In this document: positions 1 to 40,307 of the stretch, in pieces | Layout of the letters: each line of letters opens with the position of its first letter | How positions within the stretch are numbered: the stretch's first letter is position 1 | Assembly: GCA_947174215.1 (NCBI GenBank) | Contig: CAMWIB010000001.1 | Coordinates: 1-40,307 of the forward strand | DNA: 40,307 nucleotides | Direction of reading: 5' to 3' | From: an uncultured Clostridia bacterium | Lineage (GTDB): Bacteria; Bacillota; Clostridia; Christensenellales; CAG-917 | The notes under the pieces: generated by a model | The model's input: only the letters and a program-made list of their open reading frames with translations | What the model was told of the DNA's origin: nothing | Database searches by the model: none | Made by a program: the position numbers and the translations under genes

Positions 1-121
1 TCTTTATATTTAACACAAGCAAATAAACATAAAAACCTATAAGCATGCTTTGTATGTTTATGGAACATTATCAAATACTTACTAATATAAATATATATAA
101 GCACAAAGTTTTAAAAATCTG

Positions 122-150
122 TTGACAAAGACAATATAAAATATTATTAT
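122..150 (+). promoter_or_regulatory. Candidate SigA-type promoter for the tRNA gene
   Basis: TTGACA at 122-127, a 17-nt spacer, then TATTAT at 145-150 (TATAAT also at 148-153). It lies about 25 nt upstream of the tRNA 5' end. Confidence 0.5.
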
Positions 151-173
151 AATCAAGCATTCAAAATACGTTT

Positions 174-249
174 GCCTGTTTAGCTCAGTCGGTAGAGCAT
201 TCGGCTGTTAACCGAAGTGTCGGGGGTTCGAGTCCCTCAACAGGCGCCA
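174..249 (+). tRNA. tRNA-Asn (anticodon GTT), CCA encoded
   Basis: The cloverleaf folds by eye. Acceptor GCCTGTT/AACAGGC; D-arm GCTC-AGTCGGTA-GAGC; anticodon arm TTCGG-CTGTTAA-CCGAA (anticodon GTT); T-arm GGGGG-TTCGAGT-CCCTC; discriminator G plus CCA. Confidence 0.95.
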
Positions 250-255
250 GTTCGA

Positions 256-289
256 AAAAGCACGTTGTCATAACGTGCTTTTATTTTTT
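256..289 (+). terminator. Rho-independent terminator after the tRNA
   Basis: Perfect 11-bp stem AAAAGCACGTT (256-266) / AACGTGCTTTT (272-282) with loop GTCAT, followed by ATTTTTT. Confidence 0.8.
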
Positions 290-678
290 CTCATTATAAA
301 TTACAAACGTTATCTCTCAACAATAAAAGCACGAATATGCCACGCACTTTTTTCTCACTTCTACCGCACAAATGATTGTTTGCTATCAATTCAAGCCGTC
401 ATTGTAAACAACGGCACTGTTTCGCACAATCATTTGCTTGCTATACGCGCTTCGCGCTTTTTTTATTGCATTGAGGAACTTGCCCTGCGATGTTTTACAC
501 CGCGCTCGCTTTGCGAGCCGACACTTCTTTCGAAGTGTACGCTCCGCAGTTTTTCGCGGATACATCCGCTTGCTTCGCTACTTCACGGGATTCGAGTCTG
601 GGCGGTTTCTTATTTTACAAAATACACTTTGTGTTTTGCATTTTGTTCGTCCATAAATTACAACAGCTTTTAATATAT

Positions 679-702
679 AAAACGCGACAATTGCCGCGCT
701 TT
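679..702 (-). terminator. Weak candidate terminator at the end of the minus-strand operon
   Basis: On the minus strand, CGCG-GCAATTGT-CGCG (698-683; 4-bp GC stem) is followed by TTTTATATATT. It lies 65-85 nt downstream of the stop at 764. The stem is short. Confidence 0.3.
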
Positions 703-763
703 ATCAAAATCAAATGTTTATTATTACAATTAGTATATTTTATCTATCGATTTTGCAAATAAC

Positions 764-1516
764 TCAACTTTCAGCATCATTCTCAATACTATCCGTAGGT
801 GCAGTCGATTGGTCGTTTTCGGGTGCCTTGTTGCCATTTTGCAGATACTCTTCAACGGCTTTTCGCTTAATCTCTTCTATGCGCTCTTCCTCGGTTTGCG
901 CCTTCTCGACGGCGGGAGTGCGTATCGTGGTTATGAGCTTCCATATAAGACAAACGAGCATAATGACAAGCGGCAATGCGATTATAAACGCAAAGCCCGC
1001 GCCGTTTTTGAATACGCCGAGTATCCAGCTTATAAACGCGGTCTTTTTCACCATAACCGCATTTATGGTGCTAAGCCTTACGGGGTCGTCCACTTTCGCG
1101 CCCGCCTTGTCGCCCTTCGTGAGAACCACGAAGTCGTTTATGGTTTCATCAAAATGCACGCCTTTCACTATGCGGTGGGTAACTTCTCGGCCTTTCATAG
1201 TCCCGCTTTCGGCGGTGTACGTTATAACCACACCTTCGACAAATAGTTCCGTATCGTTCTCGTTCACGGTCTTGCTGAGAATAACGTCGCCCACGTTTAT
1301 GTTTGGCGTCATAGAATCGGTTACAATATAGTAAAAGCGATGATTGAACAGCGACGGCGCTTTGCCCTGTCCGACTTGAACCATTATAGCCACAAAAGCA
1401 ATGAGAACTGCGACAAAAACGACGGATAACACAATGGTTATCGCGCCGCCTATTATCTTTTTCCAATTCTTAGTAGAATCGTTATTCTTTTTTGCCTTTA
1501 CGCTTTTTCCTATCAT
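764..1516 (-). CDS. sipW: Signal peptidase I, SipW/ER-type (S26B-like), paralog 1, with a second TM helix and acidic cytoplasmic tail
   Basis: 250 aa. N-terminal TM helix (IIGGAITIVLSVVFVAVLIAFVAIMV); Ser box VTDSMTP; His box VTHRIV; TKGD...KVDDP box. A second TM helix (FAFIIALPLVIMLVCLIW) is followed by EEIKRKAVEEYL and an acidic tail. Its 5' end overlaps the upstream gene by 35 nt. Confidence 0.85.
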   Translation of the reverse strand: MIGKSVKAKKNNDSTKNWKKIIGGAITIVLSVVFVAVLIAFVAIMVQVGQGKAPSLFNHRFYYIVTDSMTPNINVGDVILSKTVNENDTELFVEGVVITYTAESGTMKGREVTHRIVKGVHFDETINDFVVLTKGDKAGAKVDDPVRLSTINAVMVKKTAFISWILGVFKNGAGFAFIIALPLVIMLVCLIWKLITTIRTPAVEKAQTEEERIEEIKRKAVEEYLQNGNKAPENDQSTAPTDSIENDAES

Positions 1517-3581
1517 TTTGCTTTGCCAACTTTTTGCGCTCTTTTTGCAGTTGCTTTATCTCGCGCATTTTATCTGCAATAACCTTTTCGATATCCTCGC
1601 TCTCGCCATAGTTGAACGCAATCTCGGAGAGTATTTGCAAGTTTTTCAATCTGTCGCTTTCAAGTATAAGCTTTACGCTATCCTCTATGACGCGCAAAAC
1701 CTGCGCTTCCTTGCGTTCCTTATCGACAATCTTATGAATCTCGGCTTTTTCCTTCTCGTTGATTTTCGCCCAGTTATCGCGTATACCGAGGTTTATAGCG
1801 GTACGTCTTTCGTTTTCCCAGAATCTGACGTTCTCCTCTCGCAAGCGTTCGAGGGTTTCAAGCTTATTCTTTTCCGTCTGTTGTGCGGACTCTCTCTTTG
1901 CCGCGGCTATATTGAGCAAGCTTTCTCGCTGAGCTTCGACAGTCTGCTTTTCTATCTCTATCCTCGCTTCTTCATCGACCTGACGGCGACGCTCGGCCTC
2001 CAATTCGCTCTCCTCTTTTTTATACGCTTCGATAGCCCTGTTGTACTCTGCAAGCGCCGCGTCGTATTCCGCCTGCGCGCTATCGTGCTTTGCCTTGGCT
2101 TCCGCAAGCTTAGACGACACTTCCCTGCGGTAGCGCTCTTCAAGCTCCTTATTCCTTTCCTTTATCTCGTCAAGCTCTTTCCTCTGCGCCGCAAGCCTCG
2201 CTTCCTCTTCTTCCTGCTTGCGTTTAAGCTCCGCTTCCTCCTCTTGGAGTCGCTTTGCCTCGGCGATATCCTCTTCCTCTTGACGTTTCAGTTCCAAACG
2301 CTTACGCGCCCTATCCGCACGCAAGCGGCGTTCCAAGTCCTTCTTCTCGCGTAAGGCAAGGAGCTTTGCCTGCTTCTCCTCTTGCAACTGCTTCTCAATA
2401 AGCTTCTGCCTCGTTACACTATCCTCTTTCAATTTATTGATGCGATACTGGCGTATAACGCGGTCAAGCGCGCCGTTAATCTTGTTAATTTGCGGAATAG
2501 TAAGAGTTTTCTCGGTTGGTATCTTCTTATAAATGGTTCGAATCTGCTCGATATCCATTTTGAGCTGAGGGAAATCGTCCGGCACGTAATCGTCGATATT
2601 CTTCGTGACGTACTCGTCGGCAAGCACCTTTTCCTTTTTCTGTGCGCTCTCCAAGCTCTCGCTCGTTTCATGAGTGGAAGCGATAGACTGCATCAGTATG
2701 GTGTTGAGATACACGATTGCGCGGAACTTATCCGCCATAGTCGGATTCATTTCCACCGTTTCCGTGCTTGTTTCCACCTTATATTCCATCTTCTCGCTTG
2801 TTTCGATATACTGCCACAGAACGAGCGCTTTCTTAAAGTTCGGGTCTTTCAGAATTACGTTCGTACGCTGAATCGGCGGTCTGACAAGCGCGCAGGAGCG
2901 CATTTCTCTTGCGAACGGACTGCCCAAGAAGTCGCTGATAATGGACTTTATACGGTTGATTCTGTCAAGGTCGGATACGCCGCCGCCCGAGCGTTTGACA
3001 ACCGCGTCAAACGGGAAATTCGCATTGCTGTTCATTTCGTAGCGAACCTTATTCTTGTTTACGGCGAATTCGCTCTCGACCTTTACGCCAAGCTCGCCGC
3101 TCTGCATAAGCGCGCCCTTGATTGCGTTGCTTCTTATCTCGATAAAGTCCTTGATTTTCAACAAAAGTGTGTATATAAAGCGATTTTCGTAAATCTCAAA
3201 GCTCTCTTCTTTTGACGTATTGAGAATCTTGGACGGGATAACCATTCCGTCCTTCGTAACCGACGATATCAAATTGGTATGCTGACTAAGGTGCTTGACG
3301 GACTCGACGGAAATACTGCGAGCCAAGGATATATCCACTATATCCTCTTCGATAACGATGAATTTACGCGGGTTACGCACTATGGTATCGAGCGCGACGA
3401 TACAGTCCTCCAAGGTGTCAATCCACTCGGTGGAATAGTTCTTCTTCGTATAAACCTGCGAAATCTTATAGTCGTTCTTTCCGCTGTCGATACTCTCGAC
3501 GTATTTGGGATATAGCTCACCCTGCTTCAATAAGGTGACTATCTGATAGACTATCTCTTCGTAAATCTTAGTACTCGCCAT
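1482..3581 (-). CDS. DUF2357/McrC-N-terminal-like protein fused to a long charged coiled coil; no nuclease domain seen
   Basis: 699 aa; RBS AGGGTGA upstream of the ATG.
- N-terminal ~330 aa carry the McrC/DUF2357-like box EESFEIYENRFIYTLLLKI (compare E. coli McrC NEDTLANRIIKSTL).
- A downstream segment reads PPIQRTNVILKDPNFKKALVLWQYI.
- Residues ~385-690 (nt ~1500-2430) are E/K/R/A/L-rich heptad-like sequence.
- The protein ends in the polybasic KKRKGKKE.
- I could not find a PD-(D/E)xK motif. Confidence 0.6.
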   Translation of the reverse strand: MASTKIYEEIVYQIVTLLKQGELYPKYVESIDSGKNDYKISQVYTKKNYSTEWIDTLEDCIVALDTIVRNPRKFIVIEEDIVDISLARSISVESVKHLSQHTNLISSVTKDGMVIPSKILNTSKEESFEIYENRFIYTLLLKIKDFIEIRSNAIKGALMQSGELGVKVESEFAVNKNKVRYEMNSNANFPFDAVVKRSGGGVSDLDRINRIKSIISDFLGSPFAREMRSCALVRPPIQRTNVILKDPNFKKALVLWQYIETSEKMEYKVETSTETVEMNPTMADKFRAIVYLNTILMQSIASTHETSESLESAQKKEKVLADEYVTKNIDDYVPDDFPQLKMDIEQIRTIYKKIPTEKTLTIPQINKINGALDRVIRQYRINKLKEDSVTRQKLIEKQLQEEKQAKLLALREKKDLERRLRADRARKRLELKRQEEEDIAEAKRLQEEEAELKRKQEEEEARLAAQRKELDEIKERNKELEERYRREVSSKLAEAKAKHDSAQAEYDAALAEYNRAIEAYKKEESELEAERRRQVDEEARIEIEKQTVEAQRESLLNIAAAKRESAQQTEKNKLETLERLREENVRFWENERRTAINLGIRDNWAKINEKEKAEIHKIVDKERKEAQVLRVIEDSVKLILESDRLKNLQILSEIAFNYGESEDIEKVIADKMREIKQLQKERKKLAKQNDRKKRKGKKE

Positions 3582-3594
3582 TTTTCACCCTATT

Positions 3595-5160
3595 TTAGAA
3601 CAGCTTCTTCAATCTGTTGAGGTACTCTTTGCACTCCGTCATATTTTCCTCGCCGAAATGGTCGTTTAAGTACTGGATATAGTCGTCAACCTCATCTCTG
3701 ATGTATGCGAGGTTCAAGGATTCGAACTTACGCAGAATCTTGTTGCAGAGGACGTAATCCAAGCCGTCTATCTCCGTACCGCCGCAAGCGACGTACACGG
3801 GTACGAACTCTTTGAGCTGCTTGACGATACGGTTACCAAACGCAAGACGGAAATGCTCAATGACGTAATCGTCCATTTCCTCGAACTTCTTCATATTCTC
3901 TTCGCTGACCTTATGCTCTTCCTGCGCCTTCTTAAACAGACTTTCAAGATAGGTGTAGTCGATAGGCAAGCCTTCGGTTAGCGGAGCGTCAAACGGCGCG
4001 GCTTTGGAGTTTATGTTTATCGGCATACCACGGTCGTAAACCTTATCGGATATTGCAAACGTGGAGTCGTCGTTGTTTGCCGTACCTACGTACCACATAT
4101 TCTGCGGAAGCGCAAAACGTCCCTTTACGACGTGCTTCGGGTCGCTCGGCCAGCCGCTCGGAACGAGGTCTACAACCCACTGGTCGCGGGACGGCATTTC
4201 CAAAATAGACAGCATTTCCGCGAAGTAGTACTCGACACGCGCGATGTTCATTTCGTCGAGAACGGTTATATAGACGTTCTTATTATACGTAGCGTCGTAC
4301 ATCGCCTTCAAAACCTCAGTTTCGTTGAAACGCTTGGTAAATTCGTTGAAGTATCCGAAAAGCTCCGTTCTGTCACGCCACGACGGCTGAACGGATGCAA
4401 TCGTCGTATCATTTTTAAGGAAGTGTCCTAAGCACTCGGGAAGAGAAGTTTTACCTGTACCCGATATACCTTGCAGGATTATAAGGCGCGTAGTCGCAAG
4501 CGAGGCAAAGAACAGACGGATAATCTTTGGTTCGTAGTAAAGCTTACGCCACGGACGGTCGGGATTGTTTGCGGCGTAATTTCTGAATCTGTCGCAAATC
4601 TGCTCCAACGTATAGTCGTAGCACTCGAATTTCTGCTCTTCGAAGTCGGGCGCAAGATATTTGTTGTCAACCTCCGTAAGCTTGTAGAAACGGCTCTCGC
4701 CCTCTTTCTTCTCGCTTGACGTGTCCTCTCCCTCTTCGCCTTCTATGATGTCATAGCCTTGATACGCCACTTTGAGTCCTAAGATTCTATCCTTTTCCCT
4801 CGTGGTTTTGACAAGCTCTTTTTTGAGCGTATTTATCTCGTCAACGAGGTCCTGATTGAGAACCTTATCACCGAATATCTTTTTGAATAAGCGTTTTGTC
4901 CAGAAAATGGCCTGCCACAAAAGTACGCCGAACACGGCGATTACGAGAATAAAGCAGAAGATTGCGCCAACCAACTCGCCCGTGGACAAAGAATCCTTAT
5001 AGTTGTTAAAGACTGCAACGTACTCGGGAATATTGAACATCTGATACAACGCGCCGAGTATACCGCCTGAATTTCCTATTGTCGGTGACGAGAAGAATAT
5101 ACCAAGTATACCCCCAAAGAAAATCTTGATAAAATCAAGAAAAAAGTTGCCGAACGTCAT
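3595..5160 (-). CDS. Membrane-anchored McrB-family AAA+ (AAA_5) NTPase, probably a GTPase
   Basis: 521 aa; RBS AGGGGGAG.
- Two N-terminal hydrophobic helices (aa ~5-27 and ~62-87), then a short coiled coil and an acidic linker.
- Walker A LQGISGTGKT (nt 4447-4470).
- Walker B plus the McrB signature VLDEMNIARVEYYFAEMLSILE (nt ~4200-4263).
- VGTANNDDSTFAISDKVYDRG, with NNDD matching the N-x-x-D GTP-specificity box of McrB. Confidence 0.75.
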   Translation of the reverse strand: MTFGNFFLDFIKIFFGGILGIFFSSPTIGNSGGILGALYQMFNIPEYVAVFNNYKDSLSTGELVGAIFCFILVIAVFGVLLWQAIFWTKRLFKKIFGDKVLNQDLVDEINTLKKELVKTTREKDRILGLKVAYQGYDIIEGEEGEDTSSEKKEGESRFYKLTEVDNKYLAPDFEEQKFECYDYTLEQICDRFRNYAANNPDRPWRKLYYEPKIIRLFFASLATTRLIILQGISGTGKTSLPECLGHFLKNDTTIASVQPSWRDRTELFGYFNEFTKRFNETEVLKAMYDATYNKNVYITVLDEMNIARVEYYFAEMLSILEMPSRDQWVVDLVPSGWPSDPKHVVKGRFALPQNMWYVGTANNDDSTFAISDKVYDRGMPININSKAAPFDAPLTEGLPIDYTYLESLFKKAQEEHKVSEENMKKFEEMDDYVIEHFRLAFGNRIVKQLKEFVPVYVACGGTEIDGLDYVLCNKILRKFESLNLAYIRDEVDDYIQYLNDHFGEENMTECKEYLNRLKKLF

Positions 5161-5176
5161 TTACTCCCCCTTTCAC

Positions 5177-5962
5177 TTATGCCAGATAGTCGCCGACGAA
5201 TTGCAGCGAACTGAGCATAGCTGTCTTTTCTGCTTTACCGTTATCAATATCCACACCGCTGTACCAAGCGACGAGCCTCATTTTTTTGGTCGCACCCTCT
5301 GCGATAGTAAATGTTATTTCCTCACTCTTCGATATCATCTCAACCGCGCTCTGCTCATATATCGGCGTACCGAGCGCGATATCTCCGTAATATAGCTTTT
5401 CACCGCCGCCCATAATGCCTACGAGTACGTCGTCTACAAACAACGCCACGCAAAGCGCGTCCGCGTTATCTCCCTGAATATCGTACTTGACTATCACTCT
5501 TTGCGCAAAATCGGCATTTTTGTTGGTCAAATAGAATACTTCATCACCGTCTATTGACTTACAGTCCGTCGGAACCTCGGAACGAACCACTCCCGCATAG
5601 AAGTAAAAATCGCCTTCCGAGTCGTATGCCTGCGCCGCGGAATGGAAGTTATTCTCGCTCGTTTTATCCGAGATAATCGCAATAAAAGACTCGTAGCTCT
5701 GCCCTATCTGCGGCTTGTTCTTTGGAATCATCGGGCGCATATCTACATTGTTTGCAAAGCTAATCTCAAAGCCGTCCTTCGCGTCCGCCGCCCACGAGAT
5801 AGCAAGGTCGCCACCCGCCTCGTTGTTTGCAGAAGCCTTAAAGGAAATGACGGATACGTTGACCGCATTGCTCGCCGAGAACCATGCAAAAGTAGCCGTA
5901 GACAATGCTACCAGCAAGAGTAATACCATTATTATCGACGTCAAAACCAATCTTTTTTTCAT
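5177..5962 (-). CDS. TasA/camelysin-like secreted protein with SipW-type signal peptide (paralog A)
   Basis: 261 aa. Signal MKKRLVLTSIIMVLLLLVALSTATFAWFSASN. Family motifs shared with paralog B: VISFKAS, PMIP, FYLTN, VALFVDD, LVGIMGG, YGDI, ITFTI. C-terminal box LVAWYSGVDIDNG...LQF resembles the CalY/TasA C-terminus. RBS AGGGGA. Confidence 0.75.
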   Translation of the reverse strand: MKKRLVLTSIIMVLLLLVALSTATFAWFSASNAVNVSVISFKASANNEAGGDLAISWAADAKDGFEISFANNVDMRPMIPKNKPQIGQSYESFIAIISDKTSENNFHSAAQAYDSEGDFYFYAGVVRSEVPTDCKSIDGDEVFYLTNKNADFAQRVIVKYDIQGDNADALCVALFVDDVLVGIMGGGEKLYYGDIALGTPIYEQSAVEMISKSEEITFTIAEGATKKMRLVAWYSGVDIDNGKAEKTAMLSSLQFVGDYLA

Positions 5963-6043
5963 ATCGCCACTTTCCCCTACTTGTTTTTCTATTTCCCGTT
6001 ATTTATTTTCAGTTCTTCTGTTTCCTATTTTGTTTCGTATGCT

Positions 6044-6811
6044 TTATACTGCCTCGCTAAACGTCAGCGAGAAGCTCGTACTCTTGTTTCCGTTTTCGTT
6101 CTTCATATCGACGCCGTCAAGCCACGCCGCAAGACGAATGCAAACCGAGCTATTTCTCGGTACGGTGAACGTGATAGAACCCGTAGCCTTGTATGCGTTT
6201 TCCATAACGGGCTTGTTGTCCACGACCTCGCCGACCTTTATATTGCCGTAGTGAATGCTTCCCGAGCCTGACATAATGCCAAGCAGTGCTGAATCTTCTT
6301 CCTTTTCTCCAACAAACATCGCTATATGCAGTTTTTCTTTAAGCTCGCCGACGACAGTGTACTCAACCTTAACGGTGATATCGTTTTCAGGCGCAATATT
6401 GTTGATATAAAAGTATTTCTGTCCGCCAACCGATAGTAGCAACGGAGTAGCCGCCGTACCGTCAAGCATTGCGACGAGCTGACCCGCGCCGTCGAGTCCT
6501 TCGAAGGTTTTTTGGAACTGCATAAACTGTGCAAGCTTCGTGCTTCCAATCACTCCGTCAACGGTTGGTATCATCGGGCTTATTTTCCCCGTAGTATCGA
6601 AGGTAAGTTCCGTTTCCTTTGCTGTCTTATCTTTTCCTATGGTAAGGAATCCGCCGACGTCCGACGAGGACGAGCGGAAACTGATTACACCTGCGCCTAC
6701 GACGTTGTTCGCACTATACCAAGCGTAGGTTGCCGTAGAAAGCACGACGAAAAGCAGGACTATCATAAGTCCGATAAAAGCTATTCTTTGAAGATGCTTC
6801 CGCTTTTCCAT
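6044..6811 (-). CDS. TasA/camelysin-like secreted protein with SipW-type signal peptide (paralog B)
   Basis: 255 aa. Signal ...LLFVVLSTATYAWYSANN. Colinear motifs with paralog A: VISFRSS, PMIP, FYINN, IAMFVGE, LLGIMSG, YGNI, ITFTV, LAAWLDGVDMKN. RBS AGGAG lies 6 nt upstream of the ATG. Confidence 0.75.
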   Translation of the reverse strand: MEKRKHLQRIAFIGLMIVLLFVVLSTATYAWYSANNVVGAGVISFRSSSSDVGGFLTIGKDKTAKETELTFDTTGKISPMIPTVDGVIGSTKLAQFMQFQKTFEGLDGAGQLVAMLDGTAATPLLLSVGGQKYFYINNIAPENDITVKVEYTVVGELKEKLHIAMFVGEKEEDSALLGIMSGSGSIHYGNIKVGEVVDNKPVMENAYKATGSITFTVPRNSSVCIRLAAWLDGVDMKNENGNKSTSFSLTFSEAV

Positions 6812-6820
6812 TGCCTACTC

Positions 6821-7840
6821 CTAATTACACGCGAAGCTGAGCGACAGCTGTACCTCGCCGTTGACAATCTTGTCTACGCAATCGCTATCCCAGCCCTCGA
6901 ACCATATAATTATCGAATACTTTACCTTCTCACCGGCGGCTATTTTCAGCCCGTCGTTGTAGATAGCGTATTCGTCGCTATAAAAGAATTCCGTCATCCA
7001 AGGGTCGTTACCCTCTGCCTTTACGATGTGATACTCGCCGTTCTCGTCTTTTGCAAGCTTCCTTTCCGTATATCCTGACGAGATAGGCACGACTTCCTCT
7101 CTTTGCAGGTCGCCATCTTGCTCAACACGCACTTTATCCTCTCCATTTAGATAGTAGAACCCCTCGTTATCGGAAAAGATTCTTCTTCCCTCGGAATCAA
7201 GTTTTATATAATTTCCGTCCTCGTCAGTCTTTGGCGCGGCGTAAACGAATATCTCGTCATTGCGTATAAGCATAACGCGGAGTGCCTTTTGCGCGCCCAA
7301 CGTAGCTATATCAAAGCTGACGCGCTCACCGTACACCTTTTCCTCGGAGGTGATGTTTTGCATATAGAAGGTTCCCGCGATGAAATAATCGTCCACACTC
7401 GTGATACTTCCTTCGCCGCTGACAATCTCGATAAGTCTATCCTCGATTGGCGTAGAGTGAACGATATTCTTTCCGCTTGCGAAGGTAGTGTTCGTCATCT
7501 CGTTCGGACCGATAATCTCTATCATTTCGCTTCCCGGTACCATACTGTTGTGTGGAGATAACGTCAAAATTCTTCCGCCCGACGGCTCGATATAAATTTT
7601 GAAATTGTTTATTCTGACTGCGGAATAAAATCCGTAAATGCCGCCGACAAGCAGCAGTAAAATGAGCAATATAATACCGACAATAATAATTGCCTTTTTA
7701 TGTCTTGTAAGCGCACGCGCTTTTTTATTTTGGACGACGTAGGCGTAATCGCTGTGTTTGGGAGCGTTCTTTTGCTCGCTCTGTCCCTCAGCGTTTTCGA
7801 CGGTATCCGTCGTTACGTCATTTTTTGGTTTCTTCGCCAT
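6821..7840 (-). CDS. Divergent TasA-like family member with a long cytoplasmic N-terminal tail and one TM helix
   Basis: 339 aa. About 50 aa of polar or basic N-terminus, then the TM helix AIIIVGIILLILLLLVGGIYGFYSAV, which ends in a variant of the family motif (YGFYSA versus FAWFSA). Body motifs: FYMQN, LRVMLIRNDE. C-terminal box IIIWFEGWDSDCV...LSLSF. RBS GGAG. Confidence 0.6.
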   Translation of the reverse strand: MAKKPKNDVTTDTVENAEGQSEQKNAPKHSDYAYVVQNKKARALTRHKKAIIIVGIILLILLLLVGGIYGFYSAVRINNFKIYIEPSGGRILTLSPHNSMVPGSEMIEIIGPNEMTNTTFASGKNIVHSTPIEDRLIEIVSGEGSITSVDDYFIAGTFYMQNITSEEKVYGERVSFDIATLGAQKALRVMLIRNDEIFVYAAPKTDEDGNYIKLDSEGRRIFSDNEGFYYLNGEDKVRVEQDGDLQREEVVPISSGYTERKLAKDENGEYHIVKAEGNDPWMTEFFYSDEYAIYNDGLKIAAGEKVKYSIIIWFEGWDSDCVDKIVNGEVQLSLSFACN

Positions 7841-8091
7841 AAATTTTTCTCCGTCCGTAAGCTACCTCGCTTGCGCCCAAGTAGCCTGTCTAAAACTCTT
7901 TGCGAAAATTTATTCGCGGTTCGTTTCAAACACGACGGATAAATTTTCCCCCTCATTCATCGGACTAAACACCGTCAGTCCGACCTCTCATAATTCAGCC
8001 TTGTTGGAATCGCTCTCGCTTTTCTATGATTCCTTAGCATTCTCGGTTTTCAAATATCATTTCTCTCAAATGATTTCTGCTTTCCCTTGGG

Positions 8092-8865
8092 TTATTCGTT
8101 CTCTTCCCCGTTTTCCTCTTTGCTTTCCTCTTCCTTATTCTCGTTCTCGCTCTCGTCCTTATTCTCTTCTTCGGCCTTGTTCTCTGCGCCGTTTTGGCTT
8201 GCGAGATACTCCTCTATCGCCTTTCTCTTAATTTCCTCTTCGTCAATAGCGCCGCCACCGTTCGCCTTTACCTTTTCCATCTTCCACTGGAATATCATAC
8301 GAATGAACATTGCGATATTCCACAGGAACAGCAAGCCAAGCGGCAATACGATTATGAGCAGGAAATGCGTAGGCTCTTGCAACCAGCTTATCGACTTACC
8401 AACACCCTTCAAGTGCGACTTGTATACCGCAAGTACGTTGTAGGGGTTGACCGTTTCGTTGCTACCCTCCGGGTTTGCGTCACCGTGAGTGATATACGTA
8501 AGCGCATTTCCGTCGCTATCTCTTACAACCTCGATAATTCTGTGGGTAATAAGCGCGTCGTAGCCGTTTATACTTCCCTTAAAGGTGATTATCTGTCCCT
8601 CTTGCAGTTGCAGGACGTTCTTTGGATTGCCCGCAATAACCAAATCGCCTTCCTTGAAGCTGTCCTTCTGGTCGCCGTCCATTGAGCCTGTCAAAACGGG
8701 CAATAGCTTTACTCCGCCCTTTGCCACGTTTGCGGATACGGGATTCGGATTGGCGATGATGATTGCCGACGCTATAATCGCAATCAAAACGACCACAACC
8801 TCGACGCTCGTCACGACGATATCTATTATCTTCTTTTGCTTTGGTGTAAGTGTAAGTTTCTTCAT
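8092..8865 (-). CDS. sipW: Signal peptidase I, SipW/ER-type (S26B-like), paralog 2, with a second TM helix and acidic tail
   Basis: The ORF track starts at a TTG at 8892, but the ATG at 8865 is preceded by GAAGGAG at 5-nt spacing, so I use 8865. TM helix, Ser box VLTGSMDG, His box ITHRII, THGDANPEGSNE. A second TM helix (FLLIIVLPLGLLFLWNIAMFI) is followed by EEIKRKAIEEYL and an E/N/K-rich tail. Confidence 0.85.
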   Translation of the reverse strand: MKKLTLTPKQKKIIDIVVTSVEVVVVLIAIIASAIIIANPNPVSANVAKGGVKLLPVLTGSMDGDQKDSFKEGDLVIAGNPKNVLQLQEGQIITFKGSINGYDALITHRIIEVVRDSDGNALTYITHGDANPEGSNETVNPYNVLAVYKSHLKGVGKSISWLQEPTHFLLIIVLPLGLLFLWNIAMFIRMIFQWKMEKVKANGGGAIDEEEIKRKAIEEYLASQNGAENKAEEENKDESENENKEEESKEENGEENE

Positions 8866-9140
8866 GTTGCTCCTTCTGTCACAATTTTTCAACTGTGCGC
8901 TATATAAGGCGGCTTTCGCCGATAATTTTCCTCTTTATCCCGACAATACCCGTCCGCAGACGGCACTGTCTACACTGTATCGCGTGCGAGTACACGCTCG
9001 CGCCTTACGCACGCATACGCGCGTAAAAAAATAAATGAATAACAAGCATTCTCTGGGACCCCGCAAACGTCCTCTAAGGGGTACCCGCGAAACCTCCGCG
9101 TTTCGTGGGGTAAATTTGTAGGGTTGATAAAATGCTTATT

Positions 9141-9175
9141 CCAACCTCTGCGCGCACACTGCACGCAGAGGTTGG
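9141..9175 (-). terminator. Hairpin (terminator or attenuator) after the candidate major-subunit gene
   Basis: Perfect 12-bp stem CCAACCTCTGCG (9141-9152) / CGCAGAGGTTGG (9164-9175), 51 nt downstream of the stop at 9226. The minus-strand 3' flank AATAAGCATTTTATC is only moderately U-rich. Confidence 0.55.
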
Positions 9176-9225
9176 TAAGTAATCAGATAGTCAATTTTGT
9201 AAATAGGTAACGTTTGTTACTTAGA

Positions 9226-10179
9226 TTAGTCGTTGTTTGCAGCAGCTACACCGCTAAACATCACCGTAAACAATGCACCGGTTCCTGCATAAGCGTTGGT
9301 GTGGCTGTCGCCTTCAAACCAAGCAACGAGTTGAACTTGTACGCCACCCATTGGTGCAACACTTGAAACAACGTTTTCAGCAGTGCCGCTTGCAGTTGCC
9401 GTATAGTTGCTGTGTGCCGCAGGCGTATCTCCTGCCGCAGGACCACCTGCGCCAATCGTGATATTTGCATATTGGACAGCCGCTTGCTCTGACGAAGCCC
9501 AAGTTCCAACATACTTTCCGTCAATAAACATAGCAACTCTCAGGAACGGATTTGCCTTCAATTCATAGTAAGTAGTGCCAGCTTCCGCAGTTGCACCAGT
9601 TTGAGTCGCTTCATAAGCGTCACCGTTCTTCGTATAAAGTCCTTCGACGGATTCGCCCGCATTAACAGCCTTCTCCGCATAGTAGTTAGGATTGATAGTA
9701 ACGGCAGCCGAAATTCCGCTGGCGACACCACCGACGTTGGTTACGTAGAAGCTATCTTGCTCCACTGCCGATGAGCCTGAACCTTTAACATCAGTAATAG
9801 CCGCAACTTGTGTTGTCGTAGGCGCAGAAGCATAATTGCCTGCGTTATCGACAGTATATGTAATAAATGCGGCTTTGAAATCTGCATACGTAGTTGTGCC
9901 AACAACAGGTGCAGTTGCCGAATTGTACATAGCAGGATTGATTGCCTGATTCATGGTGATGTCTACCGAAGATTGGTTAGCAGTACTGCTGGTAGCCTTT
10001 GCAGTGTCGATAACCAAAGATGCACTGGTAGAATTTGCCGACGTAACAAGCGTTTCGGTAACCGTAGCGTTGCTTTGCGCCGTATACCATGCAAAGGTTG
10101 CAGTGGACAGTGCAACGACAAGGAGTAACACCATTACGATGGTGGTTACTACCATAGATTTTTTCATTGTCTTTTTCAT
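9226..10179 (-). CDS. TasA/camelysin-like secreted protein, candidate major fibre subunit
   Basis: The ORF track starts at 10191, but the ATG at 10179 is preceded by GGAGAAAGTT (an RBS), giving MKKTMKKSMVVTTIVMVLLLVVALSTATFAWYTAQSN. The body is rich in A/T/S/G/V. Family motifs RVAMFIDGKY and VQLVAWFEGDSHTN...FTVMF. It is the only family gene with its own long upstream regulatory region and a downstream strong hairpin. Confidence 0.75.
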   Translation of the reverse strand: MKKTMKKSMVVTTIVMVLLLVVALSTATFAWYTAQSNATVTETLVTSANSTSASLVIDTAKATSSTANQSSVDITMNQAINPAMYNSATAPVVGTTTYADFKAAFITYTVDNAGNYASAPTTTQVAAITDVKGSGSSAVEQDSFYVTNVGGVASGISAAVTINPNYYAEKAVNAGESVEGLYTKNGDAYEATQTGATAEAGTTYYELKANPFLRVAMFIDGKYVGTWASSEQAAVQYANITIGAGGPAAGDTPAAHSNYTATASGTAENVVSSVAPMGGVQVQLVAWFEGDSHTNAYAGTGALFTVMFSGVAAANND

Positions 10180-10257
10180 AACTTTCTCCATTTTTTATTT
10201 CTTTTTTATTTAACGGTCCGCGGGAATGATTTGGTTGTTTATCGCTGATTGCGCAAA

Positions 10258-10380
10258 TTAAGGTTTTGTGTCGGGTGCTTGCTCCTTATATAAAAGTCGC
10301 AAACAACATATTTCCGCTTTCACAGTCCCGTCATTTACGCCATTGACCATCCTAATTATCCCGAAGTCCGTTTTTTTCAT
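10258..10380 (-). CDS. Candidate 40-aa small ORF or leader peptide upstream of the major-subunit gene
   Basis: Not in the ORF track because it is too short. AGGAG lies 6 nt upstream of the ATG at 10380. Translation: MKKTDFGIIRMVNGVNDGTVKAEICCLRLLYKEQAPDTKP, stop TAA at 10258-10260. Its 48-nt leader is a paralog of the leader of the 540-aa gene, with identical motif-to-ATG spacing. There is no homology evidence. Confidence 0.3.
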   Translation of the reverse strand: MKKTDFGIIRMVNGVNDGTVKAEICCLRLLYKEQAPDTKP

Positions 10381-10398
10381 TTTTTGCTCCTATATATA

Positions 10399-10428
10399 GC
10401 GTTTATTACGCATATATTGCATTTTACA
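10399..10428 (-). promoter_or_regulatory. Repeated 30-nt leader/promoter-like module, copy A
   Basis: GCGTTTATTACGCATATATTGCATTTTACA matches copy C (12221-12250) at 26 of 30 positions. It sits exactly 18 nt from the sORF start codon. The minus-strand reading has an AT-rich core (TGCAATATAT) that could act as a -10 element or an operator. Confidence 0.45.
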
Positions 10429-10444
10429 GTTGCCGCTATACCCC

Positions 10445-10469
10445 ATTTACTGCGTATATATCGCGTTTT
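10445..10469 (-). promoter_or_regulatory. Repeated leader/promoter-like module, copy B
   Basis: ATTTACTGCGTATATATCGCGTTTT matches copy C (12223-12247) at 22 of 25 positions. It lies in tandem with copy A, 16 nt away. Confidence 0.4.
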
Positions 10470-10476
10470 TGCCCAT

Positions 10477-10571
10477 ACGTGATGAGTTTTACGCTTATTT
10501 TTTGCATTTTCGCATACTCACTTTATTTACACACTTTTCTCACTTTTGTGCGAACGTAATGAGTTTTGCGC
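10477..10571. repeat. Pair of 18-nt direct repeats in the regulatory region
   Basis: ACGTGATGAGTTTTACGC (10477-10494) and ACGTAATGAGTTTTGCGC (10554-10571) are identical at 16 of 18 positions. Their starts are 77 nt apart. Confidence 0.5.
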
Positions 10572-10579
10572 GTTTGCGG

Positions 10580-12202
10580 CTATTTTGCAAGCGGAAGCTT
10601 TTTTGCTCCCTTGATTGCGTTTTGTATTATTCTTACAGGGCTGCCAACTATATCGCCCTCGATATTTTCCATTCCGTGAGAAAGGAAATATTTTGCTTCT
10701 TTGACCGAATTCACGTAGATTGCAGAGGTCCTTATACCCTGAACCTTGGCGTATCCCAACACCATATCGAGATGTGCGGTCTTTTTTACGTCCTCTTCCT
10801 TATAATAACGGGCGTCGAAGCGCAGATAGTCGATATTATATTCAGTCAGAACCTTCAAGCCTGCGTTCTCGGTGTTGTCTATCATTATCTTTACACCGTT
10901 TTCGGCAAGCTGTCTTATTCCAAACAAACCCCTATCTCCCAAAGCTTCAAGCAAGGCGCAGTCGAAAGCCAAAACCAGATTGCCGTTTTCCGTCTTTGCG
11001 CTCTTGATAAGCCTCTTCAATATATCGTCCTTTATAAGCAAACGCGCCGATGCCTGCGTAACGAATACCGTATTCGGGTTTTCGTCGCAGTCGCTTGCCG
11101 TCTGCTTTACGCTAAGGAGATTGAGCGTTTCTATTCTCTCGCTACCCTCTGCAACCGCAAAAAACTGCTGAGGAAGCATCTTTCCCAAGAATTTGTCGTT
11201 GAGAACCTGTTGCACCGTAACGTACGCAATTTCGTTCTCATTCGTGCGCGCCGCGTTATAGAAGTACACGATAGGCTCCGTCAGCGCAACCGCACCCTTT
11301 ATCGTCGTAGCCTGCTGTCTGAGAGCTTCGAGCTTTTCCCTGCCTTCCTTTTCTTCGAGGTCGAAGTCGTCACCCATAAGCTCGGCGACTATATCCTTAT
11401 ATAATTCGCCTTCTATCGGCTCGTATTCCTTGCCGTCGAACTCGCCCTCTTCGGGCTGTATCTCCTCAAAGCCATCTAAGACGGCTTCGGGATTGAATGG
11501 ATATCTCTCCGCATACGCGACGGGAACGTAGTAGTCCTTCTTCGTCAGTTCGTACTTCTCAGCAAGGGTTTTTAGGATATCTAACGCACTCTTTATAGAT
11601 TTTCCGTCTTTTTCACGCTTGACGTCAGTCGTACCGTTAAGAGCGGAAATTCTAAGCATTTTATCCTCAACGGAAAGAGCAAGAATACACTCTCCGTTTA
11701 TGTAAAACCTCTCCTGTTTGCTTATAAAACGTCTTTTTACGTCCGCGTATGCGAGCAACTCGTTTTTAATCTTGCCGTACGCAAGCTTGACCGAGTTGGG
11801 CGCAAGGCGCAACCTGTTTTCAAATACGTTTTTGAGTATCTCTCTGCCATACGCGTCGTACGCACCGCTTACGCCAATCTCGTCCGCGTCCTCTTCGGTG
11901 TCGTTGGCATTATACTCTACTTCTTCCTCTGCCTCTTCAACAGCTTCTGCAACTTCGGCAACCTCGGCAACATCTGCAACTTCATTGCTTGACTCGGCTT
12001 CGATTCTTTTGCTTGCAAATTCGTCGGCGTTTTGCTCTGTTTCGACAGATTCGGCGGATTTTACATCCATTTCGATATCATTAAGTACCGTTTCAACAGT
12101 ATTGACATTCGCTTCCTCTGTTTCAACAGATTGCGTGAATGCTTCCTCCGTTTTGGCAGAATCCGCGTTTATTTCCGCTTTTTCGACAATATCCGCTTGC
12201 AT
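10580..12202 (-). CDS. Cytoplasmic protein with an acidic N-terminus, an unknown middle domain and a C-terminal degenerate EAL-like domain
   Basis: 540 aa; RBS AAGGGG 6 nt upstream of the ATG; no signal peptide. The C-terminal ~240 aa (nt ~10583-11305) are colinear with EAL-domain blocks, but the catalytic residues are replaced:
- FFAVAEGSERI corresponds to FIxxAEExGLI.
- VKIMIDNTENAG corresponds to the ialDDFGtG block.
- DYLRFDARYY corresponds to the dxlKiD block.
- IRTSAIYVNSV corresponds to the vvAEGVEt block.
- IEGDIVGSP corresponds to the QGyxfsxP block. Confidence 0.55.
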   Translation of the reverse strand: MQADIVEKAEINADSAKTEEAFTQSVETEEANVNTVETVLNDIEMDVKSAESVETEQNADEFASKRIEAESSNEVADVAEVAEVAEAVEEAEEEVEYNANDTEEDADEIGVSGAYDAYGREILKNVFENRLRLAPNSVKLAYGKIKNELLAYADVKRRFISKQERFYINGECILALSVEDKMLRISALNGTTDVKREKDGKSIKSALDILKTLAEKYELTKKDYYVPVAYAERYPFNPEAVLDGFEEIQPEEGEFDGKEYEPIEGELYKDIVAELMGDDFDLEEKEGREKLEALRQQATTIKGAVALTEPIVYFYNAARTNENEIAYVTVQQVLNDKFLGKMLPQQFFAVAEGSERIETLNLLSVKQTASDCDENPNTVFVTQASARLLIKDDILKRLIKSAKTENGNLVLAFDCALLEALGDRGLFGIRQLAENGVKIMIDNTENAGLKVLTEYNIDYLRFDARYYKEEDVKKTAHLDMVLGYAKVQGIRTSAIYVNSVKEAKYFLSHGMENIEGDIVGSPVRIIQNAIKGAKKLPLAK

Positions 12203-12220
12203 TTATTTCCCCTTATTATT

Positions 12221-12250
12221 GCGTTTACTGCGTATATATTGCATTTTACG
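12221..12250 (-). promoter_or_regulatory. Repeated 30-nt leader/promoter-like module, copy C
   Basis: GCGTTTACTGCGTATATATTGCATTTTACG sits exactly 18 nt from the ATG of the 540-aa gene and overlaps the stop of the upstream 227-aa gene. Confidence 0.45.
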
Positions 12251-12929
12251 CTTGTTCTGCACCTTCCTCGTCGGTTTCGGGAACGACGACTACCTGTATG
12301 GTGACCTGTATCTTTTCCGCATTCCTTATGCTTGGATAGCAGAGGTCGTCAACCTGTCTGAGATACATCGTGGTGTTAAGCGTTATATCCGCACTGTCGT
12401 CCACGGTGAATTTGGTTTTTGACGGCGTTTTCCAATCGTCTTTGGTTATGGAGAACGTATTCATCTCTCCGTTGCCGCCGATATACTTCCATTCAAACTC
12501 TATTTCCACGCTTAAATCATATTCCAGACTGAGCTTTTCCTTGCTTCCGTCGGCGAAAACCATATATACGTCGCAAGTTATCGCCATTTCCGCCTTATTC
12601 GATTGCTTATCGCTTTCGTTCTTGTAGCGGAGCATACTTTCCTTGCTCACGACGGTCGCGGCTTCCACCACGTTTTCACCTACTTCAAGCACGTTAAAGT
12701 TCAATACGTTATCAGTTATCGCGCCTTTTTTGGCTACTGCGGGCTTAATTGCGTCAAGCGTATATTCGTTTTCATCGAAGTACACGACGAGGTATCCGTC
12801 GGCGCTCATTTTGAACTGATTATCCGCGCCCGCGCTACTCGTATACCACGCAAAAGCGACTCCGATTGCGGCAACGCACAGCGTAATTGCAAGGCATACG
12901 GTGATTATAATGAGAGATTTCTTTTTCAC
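12246..12929 (-). CDS. Divergent secreted protein with SipW-type signal peptide
   Basis: 227 aa. GTG start preceded by GGAGG at 9-nt spacing. Signal MKKKSLIIITVCLAITLCVAAIGVAFAWYTSSAG. It overlaps the upstream gene's stop by 4 nt (GTGA). Confidence 0.65.
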   Translation of the reverse strand: MKKKSLIIITVCLAITLCVAAIGVAFAWYTSSAGADNQFKMSADGYLVVYFDENEYTLDAIKPAVAKKGAITDNVLNFNVLEVGENVVEAATVVSKESMLRYKNESDKQSNKAEMAITCDVYMVFADGSKEKLSLEYDLSVEIEFEWKYIGGNGEMNTFSITKDDWKTPSKTKFTVDDSADITLNTTMYLRQVDDLCYPSIRNAEKIQVTIQVVVVPETDEEGAEQA

Positions 12930-13702
12930 TCGTCCGCACCTCCGCCTTCAACCGTGCCGCCCTCTACGATATGCGCGGCGATTCCGACCTCGACCGTAGC
13001 GGTGAACACCGCCTTCATATTCTCATAGCCGCAATACGCAAAAGCCTCGACTTCATCATATTCCTCACTAAGCCAATGTGCGTAACTTACTTCGTCAAGA
13101 AATATCAGCTTGAATATCAGCTCCACCGTGACAGCCTCGGGAACTTCGTAGTAAACGAGTTCTCCGCCCGCCTCGCGGCAAAGAAAGCCGTCCTTGTCGG
13201 GACCGTACGACTCACCGTCTATCTCTATACGCCAAGTAAAACAGTCCAAAATCTCGGGCGTACCGTCATTTCCCACCGAGCTTACGTGTTCACCCGTAGA
13301 GCGGGCAATCTGCATTGCAGAGATTCTTGCAGTCATCGCAGAATCACTTCCCAAAGGGCTGAACGTAACGGTAAGTTTCTTGGCGACCACGTAGGGAGCG
13401 TCAACTCCGTCGAATTCGTCGCCATCGTAACCCTGCCCCGTTTCACCTTTATACAGTTTAGGCTCGAAAGGCTCCTCGTTTTCGATAAAGGTATTCGCGC
13501 CCGCCGCGGCGGTTATAGTCGTAGCCGTCGTATCCACTCTCGTCTGAGAAACGAACCAAGCATAAGTAGTCACGGTCAGAGCAAGCACAATCGCGACGAC
13601 GAGTATTTGGATTGAGATTACGATAACCTTCTTTTTCACGCCAATTTGTCCATTATTTTTAGAGTAACACAAGAAAAATCGAATTACAAGGGGAATTTTC
13701 AT
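12926..13702 (-). CDS. Divergent secreted protein with SipW-type signal peptide
   Basis: 258 aa from the first ATG. It contains VKKKVIVISIQILVVAIVLALTVTTYAWFVSQT. By analogy with the paralogs, the GTG at 13639 may be the real start. Neither start has a clear RBS. Confidence 0.6.
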   Translation of the reverse strand: MKIPLVIRFFLCYSKNNGQIGVKKKVIVISIQILVVAIVLALTVTTYAWFVSQTRVDTTATTITAAAGANTFIENEEPFEPKLYKGETGQGYDGDEFDGVDAPYVVAKKLTVTFSPLGSDSAMTARISAMQIARSTGEHVSSVGNDGTPEILDCFTWRIEIDGESYGPDKDGFLCREAGGELVYYEVPEAVTVELIFKLIFLDEVSYAHWLSEEYDEVEAFAYCGYENMKAVFTATVEVGIAAHIVEGGTVEGGGADE

Positions 13703-13784
13703 AAATATTGAACAATATGTTTAAGATTATCGAACAGCTGTCTGATAATATCAAACAAAATGTATAAAAAAATCGCCTTGGGTA

Positions 13785-13813
13785 TTGACATCTGCGCACG
13801 CTTATATTATTTT
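13785..13813 (+). promoter_or_regulatory. Candidate promoter of the giant-gene operon
   Basis: TTGACA at 13785-13790, a 17-nt spacer, then TATTTT at 13808-13813 inside an AT-rich tract. The -10 element is imperfect. Confidence 0.35.
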
Positions 13814-13832
13814 ATTATATAGTGTATAAAAA

Positions 13833-13858
13833 GATAGCGCGCTATCGTCTACACTGTA
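13833..13858. promoter_or_regulatory. Candidate operator or 5'-UTR element: a perfect 14-bp palindrome plus TACAcTGTA
   Basis: GATAGCGCGCTATC (13833-13846) is a perfect palindrome. It is followed directly by GTCTACACTGTA (13847-13858), whose core TACAcTGTA is an inverted repeat. Both lie between the putative -10 element and the RBS. Confidence 0.4.
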
Positions 13859-13865
13859 AGGGGAA

Positions 13866-16800
13866 ATGGGGAAAATGAATAAATCGCTGCTTAGGACGAG
13901 CCTGAAAATTAAGGCAAACCTAAAAAGAATTTTTATACTTTCAGCAATAGCCATACTTCTCGTTGCCATTGCGGCACTTGGAGCAACTTCAATTTCAGAT
14001 TCAGACGAAATCGCCTTTGGTACTCAACTCAAAGAGGGCTTTATGCACGATGCGGAAACCCCTACCGCACTCAAACTTAAAGATAGCGATTTGGTATATA
14101 ACACATCATCCCAAACCTTCACCCTTACAATTACAAACAGCATCGGCACGTCAAGTAGCGGCATAAGCACGAACAACGTTTCCATGACGTGGACGTCCAA
14201 AGACCGCGACGACGATGGTATGTACGGTAAATACACAGGCAATATGGAGAAGCCCGACGGCTACGGGTTTTCAGTAGAACGCCTTAGCCCGAACAGCAAC
14301 ACCTACAACTACGGCTCTTATAACGCTTTCGGCGCAGTCCTCAATCTTGAATTGCCACAGTTTATGCAGGATTTGATAAACAGCGGCACGGTGAAAGCCT
14401 CTGCTACGGCAAAGCTGAGCATGCGCCAAACTTGGAATGCTCTGGGTAGCGGTGAATATCATATGGGTATTGCGGGCGGCTCGTCGCTTATCAAGCCAAG
14501 CCAACAAAACGTATCCAACTGGGATAACCGCCCAAGCGCCGCTTCATATCTTAGCGGTTTTACCGTAACGGACAAGCAATGGTGTAACGACGGCGACTGG
14601 GGCGACACTATTACGGACGTAAGCGTTGGGGACACTACGATAGGCGGAAAATATCTTGGCATAGGCTTGTCGGGTATGTCCGACCACTGGCCGGGCTACT
14701 CCACTCCTGACGCGCGCCTTACAAGCATTGTCGTTACATTCAAATATTCCGCAACTATAAAGATTTCTGCGGACAGCCACGCCGCATTCGATTACCGTTG
14801 GTACGGAAGCGCAACGCCCACATCCTTTGGCGCTCTTACGGAAAGCAAAACCATAACGGCGGGAAACAGCGTTTCAAAATCTACGACAAACCCCTACGCT
14901 TTTATGTCTATAACGCCAAAAACAGACCTCGCAGGTTATCGCTTTAAGGAAGTGGTTGCAAACACCACAAACGCATTGGGAGCTACTGCCACAACAGATT
15001 TTGAAAAGGCACCGACTTGTACTATTGCCTCTATTACGACAACGGGCGGATATACTCCCGAGGGAAGCGCGACAGGCAAGCTGAGGAACAACAAAAACGG
15101 AAACTCCGTCAACTCGACAGCAAGAAAATACAACGTGGTTTATCGTTCAAACGGCGGCAGTGGTAGTGATACTACAAAAACCTATGACTACGATACCTCA
15201 TACAGTACACCCAACCCCGCCGATTTCGGTTTCTCAAAAAAGGACTCCGTTCCCGCAGGTTGGACTTATACTTCGGACAATAAACCCGATATCAGCAACA
15301 CCAACCGAGGAAAGCAATATTCATCGGGCAACACTTTCTCAAATCTTTTTCCCAACCTCAACAACAATACGACGACCCTCTATTTTGATACCGTCTGGGT
15401 TGAAGCCGCTCCAACCAACAAAGAAACGAGTTTCGTCAAGATGGAGATATCCGCTTATTCTGACAAATATTCCGACGTCGAAATTACAATAACCGCAACC
15501 AAAACAGGACATACTCTCAAACAGGTTTACGCCACATACACAAGCGGAGATATCAACGGAACCAAAATTGCGCTGGAATATGTTCAAAATTCAACCAGTG
15601 GCAACAAGTCAAGATGGATGCTTTACGGCATCAGCGGCAACTGCGATATTACTACGGAATGGGTTGCAAACCAATACACCATAACCTACGATTGGAATAG
15701 CGGTAGCGGAACAAACGGTCCGACTACATACTATTACGGCACGACCGTTACTTTGCCTTTTGGCGGCACACGTGACGGCTATAATCTTGACGGATGGACT
15801 CTAACAGCAGCATCTGGCGGCTATGCGACCACAGGTACACAATACACCCTTCCCAAGGGTTCTTACGGAAATATTACTGCAAAAGCAGTATGGAAAAGCG
15901 CAAGCGTAACTCCAACCCAAAATGCAGACTCCACAGCCGACAGCCCCGACACAACAGGCGTTAGCAACACCGGCTTTAATACTGCGATTAAAGGCTTAGG
16001 CAAAACATACCATTCAGGTCAGTCAACATTCGACGCAACAGAGGAAACTGCGGTCACTCAAAAAGTTGACATACCAACTTCGGTGCAATATGCACTTCGC
16101 ACTGGCGCAACAGTAAAAGCAACGATTAAAGGCAAATTGGAAGTCGGCACGCTTAACGACAACTACGTTATTGTTGGTAGCGACCCGAATGCTTCAAAAG
16201 CATATGGCAGAATCGGAATCAATGGCACATATGCATCATATTTAGCCACGTCATATACAAAAGTTTACGATTGGGATAGCTCTGCTGAATGCACAAGCGC
16301 TACACAAAACGCCACATCTGCCGCATTAAAGAACACAGATACACAAGTAACCGTCTACGTGCAGTTGAAACGCGAAAAAGTGCATAAGCGTGGCGATGCG
16401 TATTTTTATGCAATCCTTACAAGTTTCACCATCACATATTCCGTTAGCGGCGGAACACCGTTGACAATAACGTATAACGGCAACGGCGGAACGACCTCCT
16501 CAAACACATCCACGGAAAAAAGCACTTACTTGCAATCGACAGTCGGCGCAAGCGCAACCGTTTCATTCCCGACATCTATGTTTGCACGTAATGGATACGA
16601 ATTCCTTGGTTGGAGTACTACTCAAAGCGCAACGTCACCCGCCAAAAAAGCAGGTGAAACCGCATCAATATCCTCCGCCACAACTTATTACGCAATTTGG
16701 AAGAAGAAAAACTACCCTGTCAACACCTACGACGTGTGGACTGACGGCACAAACTACGGCGCGACCATAAGAAAACAATGGTACATTTCACACGATGACA

Positions 16801-19800
16801 GCGTTTATTTATACACAAACAACAATTCGAATACGGCTTATGGATATAGCGGCTCATCAAGCAATATCTATCACCTCGGCGGTGGCGGAGATTATAAAGG
16901 CTTTACAATAGGCAGTCCATCATACAGAATACCCTCTCACAACTTCCAAACGCACGAATACACATACAATTCTGGCAATATCCTCGCAACAAGCAACTAT
17001 GCCATAACTGGCGTAACGGGTGCTATATGGGGCTTTTTCGTTTGGAATCTTAAAGCGCCCTCTGCGACCACGGCAAATCCCGACCCCGTAGACTACGGCA
17101 CGTCCATCGATATGGACGAGCTTGTCACGCCCTCTCACGAGGCGACGGAAAAGGAATTCAGTTGGGATTGGCACTACGTCACGGGCGGAGGCAAAGTTCC
17201 GTTCTATCAGAATCACGAGCTTTTCCTTGTCGAAGAAAACAACAAATATTTCATTCGTTTCACCGTCAAGGTCGTGCGCGGCGGCGTTACGCTTTCCAAA
17301 ACGGCAGAAAGTGACGGCAGTTCAACCGTCACGATAAACCCCCTGCGCCTTAAAGTCGAAGTAAGCGGCAACAACGAATTTAATTACAACGGCAAAACGC
17401 ACGAGTTCCCATTGCGCACACTCCTCGACGAAGATTATTACAAAAATCTTGGCTATACTGCCGACCAGATTGCATATCTCGTTTCAGTATTCGAGGCGGA
17501 GAACAACGATAATCTTGAACACCGTCCTTGGTTCTATGACGAGGCGATGGAGCAGGAAAACGAACAGCTCCCCGCAAGCGAAAAACGAAACCTTGACAAA
17601 TGGCATTACGGCGTAGCGGTAAGACTCATCGGTCTTGGCTATTCGAGCTATATTGCAGACGGCTGTTCGACGGACTTCTACGACGGCTCTTTCACCGTCA
17701 TTGACAACATCGGTATCCGCGAGTTCAAGGACGCGGGAAAATACTGGGCGAGTCAGCTGTACATACGTCCCGCCGTCGGAAACACCGTATCGAGCAGTCT
17801 TTTCAACAAAAACTACACTTGGTCGCAAAACTGCGACGTAAACAACGGACAGATTTTCTCCGCCGAACAGGCTAATGCGGAAGGCACCGTCTTTGCGGAG
17901 ATTAAACCCGCAAACGGCTTTGATATTTACGCCTTCTACGTACAAAAGACCTTCGGCAAAATTGCGGACCCCACTCCGAGCGCATTAAGCCTTACGCCGA
18001 GCAACGGAGCGTTCGATATCGAGGAACTGAAAAACGGCTGGGCGCTATCCGACGACGAGCGCTTCGAAGAAAACTGGTTGCTTGCAATAACCGGACTTGT
18101 CAACGAGGACTTCGACCTATACGGCAAGCTGGTTGCTTCTATGCTGAGAAGAGATACGTCCGCGCCTCTGCACCAGAGAGCGGGACTGTACGACGTTTAT
18201 CTCGATACGTTCTCGCAGGACGGACAGCCGATAGTAAAAGAGCTTCTTGCTCTTCTCAACAACTACGGCGTTAAGCTTGAATCTAACACAGCGACCGTCG
18301 TGCGCGAAGGCTTCGCCACGGTCAAAATGCACTGGGTGAATCAGGACGGCACGATTAAGAACGGCGAATTTGACTTCACCACCGATATAAGCGCATATAA
18401 CGGCGAAAGAAACAACTTTGAAATCGTTCCGAAGGATATAGAGCTTATCTACGACGGCAAACAAAACAACTTTACGTACAACGGTTCGCCGCAGGGTCCG
18501 TCCAACATCATTTCGCAGGGCTACCTCACCGACGCTGAAAAGCAGGCGTTTGCCGCGGAGTACGGCGACGGCTACGAAAGACTTTTTGAAATTTACTTCT
18601 ACGGAATTCCCCTCTCCTCAAATCTGGACTGGAACGCAATGAGCGAAGAGGAACAACTCCAATACATCGAAGATAACAAAGGCTCGAAGGCTATTATCGG
18701 CTACGACGGGCTTAACTACATAAACGGCGTCGGCGATAAGTACGCAATATCTCTGTTTGAGAAAAACGCGGGCAAATACGCCGTCGTCATTATCGGCGCG
18801 GCTTACAAGGACGCCGACGGCAACGACCACGACAACGCAAGCTTCAACCTCTCCTCTCACCTCTATCTCTACTGGGAGATAAAGCAGAAGGCAATCGAGG
18901 TCGCATCGTCGTATACTTCAATGACGTTCGGCGACAAGAACTACGGCGGCGCGCGTTACACGATGTCCGAGATTGTCGGCGGCGACAAGATTCAGATTAA
19001 AAATCTTACGATAAGCTACAACAACAAATCATCAGACGGCTTCCTGCGCTATAACGACCTCACCGCCGACGCTGTGATTGTAAACGGCACTACGCTCTCG
19101 GTATACGGCACGTTCGTAGGCAGATACGACGTGACTATGGGCGGCGTTATCACCGTCGATATGACGAACGCCACGGGGCTGTACGGCGTATCGGACGAGA
19201 ACTACGGCAGGTCCACCACCAATTACAGCATAAGCTACGACGATTATTTCACGATAATCAACCGCCTACTGAACGTTGGTTCAACGGAATATACCGCGGA
19301 CGGCGGCGAAACCTTCTCCACCCAAATGCCCGATATGACTTACGTCTACGGCGTGAGAAAGGGTATCAGAATAATTATCTCCAATTTCTATGCCGCGGAC
19401 TTCCTTACGGACGATATTGCCGCGACCGAAGGCGACAACGTATTCATTCTCGCTTCCGAGCTTGTGGATACAAGCCGCATAAAGCTCATCCGCACTCACG
19501 AAAACTCGGAATGCACCGTCACTACGGACGAGCAAACAGGCTCCGTAACGTACGTATTCACCGCGATAAACGCCGCAACCTATCGCGTTAACATTTCAGA
19601 CTTAACCTACACCTACAACGGCACTACCTACGGCAACTACGACATAACGGAAAGAAGCACGAACTACACCATTCGTCCAAAGACGATAAAGGTGCAGTGG
19701 TTCCTTGACGGTAACGCCGTAGAGGGTACGAACGTACCGAGCGTAGTTTACGACGGCAACGCGCACTCCGTATACGCGCAGTTCGTCAGCGCGGCGAGCG

Positions 19801-22800
19801 GCGCGCTCTCAACTACGGACGGACTCGTGTACTTCGGTGACTTCAAAGACGCCACGCAAATTTATTCAGTATACGAAAAGAAATCTCCCCTCTCATTGGA
19901 ATTCTCCGCAGTCGGCACGGACTCATACACGGACGTAAACGTCGTCGATGACGAGGATACGCCTTACGAAACCTACCTAAAAACTCTCACAAGCGGCAAC
20001 TACCGTCTTGCCGAGGAAGGCGAAGGCTCCTATTCACTCTCGTGGGAGATAACGAGAAGAGAATTCAAAATTACCGTAACCAACTACGGAAACACCTTCA
20101 TTTACGACGGCGAGGCGCAACAGGTCGTACTCAATCTCAAATCCACGGGCGGAGTCGAGGTCACGCTTGACAACTTCGGCGCGATACTGTCCTCGGGCGC
20201 GAAATTCGAAATCAGCGAAGGTCTTATCTTCAACGCCAACGATAAATCTCTTTCCGCAACCGAAAGCGGAATTTATACCTTCTCCTACGACGCGGAATCC
20301 AAGATTAAAATAGACAAAAACTGGTTGCTCACGGGTAAGGAATCCTATACGGGCGACAAATTCCTCTTTGCGATAGTGCCGAGAGTGCTTACCCTGCGCT
20401 TTAACACGCGCGTCGCCACGTACACCTCCAACAACCTCATATCCCGATTCCGCGCATCCTACATCGACAGCGCAGTATCTCTGCCCGACGGCGATACGAC
20501 GTTTACCTACAATCTGAGCGAAATTATCCACGCGGGAACCTACTCCATTACGGTAACGGGCGCGACCTCGGAAAGCGGAAACTTCGTGCTTGCCGAAACC
20601 AATCCGACTGAATGGTACGCGACAATCGCAAACGGCAGACGCCGCGACTACTACACCAATCAGACCGTAATCGACGGCTATACCGCAAGCGTAACCGTCA
20701 ATCCGTATACCGTCACCCTTGACCCCGTTGCAATAAACGCGGGACTCGTTGACTACGTTTACGACGGACTCGAACACGGCTACACTATGGAGTATCTCTT
20801 TGAGAACTTCGTAAAATCGATGCTCCTCTGCGACGCGGATAAGGAAGGATACACCTTGAACGGTACGTCGAACACGGGCAAGAACGTCGATACGTACGAA
20901 GTGAAGATACTCGGTTTCAATCCGCTTAACGGCTACACCGACTACCGTCTTGCGCAGGAAGAGGGATATTCCGATACGTGGGCAATAACACAGCGTCCGC
21001 TTGAATTTGTATACGCCGAATATCACAGCGGCGGCAATAGCTTTATTTATGACGGCAATAACCACGGCTACGCCCTGACGGTAAACAATATCGTTGACGG
21101 CGAGGCGGTACAGCTCGTCTTTGTAGGCACCAACCTCAATATCACTTCTCCTCTCACAGTGGAATCTGTAAACACGACCTATATTTACGGAAGCGCGGCG
21201 ACGAACTATTCAATCATCAACTTCTCCCTCGCGGACGCAACCGTAGACGGCACGACGTTCTCCTGCGACAATTACAGCCTTCCCGAGGGCGGCGCAAACA
21301 AGAGCTGGTCTATCGAGAAAAAGACTATCACCGTTGAATGGCACAACACCGAGCTTACTTACCGCGCGAGCGCATACACTCCCGATAACGGCGGCGTTTA
21401 CGCAACCGTCACAAATAGCGTAGAGGGCGACGTATTCACCCTCAACTACGGCGGAGAAAGGTCTGCAACCAACGCGGGCGAGTACACGATATCCATTGAG
21501 GACCTCACGGGCGGCGACTACGCCAACTACAAGATTGAGGGTACGCTCTCCACGACGTGGACGATAAAGGCTAAGGAACTCACAGAGTTCGTTTGGACGG
21601 GAGAGGGCAACGGCTTTACGAATACGCCAAAGCTTGCAGTTACCTACAACGGCGCAAATCACAACATAAAAGCAACTCCCGTTTCAGGTGCGGAAAACGC
21701 AGATGACGGCAAGATTTACGATAAGGACGTAACCAATTTCAAGTTCACCTACTCGTCTGCAAGCGGCTACGTGACGACCGCACTGCTCGCAGGCGAATAC
21801 ACGACGAAGATATCAGGTTGCAACAGCATAAACTACACCGTTCCCGCAACTGCGGACGTTGAAGAAAATTGGGAAATTCTGAAAAGAGAACTCACCGTAA
21901 GCTATCGCTATAACTACGGCACAACAATAACCTACTGCGCGGCGGCAAGAGGCGTAGTTTTGGAGATAAGCGGCTTTATCGCTTCCGACTTCGATTCAAA
22001 CCTCGCATTCACCGTCGATACGAACGTTGCCTCCGACAACGGCGGCACCGCTTCGGGAACGACGTATACGAGAACGCTCCGCTCGATAGACGTTGGCGAC
22101 TATACGGCTACCGTTTCTATTGACGAAACCTGCGCACGCGCTTCCTGCTATACGCTAAGCGGAACGCTTAACGCGGCGTTTACGATAACCGCTCTTGCCG
22201 TAACCCTTGAATGGCGTTTGTGCGACGCAAACCACGCAAACAGAACGGCGGAGTACGACGGAAAGCCGCACGAGCTTAAAGCAACCGTCACAAACCTCGC
22301 TTCCTCTTCCGATGAAGTAACCGTCACGGTAAGCGGCGCAGTACAGACCAATCAAGGCAAATATACGGGCGTTGCAACCTCGGTTGACAATAAGAACTAC
22401 ACTCTGCCCGAAAGCGAAGCCGCGCGTAGCTGCGAGTTTACGATTTCGCCCCGCGCGATAAACGCAATATGGGAATCAACGGCAGAAACGTATACGTACA
22501 ATGGCAAATACCGCTCCGACACGCTCACCCTCTCCCGCCTTATTGCGGACGACGAAGTAACGTTCAAGGTGGAATTCTACAAGGAAGCGAGCGGCGGAAA
22601 TACCCTCTTCAAGACGGCGACCGTCAGCAAGAACGGAATCACAGAATACGACCTTATAGCCTCCGACTTCCAGATTATAGATGCCGCGACCTACGTCGCC
22701 ATATTCGACGGCAAAGTATATAACGCCGACGGAACCGTCAACACCAACTACACCTACAAGTCCCTTGACGACGACAGAAGAACGCGCTATACAATCTCCC

Positions 22801-25800
22801 GCGCTACGCTAAGACTTTCGGGCGGCTGGAACTACGCAAACGACGTACACAGCGGCGTATTCAGCGCGTCCACAATTCTTATCTACAACGCAAAGCCTTA
22901 CACGCTTACGACTTCTATTGATACGGATACGCTGTTCGTGCGCGACGACACGAATGCGAAGGACGAAGTAAGCATTGTTTACACTGGCAACGTAAACACC
23001 CACGTAGGCGTAGGTAAGTATACGGCAACCGCGTCATCCCTCTCGGGTACGTACGCGTCCAACTACCGTCTGCCAACCGAGGGCGTAAGCGTTTCCTACG
23101 CAATCACCCCGAAGGGCGTTACGCTCGTATGGGAAAACTACACGGGTATCGTCTACGACGGACAGACTCACACCGTCACGGCTAAGGTGGAATTCGGCGG
23201 TGCAAACGACACCGACGGACTCGCCTACGACGGCGACAAGGTAACGGTAAATCAATACGAAAACAACGCCTATCGCGGCGCGGATACGTATACGTCAACG
23301 GCGCTTTCTCTTGACAACGACGATTACGTGATTGAAAACGAATCCTCGCTTGAATGGACTATCGCGCCCCGCCCCGTAGAACTCGTATGGTCGGACGACA
23401 AGATTGAATACGACGGCACGTTAAAGACGGTTACGGCAACTGCGAGCAACCTCATCGCGGGCGACTCAATAACGCCTCTTACATACGAAAACAATCAATA
23501 TACCAACAAAGGCACGTACACCGCTACGGTGACGAAGCTCACAAACACCAACTACACGCTTACGGACGGCAAGAACATATCTCACGAATGGGAGATTACG
23601 CCAATCGTACTCGCGTTCGGTTGGTCGAGTGCAAGCGGACGTATCTACAACGGAAACGCGCAAGGCATAACTCTTACGATAAGCAATATCGCCGACGCCG
23701 ACTTTGAGAATGCAAGCAGTCTTTCGTTCACAGCGGAATACACTCCCGCGGACAGCCAGACGGCAACGGAAAACCGCACGGCAAATCCGATAAAGATAAC
23801 GTACACCGCAATCAACGCAGGCTCTTATACAATAAATATAACCGCGCTTGACGGAACGTCCAAGGATAACTACGTACTCCCCGACAACGTGAGCGCGACC
23901 TACGTCATCGCGGCAAGGGTTATCGACCTCGACTGGACGGCGGGTACGTTCATCTACTCGAAGGAGAATCACGAGGTTACGGCAAGCGTCACGAATACGG
24001 TAGAGGGCGACACGCTCGTTCTTACCTACAAGACGACGGACGGCGCAAGCTACTCTGTGAGCGGACTTGCGACGGTTGGCAACGTAGCTATGCACGCAGG
24101 CTCGTATTCCACGGTCGTTACGGCGGTAGACAATAAAAACTACACCGTCACTGGCGCAAACGACCTGACCTTCGATTGGACAATCTCGCCAAAGACTATA
24201 ACGGACGTCACGTTTATGCTTGACGGAAAGGAAAGTTTAAGTGCAACGTACGACCGCACCCAACACGTTCTCACCGCTACGGCGAACGGCTCTGCAACAA
24301 GTGCTGACGACGGTAAGATTTACGACGGCGACACCGTTACGTTCTCGTATGCAGGAACGGTTACGGAAAACTACGGACTGTCCGCAATAAACAATAATTC
24401 CGCACTCGAAGCGGGCGAATATAGCGTAAGCCTTTCGATATCCGACAACGACGACTACATCGTAGAATCACTCTCCTGCGGCTTCACGGTAAACCGCCGC
24501 ACGCTTACCCTCACGAAAGAGGACGTGACAAGCACCTCGTTCGTGTACGACGGCAAATCGCAGGGCGTAAAGATAACGGTAAACGGATTGCTTGAATACG
24601 ACAACAACTCTACCCGTTTCAACCTCGACGGCGTAATCAGTCCGTCAGGCACTGCGGATAGCGCGGTTCGCTCGGGCGCGAACTACTCTAAACGCTTCCT
24701 TGCAACGGACGCGGGTACGTACACCCTCACGTTTAGCCTTAGCGGCTCGCGCTATCAGAACTACGAGCTTACGCCGTTTGAATGTAGCTTTACGATAATC
24801 CGCAAACAGATAACCACGCAGATAAGCGCAGACGTCACCGCAGATAACATAACCTATCGCGCGGAAGCGATTGCCGCGTCCGACCTATCCGTCACCTTCA
24901 ACAACCTTATTACGGGCGAGCGCCTTACTCTCGGCGACGACTTCACCGTATCCTTTGCAAAGGACGGCGATGCGCTTGACGGTGCGCCGATAAACGTCGG
25001 TACGTATACCGCAATAATATCCTTAAAGAATGACGGCAATTCTTCCGTAAACTACGAGCTTATCGGAACGACGGAATTCAACTTTGACATTAAGCCGTAC
25101 GAAATCCACAAGAATACGCTCGGCTGGACGTTGAACGGAAATACGGTAAGCCTCGACGCGCTCACCTTCAAGGACGGCGAAAACAAGACCGTTACGGTTG
25201 GTAGCGTAAAAGACGACGTATTCAATAAGATAGCGGGCAAGAGCTTCTCGTACGTCTACTTCGGACTCTGCAACTGCGGACTTGCCGCAAGAAGCTCCGC
25301 AGAGCTTGACGAGGAGCATCTTGAACATCAATGGTTTGCGCCGGATGGCAACTTCCGCACCGAAGGACCTCAGCACGCAGGTAGCTACTTCGTAGTACTC
25401 ACCCTCTCGGGCGGCGACGCCGAAAACTTCGTCTTGACGGGCTTTGACGGATACACAGGCGATTATTTCTGCACCGAGGATGACGAAACATATCTTGCAT
25501 ACTACCGCTCGGAGGAGAAGTTCACGGGTACGCCTTTGCCCAAGCTTAGCGACAACACGCAAGCCCTTCGCTTCGGTATCGGACGTCTGCACCAAGGCGT
25601 TGTCGTCGTAGGAGCAAAATCATCTCTGCCCTTCAAGGGAACGGCGTACACGGTAGGTAGCGGACTTCCCGCGGCTTCGGCGGCGGACACGTCAAATATC
25701 CGCGTTGAAATAGGCTCGGGTACGTATACCTACGAAGCGTACTCCTCTGCAACCTTCAACGCGATACGCAATGCGGGCGATTACACCATCAAGATTTACG

Positions 25801-28800
25801 ACAACTCCGCAAGCGGCGATTCGGGAACGGTATCGGGCTGTGACCTCTTCAATTCCGACGCGGAAATGGAAATCACAATGACCTTGACGGTCGAAAAGGC
25901 AAAGATAACGGTGACGGACAGCACCGAGCCGTACTGGACCAAGGTTTACGACCGCACGACGGCGTACAGCGGCTTCGCGTACGATAGAAACGTGACGTTT
26001 ACGTCCACGACTGACGGCGACGGCAACGTTATCGCAACCTCCGACGGTGTACTTACGGGAACGACGGCAACCGTGACGGCGGTGTTTGACAACTACAACG
26101 CAGGCACGAGAAAGCTTACGTTTACTCTCAGCGGAACAGACCGCGACAACTACTATATCGTCCTTTCAAAGAACGGCACGGTTATGGGCGAAGACGAATA
26201 CACCGTGAACGGATATACTTACGCAATAAATAACGCCGAGATATTAAAGCGCACGATTACCGTTGCGGGCGACGCGGATAAGGTGTTTGACGGAACGAAG
26301 ACCGTTCAGTTTGAAATAGTCAGTGCGGATATAATTTCAGGCGACTCCGTAACGGTTACGGGCGAATACGCAAGCGAACACGTTGGTACGCACAACATAA
26401 CTCTGACGGCGACGAACGACAACTACGAGGTTGCCTCCGACATAGCTGTACGCGGAACTATTTCTCCCAAGCCTCTTACGGTAGTCTGGGCGCGTACGGA
26501 CGAAAGCACCACGGTAACCTATGACGGTGACGAACACGGCGTAACAGCAACGATAAGCGGAATGATTGATGGTTATATTGAGGATATAACCGCAACCATT
26601 GCAGATATAAGCACTACACAGATAACCGCGGACACGGTTTACCCCGTTTCCTTCGTAAGCGTAAACGCGGGCGACTACTCCGTTGTACTCACCTTAAAAG
26701 AGAATTCCGACTACTCGCTAAGCTCGTCAATGGATTCGGCAGAATGGACGATTTCAAAGAGAGTGCTTGATATAAGCTGGATAACGGACGACAAAGCGGA
26801 CGGCGCGTATATTTACGAATGGGTCGGCTTCACCGTACAGTTTGCAAACGTATCTCGTTCAATCACGCCGCAGATTAACAATATCGTAGGCGACGACGAC
26901 GTACAAGTAACCGTACGCAACAACAGCCGCACGCAGGTTGGCGACCGTACGGCGGAGATTACGGGAATAAGCGGCGACGCTTCTGAAAACTACGCACTGC
27001 CAACGAATCGCACGCAACAGTTCTCAATCGTCAAAGCGGAGATAAAGAGTATCACCCTTTCGGATTTGACCGCCGTCTACAACGGCACGGCGCAGGGCGT
27101 TGAGGTATCCTCGTACGTCACTCAGCACGGCATAACCGTAAACGTCACGTACAGCGGCGGCGAAGCTAAGACCGCGGACACGGTGGACGGACTCAACGCA
27201 TTTATAAACGTGACGGGCGAGGAAGGTAAGACGATTACGGCAACCATTTCCGAGGACGATTATTACGAAGAGCTGACTCTGACCGCAACCGTGATAATCA
27301 CTCCATCGCCGATAACGAGCATTACGCTCACGTCAAGAACTGTCGTTTACAACGGCACGGAGCGCTCTATCTCCGTCAACACGACGGTTACGAACTACGG
27401 AGACGAGGTAACCGTCACGTACACGATAAACGGCAATGAAGGTAACTCCGCAAAAGACGCGGGTACGTACACCGTAGTTGCGACGATAGCCGCAGACGAC
27501 GATAACTACGTCACGCTTACGCGCACCGCAACCTTAACGATAAATAAAGCGGACATTGACGAAAGCAGAATTTCCGTTGACGAGGACTTTGGCACAATCA
27601 TCTACAACGCGCAGTATCACGGCATAGCCATTGAGGTGACCGACGACGAAACGCAGTACGGCGACAGGGTTACGATAACCTACTACGGCGGCGAGAACAA
27701 CAGCGGACAGGCGAAGAACGTAGGCAAATACGAGATTAACGCCGTCGTCAGCGCGGGCAAGAACTACAACGACTATACGACGACAAAGTCAACCCTCACC
27801 ATAGCGCAGAAGGATATAAACCTTACGCTCAGAGAGTCGGACAAGAGCTTCACCTACGACGGCAACGCGCACACGGCAAGAGCTACGTTTGAGCTTGGCG
27901 CAGAAAATGATACGGATAAGAAAGTCTACGACGGCGATACGGTGACGGTTACGCTCACCTATCTCGGTACGAGCGGCGTTGCGCAGGGCGACACCGTACT
28001 CAAAAACTCTGGCAAGTACACCGTAAGTGCAAGACTCTCCACAAACAACTATCGCCCGATACTTGACGTAACGGAAATCGTCATCAACAAGGCGACGATT
28101 GAGGGCTACTACTTCGTGGGCGACAGCTTTATGTACAACAAGAAGTCGCGCGCGCTCGGTATAAATACGGAGAACGCGTCGCTAAGCGACCCGATTATCC
28201 GCACGCTGAATCTGCTCTCCACCGACTCGGGTACGGTTGAATACGCCTACACCACGACGGAGGGCGGTGAATACGACAAGACCTTTACTGGCGCGGTAAA
28301 TGCGGGAACGTACTATCTGAAAGCGACGATAACCGCAAGCGGCGACGCGGAAGGCAATTACGAGCTTTGGGAGAAATACGCTACCCTCGTGATAACGCCG
28401 TCTACGTTCACGAGCTTTACGATGGAAGAGGTTTCCGTAAACTACAACGGTCTTGCACATTCGATAACCATTACGGTGGCAGAACCCGAAAAACAGCTTA
28501 TAAACGGCGTTTACTATACGGCGTACGGCGATAAGGTCACTGTTACATACACGATAAGCGACGGTAAGAACGACGAAACGGAAGGCAACTCCGCAATCTT
28601 CGTCAACGTCGTGGGCGGCGCGGTCGCGGCGTATACGGTAACGGCGCACTGCTCCTTCGAGGACGACGTCAAGGGCAATTACCGTACGGACAACCTCAAC
28701 ATCTCGGCAAGCCTTACGATATTGCCGACGACTTTGAGAAACATTACGCTTACAGGCGAGAACGCAGTATATGACGGCAACGCGCACAACGCTACGCTCT

Positions 28801-31800
28801 CTCTGCCATCGACCGCAGAATATCCGAGATATGAGCTTAGCGCCGACAAGACGGAATTCACCGTCTATCTCGCAGAAGGTCACGCGGGCGACGTATTCAC
28901 CATTAACGAGTACATCGAGGACTTCGAAGGACAGGCTATCGACGCAGCTAGCTACGACTTCGTTGCACAAATCGCTATTAAGGATAGCTCGCTCAAAAAC
29001 AACTACACCGCGATAAGCGACCTTAGAAAGACAATCGTCATCTCCCGCGCACAGGCGGCGGACGCGTCGGGTACGGTTTACGCACAGAACGAAAACCTCT
29101 TCTTCAACGACGGTACGATAACCTATTGCGGCGGTACGCATTATATCGTCCTCGCGTTTGAAACCGCGCTCAGCGTGCTTTCTCACAATGCGACGGACGT
29201 CATTACGTCGCTTACCCTCCACCCCTCAACCAATACGAGCAAATCAGATGAAGCGGATATCGTCTACACCTGCGACGGTGCGGAGTTCGAGGGTGCAAAG
29301 GACGTAGGTACGTACGTCATCACCGCAAGAGTAAGCCACAAGAACTATATGCCGTTTACCTTGCAAGGCACTATCACGATAGCACAAGCTACCGTTGAAT
29401 ACTACTTCACAGGAACCACAAGAACCTACGATATGGAAACTCACTTCGCCGCAGTCAGCACGGAAGAGAATACGTACGTTGACGACGGAACGGTGACTAC
29501 GATTGCTTTAAGAGGCTCGGACACGGCGACGGTTAGCTACACCTACAAGCTAAACGGAGAGGACAAGGGCAGATTTGGCGGCGCTCTTTACGTAGGCACT
29601 TACGAAATCACAGCAAAGCTCACGTTCATAGGCGACGTAGGCGGCAACTACGAGATTTGGGGTACGAACGATTCTATGACCGTAACCCTTGAAATTACGC
29701 CTTACGAAACCGAAATATTCTGGGACGGACTCGACAAGAACTACGTTTACAACGGCAACCCATTCGCGCCCGTTACGGCGTACTTCATCGGCGCGGACGG
29801 TACGACGAGAGTTGAGGCAACCGTTTCCTACGAGGGTATATCGGGTAAGGCTACGGGTGACGCCGTGATGAAGAATGCGGGTACGTACAAGCTCACCGCT
29901 ACCCACGCAAGAGGAAGCAACTATATCTTCACTCTGCCCGACGGTCAGACGGACGGCGATAACTACTCCTTCGTATCGGCGACGGAAGTAAACCTTAGCG
30001 TCAAGAAAGCGGTTATCCAAAGATACCTCGTCAGCACCTCGATTCCGTATGCGGCAACGACTTACTTCCTCGCACTCAACACCGCTAACGCCGCAAACGT
30101 AGTTGAAGCTCTCGGCGAAACGACGACGGTAACGGGTGCGGATATTACGCAAATCACCGTCTACGGCGAAACCGTAACGGTGGTATACACCTACACCAAG
30201 AGCGGCGCGAACTCCAAAGACGCATATATGAACGACGAGGGCGTAAAGACCACGCTCACCTACGGCGCGCGTAACGCGGGTACCTACACCGTAACCGCCG
30301 ACCTCAACCTCGGCGACGGCGAATCCAACTTCGAGAGCTGGACCGCGCCAAAGACGGCAACGCTTACGATAAACCGTCTTAACCTCACGGTGTCAAGCGA
30401 AACCAACTTCGTCAAGACGTACGACGGCACGAGCGAAGTAACCGATTACGTAATAAACGGCGTAATAAACAGCGCGGAGCATATCACCTACGTTGCGGAA
30501 TACTCCGACAAGAACGCAGGCGACAGCAAGCCCATCACGATAACGGCAAACACCACCGAGGGCTACGAGTATCTTAAAGACAACTACACTCTGCCCTCCG
30601 TTTCAAACGGCAGTATCTTGCAAAGAAAGCTCGTACTTATAGAGAACGACGACAAGGCGCAGGACCAGACCTCGCTTACCTTCTGGCGCAAGCCGCAGTA
30701 CGACGGACTGACGACTACGACTCACAGCCCGTTGCCTTTGACGACTGCAAACAACCTCGTTGCGGGCGACGAAGTCACTCTGAACTCCCGCTACAACTCC
30801 AAGAACGTAAAAGAGGCAAACAAGGTACTGTTCACACTCGCGGGCGCAGACAAGGACAACTACACGATAGACAACTTAGACTTCACGTCGGATGTCGATT
30901 TTGAAAACGGCGTATATCTGATTATGCCGAGAGTCACGGACATTTCGTGGTCAACAAGAACCGTCGATTATAACGGCAGAACGCAGACCGTATCCGCATA
31001 TCTCAGCGTACTCGGCGTAGACGTCGCAAACGGACAGCTCAACCTTGCGGTTTCCTTGCAGTACACGAAGGACGGCAACGGCAACACTCTTGAAACACCC
31101 GTGGACAACGCAACGTTTAGGAACGCGGGTACGTACGTAGCAACCGCTTCCCTCCCCGACGGCGCAGACGCAAATATCCTTGCAAACTACGGTATAAACA
31201 CCGATACGATGGTGCGCGAGTTCACGATAAGAAAGGTCGGCGTAGCGGTCACATGGAGCGGACTCTCATCCGTCTATACGTACAACGGCACGAATCAGGC
31301 GAGCAAGGTTACGGCGACCGCGGCTCTGCGTGGCGACGACGTAAATACTTATAAGGATATCAAATTCTTGATTGCGGTATTCACCGTTGACGGAAACGAA
31401 ACCGAATTCAAGAACGCGGGCGACTACGGACTCTCCGCACAGTTTGCAGAGAGCGTACGCGACGAGCTTAGCAACAACTATACGCTCACCAACGTAAGCC
31501 GTACGCTTACGATGAACAAGGCGACGATAAACAATATCACGTTCAGCGGAAGCGATACGTGGACGTACACCGACGGCACGGTTCACTTCTATTTCGTGTC
31601 AAACGTGGACGGAAAGTCGTTTATCGTAACGGTTCGCAACGACGGCATAACCGTTCCCGTAGTCTATTACGAGTTCGACGCGGATACGCCTATGGAAATA
31701 GACTATTCGGGCGGCGATACGTCACTTGACGAGATAAACGGCAATAACGGTATAAGGAACGTCGGCACGACGGGTATCAGAACTATAACCGCCACCATCA

Positions 31801-34800
31801 CGGAAACGGACAACTACGAGAGCTGGACGGGCGAAATCACCGTCACCGTCTTAAAGGGTACGATAAACAACGTCGTGATGGATTCCTATGCGATAACCTA
31901 CGACGGCGGTCCTCATTATCTGTACGCACACAACGTAGGCGCGAGCGTGGGTAATGGAGAGTACTCGCAGGTCAAGGCTCCCGACGGCTCAACGGTAACC
32001 ATCAAATACGAAATAGAGATAGGTACGTATTTCAACGGCGAATTCGCAGAAGCGTACAAGTGGAACTACAATTACGCAACCAACGCAGGTACGTATCTCT
32101 TGCGTGCAACCATAACGGACAACAGCGGCAACTATAACGACCTCGTTCTTCCGGGCAACAGCGACGAACCGGTTACGCTCACGATACTTCAATATAAGGC
32201 AACCGTCGTCTGGGCGTACAAGAATCAGACAAAGCCCGACTTCACCTACAACGCGGCGAATCAGACCTCGTCCGTGCAGGCGTCCATACTTGGCGCAAGT
32301 ACGTCGGGTTCGCAAAACAGAATCACGCTTGCCGTCGCAATCAGCCTTCTCGACGAAGTTGATATTCCCGACGAGCTGAAATCGCAGTTTGTCATAGCGG
32401 GCAATTACTCGATGACGGCATCCTTCACCGCCGCCGACGAAAACGAATATCAGAAGCTCAAAAACAACTACGAGCTTTCAGGTCAGACGGTGAGCGTTAC
32501 GATGAAGAAGTACGTCGTTGAAATACTGTGGTACAAGAATCCGTTGCACCACCCCGGCGAAGAAAAACTGCCCTACGACAACACCAACCCCTGCATCTAC
32601 GACGCGACGACTCACGGACTTATCGCCGAGGGCTACGGCGTAAATCCCACGGTGCCGATGAAGATAAACACCAGCGGCACGTTCGAGGCTGTTGACGCGG
32701 GCTACTACAACGCAAACGTATCAAGCATAGTTACGGGTGAGGAAAAGGTGACGATAAACGAAACCGTGTACGGCTTTGACTACGACCTCAACTACACCCT
32801 TACGAACACGAATATGAGATGGAGAATCGCGCCCCGTCCGATAACGATATCCGCGGCGGACGACAACTTCCTCAGCAAAATCTACGACGGTTCGGCAGTA
32901 TTCCAGTACAACGCAAACGGCTACGTCAAGGGCTTCGTAGCGGACGCAAGCAACGATAGCGTCGGCAACGTACAAATTATGTATACCACCGACAATTCGG
33001 CGTATGACAACAGCCACTTCACCTACTTCATCAACAACGTAATGGCTGTTGATAAGGACAAGGTGTTCCTGCCGATAACCTCGATAACCGCGGATATGGT
33101 CAACGTCAACGCCACGAACGCAACGGTCGCGCTCGGCGGACTCGTTATGGACCGCAACTCCAACGGTATATACAACTACGAGATAAACTCCGTATCCGAC
33201 GGTATCATTCAGACGAACGCTAACGTCATCACCCCGCGTAGCGTGGAAATGAGATTCCAAGACCTGTCGCACGTCTACAACGGTCAGACGTACAGCCACG
33301 AGTTCACATATGCGGAGAGTATAAACGGCGGCTTGCAGTTCAACCAGAAATACGGCTACACGCTCTTCCTCTTCTACAATGAAAGCTCCGTCCGTATGCA
33401 GCTCGTTGACGGCAACTATCTCACGGGTAGCGTATCCATCGGCGGAAACGTCAACGCGGGCGAATATAGCTACGTGATAAGCGACCTCAAAGTCGTCGAC
33501 GCAGAAACGAACGGTGCGGAGAACTACACGATTACGATAAGCAATCTCGACACTGCCCTGTACACGATTGAAAAACGCCATATCGCAGTCAACTACTCCA
33601 ACCTGTTGCAGTCAAGACAGTTGGCGTTCGTAGACGTAAGCGCAGAGCTTGACATCTCGAACAGCGACATCACCGACCTTATCGTCGGCGAGGGAGAAAA
33701 CGCGCTTACGGCGCTTAACGATTTAGTCAAAGTAAAGGACGGCCTGACGATATCTATTGACAACTCGTGGAAGAGCGATACCTACAACGCCTACACCCGC
33801 ATAACGGGTAACGTGGTTCTCGTCGGTGAAGACTCTGACTCTCCGCTTACGGTATTCCTCAACAGCGGAAACTACGAGGTTGACGCGCCCGTATTGCAGA
33901 TAACCTATTTGCAGATTGAAAGCGCAAGCGAATATAAGTTCTTTATCAACAACCTTGACGACCTCCTCCACCTCGACGGTGACTGCTATGGTCTTGCGGC
34001 GGTTCGCGGCGAATCAGATATACTCCCCACCTTTACGCAAACGGCAGATATTGACGGACTCGTAAACGGCGGACACGCAGTGATGCCTTCAATCAGGAAC
34101 TTCCGCGGACACTACGTTGGCGACAACCACTCAATAAGGAATATGACGATAGCGAAGATAGCAAACAGCTCGGCCGACAGCGCGTACACAGGCTTCTTTG
34201 CCCGCATAACGCAAGGCTCGGTTGAGAATCTCACGCTTATCAACGTACACGTCTACGCTTCAAGCGGCGTAAGCTCCGCGGGCGTATTTGCGGGACTTAT
34301 CGACGAGAGCGTAACTATATCCAACGTGACCGTCGAAGGCACGATATACGCTGATGCGGATTACGGTATGGGCGAAGGCGGCGTAAAGGTCGGCGGCTTT
34401 GTCGGAACGGCGCTCGGCGCTAATGTCACAACTGCTAACGTCGCCGTCAAGATGACCGTCGTAAATTCAAGCTCCGACAGACTCTACGTCGGCGGCTTCG
34501 CAGGCATTATCGACGGCGGCTCGTACGAGAACGTGTTCATCTTTGCGGACGTCAGCGTAAGCTACAAGACGGCGCCCACGCTCAACGCCTACTTCGGCGG
34601 AATCGCGGGATATGTCACGGGCGACGAGAATACGGTAAGCAACTATCGCTACCTTACCTCTTCCGTCTACGTAAACGACGGCGAGAGCGCAATTCTCTAC
34701 GACAAGGCGTTTGGCAACGACGTAACGTTTAATACTCAAAACAGCTCCGTCTACGACGAGTTTATTGCGGCGGACGATACTTTGACGGAAATGATATCCA

Positions 34801-35111
34801 CGTATATGATACGCGGCAATCTCTTGCCGTCGGGTGCAAACGGAACCGCCGCCAACCCCGTCACGCTTACCAACTTCCGCCAGATTGCGTTGATACTTGC
34901 GTATCCGTATATGCACTTCAACGTAGCGAACGACATAAGAAGTCCGCTCAGCATTACTACCTACCATAGAGGATTTTATGGCGTAATTACGTATACTAAT
35001 GGCGGTATGCGCTCAGACCACCCGAGCAACACCTCAGATATACCCTTGACGGACGCGGTTATCAATTCAACCCAAACCGTGGTTATCGGAAAAAAGGAGG
35101 ATAATAATTGA
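13866..35111 (+). CDS. Giant (7081 aa) N-terminally anchored surface protein with Flg_new repeats, an MBG-like repeat stalk and a GLUG/beta-helix head
   Basis: An uninterrupted 21,246-nt ORF. RBS AAGGGG at 13858-13863, so the ATG at 13875 may be the true start.
- N-terminal helix IFILSAIAILLVAIAALGATSI (nt ~13929-13994).
- Three Listeria-Bacteroides (Flg_new) repeats.
- About thirty Y-[DN]-G-x-x-[HQ] ... AG-x-Y ... NY ... W-x-I motif sets counted by eye.
- C-terminal GLUG-like repeats.
- No LPXTG motif or C-terminal TM helix. Confidence 0.9.
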   Translation: MGKMNKSLLRTSLKIKANLKRIFILSAIAILLVAIAALGATSISDSDEIAFGTQLKEGFMHDAETPTALKLKDSDLVYNTSSQTFTLTITNSIGTSSSGISTNNVSMTWTSKDRDDDGMYGKYTGNMEKPDGYGFSVERLSPNSNTYNYGSYNAFGAVLNLELPQFMQDLINSGTVKASATAKLSMRQTWNALGSGEYHMGIAGGSSLIKPSQQNVSNWDNRPSAASYLSGFTVTDKQWCNDGDWGDTITDVSVGDTTIGGKYLGIGLSGMSDHWPGYSTPDARLTSIVVTFKYSATIKISADSHAAFDYRWYGSATPTSFGALTESKTITAGNSVSKSTTNPYAFMSITPKTDLAGYRFKEVVANTTNALGATATTDFEKAPTCTIASITTTGGYTPEGSATGKLRNNKNGNSVNSTARKYNVVYRSNGGSGSDTTKTYDYDTSYSTPNPADFGFSKKDSVPAGWTYTSDNKPDISNTNRGKQYSSGNTFSNLFPNLNNNTTTLYFDTVWVEAAPTNKETSFVKMEISAYSDKYSDVEITITATKTGHTLKQVYATYTSGDINGTKIALEYVQNSTSGNKSRWMLYGISGNCDITTEWVANQYTITYDWNSGSGTNGPTTYYYGTTVTLPFGGTRDGYNLDGWTLTAASGGYATTGTQYTLPKGSYGNITAKAVWKSASVTPTQNADSTADSPDTTGVSNTGFNTAIKGLGKTYHSGQSTFDATEETAVTQKVDIPTSVQYALRTGATVKATIKGKLEVGTLNDNYVIVGSDPNASKAYGRIGINGTYASYLATSYTKVYDWDSSAECTSATQNATSAALKNTDTQVTVYVQLKREKVHKRGDAYFYAILTSFTITYSVSGGTPLTITYNGNGGTTSSNTSTEKSTYLQSTVGASATVSFPTSMFARNGYEFLGWSTTQSATSPAKKAGETASISSATTYYAIWKKKNYPVNTYDVWTDGTNYGATIRKQWYISHDDSVYLYTNNNSNTAYGYSGSSSNIYHLGGGGDYKGFTIGSPSYRIPSHNFQTHEYTYNSGNILATSNYAITGVTGAIWGFFVWNLKAPSATTANPDPVDYGTSIDMDELVTPSHEATEKEFSWDWHYVTGGGKVPFYQNHELFLVEENNKYFIRFTVKVVRGGVTLSKTAESDGSSTVTINPLRLKVEVSGNNEFNYNGKTHEFPLRTLLDEDYYKNLGYTADQIAYLVSVFEAENNDNLEHRPWFYDEAMEQENEQLPASEKRNLDKWHYGVAVRLIGLGYSSYIADGCSTDFYDGSFTVIDNIGIREFKDAGKYWASQLYIRPAVGNTVSSSLFNKNYTWSQNCDVNNGQIFSAEQANAEGTVFAEIKPANGFDIYAFYVQKTFGKIADPTPSALSLTPSNGAFDIEELKNGWALSDDERFEENWLLAITGLVNEDFDLYGKLVASMLRRDTSAPLHQRAGLYDVYLDTFSQDGQPIVKELLALLNNYGVKLESNTATVVREGFATVKMHWVNQDGTIKNGEFDFTTDISAYNGERNNFEIVPKDIELIYDGKQNNFTYNGSPQGPSNIISQGYLTDAEKQAFAAEYGDGYERLFEIYFYGIPLSSNLDWNAMSEEEQLQYIEDNKGSKAIIGYDGLNYINGVGDKYAISLFEKNAGKYAVVIIGAAYKDADGNDHDNASFNLSSHLYLYWEIKQKAIEVASSYTSMTFGDKNYGGARYTMSEIVGGDKIQIKNLTISYNNKSSDGFLRYNDLTADAVIVNGTTLSVYGTFVGRYDVTMGGVITVDMTNATGLYGVSDENYGRSTTNYSISYDDYFTIINRLLNVGSTEYTADGGETFSTQMPDMTYVYGVRKGIRIIISNFYAADFLTDDIAATEGDNVFILASELVDTSRIKLIRTHENSECTVTTDEQTGSVTYVFTAINAATYRVNISDLTYTYNGTTYGNYDITERSTNYTIRPKTIKVQWFLDGNAVEGTNVPSVVYDGNAHSVYAQFVSAASGALSTTDGLVYFGDFKDATQIYSVYEKKSPLSLEFSAVGTDSYTDVNVVDDEDTPYETYLKTLTSGNYRLAEEGEGSYSLSWEITRREFKITVTNYGNTFIYDGEAQQVVLNLKSTGGVEVTLDNFGAILSSGAKFEISEGLIFNANDKSLSATESGIYTFSYDAESKIKIDKNWLLTGKESYTGDKFLFAIVPRVLTLRFNTRVATYTSNNLISRFRASYIDSAVSLPDGDTTFTYNLSEIIHAGTYSITVTGATSESGNFVLAETNPTEWYATIANGRRRDYYTNQTVIDGYTASVTVNPYTVTLDPVAINAGLVDYVYDGLEHGYTMEYLFENFVKSMLLCDADKEGYTLNGTSNTGKNVDTYEVKILGFNPLNGYTDYRLAQEEGYSDTWAITQRPLEFVYAEYHSGGNSFIYDGNNHGYALTVNNIVDGEAVQLVFVGTNLNITSPLTVESVNTTYIYGSAATNYSIINFSLADATVDGTTFSCDNYSLPEGGANKSWSIEKKTITVEWHNTELTYRASAYTPDNGGVYATVTNSVEGDVFTLNYGGERSATNAGEYTISIEDLTGGDYANYKIEGTLSTTWTIKAKELTEFVWTGEGNGFTNTPKLAVTYNGANHNIKATPVSGAENADDGKIYDKDVTNFKFTYSSASGYVTTALLAGEYTTKISGCNSINYTVPATADVEENWEILKRELTVSYRYNYGTTITYCAAARGVVLEISGFIASDFDSNLAFTVDTNVASDNGGTASGTTYTRTLRSIDVGDYTATVSIDETCARASCYTLSGTLNAAFTITALAVTLEWRLCDANHANRTAEYDGKPHELKATVTNLASSSDEVTVTVSGAVQTNQGKYTGVATSVDNKNYTLPESEAARSCEFTISPRAINAIWESTAETYTYNGKYRSDTLTLSRLIADDEVTFKVEFYKEASGGNTLFKTATVSKNGITEYDLIASDFQIIDAATYVAIFDGKVYNADGTVNTNYTYKSLDDDRRTRYTISRATLRLSGGWNYANDVHSGVFSASTILIYNAKPYTLTTSIDTDTLFVRDDTNAKDEVSIVYTGNVNTHVGVGKYTATASSLSGTYASNYRLPTEGVSVSYAITPKGVTLVWENYTGIVYDGQTHTVTAKVEFGGANDTDGLAYDGDKVTVNQYENNAYRGADTYTSTALSLDNDDYVIENESSLEWTIAPRPVELVWSDDKIEYDGTLKTVTATASNLIAGDSITPLTYENNQYTNKGTYTATVTKLTNTNYTLTDGKNISHEWEITPIVLAFGWSSASGRIYNGNAQGITLTISNIADADFENASSLSFTAEYTPADSQTATENRTANPIKITYTAINAGSYTINITALDGTSKDNYVLPDNVSATYVIAARVIDLDWTAGTFIYSKENHEVTASVTNTVEGDTLVLTYKTTDGASYSVSGLATVGNVAMHAGSYSTVVTAVDNKNYTVTGANDLTFDWTISPKTITDVTFMLDGKESLSATYDRTQHVLTATANGSATSADDGKIYDGDTVTFSYAGTVTENYGLSAINNNSALEAGEYSVSLSISDNDDYIVESLSCGFTVNRRTLTLTKEDVTSTSFVYDGKSQGVKITVNGLLEYDNNSTRFNLDGVISPSGTADSAVRSGANYSKRFLATDAGTYTLTFSLSGSRYQNYELTPFECSFTIIRKQITTQISADVTADNITYRAEAIAASDLSVTFNNLITGERLTLGDDFTVSFAKDGDALDGAPINVGTYTAIISLKNDGNSSVNYELIGTTEFNFDIKPYEIHKNTLGWTLNGNTVSLDALTFKDGENKTVTVGSVKDDVFNKIAGKSFSYVYFGLCNCGLAARSSAELDEEHLEHQWFAPDGNFRTEGPQHAGSYFVVLTLSGGDAENFVLTGFDGYTGDYFCTEDDETYLAYYRSEEKFTGTPLPKLSDNTQALRFGIGRLHQGVVVVGAKSSLPFKGTAYTVGSGLPAASAADTSNIRVEIGSGTYTYEAYSSATFNAIRNAGDYTIKIYDNSASGDSGTVSGCDLFNSDAEMEITMTLTVEKAKITVTDSTEPYWTKVYDRTTAYSGFAYDRNVTFTSTTDGDGNVIATSDGVLTGTTATVTAVFDNYNAGTRKLTFTLSGTDRDNYYIVLSKNGTVMGEDEYTVNGYTYAINNAEILKRTITVAGDADKVFDGTKTVQFEIVSADIISGDSVTVTGEYASEHVGTHNITLTATNDNYEVASDIAVRGTISPKPLTVVWARTDESTTVTYDGDEHGVTATISGMIDGYIEDITATIADISTTQITADTVYPVSFVSVNAGDYSVVLTLKENSDYSLSSSMDSAEWTISKRVLDISWITDDKADGAYIYEWVGFTVQFANVSRSITPQINNIVGDDDVQVTVRNNSRTQVGDRTAEITGISGDASENYALPTNRTQQFSIVKAEIKSITLSDLTAVYNGTAQGVEVSSYVTQHGITVNVTYSGGEAKTADTVDGLNAFINVTGEEGKTITATISEDDYYEELTLTATVIITPSPITSITLTSRTVVYNGTERSISVNTTVTNYGDEVTVTYTINGNEGNSAKDAGTYTVVATIAADDDNYVTLTRTATLTINKADIDESRISVDEDFGTIIYNAQYHGIAIEVTDDETQYGDRVTITYYGGENNSGQAKNVGKYEINAVVSAGKNYNDYTTTKSTLTIAQKDINLTLRESDKSFTYDGNAHTARATFELGAENDTDKKVYDGDTVTVTLTYLGTSGVAQGDTVLKNSGKYTVSARLSTNNYRPILDVTEIVINKATIEGYYFVGDSFMYNKKSRALGINTENASLSDPIIRTLNLLSTDSGTVEYAYTTTEGGEYDKTFTGAVNAGTYYLKATITASGDAEGNYELWEKYATLVITPSTFTSFTMEEVSVNYNGLAHSITITVAEPEKQLINGVYYTAYGDKVTVTYTISDGKNDETEGNSAIFVNVVGGAVAAYTVTAHCSFEDDVKGNYRTDNLNISASLTILPTTLRNITLTGENAVYDGNAHNATLSLPSTAEYPRYELSADKTEFTVYLAEGHAGDVFTINEYIEDFEGQAIDAASYDFVAQIAIKDSSLKNNYTAISDLRKTIVISRAQAADASGTVYAQNENLFFNDGTITYCGGTHYIVLAFETALSVLSHNATDVITSLTLHPSTNTSKSDEADIVYTCDGAEFEGAKDVGTYVITARVSHKNYMPFTLQGTITIAQATVEYYFTGTTRTYDMETHFAAVSTEENTYVDDGTVTTIALRGSDTATVSYTYKLNGEDKGRFGGALYVGTYEITAKLTFIGDVGGNYEIWGTNDSMTVTLEITPYETEIFWDGLDKNYVYNGNPFAPVTAYFIGADGTTRVEATVSYEGISGKATGDAVMKNAGTYKLTATHARGSNYIFTLPDGQTDGDNYSFVSATEVNLSVKKAVIQRYLVSTSIPYAATTYFLALNTANAANVVEALGETTTVTGADITQITVYGETVTVVYTYTKSGANSKDAYMNDEGVKTTLTYGARNAGTYTVTADLNLGDGESNFESWTAPKTATLTINRLNLTVSSETNFVKTYDGTSEVTDYVINGVINSAEHITYVAEYSDKNAGDSKPITITANTTEGYEYLKDNYTLPSVSNGSILQRKLVLIENDDKAQDQTSLTFWRKPQYDGLTTTTHSPLPLTTANNLVAGDEVTLNSRYNSKNVKEANKVLFTLAGADKDNYTIDNLDFTSDVDFENGVYLIMPRVTDISWSTRTVDYNGRTQTVSAYLSVLGVDVANGQLNLAVSLQYTKDGNGNTLETPVDNATFRNAGTYVATASLPDGADANILANYGINTDTMVREFTIRKVGVAVTWSGLSSVYTYNGTNQASKVTATAALRGDDVNTYKDIKFLIAVFTVDGNETEFKNAGDYGLSAQFAESVRDELSNNYTLTNVSRTLTMNKATINNITFSGSDTWTYTDGTVHFYFVSNVDGKSFIVTVRNDGITVPVVYYEFDADTPMEIDYSGGDTSLDEINGNNGIRNVGTTGIRTITATITETDNYESWTGEITVTVLKGTINNVVMDSYAITYDGGPHYLYAHNVGASVGNGEYSQVKAPDGSTVTIKYEIEIGTYFNGEFAEAYKWNYNYATNAGTYLLRATITDNSGNYNDLVLPGNSDEPVTLTILQYKATVVWAYKNQTKPDFTYNAANQTSSVQASILGASTSGSQNRITLAVAISLLDEVDIPDELKSQFVIAGNYSMTASFTAADENEYQKLKNNYELSGQTVSVTMKKYVVEILWYKNPLHHPGEEKLPYDNTNPCIYDATTHGLIAEGYGVNPTVPMKINTSGTFEAVDAGYYNANVSSIVTGEEKVTINETVYGFDYDLNYTLTNTNMRWRIAPRPITISAADDNFLSKIYDGSAVFQYNANGYVKGFVADASNDSVGNVQIMYTTDNSAYDNSHFTYFINNVMAVDKDKVFLPITSITADMVNVNATNATVALGGLVMDRNSNGIYNYEINSVSDGIIQTNANVITPRSVEMRFQDLSHVYNGQTYSHEFTYAESINGGLQFNQKYGYTLFLFYNESSVRMQLVDGNYLTGSVSIGGNVNAGEYSYVISDLKVVDAETNGAENYTITISNLDTALYTIEKRHIAVNYSNLLQSRQLAFVDVSAELDISNSDITDLIVGEGENALTALNDLVKVKDGLTISIDNSWKSDTYNAYTRITGNVVLVGEDSDSPLTVFLNSGNYEVDAPVLQITYLQIESASEYKFFINNLDDLLHLDGDCYGLAAVRGESDILPTFTQTADIDGLVNGGHAVMPSIRNFRGHYVGDNHSIRNMTIAKIANSSADSAYTGFFARITQGSVENLTLINVHVYASSGVSSAGVFAGLIDESVTISNVTVEGTIYADADYGMGEGGVKVGGFVGTALGANVTTANVAVKMTVVNSSSDRLYVGGFAGIIDGGSYENVFIFADVSVSYKTAPTLNAYFGGIAGYVTGDENTVSNYRYLTSSVYVNDGESAILYDKAFGNDVTFNTQNSSVYDEFIAADDTLTEMISTYMIRGNLLPSGANGTAANPVTLTNFRQIALILAYPYMHFNVANDIRSPLSITTYHRGFYGVITYTNGGMRSDHPSNTSDIPLTDAVINSTQTVVIGKKEDNN
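15126..16706 (+). other. Three Flg_new (Listeria-Bacteroides repeat) domains inside the giant ORF
   Basis: Copy 1, 15126-15407: KYNVVYRSNGGSGSD...GWTY...FDTVWVEA. Copy 2, 15672-15896: QYTITYDWNSGSGTNG...GYNLDGWTL...AKAVWK. Copy 3, 16461-16706: LTITYNGNGGTT...GYEFLGWST...YYAIWKK. Confidence 0.75.
17325..33600 (+). repeat. Array of divergent MBG-like (YDG/NY-type) Ig-like repeats, coding
   Basis: Units of about 90-100 aa recur, for example LTVEWHNTELTYRASAYTP...NAGEYTISI...ANYKIEGTLSTTWTIKAK. The repeats are diverged at the DNA level. Only short strings such as TACGACGGCAACGCGCAC recur (19750, 27858 and, with one mismatch, 28773). Confidence 0.7.
34053..34626 (+). other. GLUG-motif / beta-helix-like C-terminal domain of the giant protein
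   Basis: Periodic segments: YTGFFARITQGSVENLTLINVHV, SAGVFAGLIDESVTISNVTVEG, VKVGGFVGTALGANVTTANVAV, LYVGGFAGIIDGGSYENVFI, AYFGGIAGYVTGD. Confidence 0.6.
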
Positions 35112-38100
35112 AGACTCGCACCTTGAATAAAACCTTAATCTCTATTATCCTTTTGACGGCTATTATATTGCTCGTCGCGCTTGTTGCTTCGCCGCATATC
35201 ATTATAGACAGCCCGTCCTGCGGTGTTGCGAGCGCCGCAACCTTCGGCACGGTAAGTATCTCGCAAAACGGCAATAACTACGTCTGTTCAAGCGATGACG
35301 AAACCTTATATAGCGACACGTCCTTGCAAAACGTGATAGATTATGCCGAAGCCGCGTTTTCACAAACGACTTTTATTTTCAACAGCCTCGGCGCGAGCGA
35401 GCCTATAATTTTCAAAAAGAATTCATTGTTGCAAGGGACTCTATATTTTGCTCTCTATTCGGACGACTACGCTTTAACGGTAGCCTCAAACGCAACGCTG
35501 ATAATACAGGGACTCGTGCTAAGCTCCACTCGCGGCGCAATAAGAGTCAACTATAACGGCAATTTGGAAATTCGCAGTGCGGATATAATCACAGACTTAT
35601 GTGACGAAACCTGCTCCACCGTTGACGTGCGCGGCAACGCGCTTATCAGCGGCGGCACAATCTCGTATCGCGCCACCAACAGCGATTTCGGCTACGGCGT
35701 GAGCGTCAACGACGGCGGCAATCTCTCTATTACACCCGACACGGAAACGCCCGTCAAAATCGAAGGTCACAGCGCGCTATGTATGAGCGCGGGAGTAGCG
35801 GAAATCAACGGCGGCGAGTTTAAGGCGAACGGCACGGGAGATTCCTCTGCGGGATATTCCATCGACGCGCAAAACGGCAACCTCACTATAAACGGCGGCA
35901 CGTTTTTATCTCCTATATATAGTAGAGCCGTACCAAGTGCAAAAATAAATATAAACGGCGGTAGCGGCAGTATTCGCGTTACTCCCCGCCAAAACAAAAA
36001 GCTGAATATCGGTTCTCTTGAAATCTTTGCAGGACTTTATTGCGAGCTGAATATAGACTTTACGCAAAGCTCGGTTTCTGTCTACGGCAAAAAATCAACG
36101 AACGGTTTCAGGGCGGTTGGCTTCACCGTCGGCGGAACAACCTTCAATACGCCCACTCTGACTGCCCAGACAGACCAAGAAACGGCGATAGTTCCCATAG
36201 AGGATAATCATTACAACGTATACCTTTCTTGCGACGGAGAGGTTTACAAAACTCTTAGCTATACGTACAACACGACCGTAAAGCTTGAATCTCTCCCTTA
36301 TCCCAATAAGACGGGCTATACCGTATCAGGTTGGGAAGAAAGCGCAACGGATATCATAATACGCGACAACGTTACGCTTAGCGCGATTACCGTGCTTTGC
36401 GCCCCTGCGGTTGACGTTTCCGACAAAGTGCTTACTTATAATGGCGAGGAGCAGACCATAACGCCAATACTGTCGCACGACCTACCCGTTTCCTACACTT
36501 TTAGTTGGGAAAAGTATATCGACGGAAATTGGGTGCAATACTCCGATGAAAAGGACCTTACGGTGACGGCTGTTGTCGACAGCGGTAGATATCGCTTCAC
36601 GGCGGTTGCCACATATGACGGTAAGAAGTCAACCGCGCAGACGGAGATAGTTGTCACTATAAATAAGGGAACTTATACGAATATAACTCACCCCGCATTA
36701 AGCGGCGTGTACGACCCCGATATAAGGCTTAGCGGCTACACCCTGCAACCGCATTTTTCTTGGGCGGTTATCACGACGATACCCACGGTCCCGCAAAAGC
36801 AGTATCCCGCCGTTTATAATGCCGACCCGCAAAACTACAACGACTGCGAGTTGCTTATAACGGTAGACCTTGAAAAAGCGGCGGCGGTTTCCGCTCCCCC
36901 ACACGATAGTCTGAGCGGCGTTTACGAAAAGAAGATGCTTAAAGACTATCCCTTAAACGACGGCTTCCGCTGGCAATCGCCAGAAACTATCCCTGTCGTA
37001 AAGATTACGTCCTACGCCGCGCTCTACAATCCCGACGTTGACAACTACGAGGACGCAGTACGCCATATTATTCTCCGCTTAAAAAAGGGAGATTACGACA
37101 AAAGCGTTATCCTCGACGATATGAGCATAACTTATCGCCCGAATTATTATCTCTCTGACTTTGGCAACGACTTTGCCGCCACTCACGAATATTACACGCT
37201 GAAACTCACGGAGGATAAAAAGCTAAACGCGGGCAGAACCGACCTCGATTGTATCTATAACGACGATTCCGACAATTATAACGATTATCCGTTCAAATTT
37301 GCCCTTATTGTAAAAAAAGCAGATATATCCGCCGCCGACGTACCCAAGATTCCGTCGTTTACAGGCATATACAGCGGCTTGCCGCTCTCCTCGTATATTC
37401 TTTCCGGAAATCTGTTCTGGCGCAATCCCGACGATATACCGACGGTCGATATTAAGGTATACGACGCGTTCTACAATCCAGACAGAGAAAACTACAACGA
37501 CTACCCGATAACCGTATCCTTGATTCTTCAAAAGGGTTCTTACGGCGATGATGAAATTAAAATCCCCACTTTGGAAGCGATTACCTATCAACACGACAGA
37601 AAGCTTATAGATATCCCGTTGCCGACAGGCTGGCGTTGGATGAATCCAAACGTCGTGCCGACCGTCGCTGTAAACAGTTACCCCGCAGAATATTGTAGCG
37701 ATACTATAAATTATCTGCCGTTTGTCGCAAATATAGCTTTAACAGTTAACAAAGCTAATATTAAACCCGCGCTTCTGCAAGATAAGACGGTTACGTACGA
37801 CGGAAAAGTGCATTCTCTTGAATTTGAATCACTGCCCTATCCTCTCGAGCTTATAGGCTTTGACAACAACGGCAAGGTGGACTCGGGTAAATACGAGATT
37901 ACGGCAAGGCTTTTGCAAAAGGACACGGACAACTACAACCTGCACCCAACCACGGTCAGAGGCACTCTATTGATATTAAAAGCGCCGTCAATAATAACCG
38001 CGCCATCGCGCTACTACGTACTTCAAGGAAACACCGTTACGATAACCGGTACGGTTGAAAACAGCGAGCAGAATCTCGTAATACCGCCGTTTAATGAAAC

Positions 38101-38845
38101 CGCCGTCGGCGTGCATCATATCACGCTTACGACTGCGGAGAGCCGCAACTACCTTGCAGGTTCGCTTACCGTCACGATATCTATAAACAAATCAGAAATG
38201 TATATAGGTAATATAAAATATCCGTCTAGCTACGATGGAAGCTATCTGTACGGCATACTTGTCAACACCGATTGCGGCGTGCCGAACGACGCGGAAATAA
38301 TTTTCCGTCCCTTCCCCTGCGAAGATTATTATTGCGGCATAGAGATTTCCGTCAAAGTTGGCGGTACCTTGTATAGCGGCAATTTCGTTGCAAAAATAAG
38401 AATGACGGACGATATGCTATCCGCAAGCAATCTTAAACTCTTTTATGAGGACGGAACGGAAAAAGCGTTCACGGTGGAAAACGGCGTATATCTCGTATTT
38501 GAAACGGACGGTAACGATATATTCTACCTGCAAGCCGAGTTTAATAAAACATTCGCTTGGTACTGGATACCGATAGGAATTGCGATAGGACTTATTGTAA
38601 TAGGCGCGGTTCTTGTGGTATTATATAAAAAAGGAATAATAAAACTGCCGATAAAAGCAAGGTCGGAAAATAGCGAAGCTACTACTGAACCGAGCGAAAG
38701 CGCGGCAGAAAATAAAGAAGCAGAAGAAAACAGTAACAAGGAAAGCGCTACAAGCAATGATGACGAAGTAGCAGAAATACAAAACGAAACCGTCACGGAA
38801 GAAATAAAGGAGCAGGAAAGTGAAGAAGATATCCAAACTGAATAA
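35108..38845 (+). CDS. 1245-aa type-I membrane-anchored surface protein (beta-helix-like region, Flg_new, MBG-like repeats, C-terminal TM, acidic tail)
   Basis: TTG start with AGGAGG 7 nt upstream; overlaps the giant ORF's stop (TTGA).
- N-terminal signal or anchor LISIILLTAIILLVALVA.
- G/N-rich periodic region (GNLEIRSADII, GNALISGGTISY, GGNLSITPD, GVAEINGGEF, GNLTINGGTF).
- Flg_new at ~36209-36390 (HYNVYLSCDGEVY...GYTVSGWEE).
- Five repeats of about 72 aa at 36665-37750.
- TM helix WYWIPIGIAIGLIVIGAVLVVLY (38558-38626).
- Acidic tail. Confidence 0.85.
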   Translation: MKTRTLNKTLISIILLTAIILLVALVASPHIIIDSPSCGVASAATFGTVSISQNGNNYVCSSDDETLYSDTSLQNVIDYAEAAFSQTTFIFNSLGASEPIIFKKNSLLQGTLYFALYSDDYALTVASNATLIIQGLVLSSTRGAIRVNYNGNLEIRSADIITDLCDETCSTVDVRGNALISGGTISYRATNSDFGYGVSVNDGGNLSITPDTETPVKIEGHSALCMSAGVAEINGGEFKANGTGDSSAGYSIDAQNGNLTINGGTFLSPIYSRAVPSAKININGGSGSIRVTPRQNKKLNIGSLEIFAGLYCELNIDFTQSSVSVYGKKSTNGFRAVGFTVGGTTFNTPTLTAQTDQETAIVPIEDNHYNVYLSCDGEVYKTLSYTYNTTVKLESLPYPNKTGYTVSGWEESATDIIIRDNVTLSAITVLCAPAVDVSDKVLTYNGEEQTITPILSHDLPVSYTFSWEKYIDGNWVQYSDEKDLTVTAVVDSGRYRFTAVATYDGKKSTAQTEIVVTINKGTYTNITHPALSGVYDPDIRLSGYTLQPHFSWAVITTIPTVPQKQYPAVYNADPQNYNDCELLITVDLEKAAAVSAPPHDSLSGVYEKKMLKDYPLNDGFRWQSPETIPVVKITSYAALYNPDVDNYEDAVRHIILRLKKGDYDKSVILDDMSITYRPNYYLSDFGNDFAATHEYYTLKLTEDKKLNAGRTDLDCIYNDDSDNYNDYPFKFALIVKKADISAADVPKIPSFTGIYSGLPLSSYILSGNLFWRNPDDIPTVDIKVYDAFYNPDRENYNDYPITVSLILQKGSYGDDEIKIPTLEAITYQHDRKLIDIPLPTGWRWMNPNVVPTVAVNSYPAEYCSDTINYLPFVANIALTVNKANIKPALLQDKTVTYDGKVHSLEFESLPYPLELIGFDNNGKVDSGKYEITARLLQKDTDNYNLHPTTVRGTLLILKAPSIITAPSRYYVLQGNTVTITGTVENSEQNLVIPPFNETAVGVHHITLTTAESRNYLAGSLTVTISINKSEMYIGNIKYPSSYDGSYLYGILVNTDCGVPNDAEIIFRPFPCEDYYCGIEISVKVGGTLYSGNFVAKIRMTDDMLSASNLKLFYEDGTEKAFTVENGVYLVFETDGNDIFYLQAEFNKTFAWYWIPIGIAIGLIVIGAVLVVLYKKGIIKLPIKARSENSEATTEPSESAAENKEAEENSNKESATSNDDEVAEIQNETVTEEIKEQESEEDIQTE

Positions 38846-39431
38846 ATCTACACTTATATTCCTCATCGTTGCCATCACAATTGTGAGTGTGCTTGCCGTG
38901 AGCGGTATATCCTATGCAATCTGGACGAAAGTATCAGAGGACAATCAGGAGCTTAATTTGCCTATTGCCGATTATAATCCATCTGAAAAATACATTATCT
39001 TCCGCGGACTTGACGAGGATAATAATTTCTCCGACGTAACGGGCAAAGAAACTGTCGCGTATGCCGCAGTAGGCTACGATAGCGCGAGCCTTGTTGCAGA
39101 GGTTATCATTCCTTCCGAATATAAGCCGTCCGATGATGCGGAAGCAAAGCCCGTAATAAAGATTTGCAACAGCAATATTGGCACAGATTCTCAACATATG
39201 TTTATCGGCAATCCTATAATTACGTCAATCGTGATTCCCGCAAGCGTGAAAGAAATTGCCGTTTCCGCGTGTGCAGAGATGTCATTGCTTGAAAGTATCG
39301 AGATTGAGGGAGAGGATGAAATAACTATCGGCGACTACGCGTTTGCAAACTGCCCTCTTCTTCAAACCTTCACCTGTAATAGAAACGTCGTTGGCGCAAG
39401 AGAGCTGTATCTTATGGGAAGCAATCTCTAA
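38820..39431 (+). CDS. Small secreted BspA-type leucine-rich-repeat protein with a SipW-type signal motif
   Basis: 203 aa. GTG start with AAGGAG 7 nt upstream; overlaps the end of the upstream gene by 26 nt. Signal MKKISKLNKSTLIFLIVAITIVSVLAVSGISYAIWTKVSEDN. LRR_5-like segment SIVIPASVKEIAVSACAEMSLLESIEIEGEDEITIGDYAFANCPLLQTF. Confidence 0.7.
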   Translation: MKKISKLNKSTLIFLIVAITIVSVLAVSGISYAIWTKVSEDNQELNLPIADYNPSEKYIIFRGLDEDNNFSDVTGKETVAYAAVGYDSASLVAEVIIPSEYKPSDDAEAKPVIKICNSNIGTDSQHMFIGNPIITSIVIPASVKEIAVSACAEMSLLESIEIEGEDEITIGDYAFANCPLLQTFTCNRNVVGARELYLMGSNL

Positions 39432-39573
39432 GCGTTAAATGTGATACCCTTGCGCTGTATGCAAATTACGTATATGTAAATATATTGTCAGTATTCGGAA
39501 TGTATAGTAATCTTTGCATTAGGTGATTGTACAGCGAAAAAATATTGCGAAAAGACTTGATACACATTTTTGT

Positions 39574-39602
39574 TTGACAATATATTTGTATAATACTATA
39601 AT
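39574..39602 (+). promoter_or_regulatory. Promoter of the DUF308-like gene
   Basis: TTGACA at 39574-39579, a 17-nt spacer, then TATAAT at 39597-39602. Confidence 0.6.
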
Positions 39603-39664
39603 ATTTAATGTAATATATACAGTAAATAAACGGAAATTATTCCGAATAAATTGTGAGGCAAATT

Positions 39665-40195
39665 ATGGCAAAGCAAGTTAAAGTAAAAACTGTTAGCAAC
39701 CTGTCAAACAATTCATTTCTCGGACTGATGTTCATCGTGCTTGGCATCTTCTTCATTATGGGCGCACAAACAATGATGAATATTCTGTTCACAATCCTCG
39801 GTGCAATTCTTATTGTACTCGGTGCGGTTGAACTGTTTGACAAAAACTGGATTGTAGGCATTATTGAGATAGTCCTTGGTGTAATAATTATTGTTTGCGG
39901 CAACGTAGTTCTGCAATACTTAATTCTTATCCTCGGTATTGCTATCCTTGCTTACGGTCTCTACCTTTTTGTTATGTCAATAATCAAAAACCGCAAAGCG
40001 GGCGCGTCAAAGATTATTCTTTCTCTGATTGCTCCTCTGCTCCTGCTCGTGATTGGAATTCTGCTTATCCTTCAATACTGCGGCGTTGCAAATCTGTTTA
40101 TCGTAATCGGTGCAATCGCTATTGCAGTCGGCGCATTCCTCGTTTTCTATGAGCTTGTAAAGAAGGCTATCAGAAACGCAAGAAAGAGCAACTAA
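39665..40195 (+). CDS. HdeD/DUF308-like small multi-pass membrane protein
   Basis: The ORF track starts at a GTG at 39653, but that GTG is part of a GAGG RBS 6 nt upstream of the ATG at 39665 (MAKQVKV...). Five or six hydrophobic helices carry repeated G-rich motifs: LGIFFIMG, ILGAILIVLGAVE, IVLGVIIIVCG, ILGIAILAYG, VIGILLIL, VIGAIAIAVGAF. Confidence 0.7.
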   Translation: MAKQVKVKTVSNLSNNSFLGLMFIVLGIFFIMGAQTMMNILFTILGAILIVLGAVELFDKNWIVGIIEIVLGVIIIVCGNVVLQYLILILGIAILAYGLYLFVMSIIKNRKAGASKIILSLIAPLLLLVIGILLILQYCGVANLFIVIGAIAIAVGAFLVFYELVKKAIRNARKSN

Positions 40196-40227
40196 TATTG
40201 TAAAAACAATATTTGCTATTAAACACG

Positions 40228-40266
40228 AACCCCACTGTATCATATAACAGTGGGGTTTGTTTTTTA
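40228..40266 (+). terminator. Rho-independent terminator
   Basis: Perfect 11-bp stem AACCCCACTGT (40228-40238) / ACAGTGGGGTT (40247-40257), followed by TGTTTTTT. Confidence 0.85.
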
Positions 40267-40307
40267 GTTAATTTTATTCTATACTTAATATATTGTTACT
40301 TATATAG

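Follow-up and report, generated by a model that had tools for sequence, protein, structure and literature searches.

An McrBC-derived gene pair without detectable nuclease in a conserved SipW gene cluster of Clostridia

The gene cluster

The window, i.e. the complete stretch of 40,307 nucleotides that was analysed, carries on its minus strand the genes for an McrB-type AAA+ GTPase and a DUF2357/McrC-like partner together with genes for two SipW-type signal peptidases, a degenerate-EAL protein and several putative SipW substrates (Table 1).

Table 1. Features of the minus-strand cluster. Positions refer to the window; aa, amino acids; TM, transmembrane.
Feature	Position	Strand	Basis
SipW-type signal peptidase paralog 2, 250 aa	764..1516	(-)	NF046067, TIGR02228, 2 TM segments
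McrC-like partner ORF, 699 aa	1482..3581	(-)	
McrC-like partner, charged helical tail, aa 381-699, ~320 aa	1485..2441	(-)	composition, AF2
McrC-like partner, N-terminal DUF2357 region, aa 1-380	2442..3581	(-)	Pfam DUF2357, BLASTP, family HMM
McrB-type AAA+ GTPase, 521 aa, N-x-D clade (CoCoPALM GTPase, by description)	3595..5160	(-)	ORF, AAA_5, McrB, hhalign, PADLOC
GTPase, AAA+ core and C-terminal helical lid, aa 201-521	3598..4560	(-)	invariant columns, alignments
GTPase, linker, aa 96-200	4561..4875	(-)	AF2 secondary structure, pLDDT, composition
GTPase, predicted N-terminal membrane hairpin, aa 1-95	4876..5160	(-)	hydropathy and AF2 helices
Putative SipW substrate/fibre subunit, 261 aa, ...STATFAWFSAS	5177..5962	(-)	TIGR04088
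Putative SipW substrate paralog, 255 aa, ...STATYAWYSAN	6044..6811	(-)	ORF, member of alignment A3
Conserved single-pass membrane protein, 339 aa, ...GGIYGFYSA	6821..7840	(-)	ORF, TM segment
SipW-type signal peptidase paralog 1, 266 aa	8092..8892	(-)	NF046067, TIGR02228
Putative SipW substrate paralog, 321 aa, ...STATFAWYTAQ	9226..10191	(-)	ORF
Cytoplasmic degenerate-EAL protein, 540 aa, first conserved cluster gene	10580..12202	(-)	Pfam EAL, E 4.4e-14
Two small secreted/membrane proteins, 227 aa and 258 aa	12246..13702	(-)	
Best sigma-70-like promoter match, TTGATA-17-GATAAT	13726..13754	(-)	upstream of first minus-strand gene; consensus match only

Both signal peptidases are matched by the SipW model NF046067 (E 1.8e-17 for paralog 1, E 7.6e-17 for paralog 2), with scores that lie below the equivalog cut-off of this model. 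TIGR02228 scores 54.7 bits for paralog 1, above its cut-off of 51.85, and 48.1 bits for paralog 2. Both sequences show what we take to be the Ser (SM), His (THRI) and GD boxes. The two proteins also share a short motif in the cytoplasmic tail, AIEEYL in paralog 1 (nt 8203-8220) and AVEEYL in paralog 2 (nt 842-859). In its general form, (A/I/V)-x-E-E-Y-L, this motif occurs in 69 of 119 SipW homologs, while 3.2 are expected from shuffles and only 11 of 770 other ORFs carry it.

A first-pass annotation of this DNA had described the genes that flank the pair as TasA-like genes and a sipW paralog. There are two SipW paralogs, and the SipW-type signal motif of the neighbours is present, but a TasA fold of these proteins is unproven. 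No similarity to TasA or Peptidase_M73 was found for the substrate-like proteins, and their profile gave no match in Pfam or the PDB. The name 'TasA-like' would derive only from the N-terminal motif T-F/Y-A-W-F/Y, and since the subunits have no detectable similarity to TasA, the fibre itself is presumptive as well. For the 261-aa protein, the top match is TIGR04088 (cognate_SipW; E 0.004, 17.2 bits at a cut-off of 19), among whose matches the paralogs are not listed. All 63 homologs of the substrate-like family that were retrieved in a large protein search are unnamed proteins. The 258-aa protein near the start of the cluster carries a similar segment (...TVTTYAWFVSQ), while the 339-aa protein has a cytoplasmic N-terminal extension of about 40-50 residues ahead of its membrane segment. 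In the EAL protein and its orthologs, the positions that we assume to be the canonical catalytic ones are substituted. A phmmer search of the PDB returned nothing for this protein, so that its degeneracy is read only from the motif positions.

The genes are closely packed. In the region of the pair, gaps of 16 nt, with a strong ribosome-binding site (AAGGGGGAG), and of 13 nt were measured, and SipW paralog 2 overlaps the partner gene by 35 nt, which modifies an earlier estimate of 14-17 nt for gaps or overlaps. Matches that resemble promoters or terminators are weak within the pair and none is convincing, in line with the first-pass annotation, which saw none; the number of promoter-like matches in the region is within shuffle expectation, and that of terminator-like matches exceeds it by about 2 sd. 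When Rfam was scanned for a leader such as a c-di-GMP riboswitch, the sole match was a tRNA-Asn.

The GTPase and its partner

Four boxes that had been taken as diagnostic for McrB are all found in the translated GTPase ORF: GISGTGKT (aa 231-238), VLDEMNIARVEYYF (aa 300-313), GTANNDDST (aa 359-367) and DKVYDRG (aa 372-378). They include Walker A (231-238), Walker B (D302-E303) and the sensor-1 motif N-x-D-D (362-365). All four are invariant or nearly so in an alignment of 28 homologs with 61-87% identity, GISGTGKT and VLDEMN being invariant throughout. The assignment to McrB is backed by Pfam AAA_5 (22.5 bits, cut-off 22), by the NCBIfam McrB model (E 1.3e-5) and by profile alignment to E. coli McrB (hhalign, 97% probability, E 9e-11), and a search of PDB sequences gave significant matches to E. 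coli McrB chains only. The protein also matches the PADLOC model PDC-M26A (E 1.6e-37). The sensor box had been read as N-x-x-D. The box is present, but N-x-D with a following D describes it better, in agreement with the CoCoNuT-related clade: upon motif alignment, ANNDDS within GTANNDDST corresponds to ANHDET in CoCoNuT-like relatives (GTANHDETT) and to MNTADR in E. coli (GLMNTADRS). The resulting form N-x-D-[DE] is carried by 140 of the 150 best library representatives, and by these motifs the window GTPase is assigned to the N-x-D branch of McrB.

At the N-terminus, the two hydrophobic helices that had been noticed earlier are supported by hydropathy (aa 5-25 and 56-89) and by an AF2 model (helices 2-19, 60-96 and 103-134). 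The basic stretch TKRLFKK follows the hydrophobic helices, and according to the positive-inside rule the GTPase domain is thus predicted to be cytoplasmic. The model of the linker comprises the long helix 103-134, an acidic segment of low confidence at about 136-155 and a small helical part. In Foldseek, the full GTPase model retrieves generic AAA+ proteins, with T. gammatolerans McrB at ranks 2, 5, 7 and 8; TM-scores are low because of the N-terminal helices. This model-based result is supportive of the McrB relationship without deciding it.

As a full-length sequence the partner has no match in Pfam. When restricted to residues 1-420, it matches DUF2357 (PF09823) with 28.8 bits at a gathering score of 23.3. 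The matched span (aa 58-156) includes the box YENRFIYTLL (aa 131-140), by which an McrC/DUF2357-type N-terminal region had originally been recognised, and a long beta-hairpin is predicted at 163-188. DUF2357 was also matched in 12 of 24 partner homologs. BLASTP connects the partner with the DUF2357 protein of a CoCoNuT-like operon (E 5e-10), and an HMM of the partner family matches the DUF2357 partners of other N-x-D McrB genes. The partner profile gave nothing against E. coli McrC (hhalign) and coiled-coil noise only against PDB sequences. Because the structural model of the partner is poor (pLDDT 64) and Foldseek found no PDB match better than E 0.05, the finger-in-pore geometry is an assumption here; the empty search, made with such a model, says nothing on an McrC finger.

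In McrC, a nuclease occupies the place that is taken in the partner by the charged tail. After residue 190, the low-confidence model contains helices and one short strand, and then a single long helix that is continuous from residue 362. The tail consists of 45% E/K/R, lacks Pro, and has a weak heptad signal and a basic C-terminus. It had been described as about 300 residues of E/K/R-rich coiled coil, of which extent (about 320 aa) and composition hold, but a coiled coil and a single alpha-helix are not distinguished and it could be either. No nuclease family was detected by Pfam in the partner or in its 24 homologs at E values up to 1. This agrees with the earlier view that the partner has no PD-(D/E)xK nuclease, at least none that is detectable in its sequence; with a model of such low confidence, a very degenerate nuclease fold may have gone unseen.

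Conservation and relationship to known systems

The cluster has a usual gene order: degenerate-EAL protein, 339-aa membrane protein, SipW-substrate-like proteins, SipW, McrB, McrC, SipW. McrC is located after McrB in all 52 loci for which at least 4.5 kb of downstream sequence is available, and 41 of them have the downstream SipW gene. Among the 44 loci with at least 6.5 kb of upstream sequence, the pair is preceded by a substrate-like gene in 41 cases and by SipW, the 339-aa gene and the EAL gene in 39 cases each. The Christensenellaceae loci L025-L032 and L040 have a SipW gene between McrB and McrC. A relative is encoded by at least 568 species genomes, labelled mostly as Clostridia/Christensenellales, and McrB identity is 54-97% across Christensenellales, Oscillospiraceae and Acutalibacteraceae. 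No member of this GTPase family was found on plasmids or phages, where the best matches are 35-40% identical and are confined to the GTPase domain. The flanking genes are of housekeeping and surface-protein types rather than defence genes, and PADLOC matched no protein of the operon other than the GTPase, the partner included. Over hundreds of species, the pair is in synteny with two SipW peptidases, several proteins with SipW-type signal peptides and a degenerate EAL protein. It is not an insertion but belongs to the core of a conserved cluster; its inheritance is unlike that of mobile defence genes and its distribution looks vertical. In the neighbourhood check that had been proposed in the first-pass annotation, linkage to SipW and SipW-substrate-like genes is tight and near-universal (78 of 81 related loci have at least one SipW gene) and defence islands are not the usual context, which favours fibre assembly over a defence role.

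There are also relatives outside of this cluster. Two membrane-anchored N-x-D McrB/DUF2357 pairs without SipW context are stand-alone and have multiple TM segments (L088, L091). A full-length, membrane-anchored relative with 41% identity (L089) occurs in a prophage, directly after tail, holin and endolysin genes. These copies indicate that the module has a function which is independent of the fibre genes. Three further relatives belong to CoCoNuT-like operons (L085, L086, L092). A CoCoNuT-like CnuB also matches PDC-M26A, and thus this PADLOC model is clade-wide. From the PDC-M26 candidate system the GTPase subunit alone was matched, while the partner is unmatched.

A class of such systems, termed CoCoPALM, has been defined by Bell et al. 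2024 (PMC11090510), who named but did not study it. According to this paper, a TM and coiled-coil domain is fused to an N-x-D McrB GTPase, a coiled coil is found on McrC, and there is an association with signal peptidases; the N-domain of the GTPase is called FtsB-like. The window pair resembles this class in its N-x-D McrB GTPase with an N-terminal TM and helix domain, in its signal-peptidase neighbours, and in a partner that combines DUF2357/McrC homology with a long coiled-coil-like region. We found no difference. The reported FtsB homology was not reproduced with hmmscan, which for 28 homologs gave no FtsB/DivIC match in the N-domain and only weak ones of PspB type; Bell et al. used HHpred. 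As the published account consists of two sentences without a member list, the pair is assigned to the class by its description rather than by accession. On this basis, the sequence features make the window locus a typical CoCoPALM system, and the pair can no longer be called undescribed, as had been supposed. Apart from the eLife paper and its preprint, literature searches for CoCoPALM, SipW-McrB and TasA-AAA+ brought up nothing.

Outside the window family, the closest GTPase relatives are from CoCoNuT systems (CnuB/CnuC; 35-40% identity). Shared features are N-x-D-[DE], LQG(I/M)SGTGK(T/S)SL, SWRDR and DKxYDRA in the GTPase, a DUF2357 partner with a (Y)ENR box, and coiled coils. CoCoNuTs differ in having no membrane anchor, always a nuclease (HEPN, PD-(D/E)xK or other; CnuE) and usually the UPF1-like helicase CnuH (PMC11090510), whereas Pfam, NCBIfam and PADLOC detected neither a tandem nuclease nor a CnuH helicase in the window operon. 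They are also found on plasmids and phages, unlike the window family. With McrBC of E. coli and Thermococcus the pair shares the AAA+ GTPase fold and motifs, the two-gene operon and, by analogy, a partner that would plug the hexamer. In contrast, it lacks both a DNA-binding N-domain and a PD-(D/E)xK nuclease, its sensor motif is N-x-D-D instead of N-x-x-D, its GTPase is predicted to be membrane-anchored, and its partner has no detectable similarity to E. coli McrC.

The other half of the cluster resembles the tapA-sipW-tasA operon of B. subtilis and sipW-bsaABC of C. perfringens, where an ER-type SipW is likewise encoded beside several small secreted proteins, and the small proteins of the window have the T-x-A-x-F-type end of the signal peptide. 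Distinctive of the window are the McrBC-like pair, the degenerate EAL protein and the presence of two SipW paralogs whose cytoplasmic tails carry the conserved motif; none of these is known to us from the model operons. A functional analogy, but not more, may be drawn to PilB/GspE of type IV pili and type II secretion, cytoplasmic hexameric NTPases at the membrane which serve membrane-anchored subunits cut by a dedicated peptidase. Some of these systems receive c-di-GMP input via degenerate EAL proteins or other receptors. PilB/GspE belong to an unrelated ATPase family, and the window has neither a PilC-like platform nor a prepilin peptidase.

Possible function of the pair

The window pair is not a DNA restriction enzyme. 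On balance, we favour the view that this McrBC-derived, nuclease-less pair belongs as a fixed component to a SipW-dependent secreted-fibre cluster and acts as a GTP-driven cytoplasmic organiser, gate or motor. By analogy to McrBC, six GTPase subunits would form a ring, in this case at the inner face of the membrane, which the DUF2357 domain would plug, thereby stimulating GTP hydrolysis. The pair may couple nucleotide hydrolysis to SipW cleavage, to polymerisation or to extruding membrane-anchored subunits across the wall. Its contact site could be the conserved acidic helix (A/I/V)-x-E-E-Y-L that the two SipW paralogs carry in their cytoplasmic tails, and the degenerate EAL protein might provide a c-di-GMP input. 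Several points stand against this view: CoCoNuTs, the closest relatives, are predicted defence systems; the GTPase matches a PADLOC candidate model; pairs without SipW exist; and TasA-type fibres assemble outside the cell and are not known to need an NTPase. The last point had been extended to BsaA systems in the first-pass annotation, which is weakened by a preprint (PMC11580942), according to which efficient secretion of BsaA oligomers in C. perfringens relies on type IV pilus proteins, the PilB1 ATPase among them. This provides a precedent for the NTPase-assisted export of a SipW-processed fibre. In a bolder version, which we consider less likely than not, the GTPase complex would be the dedicated power unit or gate of a hitherto unrecognised pilus machine of monoderm gut Clostridia. 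Docked to the tails of the two SipW peptidases and tuned by a degenerate-EAL receptor for c-di-GMP, it would spend GTP to process and extrude donor-strand-type fibres.

To our knowledge, McrBC-type GTPases have been encountered only as nucleic-acid-directed defence motors. The window GTPase has lost every nucleic-acid module, has gained a predicted membrane anchor and is conserved in a putative surface-fibre operon in many uncultured Clostridia from gut and rumen. If the pair drives or gates fibre assembly, it would represent a new class of NTP-powered pilus machinery and a clear case of a restriction/defence motor exapted for cell-surface biogenesis. The carriers are abundant host-associated bacteria with an essentially uncharted adhesion biology, and the conserved parts (two SipWs with tail motif, degenerate EAL, orphan subunits, 339-aa protein) are testable handles.

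The ancestry in Type IV restriction and in the clade of the CoCoNuT-like operons also suits a defence or superinfection-exclusion module, a sensor and motor at the membrane which would cause abortive infection or change a surface fibre or receptor upon infection, the linkage to the fibre operon reflecting what the pair controls or protects. The match to PDC-M26A (E 1.6e-37) and the stand-alone multi-TM pairs without fibre genes point in the same direction, as does the 41%-identical membrane-anchored relative beside prophage tail, holin and endolysin genes, since a site after the lysis genes is typical for defence genes carried by phages. Nevertheless, we regard such a role as unlikely. Neither a nuclease nor another effector was found in the pair or in the operon, PDC-M26 is only a candidate system of which the GTPase subunit alone matches, plasmids and phages lack the family, and no defence genes are among the neighbours. 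Genes of that kind tend to be patchy and to evolve fast, whereas synteny is strict here and the distribution looks vertical (at least 568 species, 54-97% identity).

In another view the pair is not a motor, and GTP would serve it as a switch instead of a power source. The pair might be a scaffold that positions the fibre machinery, in line with an N-domain called FtsB-like, or a ruler that sets spacing or length via the charged helix, which is long, rigid-looking and, with its weak heptad signal, compatible with a single alpha-helix spacer; alternatively, it might pass signals from c-di-GMP or the SipW tails on to gene expression. A degenerate EAL protein conserved at the head of the operon and the conserved cytoplasmic motif of the SipW tails would fit such a device, and the C-terminus of B. 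subtilis SipW has a reported regulatory role that is independent of peptidase activity. We nonetheless judge these non-motor functions to be improbable. A fixed ruler is disfavoured as the partners of different loci are between 369 and 1245 aa long, some with almost no helix, and the similarity to FtsB/DivIC was not reproducible with hmmscan. Output domains for DNA binding or signalling were not detected. All catalytic residues of the GTPase are invariant, which suggests that hydrolysis matters. That a defence-type pair was inserted by chance into a fibre operon of the window genome, for which its ancestry alone could be adduced, is extremely unlikely: such an incidental adjacency is refuted by the synteny counts, with dozens of loci from different clostridial families showing the same arrangement of genes.

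The GTPase and its DUF2357 partner

The pair of adjacent minus-strand genes is real and was rightly described at the sequence level in the first-pass annotation. All the McrB-type boxes reported for the 521-aa protein were found (GISGTGKT, VLDEMNIARVEYYF, GTANNDDST and DKVYDRG), and they are invariant or nearly so across 28 homologs with 61-87% identity. What had been called an N-x-x-D box is best read differently, as the residues N-N-D-D represent N-x-D followed by D. The profile and database matches agree with the boxes: Pfam AAA_5 is hit with 22.5 bits (cut-off 22) and the NCBIfam McrB model with an E-value of 1.3e-5, the only significant matches in a PDB sequence search are chains of E. 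coli McrB, and the alignment of the GTPase family profile to E. coli McrB has a probability of 97% (E 9e-11). The catalytic GTPase residues were computed to be intact. Hydropathy analysis recovered the two proposed hydrophobic N-terminal helices (residues 5-25 and 56-89) with a basic stretch after them, and in an AF2 model (pLDDT 77) helices 60-96 and 103-134 lie ahead of the AAA+ core. By computation the GTPase thus has a membrane hairpin, and its catalytic domain is predicted to lie on the cytoplasmic side.

The partner is a soluble protein with a DUF2357 domain and a long charged helix, and without a detectable nuclease. A Pfam scan of the full-length 699-aa protein gave no match; when the charged tail was cut off, residues 1-420 matched DUF2357 with 28.8 bits (gathering score 23.3). 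This match, which was likewise obtained for 12 of 24 partner homologs, spans residues 58-156 and includes the YENRFIYTLL box, so that the McrC/DUF2357-type N-terminus is confirmed. The loss of the nuclease also holds, with no nuclease family detected in the partner or in 24 homologs. The tail had been described as an E/K/R-rich coiled coil. Its composition is as claimed (45% E/K/R and no proline in residues 381-699), but it may form a single alpha-helix instead.

A conserved cluster with SipW-type peptidases

In 5'-3' order on the minus strand, genes for two small membrane or secreted proteins (258 aa, with a TTYAWF motif, and 227 aa) are followed by those for a 540-aa EAL-domain protein, a 321-aa substrate-like protein, a first SipW-type signal peptidase (266 aa), a 339-aa membrane protein, two further substrate-like proteins (255 and 261 aa), the GTPase, its partner and a second SipW-type peptidase (250 aa). 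In the 339-aa protein, about 40-50 cytoplasmic residues precede the membrane segment, and GGIYGFYSA comes after it. Gene joints comprise a 16-nt gap (with the ribosome-binding site AAGGGGGAG), a 13-nt gap and a 35-nt overlap. Internal promoters and terminators had been considered absent; matches within the pair are weak and the promoter-like count of the region is within shuffle expectation, but terminator-like matches are about 2 sd above it. The tRNA-Asn gene near the window start has a strong promoter-like site (122-150) and a terminator with a 12-bp hairpin (256-282). The stretch of about 480 nt that separates it from the cluster end (283-763) has no minus-strand ORF of 60 aa or more.

Features of the window
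Feature	Position	Strand	Remarks
tRNA-Asn (GTT)	174-249	+	
SipW tail motif	842-859; 8203-8220	-	
McrC-like partner gene	1482-3581	-	699 aa; ORF as in the first-pass annotation
McrB-type GTPase gene	3595-5160	-	521 aa; ORF as in the first-pass annotation
339-aa single-pass membrane protein	6821-7840	-	signal-anchor-like N-terminus
EAL-domain protein, 540 aa	10580-12202	-	conserved first gene of cluster; EAL E 4.4e-14
Two small cluster proteins	12246-12929; 12926-13702	-	signal-anchor-like N-termini
7081-aa protein	13866-35111	+	Flg_new/YDG/MBG domains; divergent from cluster
1245-aa protein	35108-38845	+	divergent from cluster
Small BspA-type LRR_5 protein; DUF308 membrane protein	38820-39431; 39653-40195	+	far end of the window

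A word-indexed search for GTPase relatives yielded at least 8000 scored candidates. The family is large, with 59-97% identity among the matches listed, and at least 568 species-representative genomes carry a relative, mostly labelled as Clostridia, Christensenellales/Christensenellaceae, Oscillospiraceae and Acutalibacteraceae. A set of 83 related loci was fetched, and the ORFs called in them were screened with HMMs of the window proteins. The pair keeps strict synteny with two SipW peptidases and with several proteins that have SipW-type signal peptides. Where at least 4.5 kb downstream were available, a partner homolog is found 3' of the GTPase in all 52 loci and a SipW gene downstream in 41 of them. 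With at least 6.5 kb upstream, 41 of 44 loci have a substrate-like protein, while SipW, the 339-aa family and the EAL protein each occur in 39 of 44. At least one SipW is present in 78 of 81 loci. Independent gene calls with Pfam marks gave the same gene order, with housekeeping and surface-protein genes as neighbours and no defence genes around the related loci. Thus, the linkage check which had been proposed places the homologs with SipW and substrate-like genes and not in defence islands.

In one group of Christensenellaceae, GTPase and partner are separated by a SipW gene. The encoded SipW (L026 11665-13107, L032 11855-13084 and L040 11710-13020; L-numbers denote fetched related loci) has a disordered tail of 150-250 aa, which is acidic first and then Lys/Ala/Thr-rich with AKKPAAK-like repeats.

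Both window SipW peptidases are apparently active. Past the C-terminal membrane helix, the cytoplasmic tail of each has an acidic helix motif, EEIKRKA(I/V)EEYL, which recurs in loose form in 69 of 119 SipW homologs (L001-L083), compared to 3.2 in shuffled tails and 11 of 770 other ORFs, and is at times two- or threefold (e.g. L083, L011, L006). This motif is newly reported here, and the GTPase complex might dock on it.

The flanking genes had been termed TasA-like. This is supported solely by an N-terminal T-(F/Y)-A-W-(F/Y) motif, while profile searches showed no similarity of the substrate-like proteins to TasA/Peptidase_M73. The top match of one paralog, TIGR04088, is below threshold (17.2 versus 19 bits), and all 63 relatives found for these proteins are unnamed.

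In the EAL protein, the canonical catalytic positions, which we take to be EAL, ExxE, DDFG and EGVE, are substituted, as they are in 36 orthologs. This loss, newly reported here, suggests that the domain is probably non-catalytic, and therefore a receptor is likelier than a phosphodiesterase; the protein is possibly a c-di-GMP receptor. Its N-terminal half (about 300 aa) is acidic and without known domains.

A possible link of the cluster to giant surface proteins recurs. Around loci L001, L003 and L087, too, there are Flg_new, LRR_5 or Big proteins. In Acutalibacteraceae loci (L062, L065, L073 and L080, about 13800-21000), an ORF of 2053-2399 aa with an ordinary Sec signal peptide is located directly 3' of the partner gene, where it takes the place of the second SipW.

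Fibre biogenesis or defence

Two readings had been put forward, a motor or ruler for fibre assembly at the membrane and a defence module acting through the membrane. A defence or exclusion role of the membrane-anchored pair stays alive because of fibre-free relatives and because the GTPase matches PDC-M26A, the PADLOC GTPase model of a candidate defence system. N-terminal membrane segments occur in 83 of the 150 best representatives, in varying contexts. That the pair can exist without fibre genes follows from the stand-alone GTPase/DUF2357 pairs amid housekeeping genes in L088 (2899-6741) and L091 (1797-5017), where the GTPase variants have 4-5 N-terminal membrane helices, and from a relative in L089 (1-8695), which is membrane-anchored and 41% identical to the window GTPase over its full length. 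In the latter the motif reads N-H-D-E and the partner is short (324 aa). No SipW or substrate-like genes are present in this locus, and the GTPase lies directly 3' of prophage or phage genes for tail, holin and endolysin, a position typical of phage-carried defence. The window clade, however, shows strict synteny, an identity of 54-97% and apparently vertical spread, is absent from plasmids and phages, and has no effector. On sequence evidence, involvement in building fibres or pili is favoured over defence. The ruler idea is weakened because partner length varies from 369 to 1245 aa among related loci.

If the pair does serve fibre or pilus formation, an McrB-like hexamer would be placed at the membrane, where the DUF2357 domain would plug and activate it. 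The complex might then serve on the cytoplasmic side as organiser, gate or motor when subunits are processed and exported in a SipW-dependent way, with the SipW tails as candidate docking site and c-di-GMP as candidate input. According to a preprint (PMC11580942), type IV pilus mutants of C. perfringens, pilB1 included, show lower secretion of BsaA oligomers, which is a precedent for NTPase-aided export of a SipW-processed polymer.

Relationship to CoCoPALM and CoCoNuT

The pair had been thought to be undescribed, but it is a typical member of a published, uncharacterised class. Bell et al. (2024, PMC11090510) defined CoCoPALM by a GTPase of the N-x-D McrB type whose fused FtsB-like domain has transmembrane and coiled-coil helices, by a coiled coil on the McrC homolog and by association with signal peptidases, and deferred its analysis to a 'forthcoming publication'; our literature search found no later CoCoPALM papers. 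The window locus fits the published description in each feature, although the reported FtsB similarity was not reproduced with hmmscan for the N-domain of the GTPase.

Membership in the N-x-D clade is supported directly by the alignments. The closest relatives on plasmids and in one unverified deposited phage genome have 35-40% identity in the GTPase domain only, and are housed in the CoCoNuT layout, an operon of helicase, unknown, coiled-coil McrB and DUF2357 genes. At the position of GTANNDDST in the window protein and GLMNTADRS in E. coli, these CoCoNuT-like relatives read GTANHDETT or GTANQDEST, and they share further blocks with the window protein that are missing from E. coli McrB. In an exhaustive library search, N-x-D-[DE] was present in 140 of the 150 best representatives. 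Across the (Y)ENR box, the window partner can be aligned with a CoCoNuT-like DUF2357 protein (E 5e-10), and the partner family HMM matches the DUF2357 partners of other N-x-D GTPases.

A complete CoCoNuT-like operon is found on L092 (MT835511.1, 23-9247), a human-faecal contig deposited as 'Bacteriophage sp.'. Its products are an SF1 helicase, a protein of 535 aa, a coiled-coil McrB whose motif is N-Q-D-E, and a DUF2357 protein with C-terminal, Cys-rich motifs that resemble a zinc ribbon. The operon is adjoined by an ORF for a LexA/CI-like repressor.

Follow-up and report, generated by a model that had tools for sequence, protein, structure and literature searches.

The window, a stretch of 40,307 nucleotides from an uncultured gut Clostridia bacterium, carries the following features, given with strand and the evidence for each assignment.

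764..1516, minus strand: SipW-like signal peptidase A, 250 aa (TIGR02228 48.1 bits, just below the cutoff of 51.85; NF046067 SipW 61.5 bits)
1482..3581, minus strand: McrC-like partner, 699 aa (Pfam DUF2357, the McrC N-domain, at aa 58-156)
3595..5160, minus strand: membrane-anchored McrB-family AAA+ NTPase, 521 aa (match to McrB, PDB 6hz4, E 9e-6)
5177..5962, minus strand: secreted β-sandwich subunit, 261 aa, LSTATFAWFSA (family HMM full-length, E 2e-73)
6044..6811, minus strand: secreted β-sandwich subunit, 255 aa, LSTATYAWYSA (family HMM full-length, E 1e-62)
6821..7840, minus strand: bitopic paralog, 339 aa, TM helix ending GGIYGFYSA (ortholog alignment, AF2)
8092..8892, minus strand: SipW-like signal peptidase B, 266 aa (TIGR02228 54.7 bits, above the same cutoff)
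9135..9179, minus strand: strong stem-loop ~50 nt downstream of the 321-aa gene (dG -31.9 kcal/mol, z -7.8)
9226..10191, minus strand: Ala/Thr/Ser/Gly-rich subunit, 321 aa, LSTATFAWYTA (family HMM full-length, E 4e-63)
10580..12202, minus strand: cytoplasmic protein, 540 aa, acidic at the N-terminus and carrying a degenerate EAL domain (Pfam EAL 52.9 bits)
12246..12929, minus strand: secreted protein, 227 aa, GVAFAWYTS (N-terminal module only)
12926..13702, minus strand: secreted protein, 258-aa ORF, TVTTYAWFVS (N-terminal module only)
13866..35111, plus strand: giant surface protein, 7081 aa (Flg_new, YDG and MBG repeats by Pfam)
35108..38845, plus strand: surface protein, 1245 aa, C-terminal TM anchor plus acidic tail (weak Flg_new and MBG_2 matches)
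38820..39431, plus strand: signal helix ending SGISYAIWTK followed by a BspA-type LRR_5 domain, 203 aa (Pfam LRR_5 31.6 bits)

All of the open reading frames described in an earlier note on this DNA were found where it had placed them and at the same lengths. Its picture of secreted motif proteins with dedicated SipW peptidases holds, but its gene list skipped three genes inside the same span, encoding the 521-, 699- and 540-aa proteins, and it is these that form the conserved centre of the system. Nor do the two peptidases bracket the operon, as had been thought; they enclose only the genes for the 339-, 255- and 261-aa proteins, the ATPase and the DUF2357 protein, with the 321-aa, EAL, 227-aa and 258-aa genes lying upstream.

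That two SipW-type peptidases occur at the locus is borne out by their TIGR02228 scores and conserved catalytic boxes. In both proteins, an S26B-type catalytic domain lies between an N-terminal and a C-terminal TM segment, the latter followed by a cytoplasmic tail, and the SM, TH(R) and G(D) boxes are kept in at least 90% of orthologs (n = 32 for A and 30 for B). Their tails have a common motif, IKRKA[IV]EEYL, that occurs nowhere else in the window; it reads IKRKAVEEYL in 26 of the 32 orthologs of peptidase A and IDEEEIKRKAIEEYL in at least 22 of the 30 orthologs of peptidase B. The presence of the same cytoplasmic tail on both enzymes points to a cytoplasmic partner.

The NTPase begins with two TM segments (residues ~5-24 and ~58-86) around a conserved G..G...Q.F....Y loop, as judged from hydropathy and conservation across 32 orthologs, followed by a short heptad region and an AAA+ core with Walker A (GISGTGKTS), Walker B (LDEMN) and NNDD signature motifs. 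It matches Pfam AAA_5, NCBIfam McrB and, across the AAA core, PADLOC PDC-M26A (127 bits). The 699-aa protein has a conserved N-terminal domain, in which DUF2357 scores 30.4 bits (GA 23.3) when the domain is scanned by itself, and then a Pro-free helical C-terminal region of ~300 aa that is 44-68% charged; it has no TM segment, and many of its 1870 relatives are annotated as "DUF2357 domain-containing protein". In the 540-aa protein, alignment with the EAL domain of PA3825 reveals extensive degeneration, with DDFGTG changed to DNTENA, LKID to LRFD, EGVE to IYVN and QG to EG. The EAL glutamate is replaced by Q and K by R, and both replacements are kept across 23 orthologs; judged by these residues, c-di-GMP binding by the domain is uncertain.

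The 261-, 255- and 321-aa proteins share the motif LSTAT[FY]AW[FY][ST]A. In a 69-member alignment of the subunit family, T22, T24, A26 and W27 are invariant, and the body motifs and C-terminal box pointed out earlier correspond to conserved columns (P77/P80, F143-Y144-x-x-N147, A173/F175 and W233/G236). An AF2 model of the 261-aa protein (pLDDT 84.8) has a helix at residues 2-30, a low-confidence linker at 24-49 and then a β-sandwich. The mature 321-aa protein is 49% A+T+S+G and 2.7% K+R and lacks Cys. Its gene has its own upstream spacer of 388 nt, and none of 200 shuffled sequences was as stable as the downstream stem-loop, the U-tract of which is weak; orthologs occupy the same slot in L001, L002, L005 and L047. 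The suggestion that this gene encodes the major subunit fits its spacer, hairpin and composition, and from its sequence the protein looks like a candidate major structural subunit that is separately expressed.

Seven motif-bearing substrates had been counted, and in all seven a hydrophobic helix does end in an aromatic motif, but only the 261-, 255- and 321-aa proteins are full paralogs. The seven are not equivalent, as the family HMM matches these three over their full length and the others partially, weakly or not at all. The 339-aa protein has a cytoplasmic N-terminus of ~50 aa with an invariant Y-x-Y-V-x-x-N-K-K-x-R, a TM helix and, outside the cell, a β-sandwich that contains a W-F-E-G-W-D box (AF2 pLDDT 78.7, helix at 31-74). 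Its similarity to the subunit family is weak by HMM (E 8e-4) and covers the C-terminal box only by hhalign (34%, E 4e-4), and it is likely to be a membrane anchor or platform with an uncleaved helix. The 227- and 258-aa proteins match the family at the N-terminus only, across ~35-50 residues of the HMM (E 6e-5, with hhalign 95% across 33 columns, and E 5e-11, with hhalign 96% across 49 columns, respectively). Translation of the 258-aa ORF probably starts at an internal GTG (VKKK...), giving ~237 aa, because its orthologs begin at that position. For the 203-aa LRR protein, the motif is not significant against the family HMM (E 0.2), though counting it with the system is justified by recurring context, as small LRR_5 proteins bearing YA[IF]W adjoin the system in further clades, namely those of L015, L035 and L047. 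By the family HMM and hhalign, the same N-terminal module is thus found on unrelated protein bodies.

Among 15 non-redundant related Christensenellales loci, SipW-B, the ATPase, the DUF2357 protein and SipW-A are present in all 15 and the EAL protein in 14. A 339-like protein was found in 13 by BLAST, the slot being filled by a TM-anchored ORF in the other two, and a STATFAW subunit occurs in 12 of the 15, with none within 10 kb of the core in L020, L024 and L027. The strictly syntenic core comprises the EAL protein, the 339-aa protein, the subunit(s), SipW-B, the NTPase, the DUF2357 protein and SipW-A, and beside it lies an accessory module made up of giant adhesins and of small proteins that carry the motif. 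The NTPase is the best-conserved gene of the locus, with identities of 93% to L001 and 84% to L002; the corresponding values are 71 and 53% for the DUF2357 protein, 76 and 53% for SipW-B, and 53-56 and 29-31% for the subunits. This gradient fits cytoplasmic machinery under strong constraint, combined with exposed proteins that evolve fast.

The presence of the NTPase, DUF2357 and EAL genes marks the locus as CoCoPALM-type and not as a TasA operon of larger size, and in its predicted proteins the cluster matches CoCoPALM (Bell et al. 2024, eLife; PMC11090510) and not an ordinary TasA biofilm operon. In that work CoCoPALM is only named, in one paragraph that holds no component list, as a CoCoNuT-like clade among Type IV restriction relatives, with a McrB homolog having a TM segment and coiled coil, a McrC homolog with a coiled coil, and associated signal peptidases. 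A literature search found neither the announced follow-up nor an experimental study of any CoCoPALM system. Several features of the locus go unmentioned in the published text: the pair of distinct peptidases with a common tail in the cytoplasm, the family of STATFAW subunits, the 339-aa paralog with its TM anchor, the degenerate EAL protein and the giant-adhesin module.

The best reading of the locus, to which we give a probability of roughly 0.55, is an NTPase-coupled system for the assembly of surface fibres and adhesins, with a mechanism that we infer as follows. Subunits would be exported by Sec, their signal helix keeping them in the membrane until the two SipW peptidases cut within the invariant T-[FY]-A|W-[FY] motif, analogous to T-W-A|A-F in TasA. 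Cleavage would release the N-terminal segment and the β-sandwich subunits would polymerise into a surface fibre, with the 321-aa protein as its main building block, the 258-aa, 227-aa and LRR-type proteins as minor or adaptor subunits, and the 339-aa protein, retaining its helix, as the membrane base. Heteropolymeric donor-strand assembly of the subunits is a reasonable hypothesis. Beneath the membrane, a hexameric NTPase with its McrC-like activator may be linked to the peptidases by way of the tail that both carry and to the base protein by way of the Y-x-Y-V-x-x-N-K-K motif, and it would gate or power fibre assembly; the degenerate EAL protein could provide regulatory input, possibly c-di-GMP. 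To our knowledge, there is no precedent for a McrBC-type motor in extracellular assembly. This weighs against the fibre reading, as do the three loci with a core but no nearby STATFAW subunit, the lack of the motif in the giant adhesins and the failure of Foldseek to give a significant match to any filament subunit.

It is also conceivable that the system serves the display of adhesins. In the window, the 7081-aa gene is transcribed divergently from the fibre operon, its end is overlapped by the start of the 1245-aa gene, and giant proteins of 6-9 kaa adjoin the system in L001, L002-4, L005 and L047. By LapD/LapG-like logic, an EAL receptor and the NTPase complex would control both membrane peptidases from inside, and the peptidases would process, release or retain giant adhesins and small adaptors, the β-sandwich proteins being accessory and not a fibre. 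The recurrence of giant adhesins and LRR adaptors beside the system in several clades is consistent with such a switch, as is the conservation of the degenerate EAL protein in the core and of the cytoplasmic peptidase tails. We nevertheless regard it as unlikely, since a cleavage-type motif is absent from the giant proteins, no giant protein lies within 10 kb in L020, L024, L027, L030 and L032, and the best-conserved motif is on small β-sandwich proteins, one of which resembles an abundant structural subunit.

Slightly less probable again is a McrBC-derived, CoCoNuT-like defence or conflict system, in which the NTPase complex would sense or block invaders and the secreted proteins would act as decoys, sensors or receptor masks. 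The McrB/McrC ancestry, the match of the ATPase to a PADLOC candidate (PDC-M26A), the fast evolution of the exposed proteins and the classing of CoCoPALM as CoCoNuT-like by Bell et al. (PMC11090510) all point this way. Defence-like neighbours occur at L038, L039 and L047, but the flanks of most loci are housekeeping genes with no defence island, judging from product N-termini. Moreover, no nuclease domain is detectable in the McrC homolog with Pfam profiles and no DNA-binding domain was found in the McrB homolog, and signal peptidases, an EAL protein and adhesins are tightly linked to the system.

Homology or a common fold with TasA and CalY, as proposed in the earlier note, drew no support from the searches. 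Pfam Peptidase_M73 matched none of the subunits and none of 69 diverse relatives, and hhalign against TasA gave a probability of 0.4%. Foldseek with two confident AF2 models returned nothing at E<1e-3 and generic β-sandwiches only, with TasA outside the top 50 and no significant match to any filament subunit. TIGR04088, suggested as a check, was above its cutoff for the N-terminus of the 227-aa protein (20.4 bits) but reached 17.2 bits for the 261-aa protein and found nothing in the others, compared with 41.6 for a TasA control. The AF2 models of the 261- and 339-aa proteins are indeed β-sandwiches, each with an N-terminal helix set apart from it and a linker modelled at low confidence, but neither has a significant TasA match. 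An enlarged TasA/BsaA biofilm-matrix operon, with SipW-processed TasA-fold subunits that self-assemble extracellularly without energy and the ATPase, DUF2357 and EAL genes as unrelated neighbours, is therefore the least probable explanation: SipW-like peptidases do adjoin β-sandwich proteins with a SipW-cognate-like signal, and TasA, AbpA and BsaA fibres are reported to require no ATPase (PMC9674648, PMC9245690), but the three supposed neighbours keep their synteny in 14-15 of the 15 loci, the ATPase is the best conserved of all the genes, and the peptidase tails point to a partner inside the cell.

The locus has features in common with several known systems. The signal of CalY ends in TFA|FFSD, and like those of TasA and CalY, the signals here end in T-aromatic-A|x-F and belong to secreted β-sandwich proteins. 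For TasA, the mature N-terminus was checked against PDB 8aur, with cleavage at TWA|AF. The TasA/TapA/SipW (B. subtilis), CalY (B. cereus) and BsaA-C/SipW (C. perfringens) systems likewise combine a dedicated S26B-type SipW with its substrates, and BsaA fibres are membrane-anchored (10.1101/2024.11.04.621531). These operons have one peptidase, whereas the present locus has two; none of them has an EAL protein or the McrBC-like NTPase module that is obligatory here, and the subunits of the locus are without sequence, profile or significant structural similarity to TasA/Peptidase_M73. AbpA bundling pili (PDB 7ueg) and Saci_0406 threads (PDB 7pnb) also have β-sandwich subunits, processing by signal peptidase I and N-terminal donor-strand polymerisation; they are the sole filament subunits in the Foldseek top 10 (ranks 7 and 8), as weak hints that are not significant (E 0.03-0.04, TM ≤0.33), and both systems lack an ATPase, unlike the locus here.

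By analogy only, the arrangement recalls type IV pili and the degenerate-EAL regulators FimX and LapD: major and minor subunits with otherwise unrelated bodies carry one conserved N-terminal module, and they are accompanied by a peptidase of their own, a hexameric NTPase in the cytoplasm and a regulator with a degenerate EAL domain. In contrast to the aspartic prepilin peptidase, which cuts before the hydrophobic helix, the S26-type peptidase here would cut after it; in addition, AF2 places the helix apart from the globular domain, the NTPase is McrB-type and not PilB-type, and a platform protein homolog is absent. With the McrBC Type IV restriction enzyme, the locus shares an AAA+ core with the McrB signature region and a partner with the DUF2357 activator domain, but the partner is without a nuclease domain, the NTPase is membrane-anchored and has no DNA-binding domain, and the module lies within an operon for secretion and surface proteins. 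Finally, as in CoCoPALM, the NTPase has an N-terminal TM and coiled-coil region, the DUF2357 partner has a coiled coil, and signal-peptidase genes lie in the cluster, whereas the two TM segments and conserved loop of the NTPase here go beyond the single FtsB-like TM of the published description.

The window, a whole contig of 40,307 bp from an uncultured Clostridia MAG, carries a locus that belongs most plausibly, as a complete member, to CoCoPALM, a named and unexplored class of McrBC-related systems. The locus comprises a putative fibre operon on the minus strand, which the ORF calls in the window place from 13702 down to 764, and a second, divergent operon on the plus strand. In order of transcription, the features are:

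12926-13702 (-), 258-aa ORF (product probably 237 aa), overlapping stop to start with the next gene
following (-), 227-aa gene
10580-12202 (-), 540-aa gene, EAL protein
388-nt spacer
9226-10191 (-), 321-aa gene, subunit
333-nt spacer with a strong hairpin
8092-8892 (-), 266-aa peptidase, SipW-B
6821-7840 (-), 339-aa gene
6044-6811 (-), 255-aa gene, subunit
5177-5962 (-), 261-aa gene, subunit
3595-5160 (-), 521-aa gene, ATPase
1482-3581 (-), 699-aa gene, DUF2357 protein
764-1516 (-), 250-aa peptidase, SipW-A, last gene, its start overlapping the end of the 699-aa gene
13866-35111 (+), 7081-aa gene, first of the divergent operon, its stop overlapping the next start (35108-35111)
following (+), 1245-aa gene, C-terminal TM anchor, its end overlapping the next start
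following (+), 203-aa LRR gene

Orthologs of the first gene, 12926-13702, all begin (V/MKKK...) 21 codons downstream of the listed start, and its true product is probably a protein of ~237 aa from an internal GTG at about 13639. The strong hairpin that the earlier note had placed downstream of the 321-aa gene was recovered (dG -31.9 kcal/mol, z -7.8), as was that gene's own 388-nt upstream spacer; a simple scan calls no intrinsic terminator there owing to a weak U-tract, the strong hairpin being present nonetheless. Rfam gave no match in the long spacers, and a c-di-GMP riboswitch or any further RNA element there was rejected; the sole Rfam match in the window is a tRNA-Asn (GTT) at 174-249 (+), which lies just past the 3' end of the fibre operon, with a terminator-like hairpin behind it at 256-282. 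The gene at 39653-40195 (+), which lies downstream of the adhesin operon, encodes a 180-aa multi-TM protein with DUF308 repeats and no evident tie to the system.

Subunit and ATPase relatives were traced in public assemblies, and counts are given over 15 non-redundant loci with enough flank. All the hosts are uncultured, either Christensenellales or Clostridia, and come from gut, rumen, and digester samples, with a few MAGs labelled Erysipelotrichaceae or Bacillales. SipW-B, the ATPase, the DUF2357 protein, and SipW-A each occur in 15/15 loci, the EAL protein in 14/15, and a subunit with the STATFAW motif in 12/15; a 339-like protein was found by BLAST in 13/15, and the other two have a TM-anchored ORF in that slot. 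The comparison establishes a conserved, co-inherited set, consisting of a McrBC-like module that lies in the cytoplasm and is tethered to the membrane, two S26B peptidases that look active and have a cytoplasmic tail in common, a β-sandwich protein anchored by a TM helix, secreted β-sandwich proteins and adaptors that carry an invariant peptidase-type motif, and a degenerate EAL protein.

By far the most conserved gene of the set is that of the ATPase, with 93% identity in one related locus (L001) and 84% in another (L002), the subunits being 53–56% and 29–31% identical in the same two loci. So steep a gradient inside one operon (84–97% for the ATPase across loci, 29–55% for the adjacent secreted subunits) suggests diversifying pressure on the exposed proteins. 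One subclade (L020, L024, and L027, also L022 and L023) has the full core, an EAL protein that is much longer (920–1013 aa), an ABC-transporter-like gene downstream, and no STATFAW-family subunit within 10 kb; perhaps its subunit genes lie elsewhere, or perhaps its only substrate is the 339-like protein. In some loci of a distant clade (L038, L039, L047), the upstream neighbours are defence-like, with SLFN_AlbA_2, AAA_14/DUF4143, and OLD-like ATPase N-termini, and the flanks of most other loci read as housekeeping genes.

The presence of two SipW-type (S26B-like) peptidases, as first proposed, was confirmed. Against TIGR02228 (archaeal/ER-type signal peptidase I, cutoff 51.85), SipW-B scores 54.7 bits, above the cutoff, and SipW-A 48.1, or 3.7 below it; against NF046067, the Bacillus SipW model, both reach 61–64 bits, far under the equivalog cutoff of 190. 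Judged by these scores, both are S26B-like and not SipW equivalogs. Across 32 SipW-A and 30 SipW-B orthologs, their catalytic SM, TH(R), and G(D) boxes show 90% conservation or more, so both look active. Each paralog also carries a C-terminal TM helix and then a cytoplasmic tail with a common motif, (E)EEI[KR][KR]KA[IV]EEY[LI], which is sometimes duplicated. This motif is found in 26/32 SipW-A and at least 22/30 SipW-B orthologs and nowhere else in the window, and it suggests a common cytoplasmic docking partner for both tails. The C-terminus of B. subtilis SipW reportedly has a peptidase-independent role.

The signal motif that drew attention to the locus is real. In an alignment of 69 subunit-family members (relatives 21–40% identical), T22, T24, A26, and W27 of LSTATFAW are invariant, the segment after the motif is moderately conserved, and the body motifs reported in the earlier note are conserved columns. 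The seven motif-bearing substrates it had listed do not, however, make up one class. The 261-, 255-, and 321-aa proteins are paralogs over their full length; the part held in common by the 258- and 227-aa proteins is the signal helix, the motif, and the first mature residues only (hhalign 96% and 95% over 49 and 33 columns, respectively); the 339-aa protein shares with the subunit family only a C-terminal W-x-x-G box (hhalign 34%); and the 203-aa protein has no significant HMM match to the family. An exhaustive profile search yielded 1716 representatives of the subunit family at E<=1e-3 (50%-identity clusters), and no Pfam, NCBIfam, or PDB relative was found with 69 diverse members and PDB profile searches. 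In the 339-aa family, an invariant cytoplasmic motif, Y-x-Y-V-x-x-N-K-K-x-R, precedes the TM helix, which argues that the N-terminus is kept and not cleaved off. In the AF2 models of the 261-aa (pLDDT 84.8) and 339-aa (pLDDT 78.7) proteins, an N-terminal helix leads through an ill-defined linker into a β-sandwich; in the 261-aa model the helix is detached from the globular domain and the linker after it is of low confidence. For polymerisation by N-terminal donor-strand exchange, which is a possibility, this linker and the moderately conserved stretch behind the motif are the sole indirect signs.

Homology of these proteins to TasA and CalY, as originally suggested, was not upheld. The Pfam family Peptidase_M73, one of the two HMM checks proposed in the earlier note, has no match at E<=0.1 in any window protein and none at E<=0.01 among 69 diverse subunit-family members. 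The NCBIfam TasA, BsaA, TapA, and exp_by_SipW models give nothing beyond noise, hhalign of the subunit-family profile against TasA (mature sequence checked against PDB 8aur) returns a probability of 0.4%, and the A1 and A3 profiles, run against PDB sequences, bring up no TasA match. With the scans of the window and 69 relatives, the profile alignment, and the PDB searches all negative, TasA homology was rejected at the sequence level. The other check, TIGR04088 (SipW-cognate signal, cutoff 19), gave a mixed answer: the isolated N-terminus of the 227-aa protein passes at 20.4 bits, but the 261-aa protein reaches 17.2 and the other five have no match, against 41.6 for a TasA control, and weak matches occur in 3/69 subunit-family members. 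The motif-bearing N-termini are best read as a divergent variant of the SipW-cognate signal class. In Foldseek comparisons of the two AF2 models with the PDB, the best matches were generic CBM, lectin, and C1q jelly rolls at E>=1e-3, and TasA fell outside the top 50. The donor-strand filament subunits Saci_0406 and AbpA, at ranks 8 and 7 and E 0.03–0.04, are non-significant and do not count as evidence; no fold was assigned from the two models, the matches being all non-significant generic jelly rolls.

An ordinary TasA-like operon with unrelated neighbours, in favour of which the motif and the peptidases might be cited, is therefore poorly placed on homology and is given low weight; moreover, the NTPase–DUF2357 pair lies between two SipW-like genes here, as it does in 15/15 related loci. 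Taken as a whole, the first observation is confirmed in part and its TasA interpretation supported only in part: the motif, the two peptidases, and the hairpin survive, and seven equivalent substrates and TasA homology by sequence do not.

The 521-aa protein between these peptidases is identified by similarity as a McrB-family AAA+ NTPase. Its residues 213-414 align by phmmer with the McrB entries 6hz4, 6ut6, and 7vsr of the PDB at E 9e-6 to 2e-5, an alignment that takes in TANNDDS, the equivalent of MNxxDR; the Walker A sequence is GISGTGKTS, and Pfam AAA_5 scores 22.5 bits. At the GTPase signature the conserved residues are N-N-D-D, readable as the NxD described for CoCoPALM or as NxxD, and HMMER pairs NNDD with the McrB NTAD. 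At the N-terminus, two hydrophobic segments (~5-24 and ~58-86) enclose a conserved loop and are followed by a short heptad stretch with the conserved DL..E...L.....K...EKD..LG, a topology that agrees with the FtsB-like TM plus coiled coil of the CoCoPALM description; Pfam gives this N-terminus no DivIC/FtsB match at E<=0.1. In the partner 699-aa protein, the N-domain is highly conserved and, scanned apart from the tail, hits DUF2357 (the activator domain at the N-terminus of McrC) with 30.4 bits (GA 23.3). The protein has no detectable nuclease domain, and many of its 1870 relatives (90%-identity clusters) are named DUF2357 proteins. Its tail, residues ~400-699, is Pro-free and 44–68% E/K/R/D/Q, and may be an ER/K-type single helix or a spacer rather than a classical coiled coil. 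Tail length and sequence vary widely (whole protein 534–895 aa), and in the distant locus L047 a poly-acidic stretch partly takes its place.

Bell et al. 2024 (eLife, PMC11090510) devoted one paragraph to a large clade of CoCoNuT-like McrBC relatives, which they named CoCoPALM, and deferred its analysis; the later papers and supplementary material that were searched add nothing on it. The basic association had already been noticed in print. With a McrB-family AAA+ GTPase homolog, a McrC-N (DUF2357) partner with a helical tail, and signal-peptidase-family genes, the window matches every testable descriptive feature of the class, FtsB and NxD aside. A defence system is also given low weight: PADLOC does match the ATPase to a candidate family, over the AAA core alone, and a stand-alone defence cassette of ATPase and DUF2357 protein was rejected on account of that partial match, the absent nuclease, and the strict synteny with the peptidases.

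The 540-aa protein contains a Pfam EAL domain (52.9 bits) whose catalytic and metal positions are replaced, with Q for E, DN-TEN for DDFGTG, R for K, IYVN for EGVE, and EG for QG. The replacements are conserved among orthologs, and the protein is therefore a degenerate EAL in which c-di-GMP hydrolysis is unexpected. A LapD/LapG-like adhesin switch, which such a protein near giant adhesins might bring to mind, is likewise given low weight, the giant proteins lacking the cleavage motif.

As for the adhesins, the core in L047 (L035 is similar) is followed by genes for a 273-aa protein (ATFAWFAS), a 219-aa LRR_5 protein (TAYAFWGG), a 201-aa protein (VSYAFFSV), and a giant protein of 6459 aa. Their counterparts in the window (258 aa, 227 aa, the giant, 1245 aa, and the LRR protein of 203 aa) are grouped around the divergent promoter region, and L001, L002-4, and L005 have giant proteins beside the system as well. 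In the clade of the window, the N-termini of the giant proteins lack the motif, and these adhesins were rejected as direct motif-bearing substrates. Large proteins of another clade (L037-L040), of 700 to >1400 aa, do start with it (SFSWYQ, SSFAWF, STFAYWQ), so that adhesins as well as adaptors belong to the cargo set which the motif marks. Repeats of the Flg_new, YDG, and MBG types occur in the 7081-aa protein, which has neither LPXTG nor a C-terminal TM and whose gene has a G+C of 0.51–0.53 against 0.43–0.48 in the rest of the window. In the 1245-aa protein, K-T-F-A-W-Y-W at aa 1148-1153 (38549-38566) stands directly before the C-terminal TM anchor; the residues are those of the subunit TFAWY, again at the outer membrane interface and with opposite chain polarity. 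This likeness may be due to chance, as in an aromatic belt, or the site may serve recognition of a second kind.

The mechanism inferred from these parts, which is somewhat more likely than not, is one of surface-fibre assembly. The subunits would be exported by Sec, cleaved by the SipW peptidases at TFA/W (the slash marking the cut), and polymerised on the membrane base, with the 321-aa protein as the major component, a role suggested by its own spacer and hairpin, its composition (49% A+T+S+G), and its lack of Cys. The NTPase would be coupled through the cytoplasmic motifs, and the EAL protein would give regulatory input. The motor might, for example, gate peptidase access, pull anchors from the membrane (the topology resembles FtsH), or switch assembly on and off. 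On a more far-reaching reading, CoCoPALM would be a previously unstudied class of monoderm surface-filament machine, in which a membrane-anchored McrBC-derived AAA+ ring is activated by a nuclease-less McrC homolog and linked, by mechanical force or allostery, to a TM base and two SipW peptidases, and through that link drives or gates the polymerisation (or retraction or release) of signal-peptidase-processed β-sandwich subunits carrying giant adhesins. This wider reading is tentative, with a probability of roughly 0.3.

The class is experimentally untouched; often met with in gut anaerobes, it combines a motor of restriction type with genes for a surface fibre. Its frequency in gut, rumen, and digester samples is reflected in the 1870 clusters of the DUF2357 protein and the 1716 of the subunit family, and, as the system adjoins adhesins of 6–9 kaa, it probably shapes attachment to hosts, particles, or partners. 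The window adds a full parts list, with two peptidases with a common tail, a base protein, major and minor subunits, a degenerate EAL, and an adhesin module, and turns a one-paragraph bioinformatic mention into testable hypotheses. Should the proposed function hold, it would provide a new route to surface fibres in Gram-positive bacteria and the first non-defence job shown for a McrBC-type motor.

Among known systems, type IV pili offer one parallel, since their major and minor pilins resemble the pattern of the window, a common N-terminal module on unrelated bodies. The peptidase of the window would, however, cut after the hydrophobic helix, where the conserved motif is placed, and neither an aspartic prepilin peptidase nor a PilB-type ATPase is encoded in the window. 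A type IV pilin reading of the helix was rejected on these grounds and because the helix is detached in the model; archaeal pilin matches in the PDB reach E 0.5–6 only and come from the hydrophobic helix. Another parallel is with TasA, which is cut at T-W-A/A-F-N-D (PDB 8aur), the invariant motif of the window reading T-F-A/W-F-S-A at the predicted site, and as an analogy of cleavage sites this likeness holds. If the proposed filament machine is real, it would stand as a clear example of a motor from a restriction enzyme taken over for assembly at the cell surface. It would also be a counterpart to the TasA and AbpA fibres that depends on energy, with no relation to type IV, sortase, or chaperone-usher pili.
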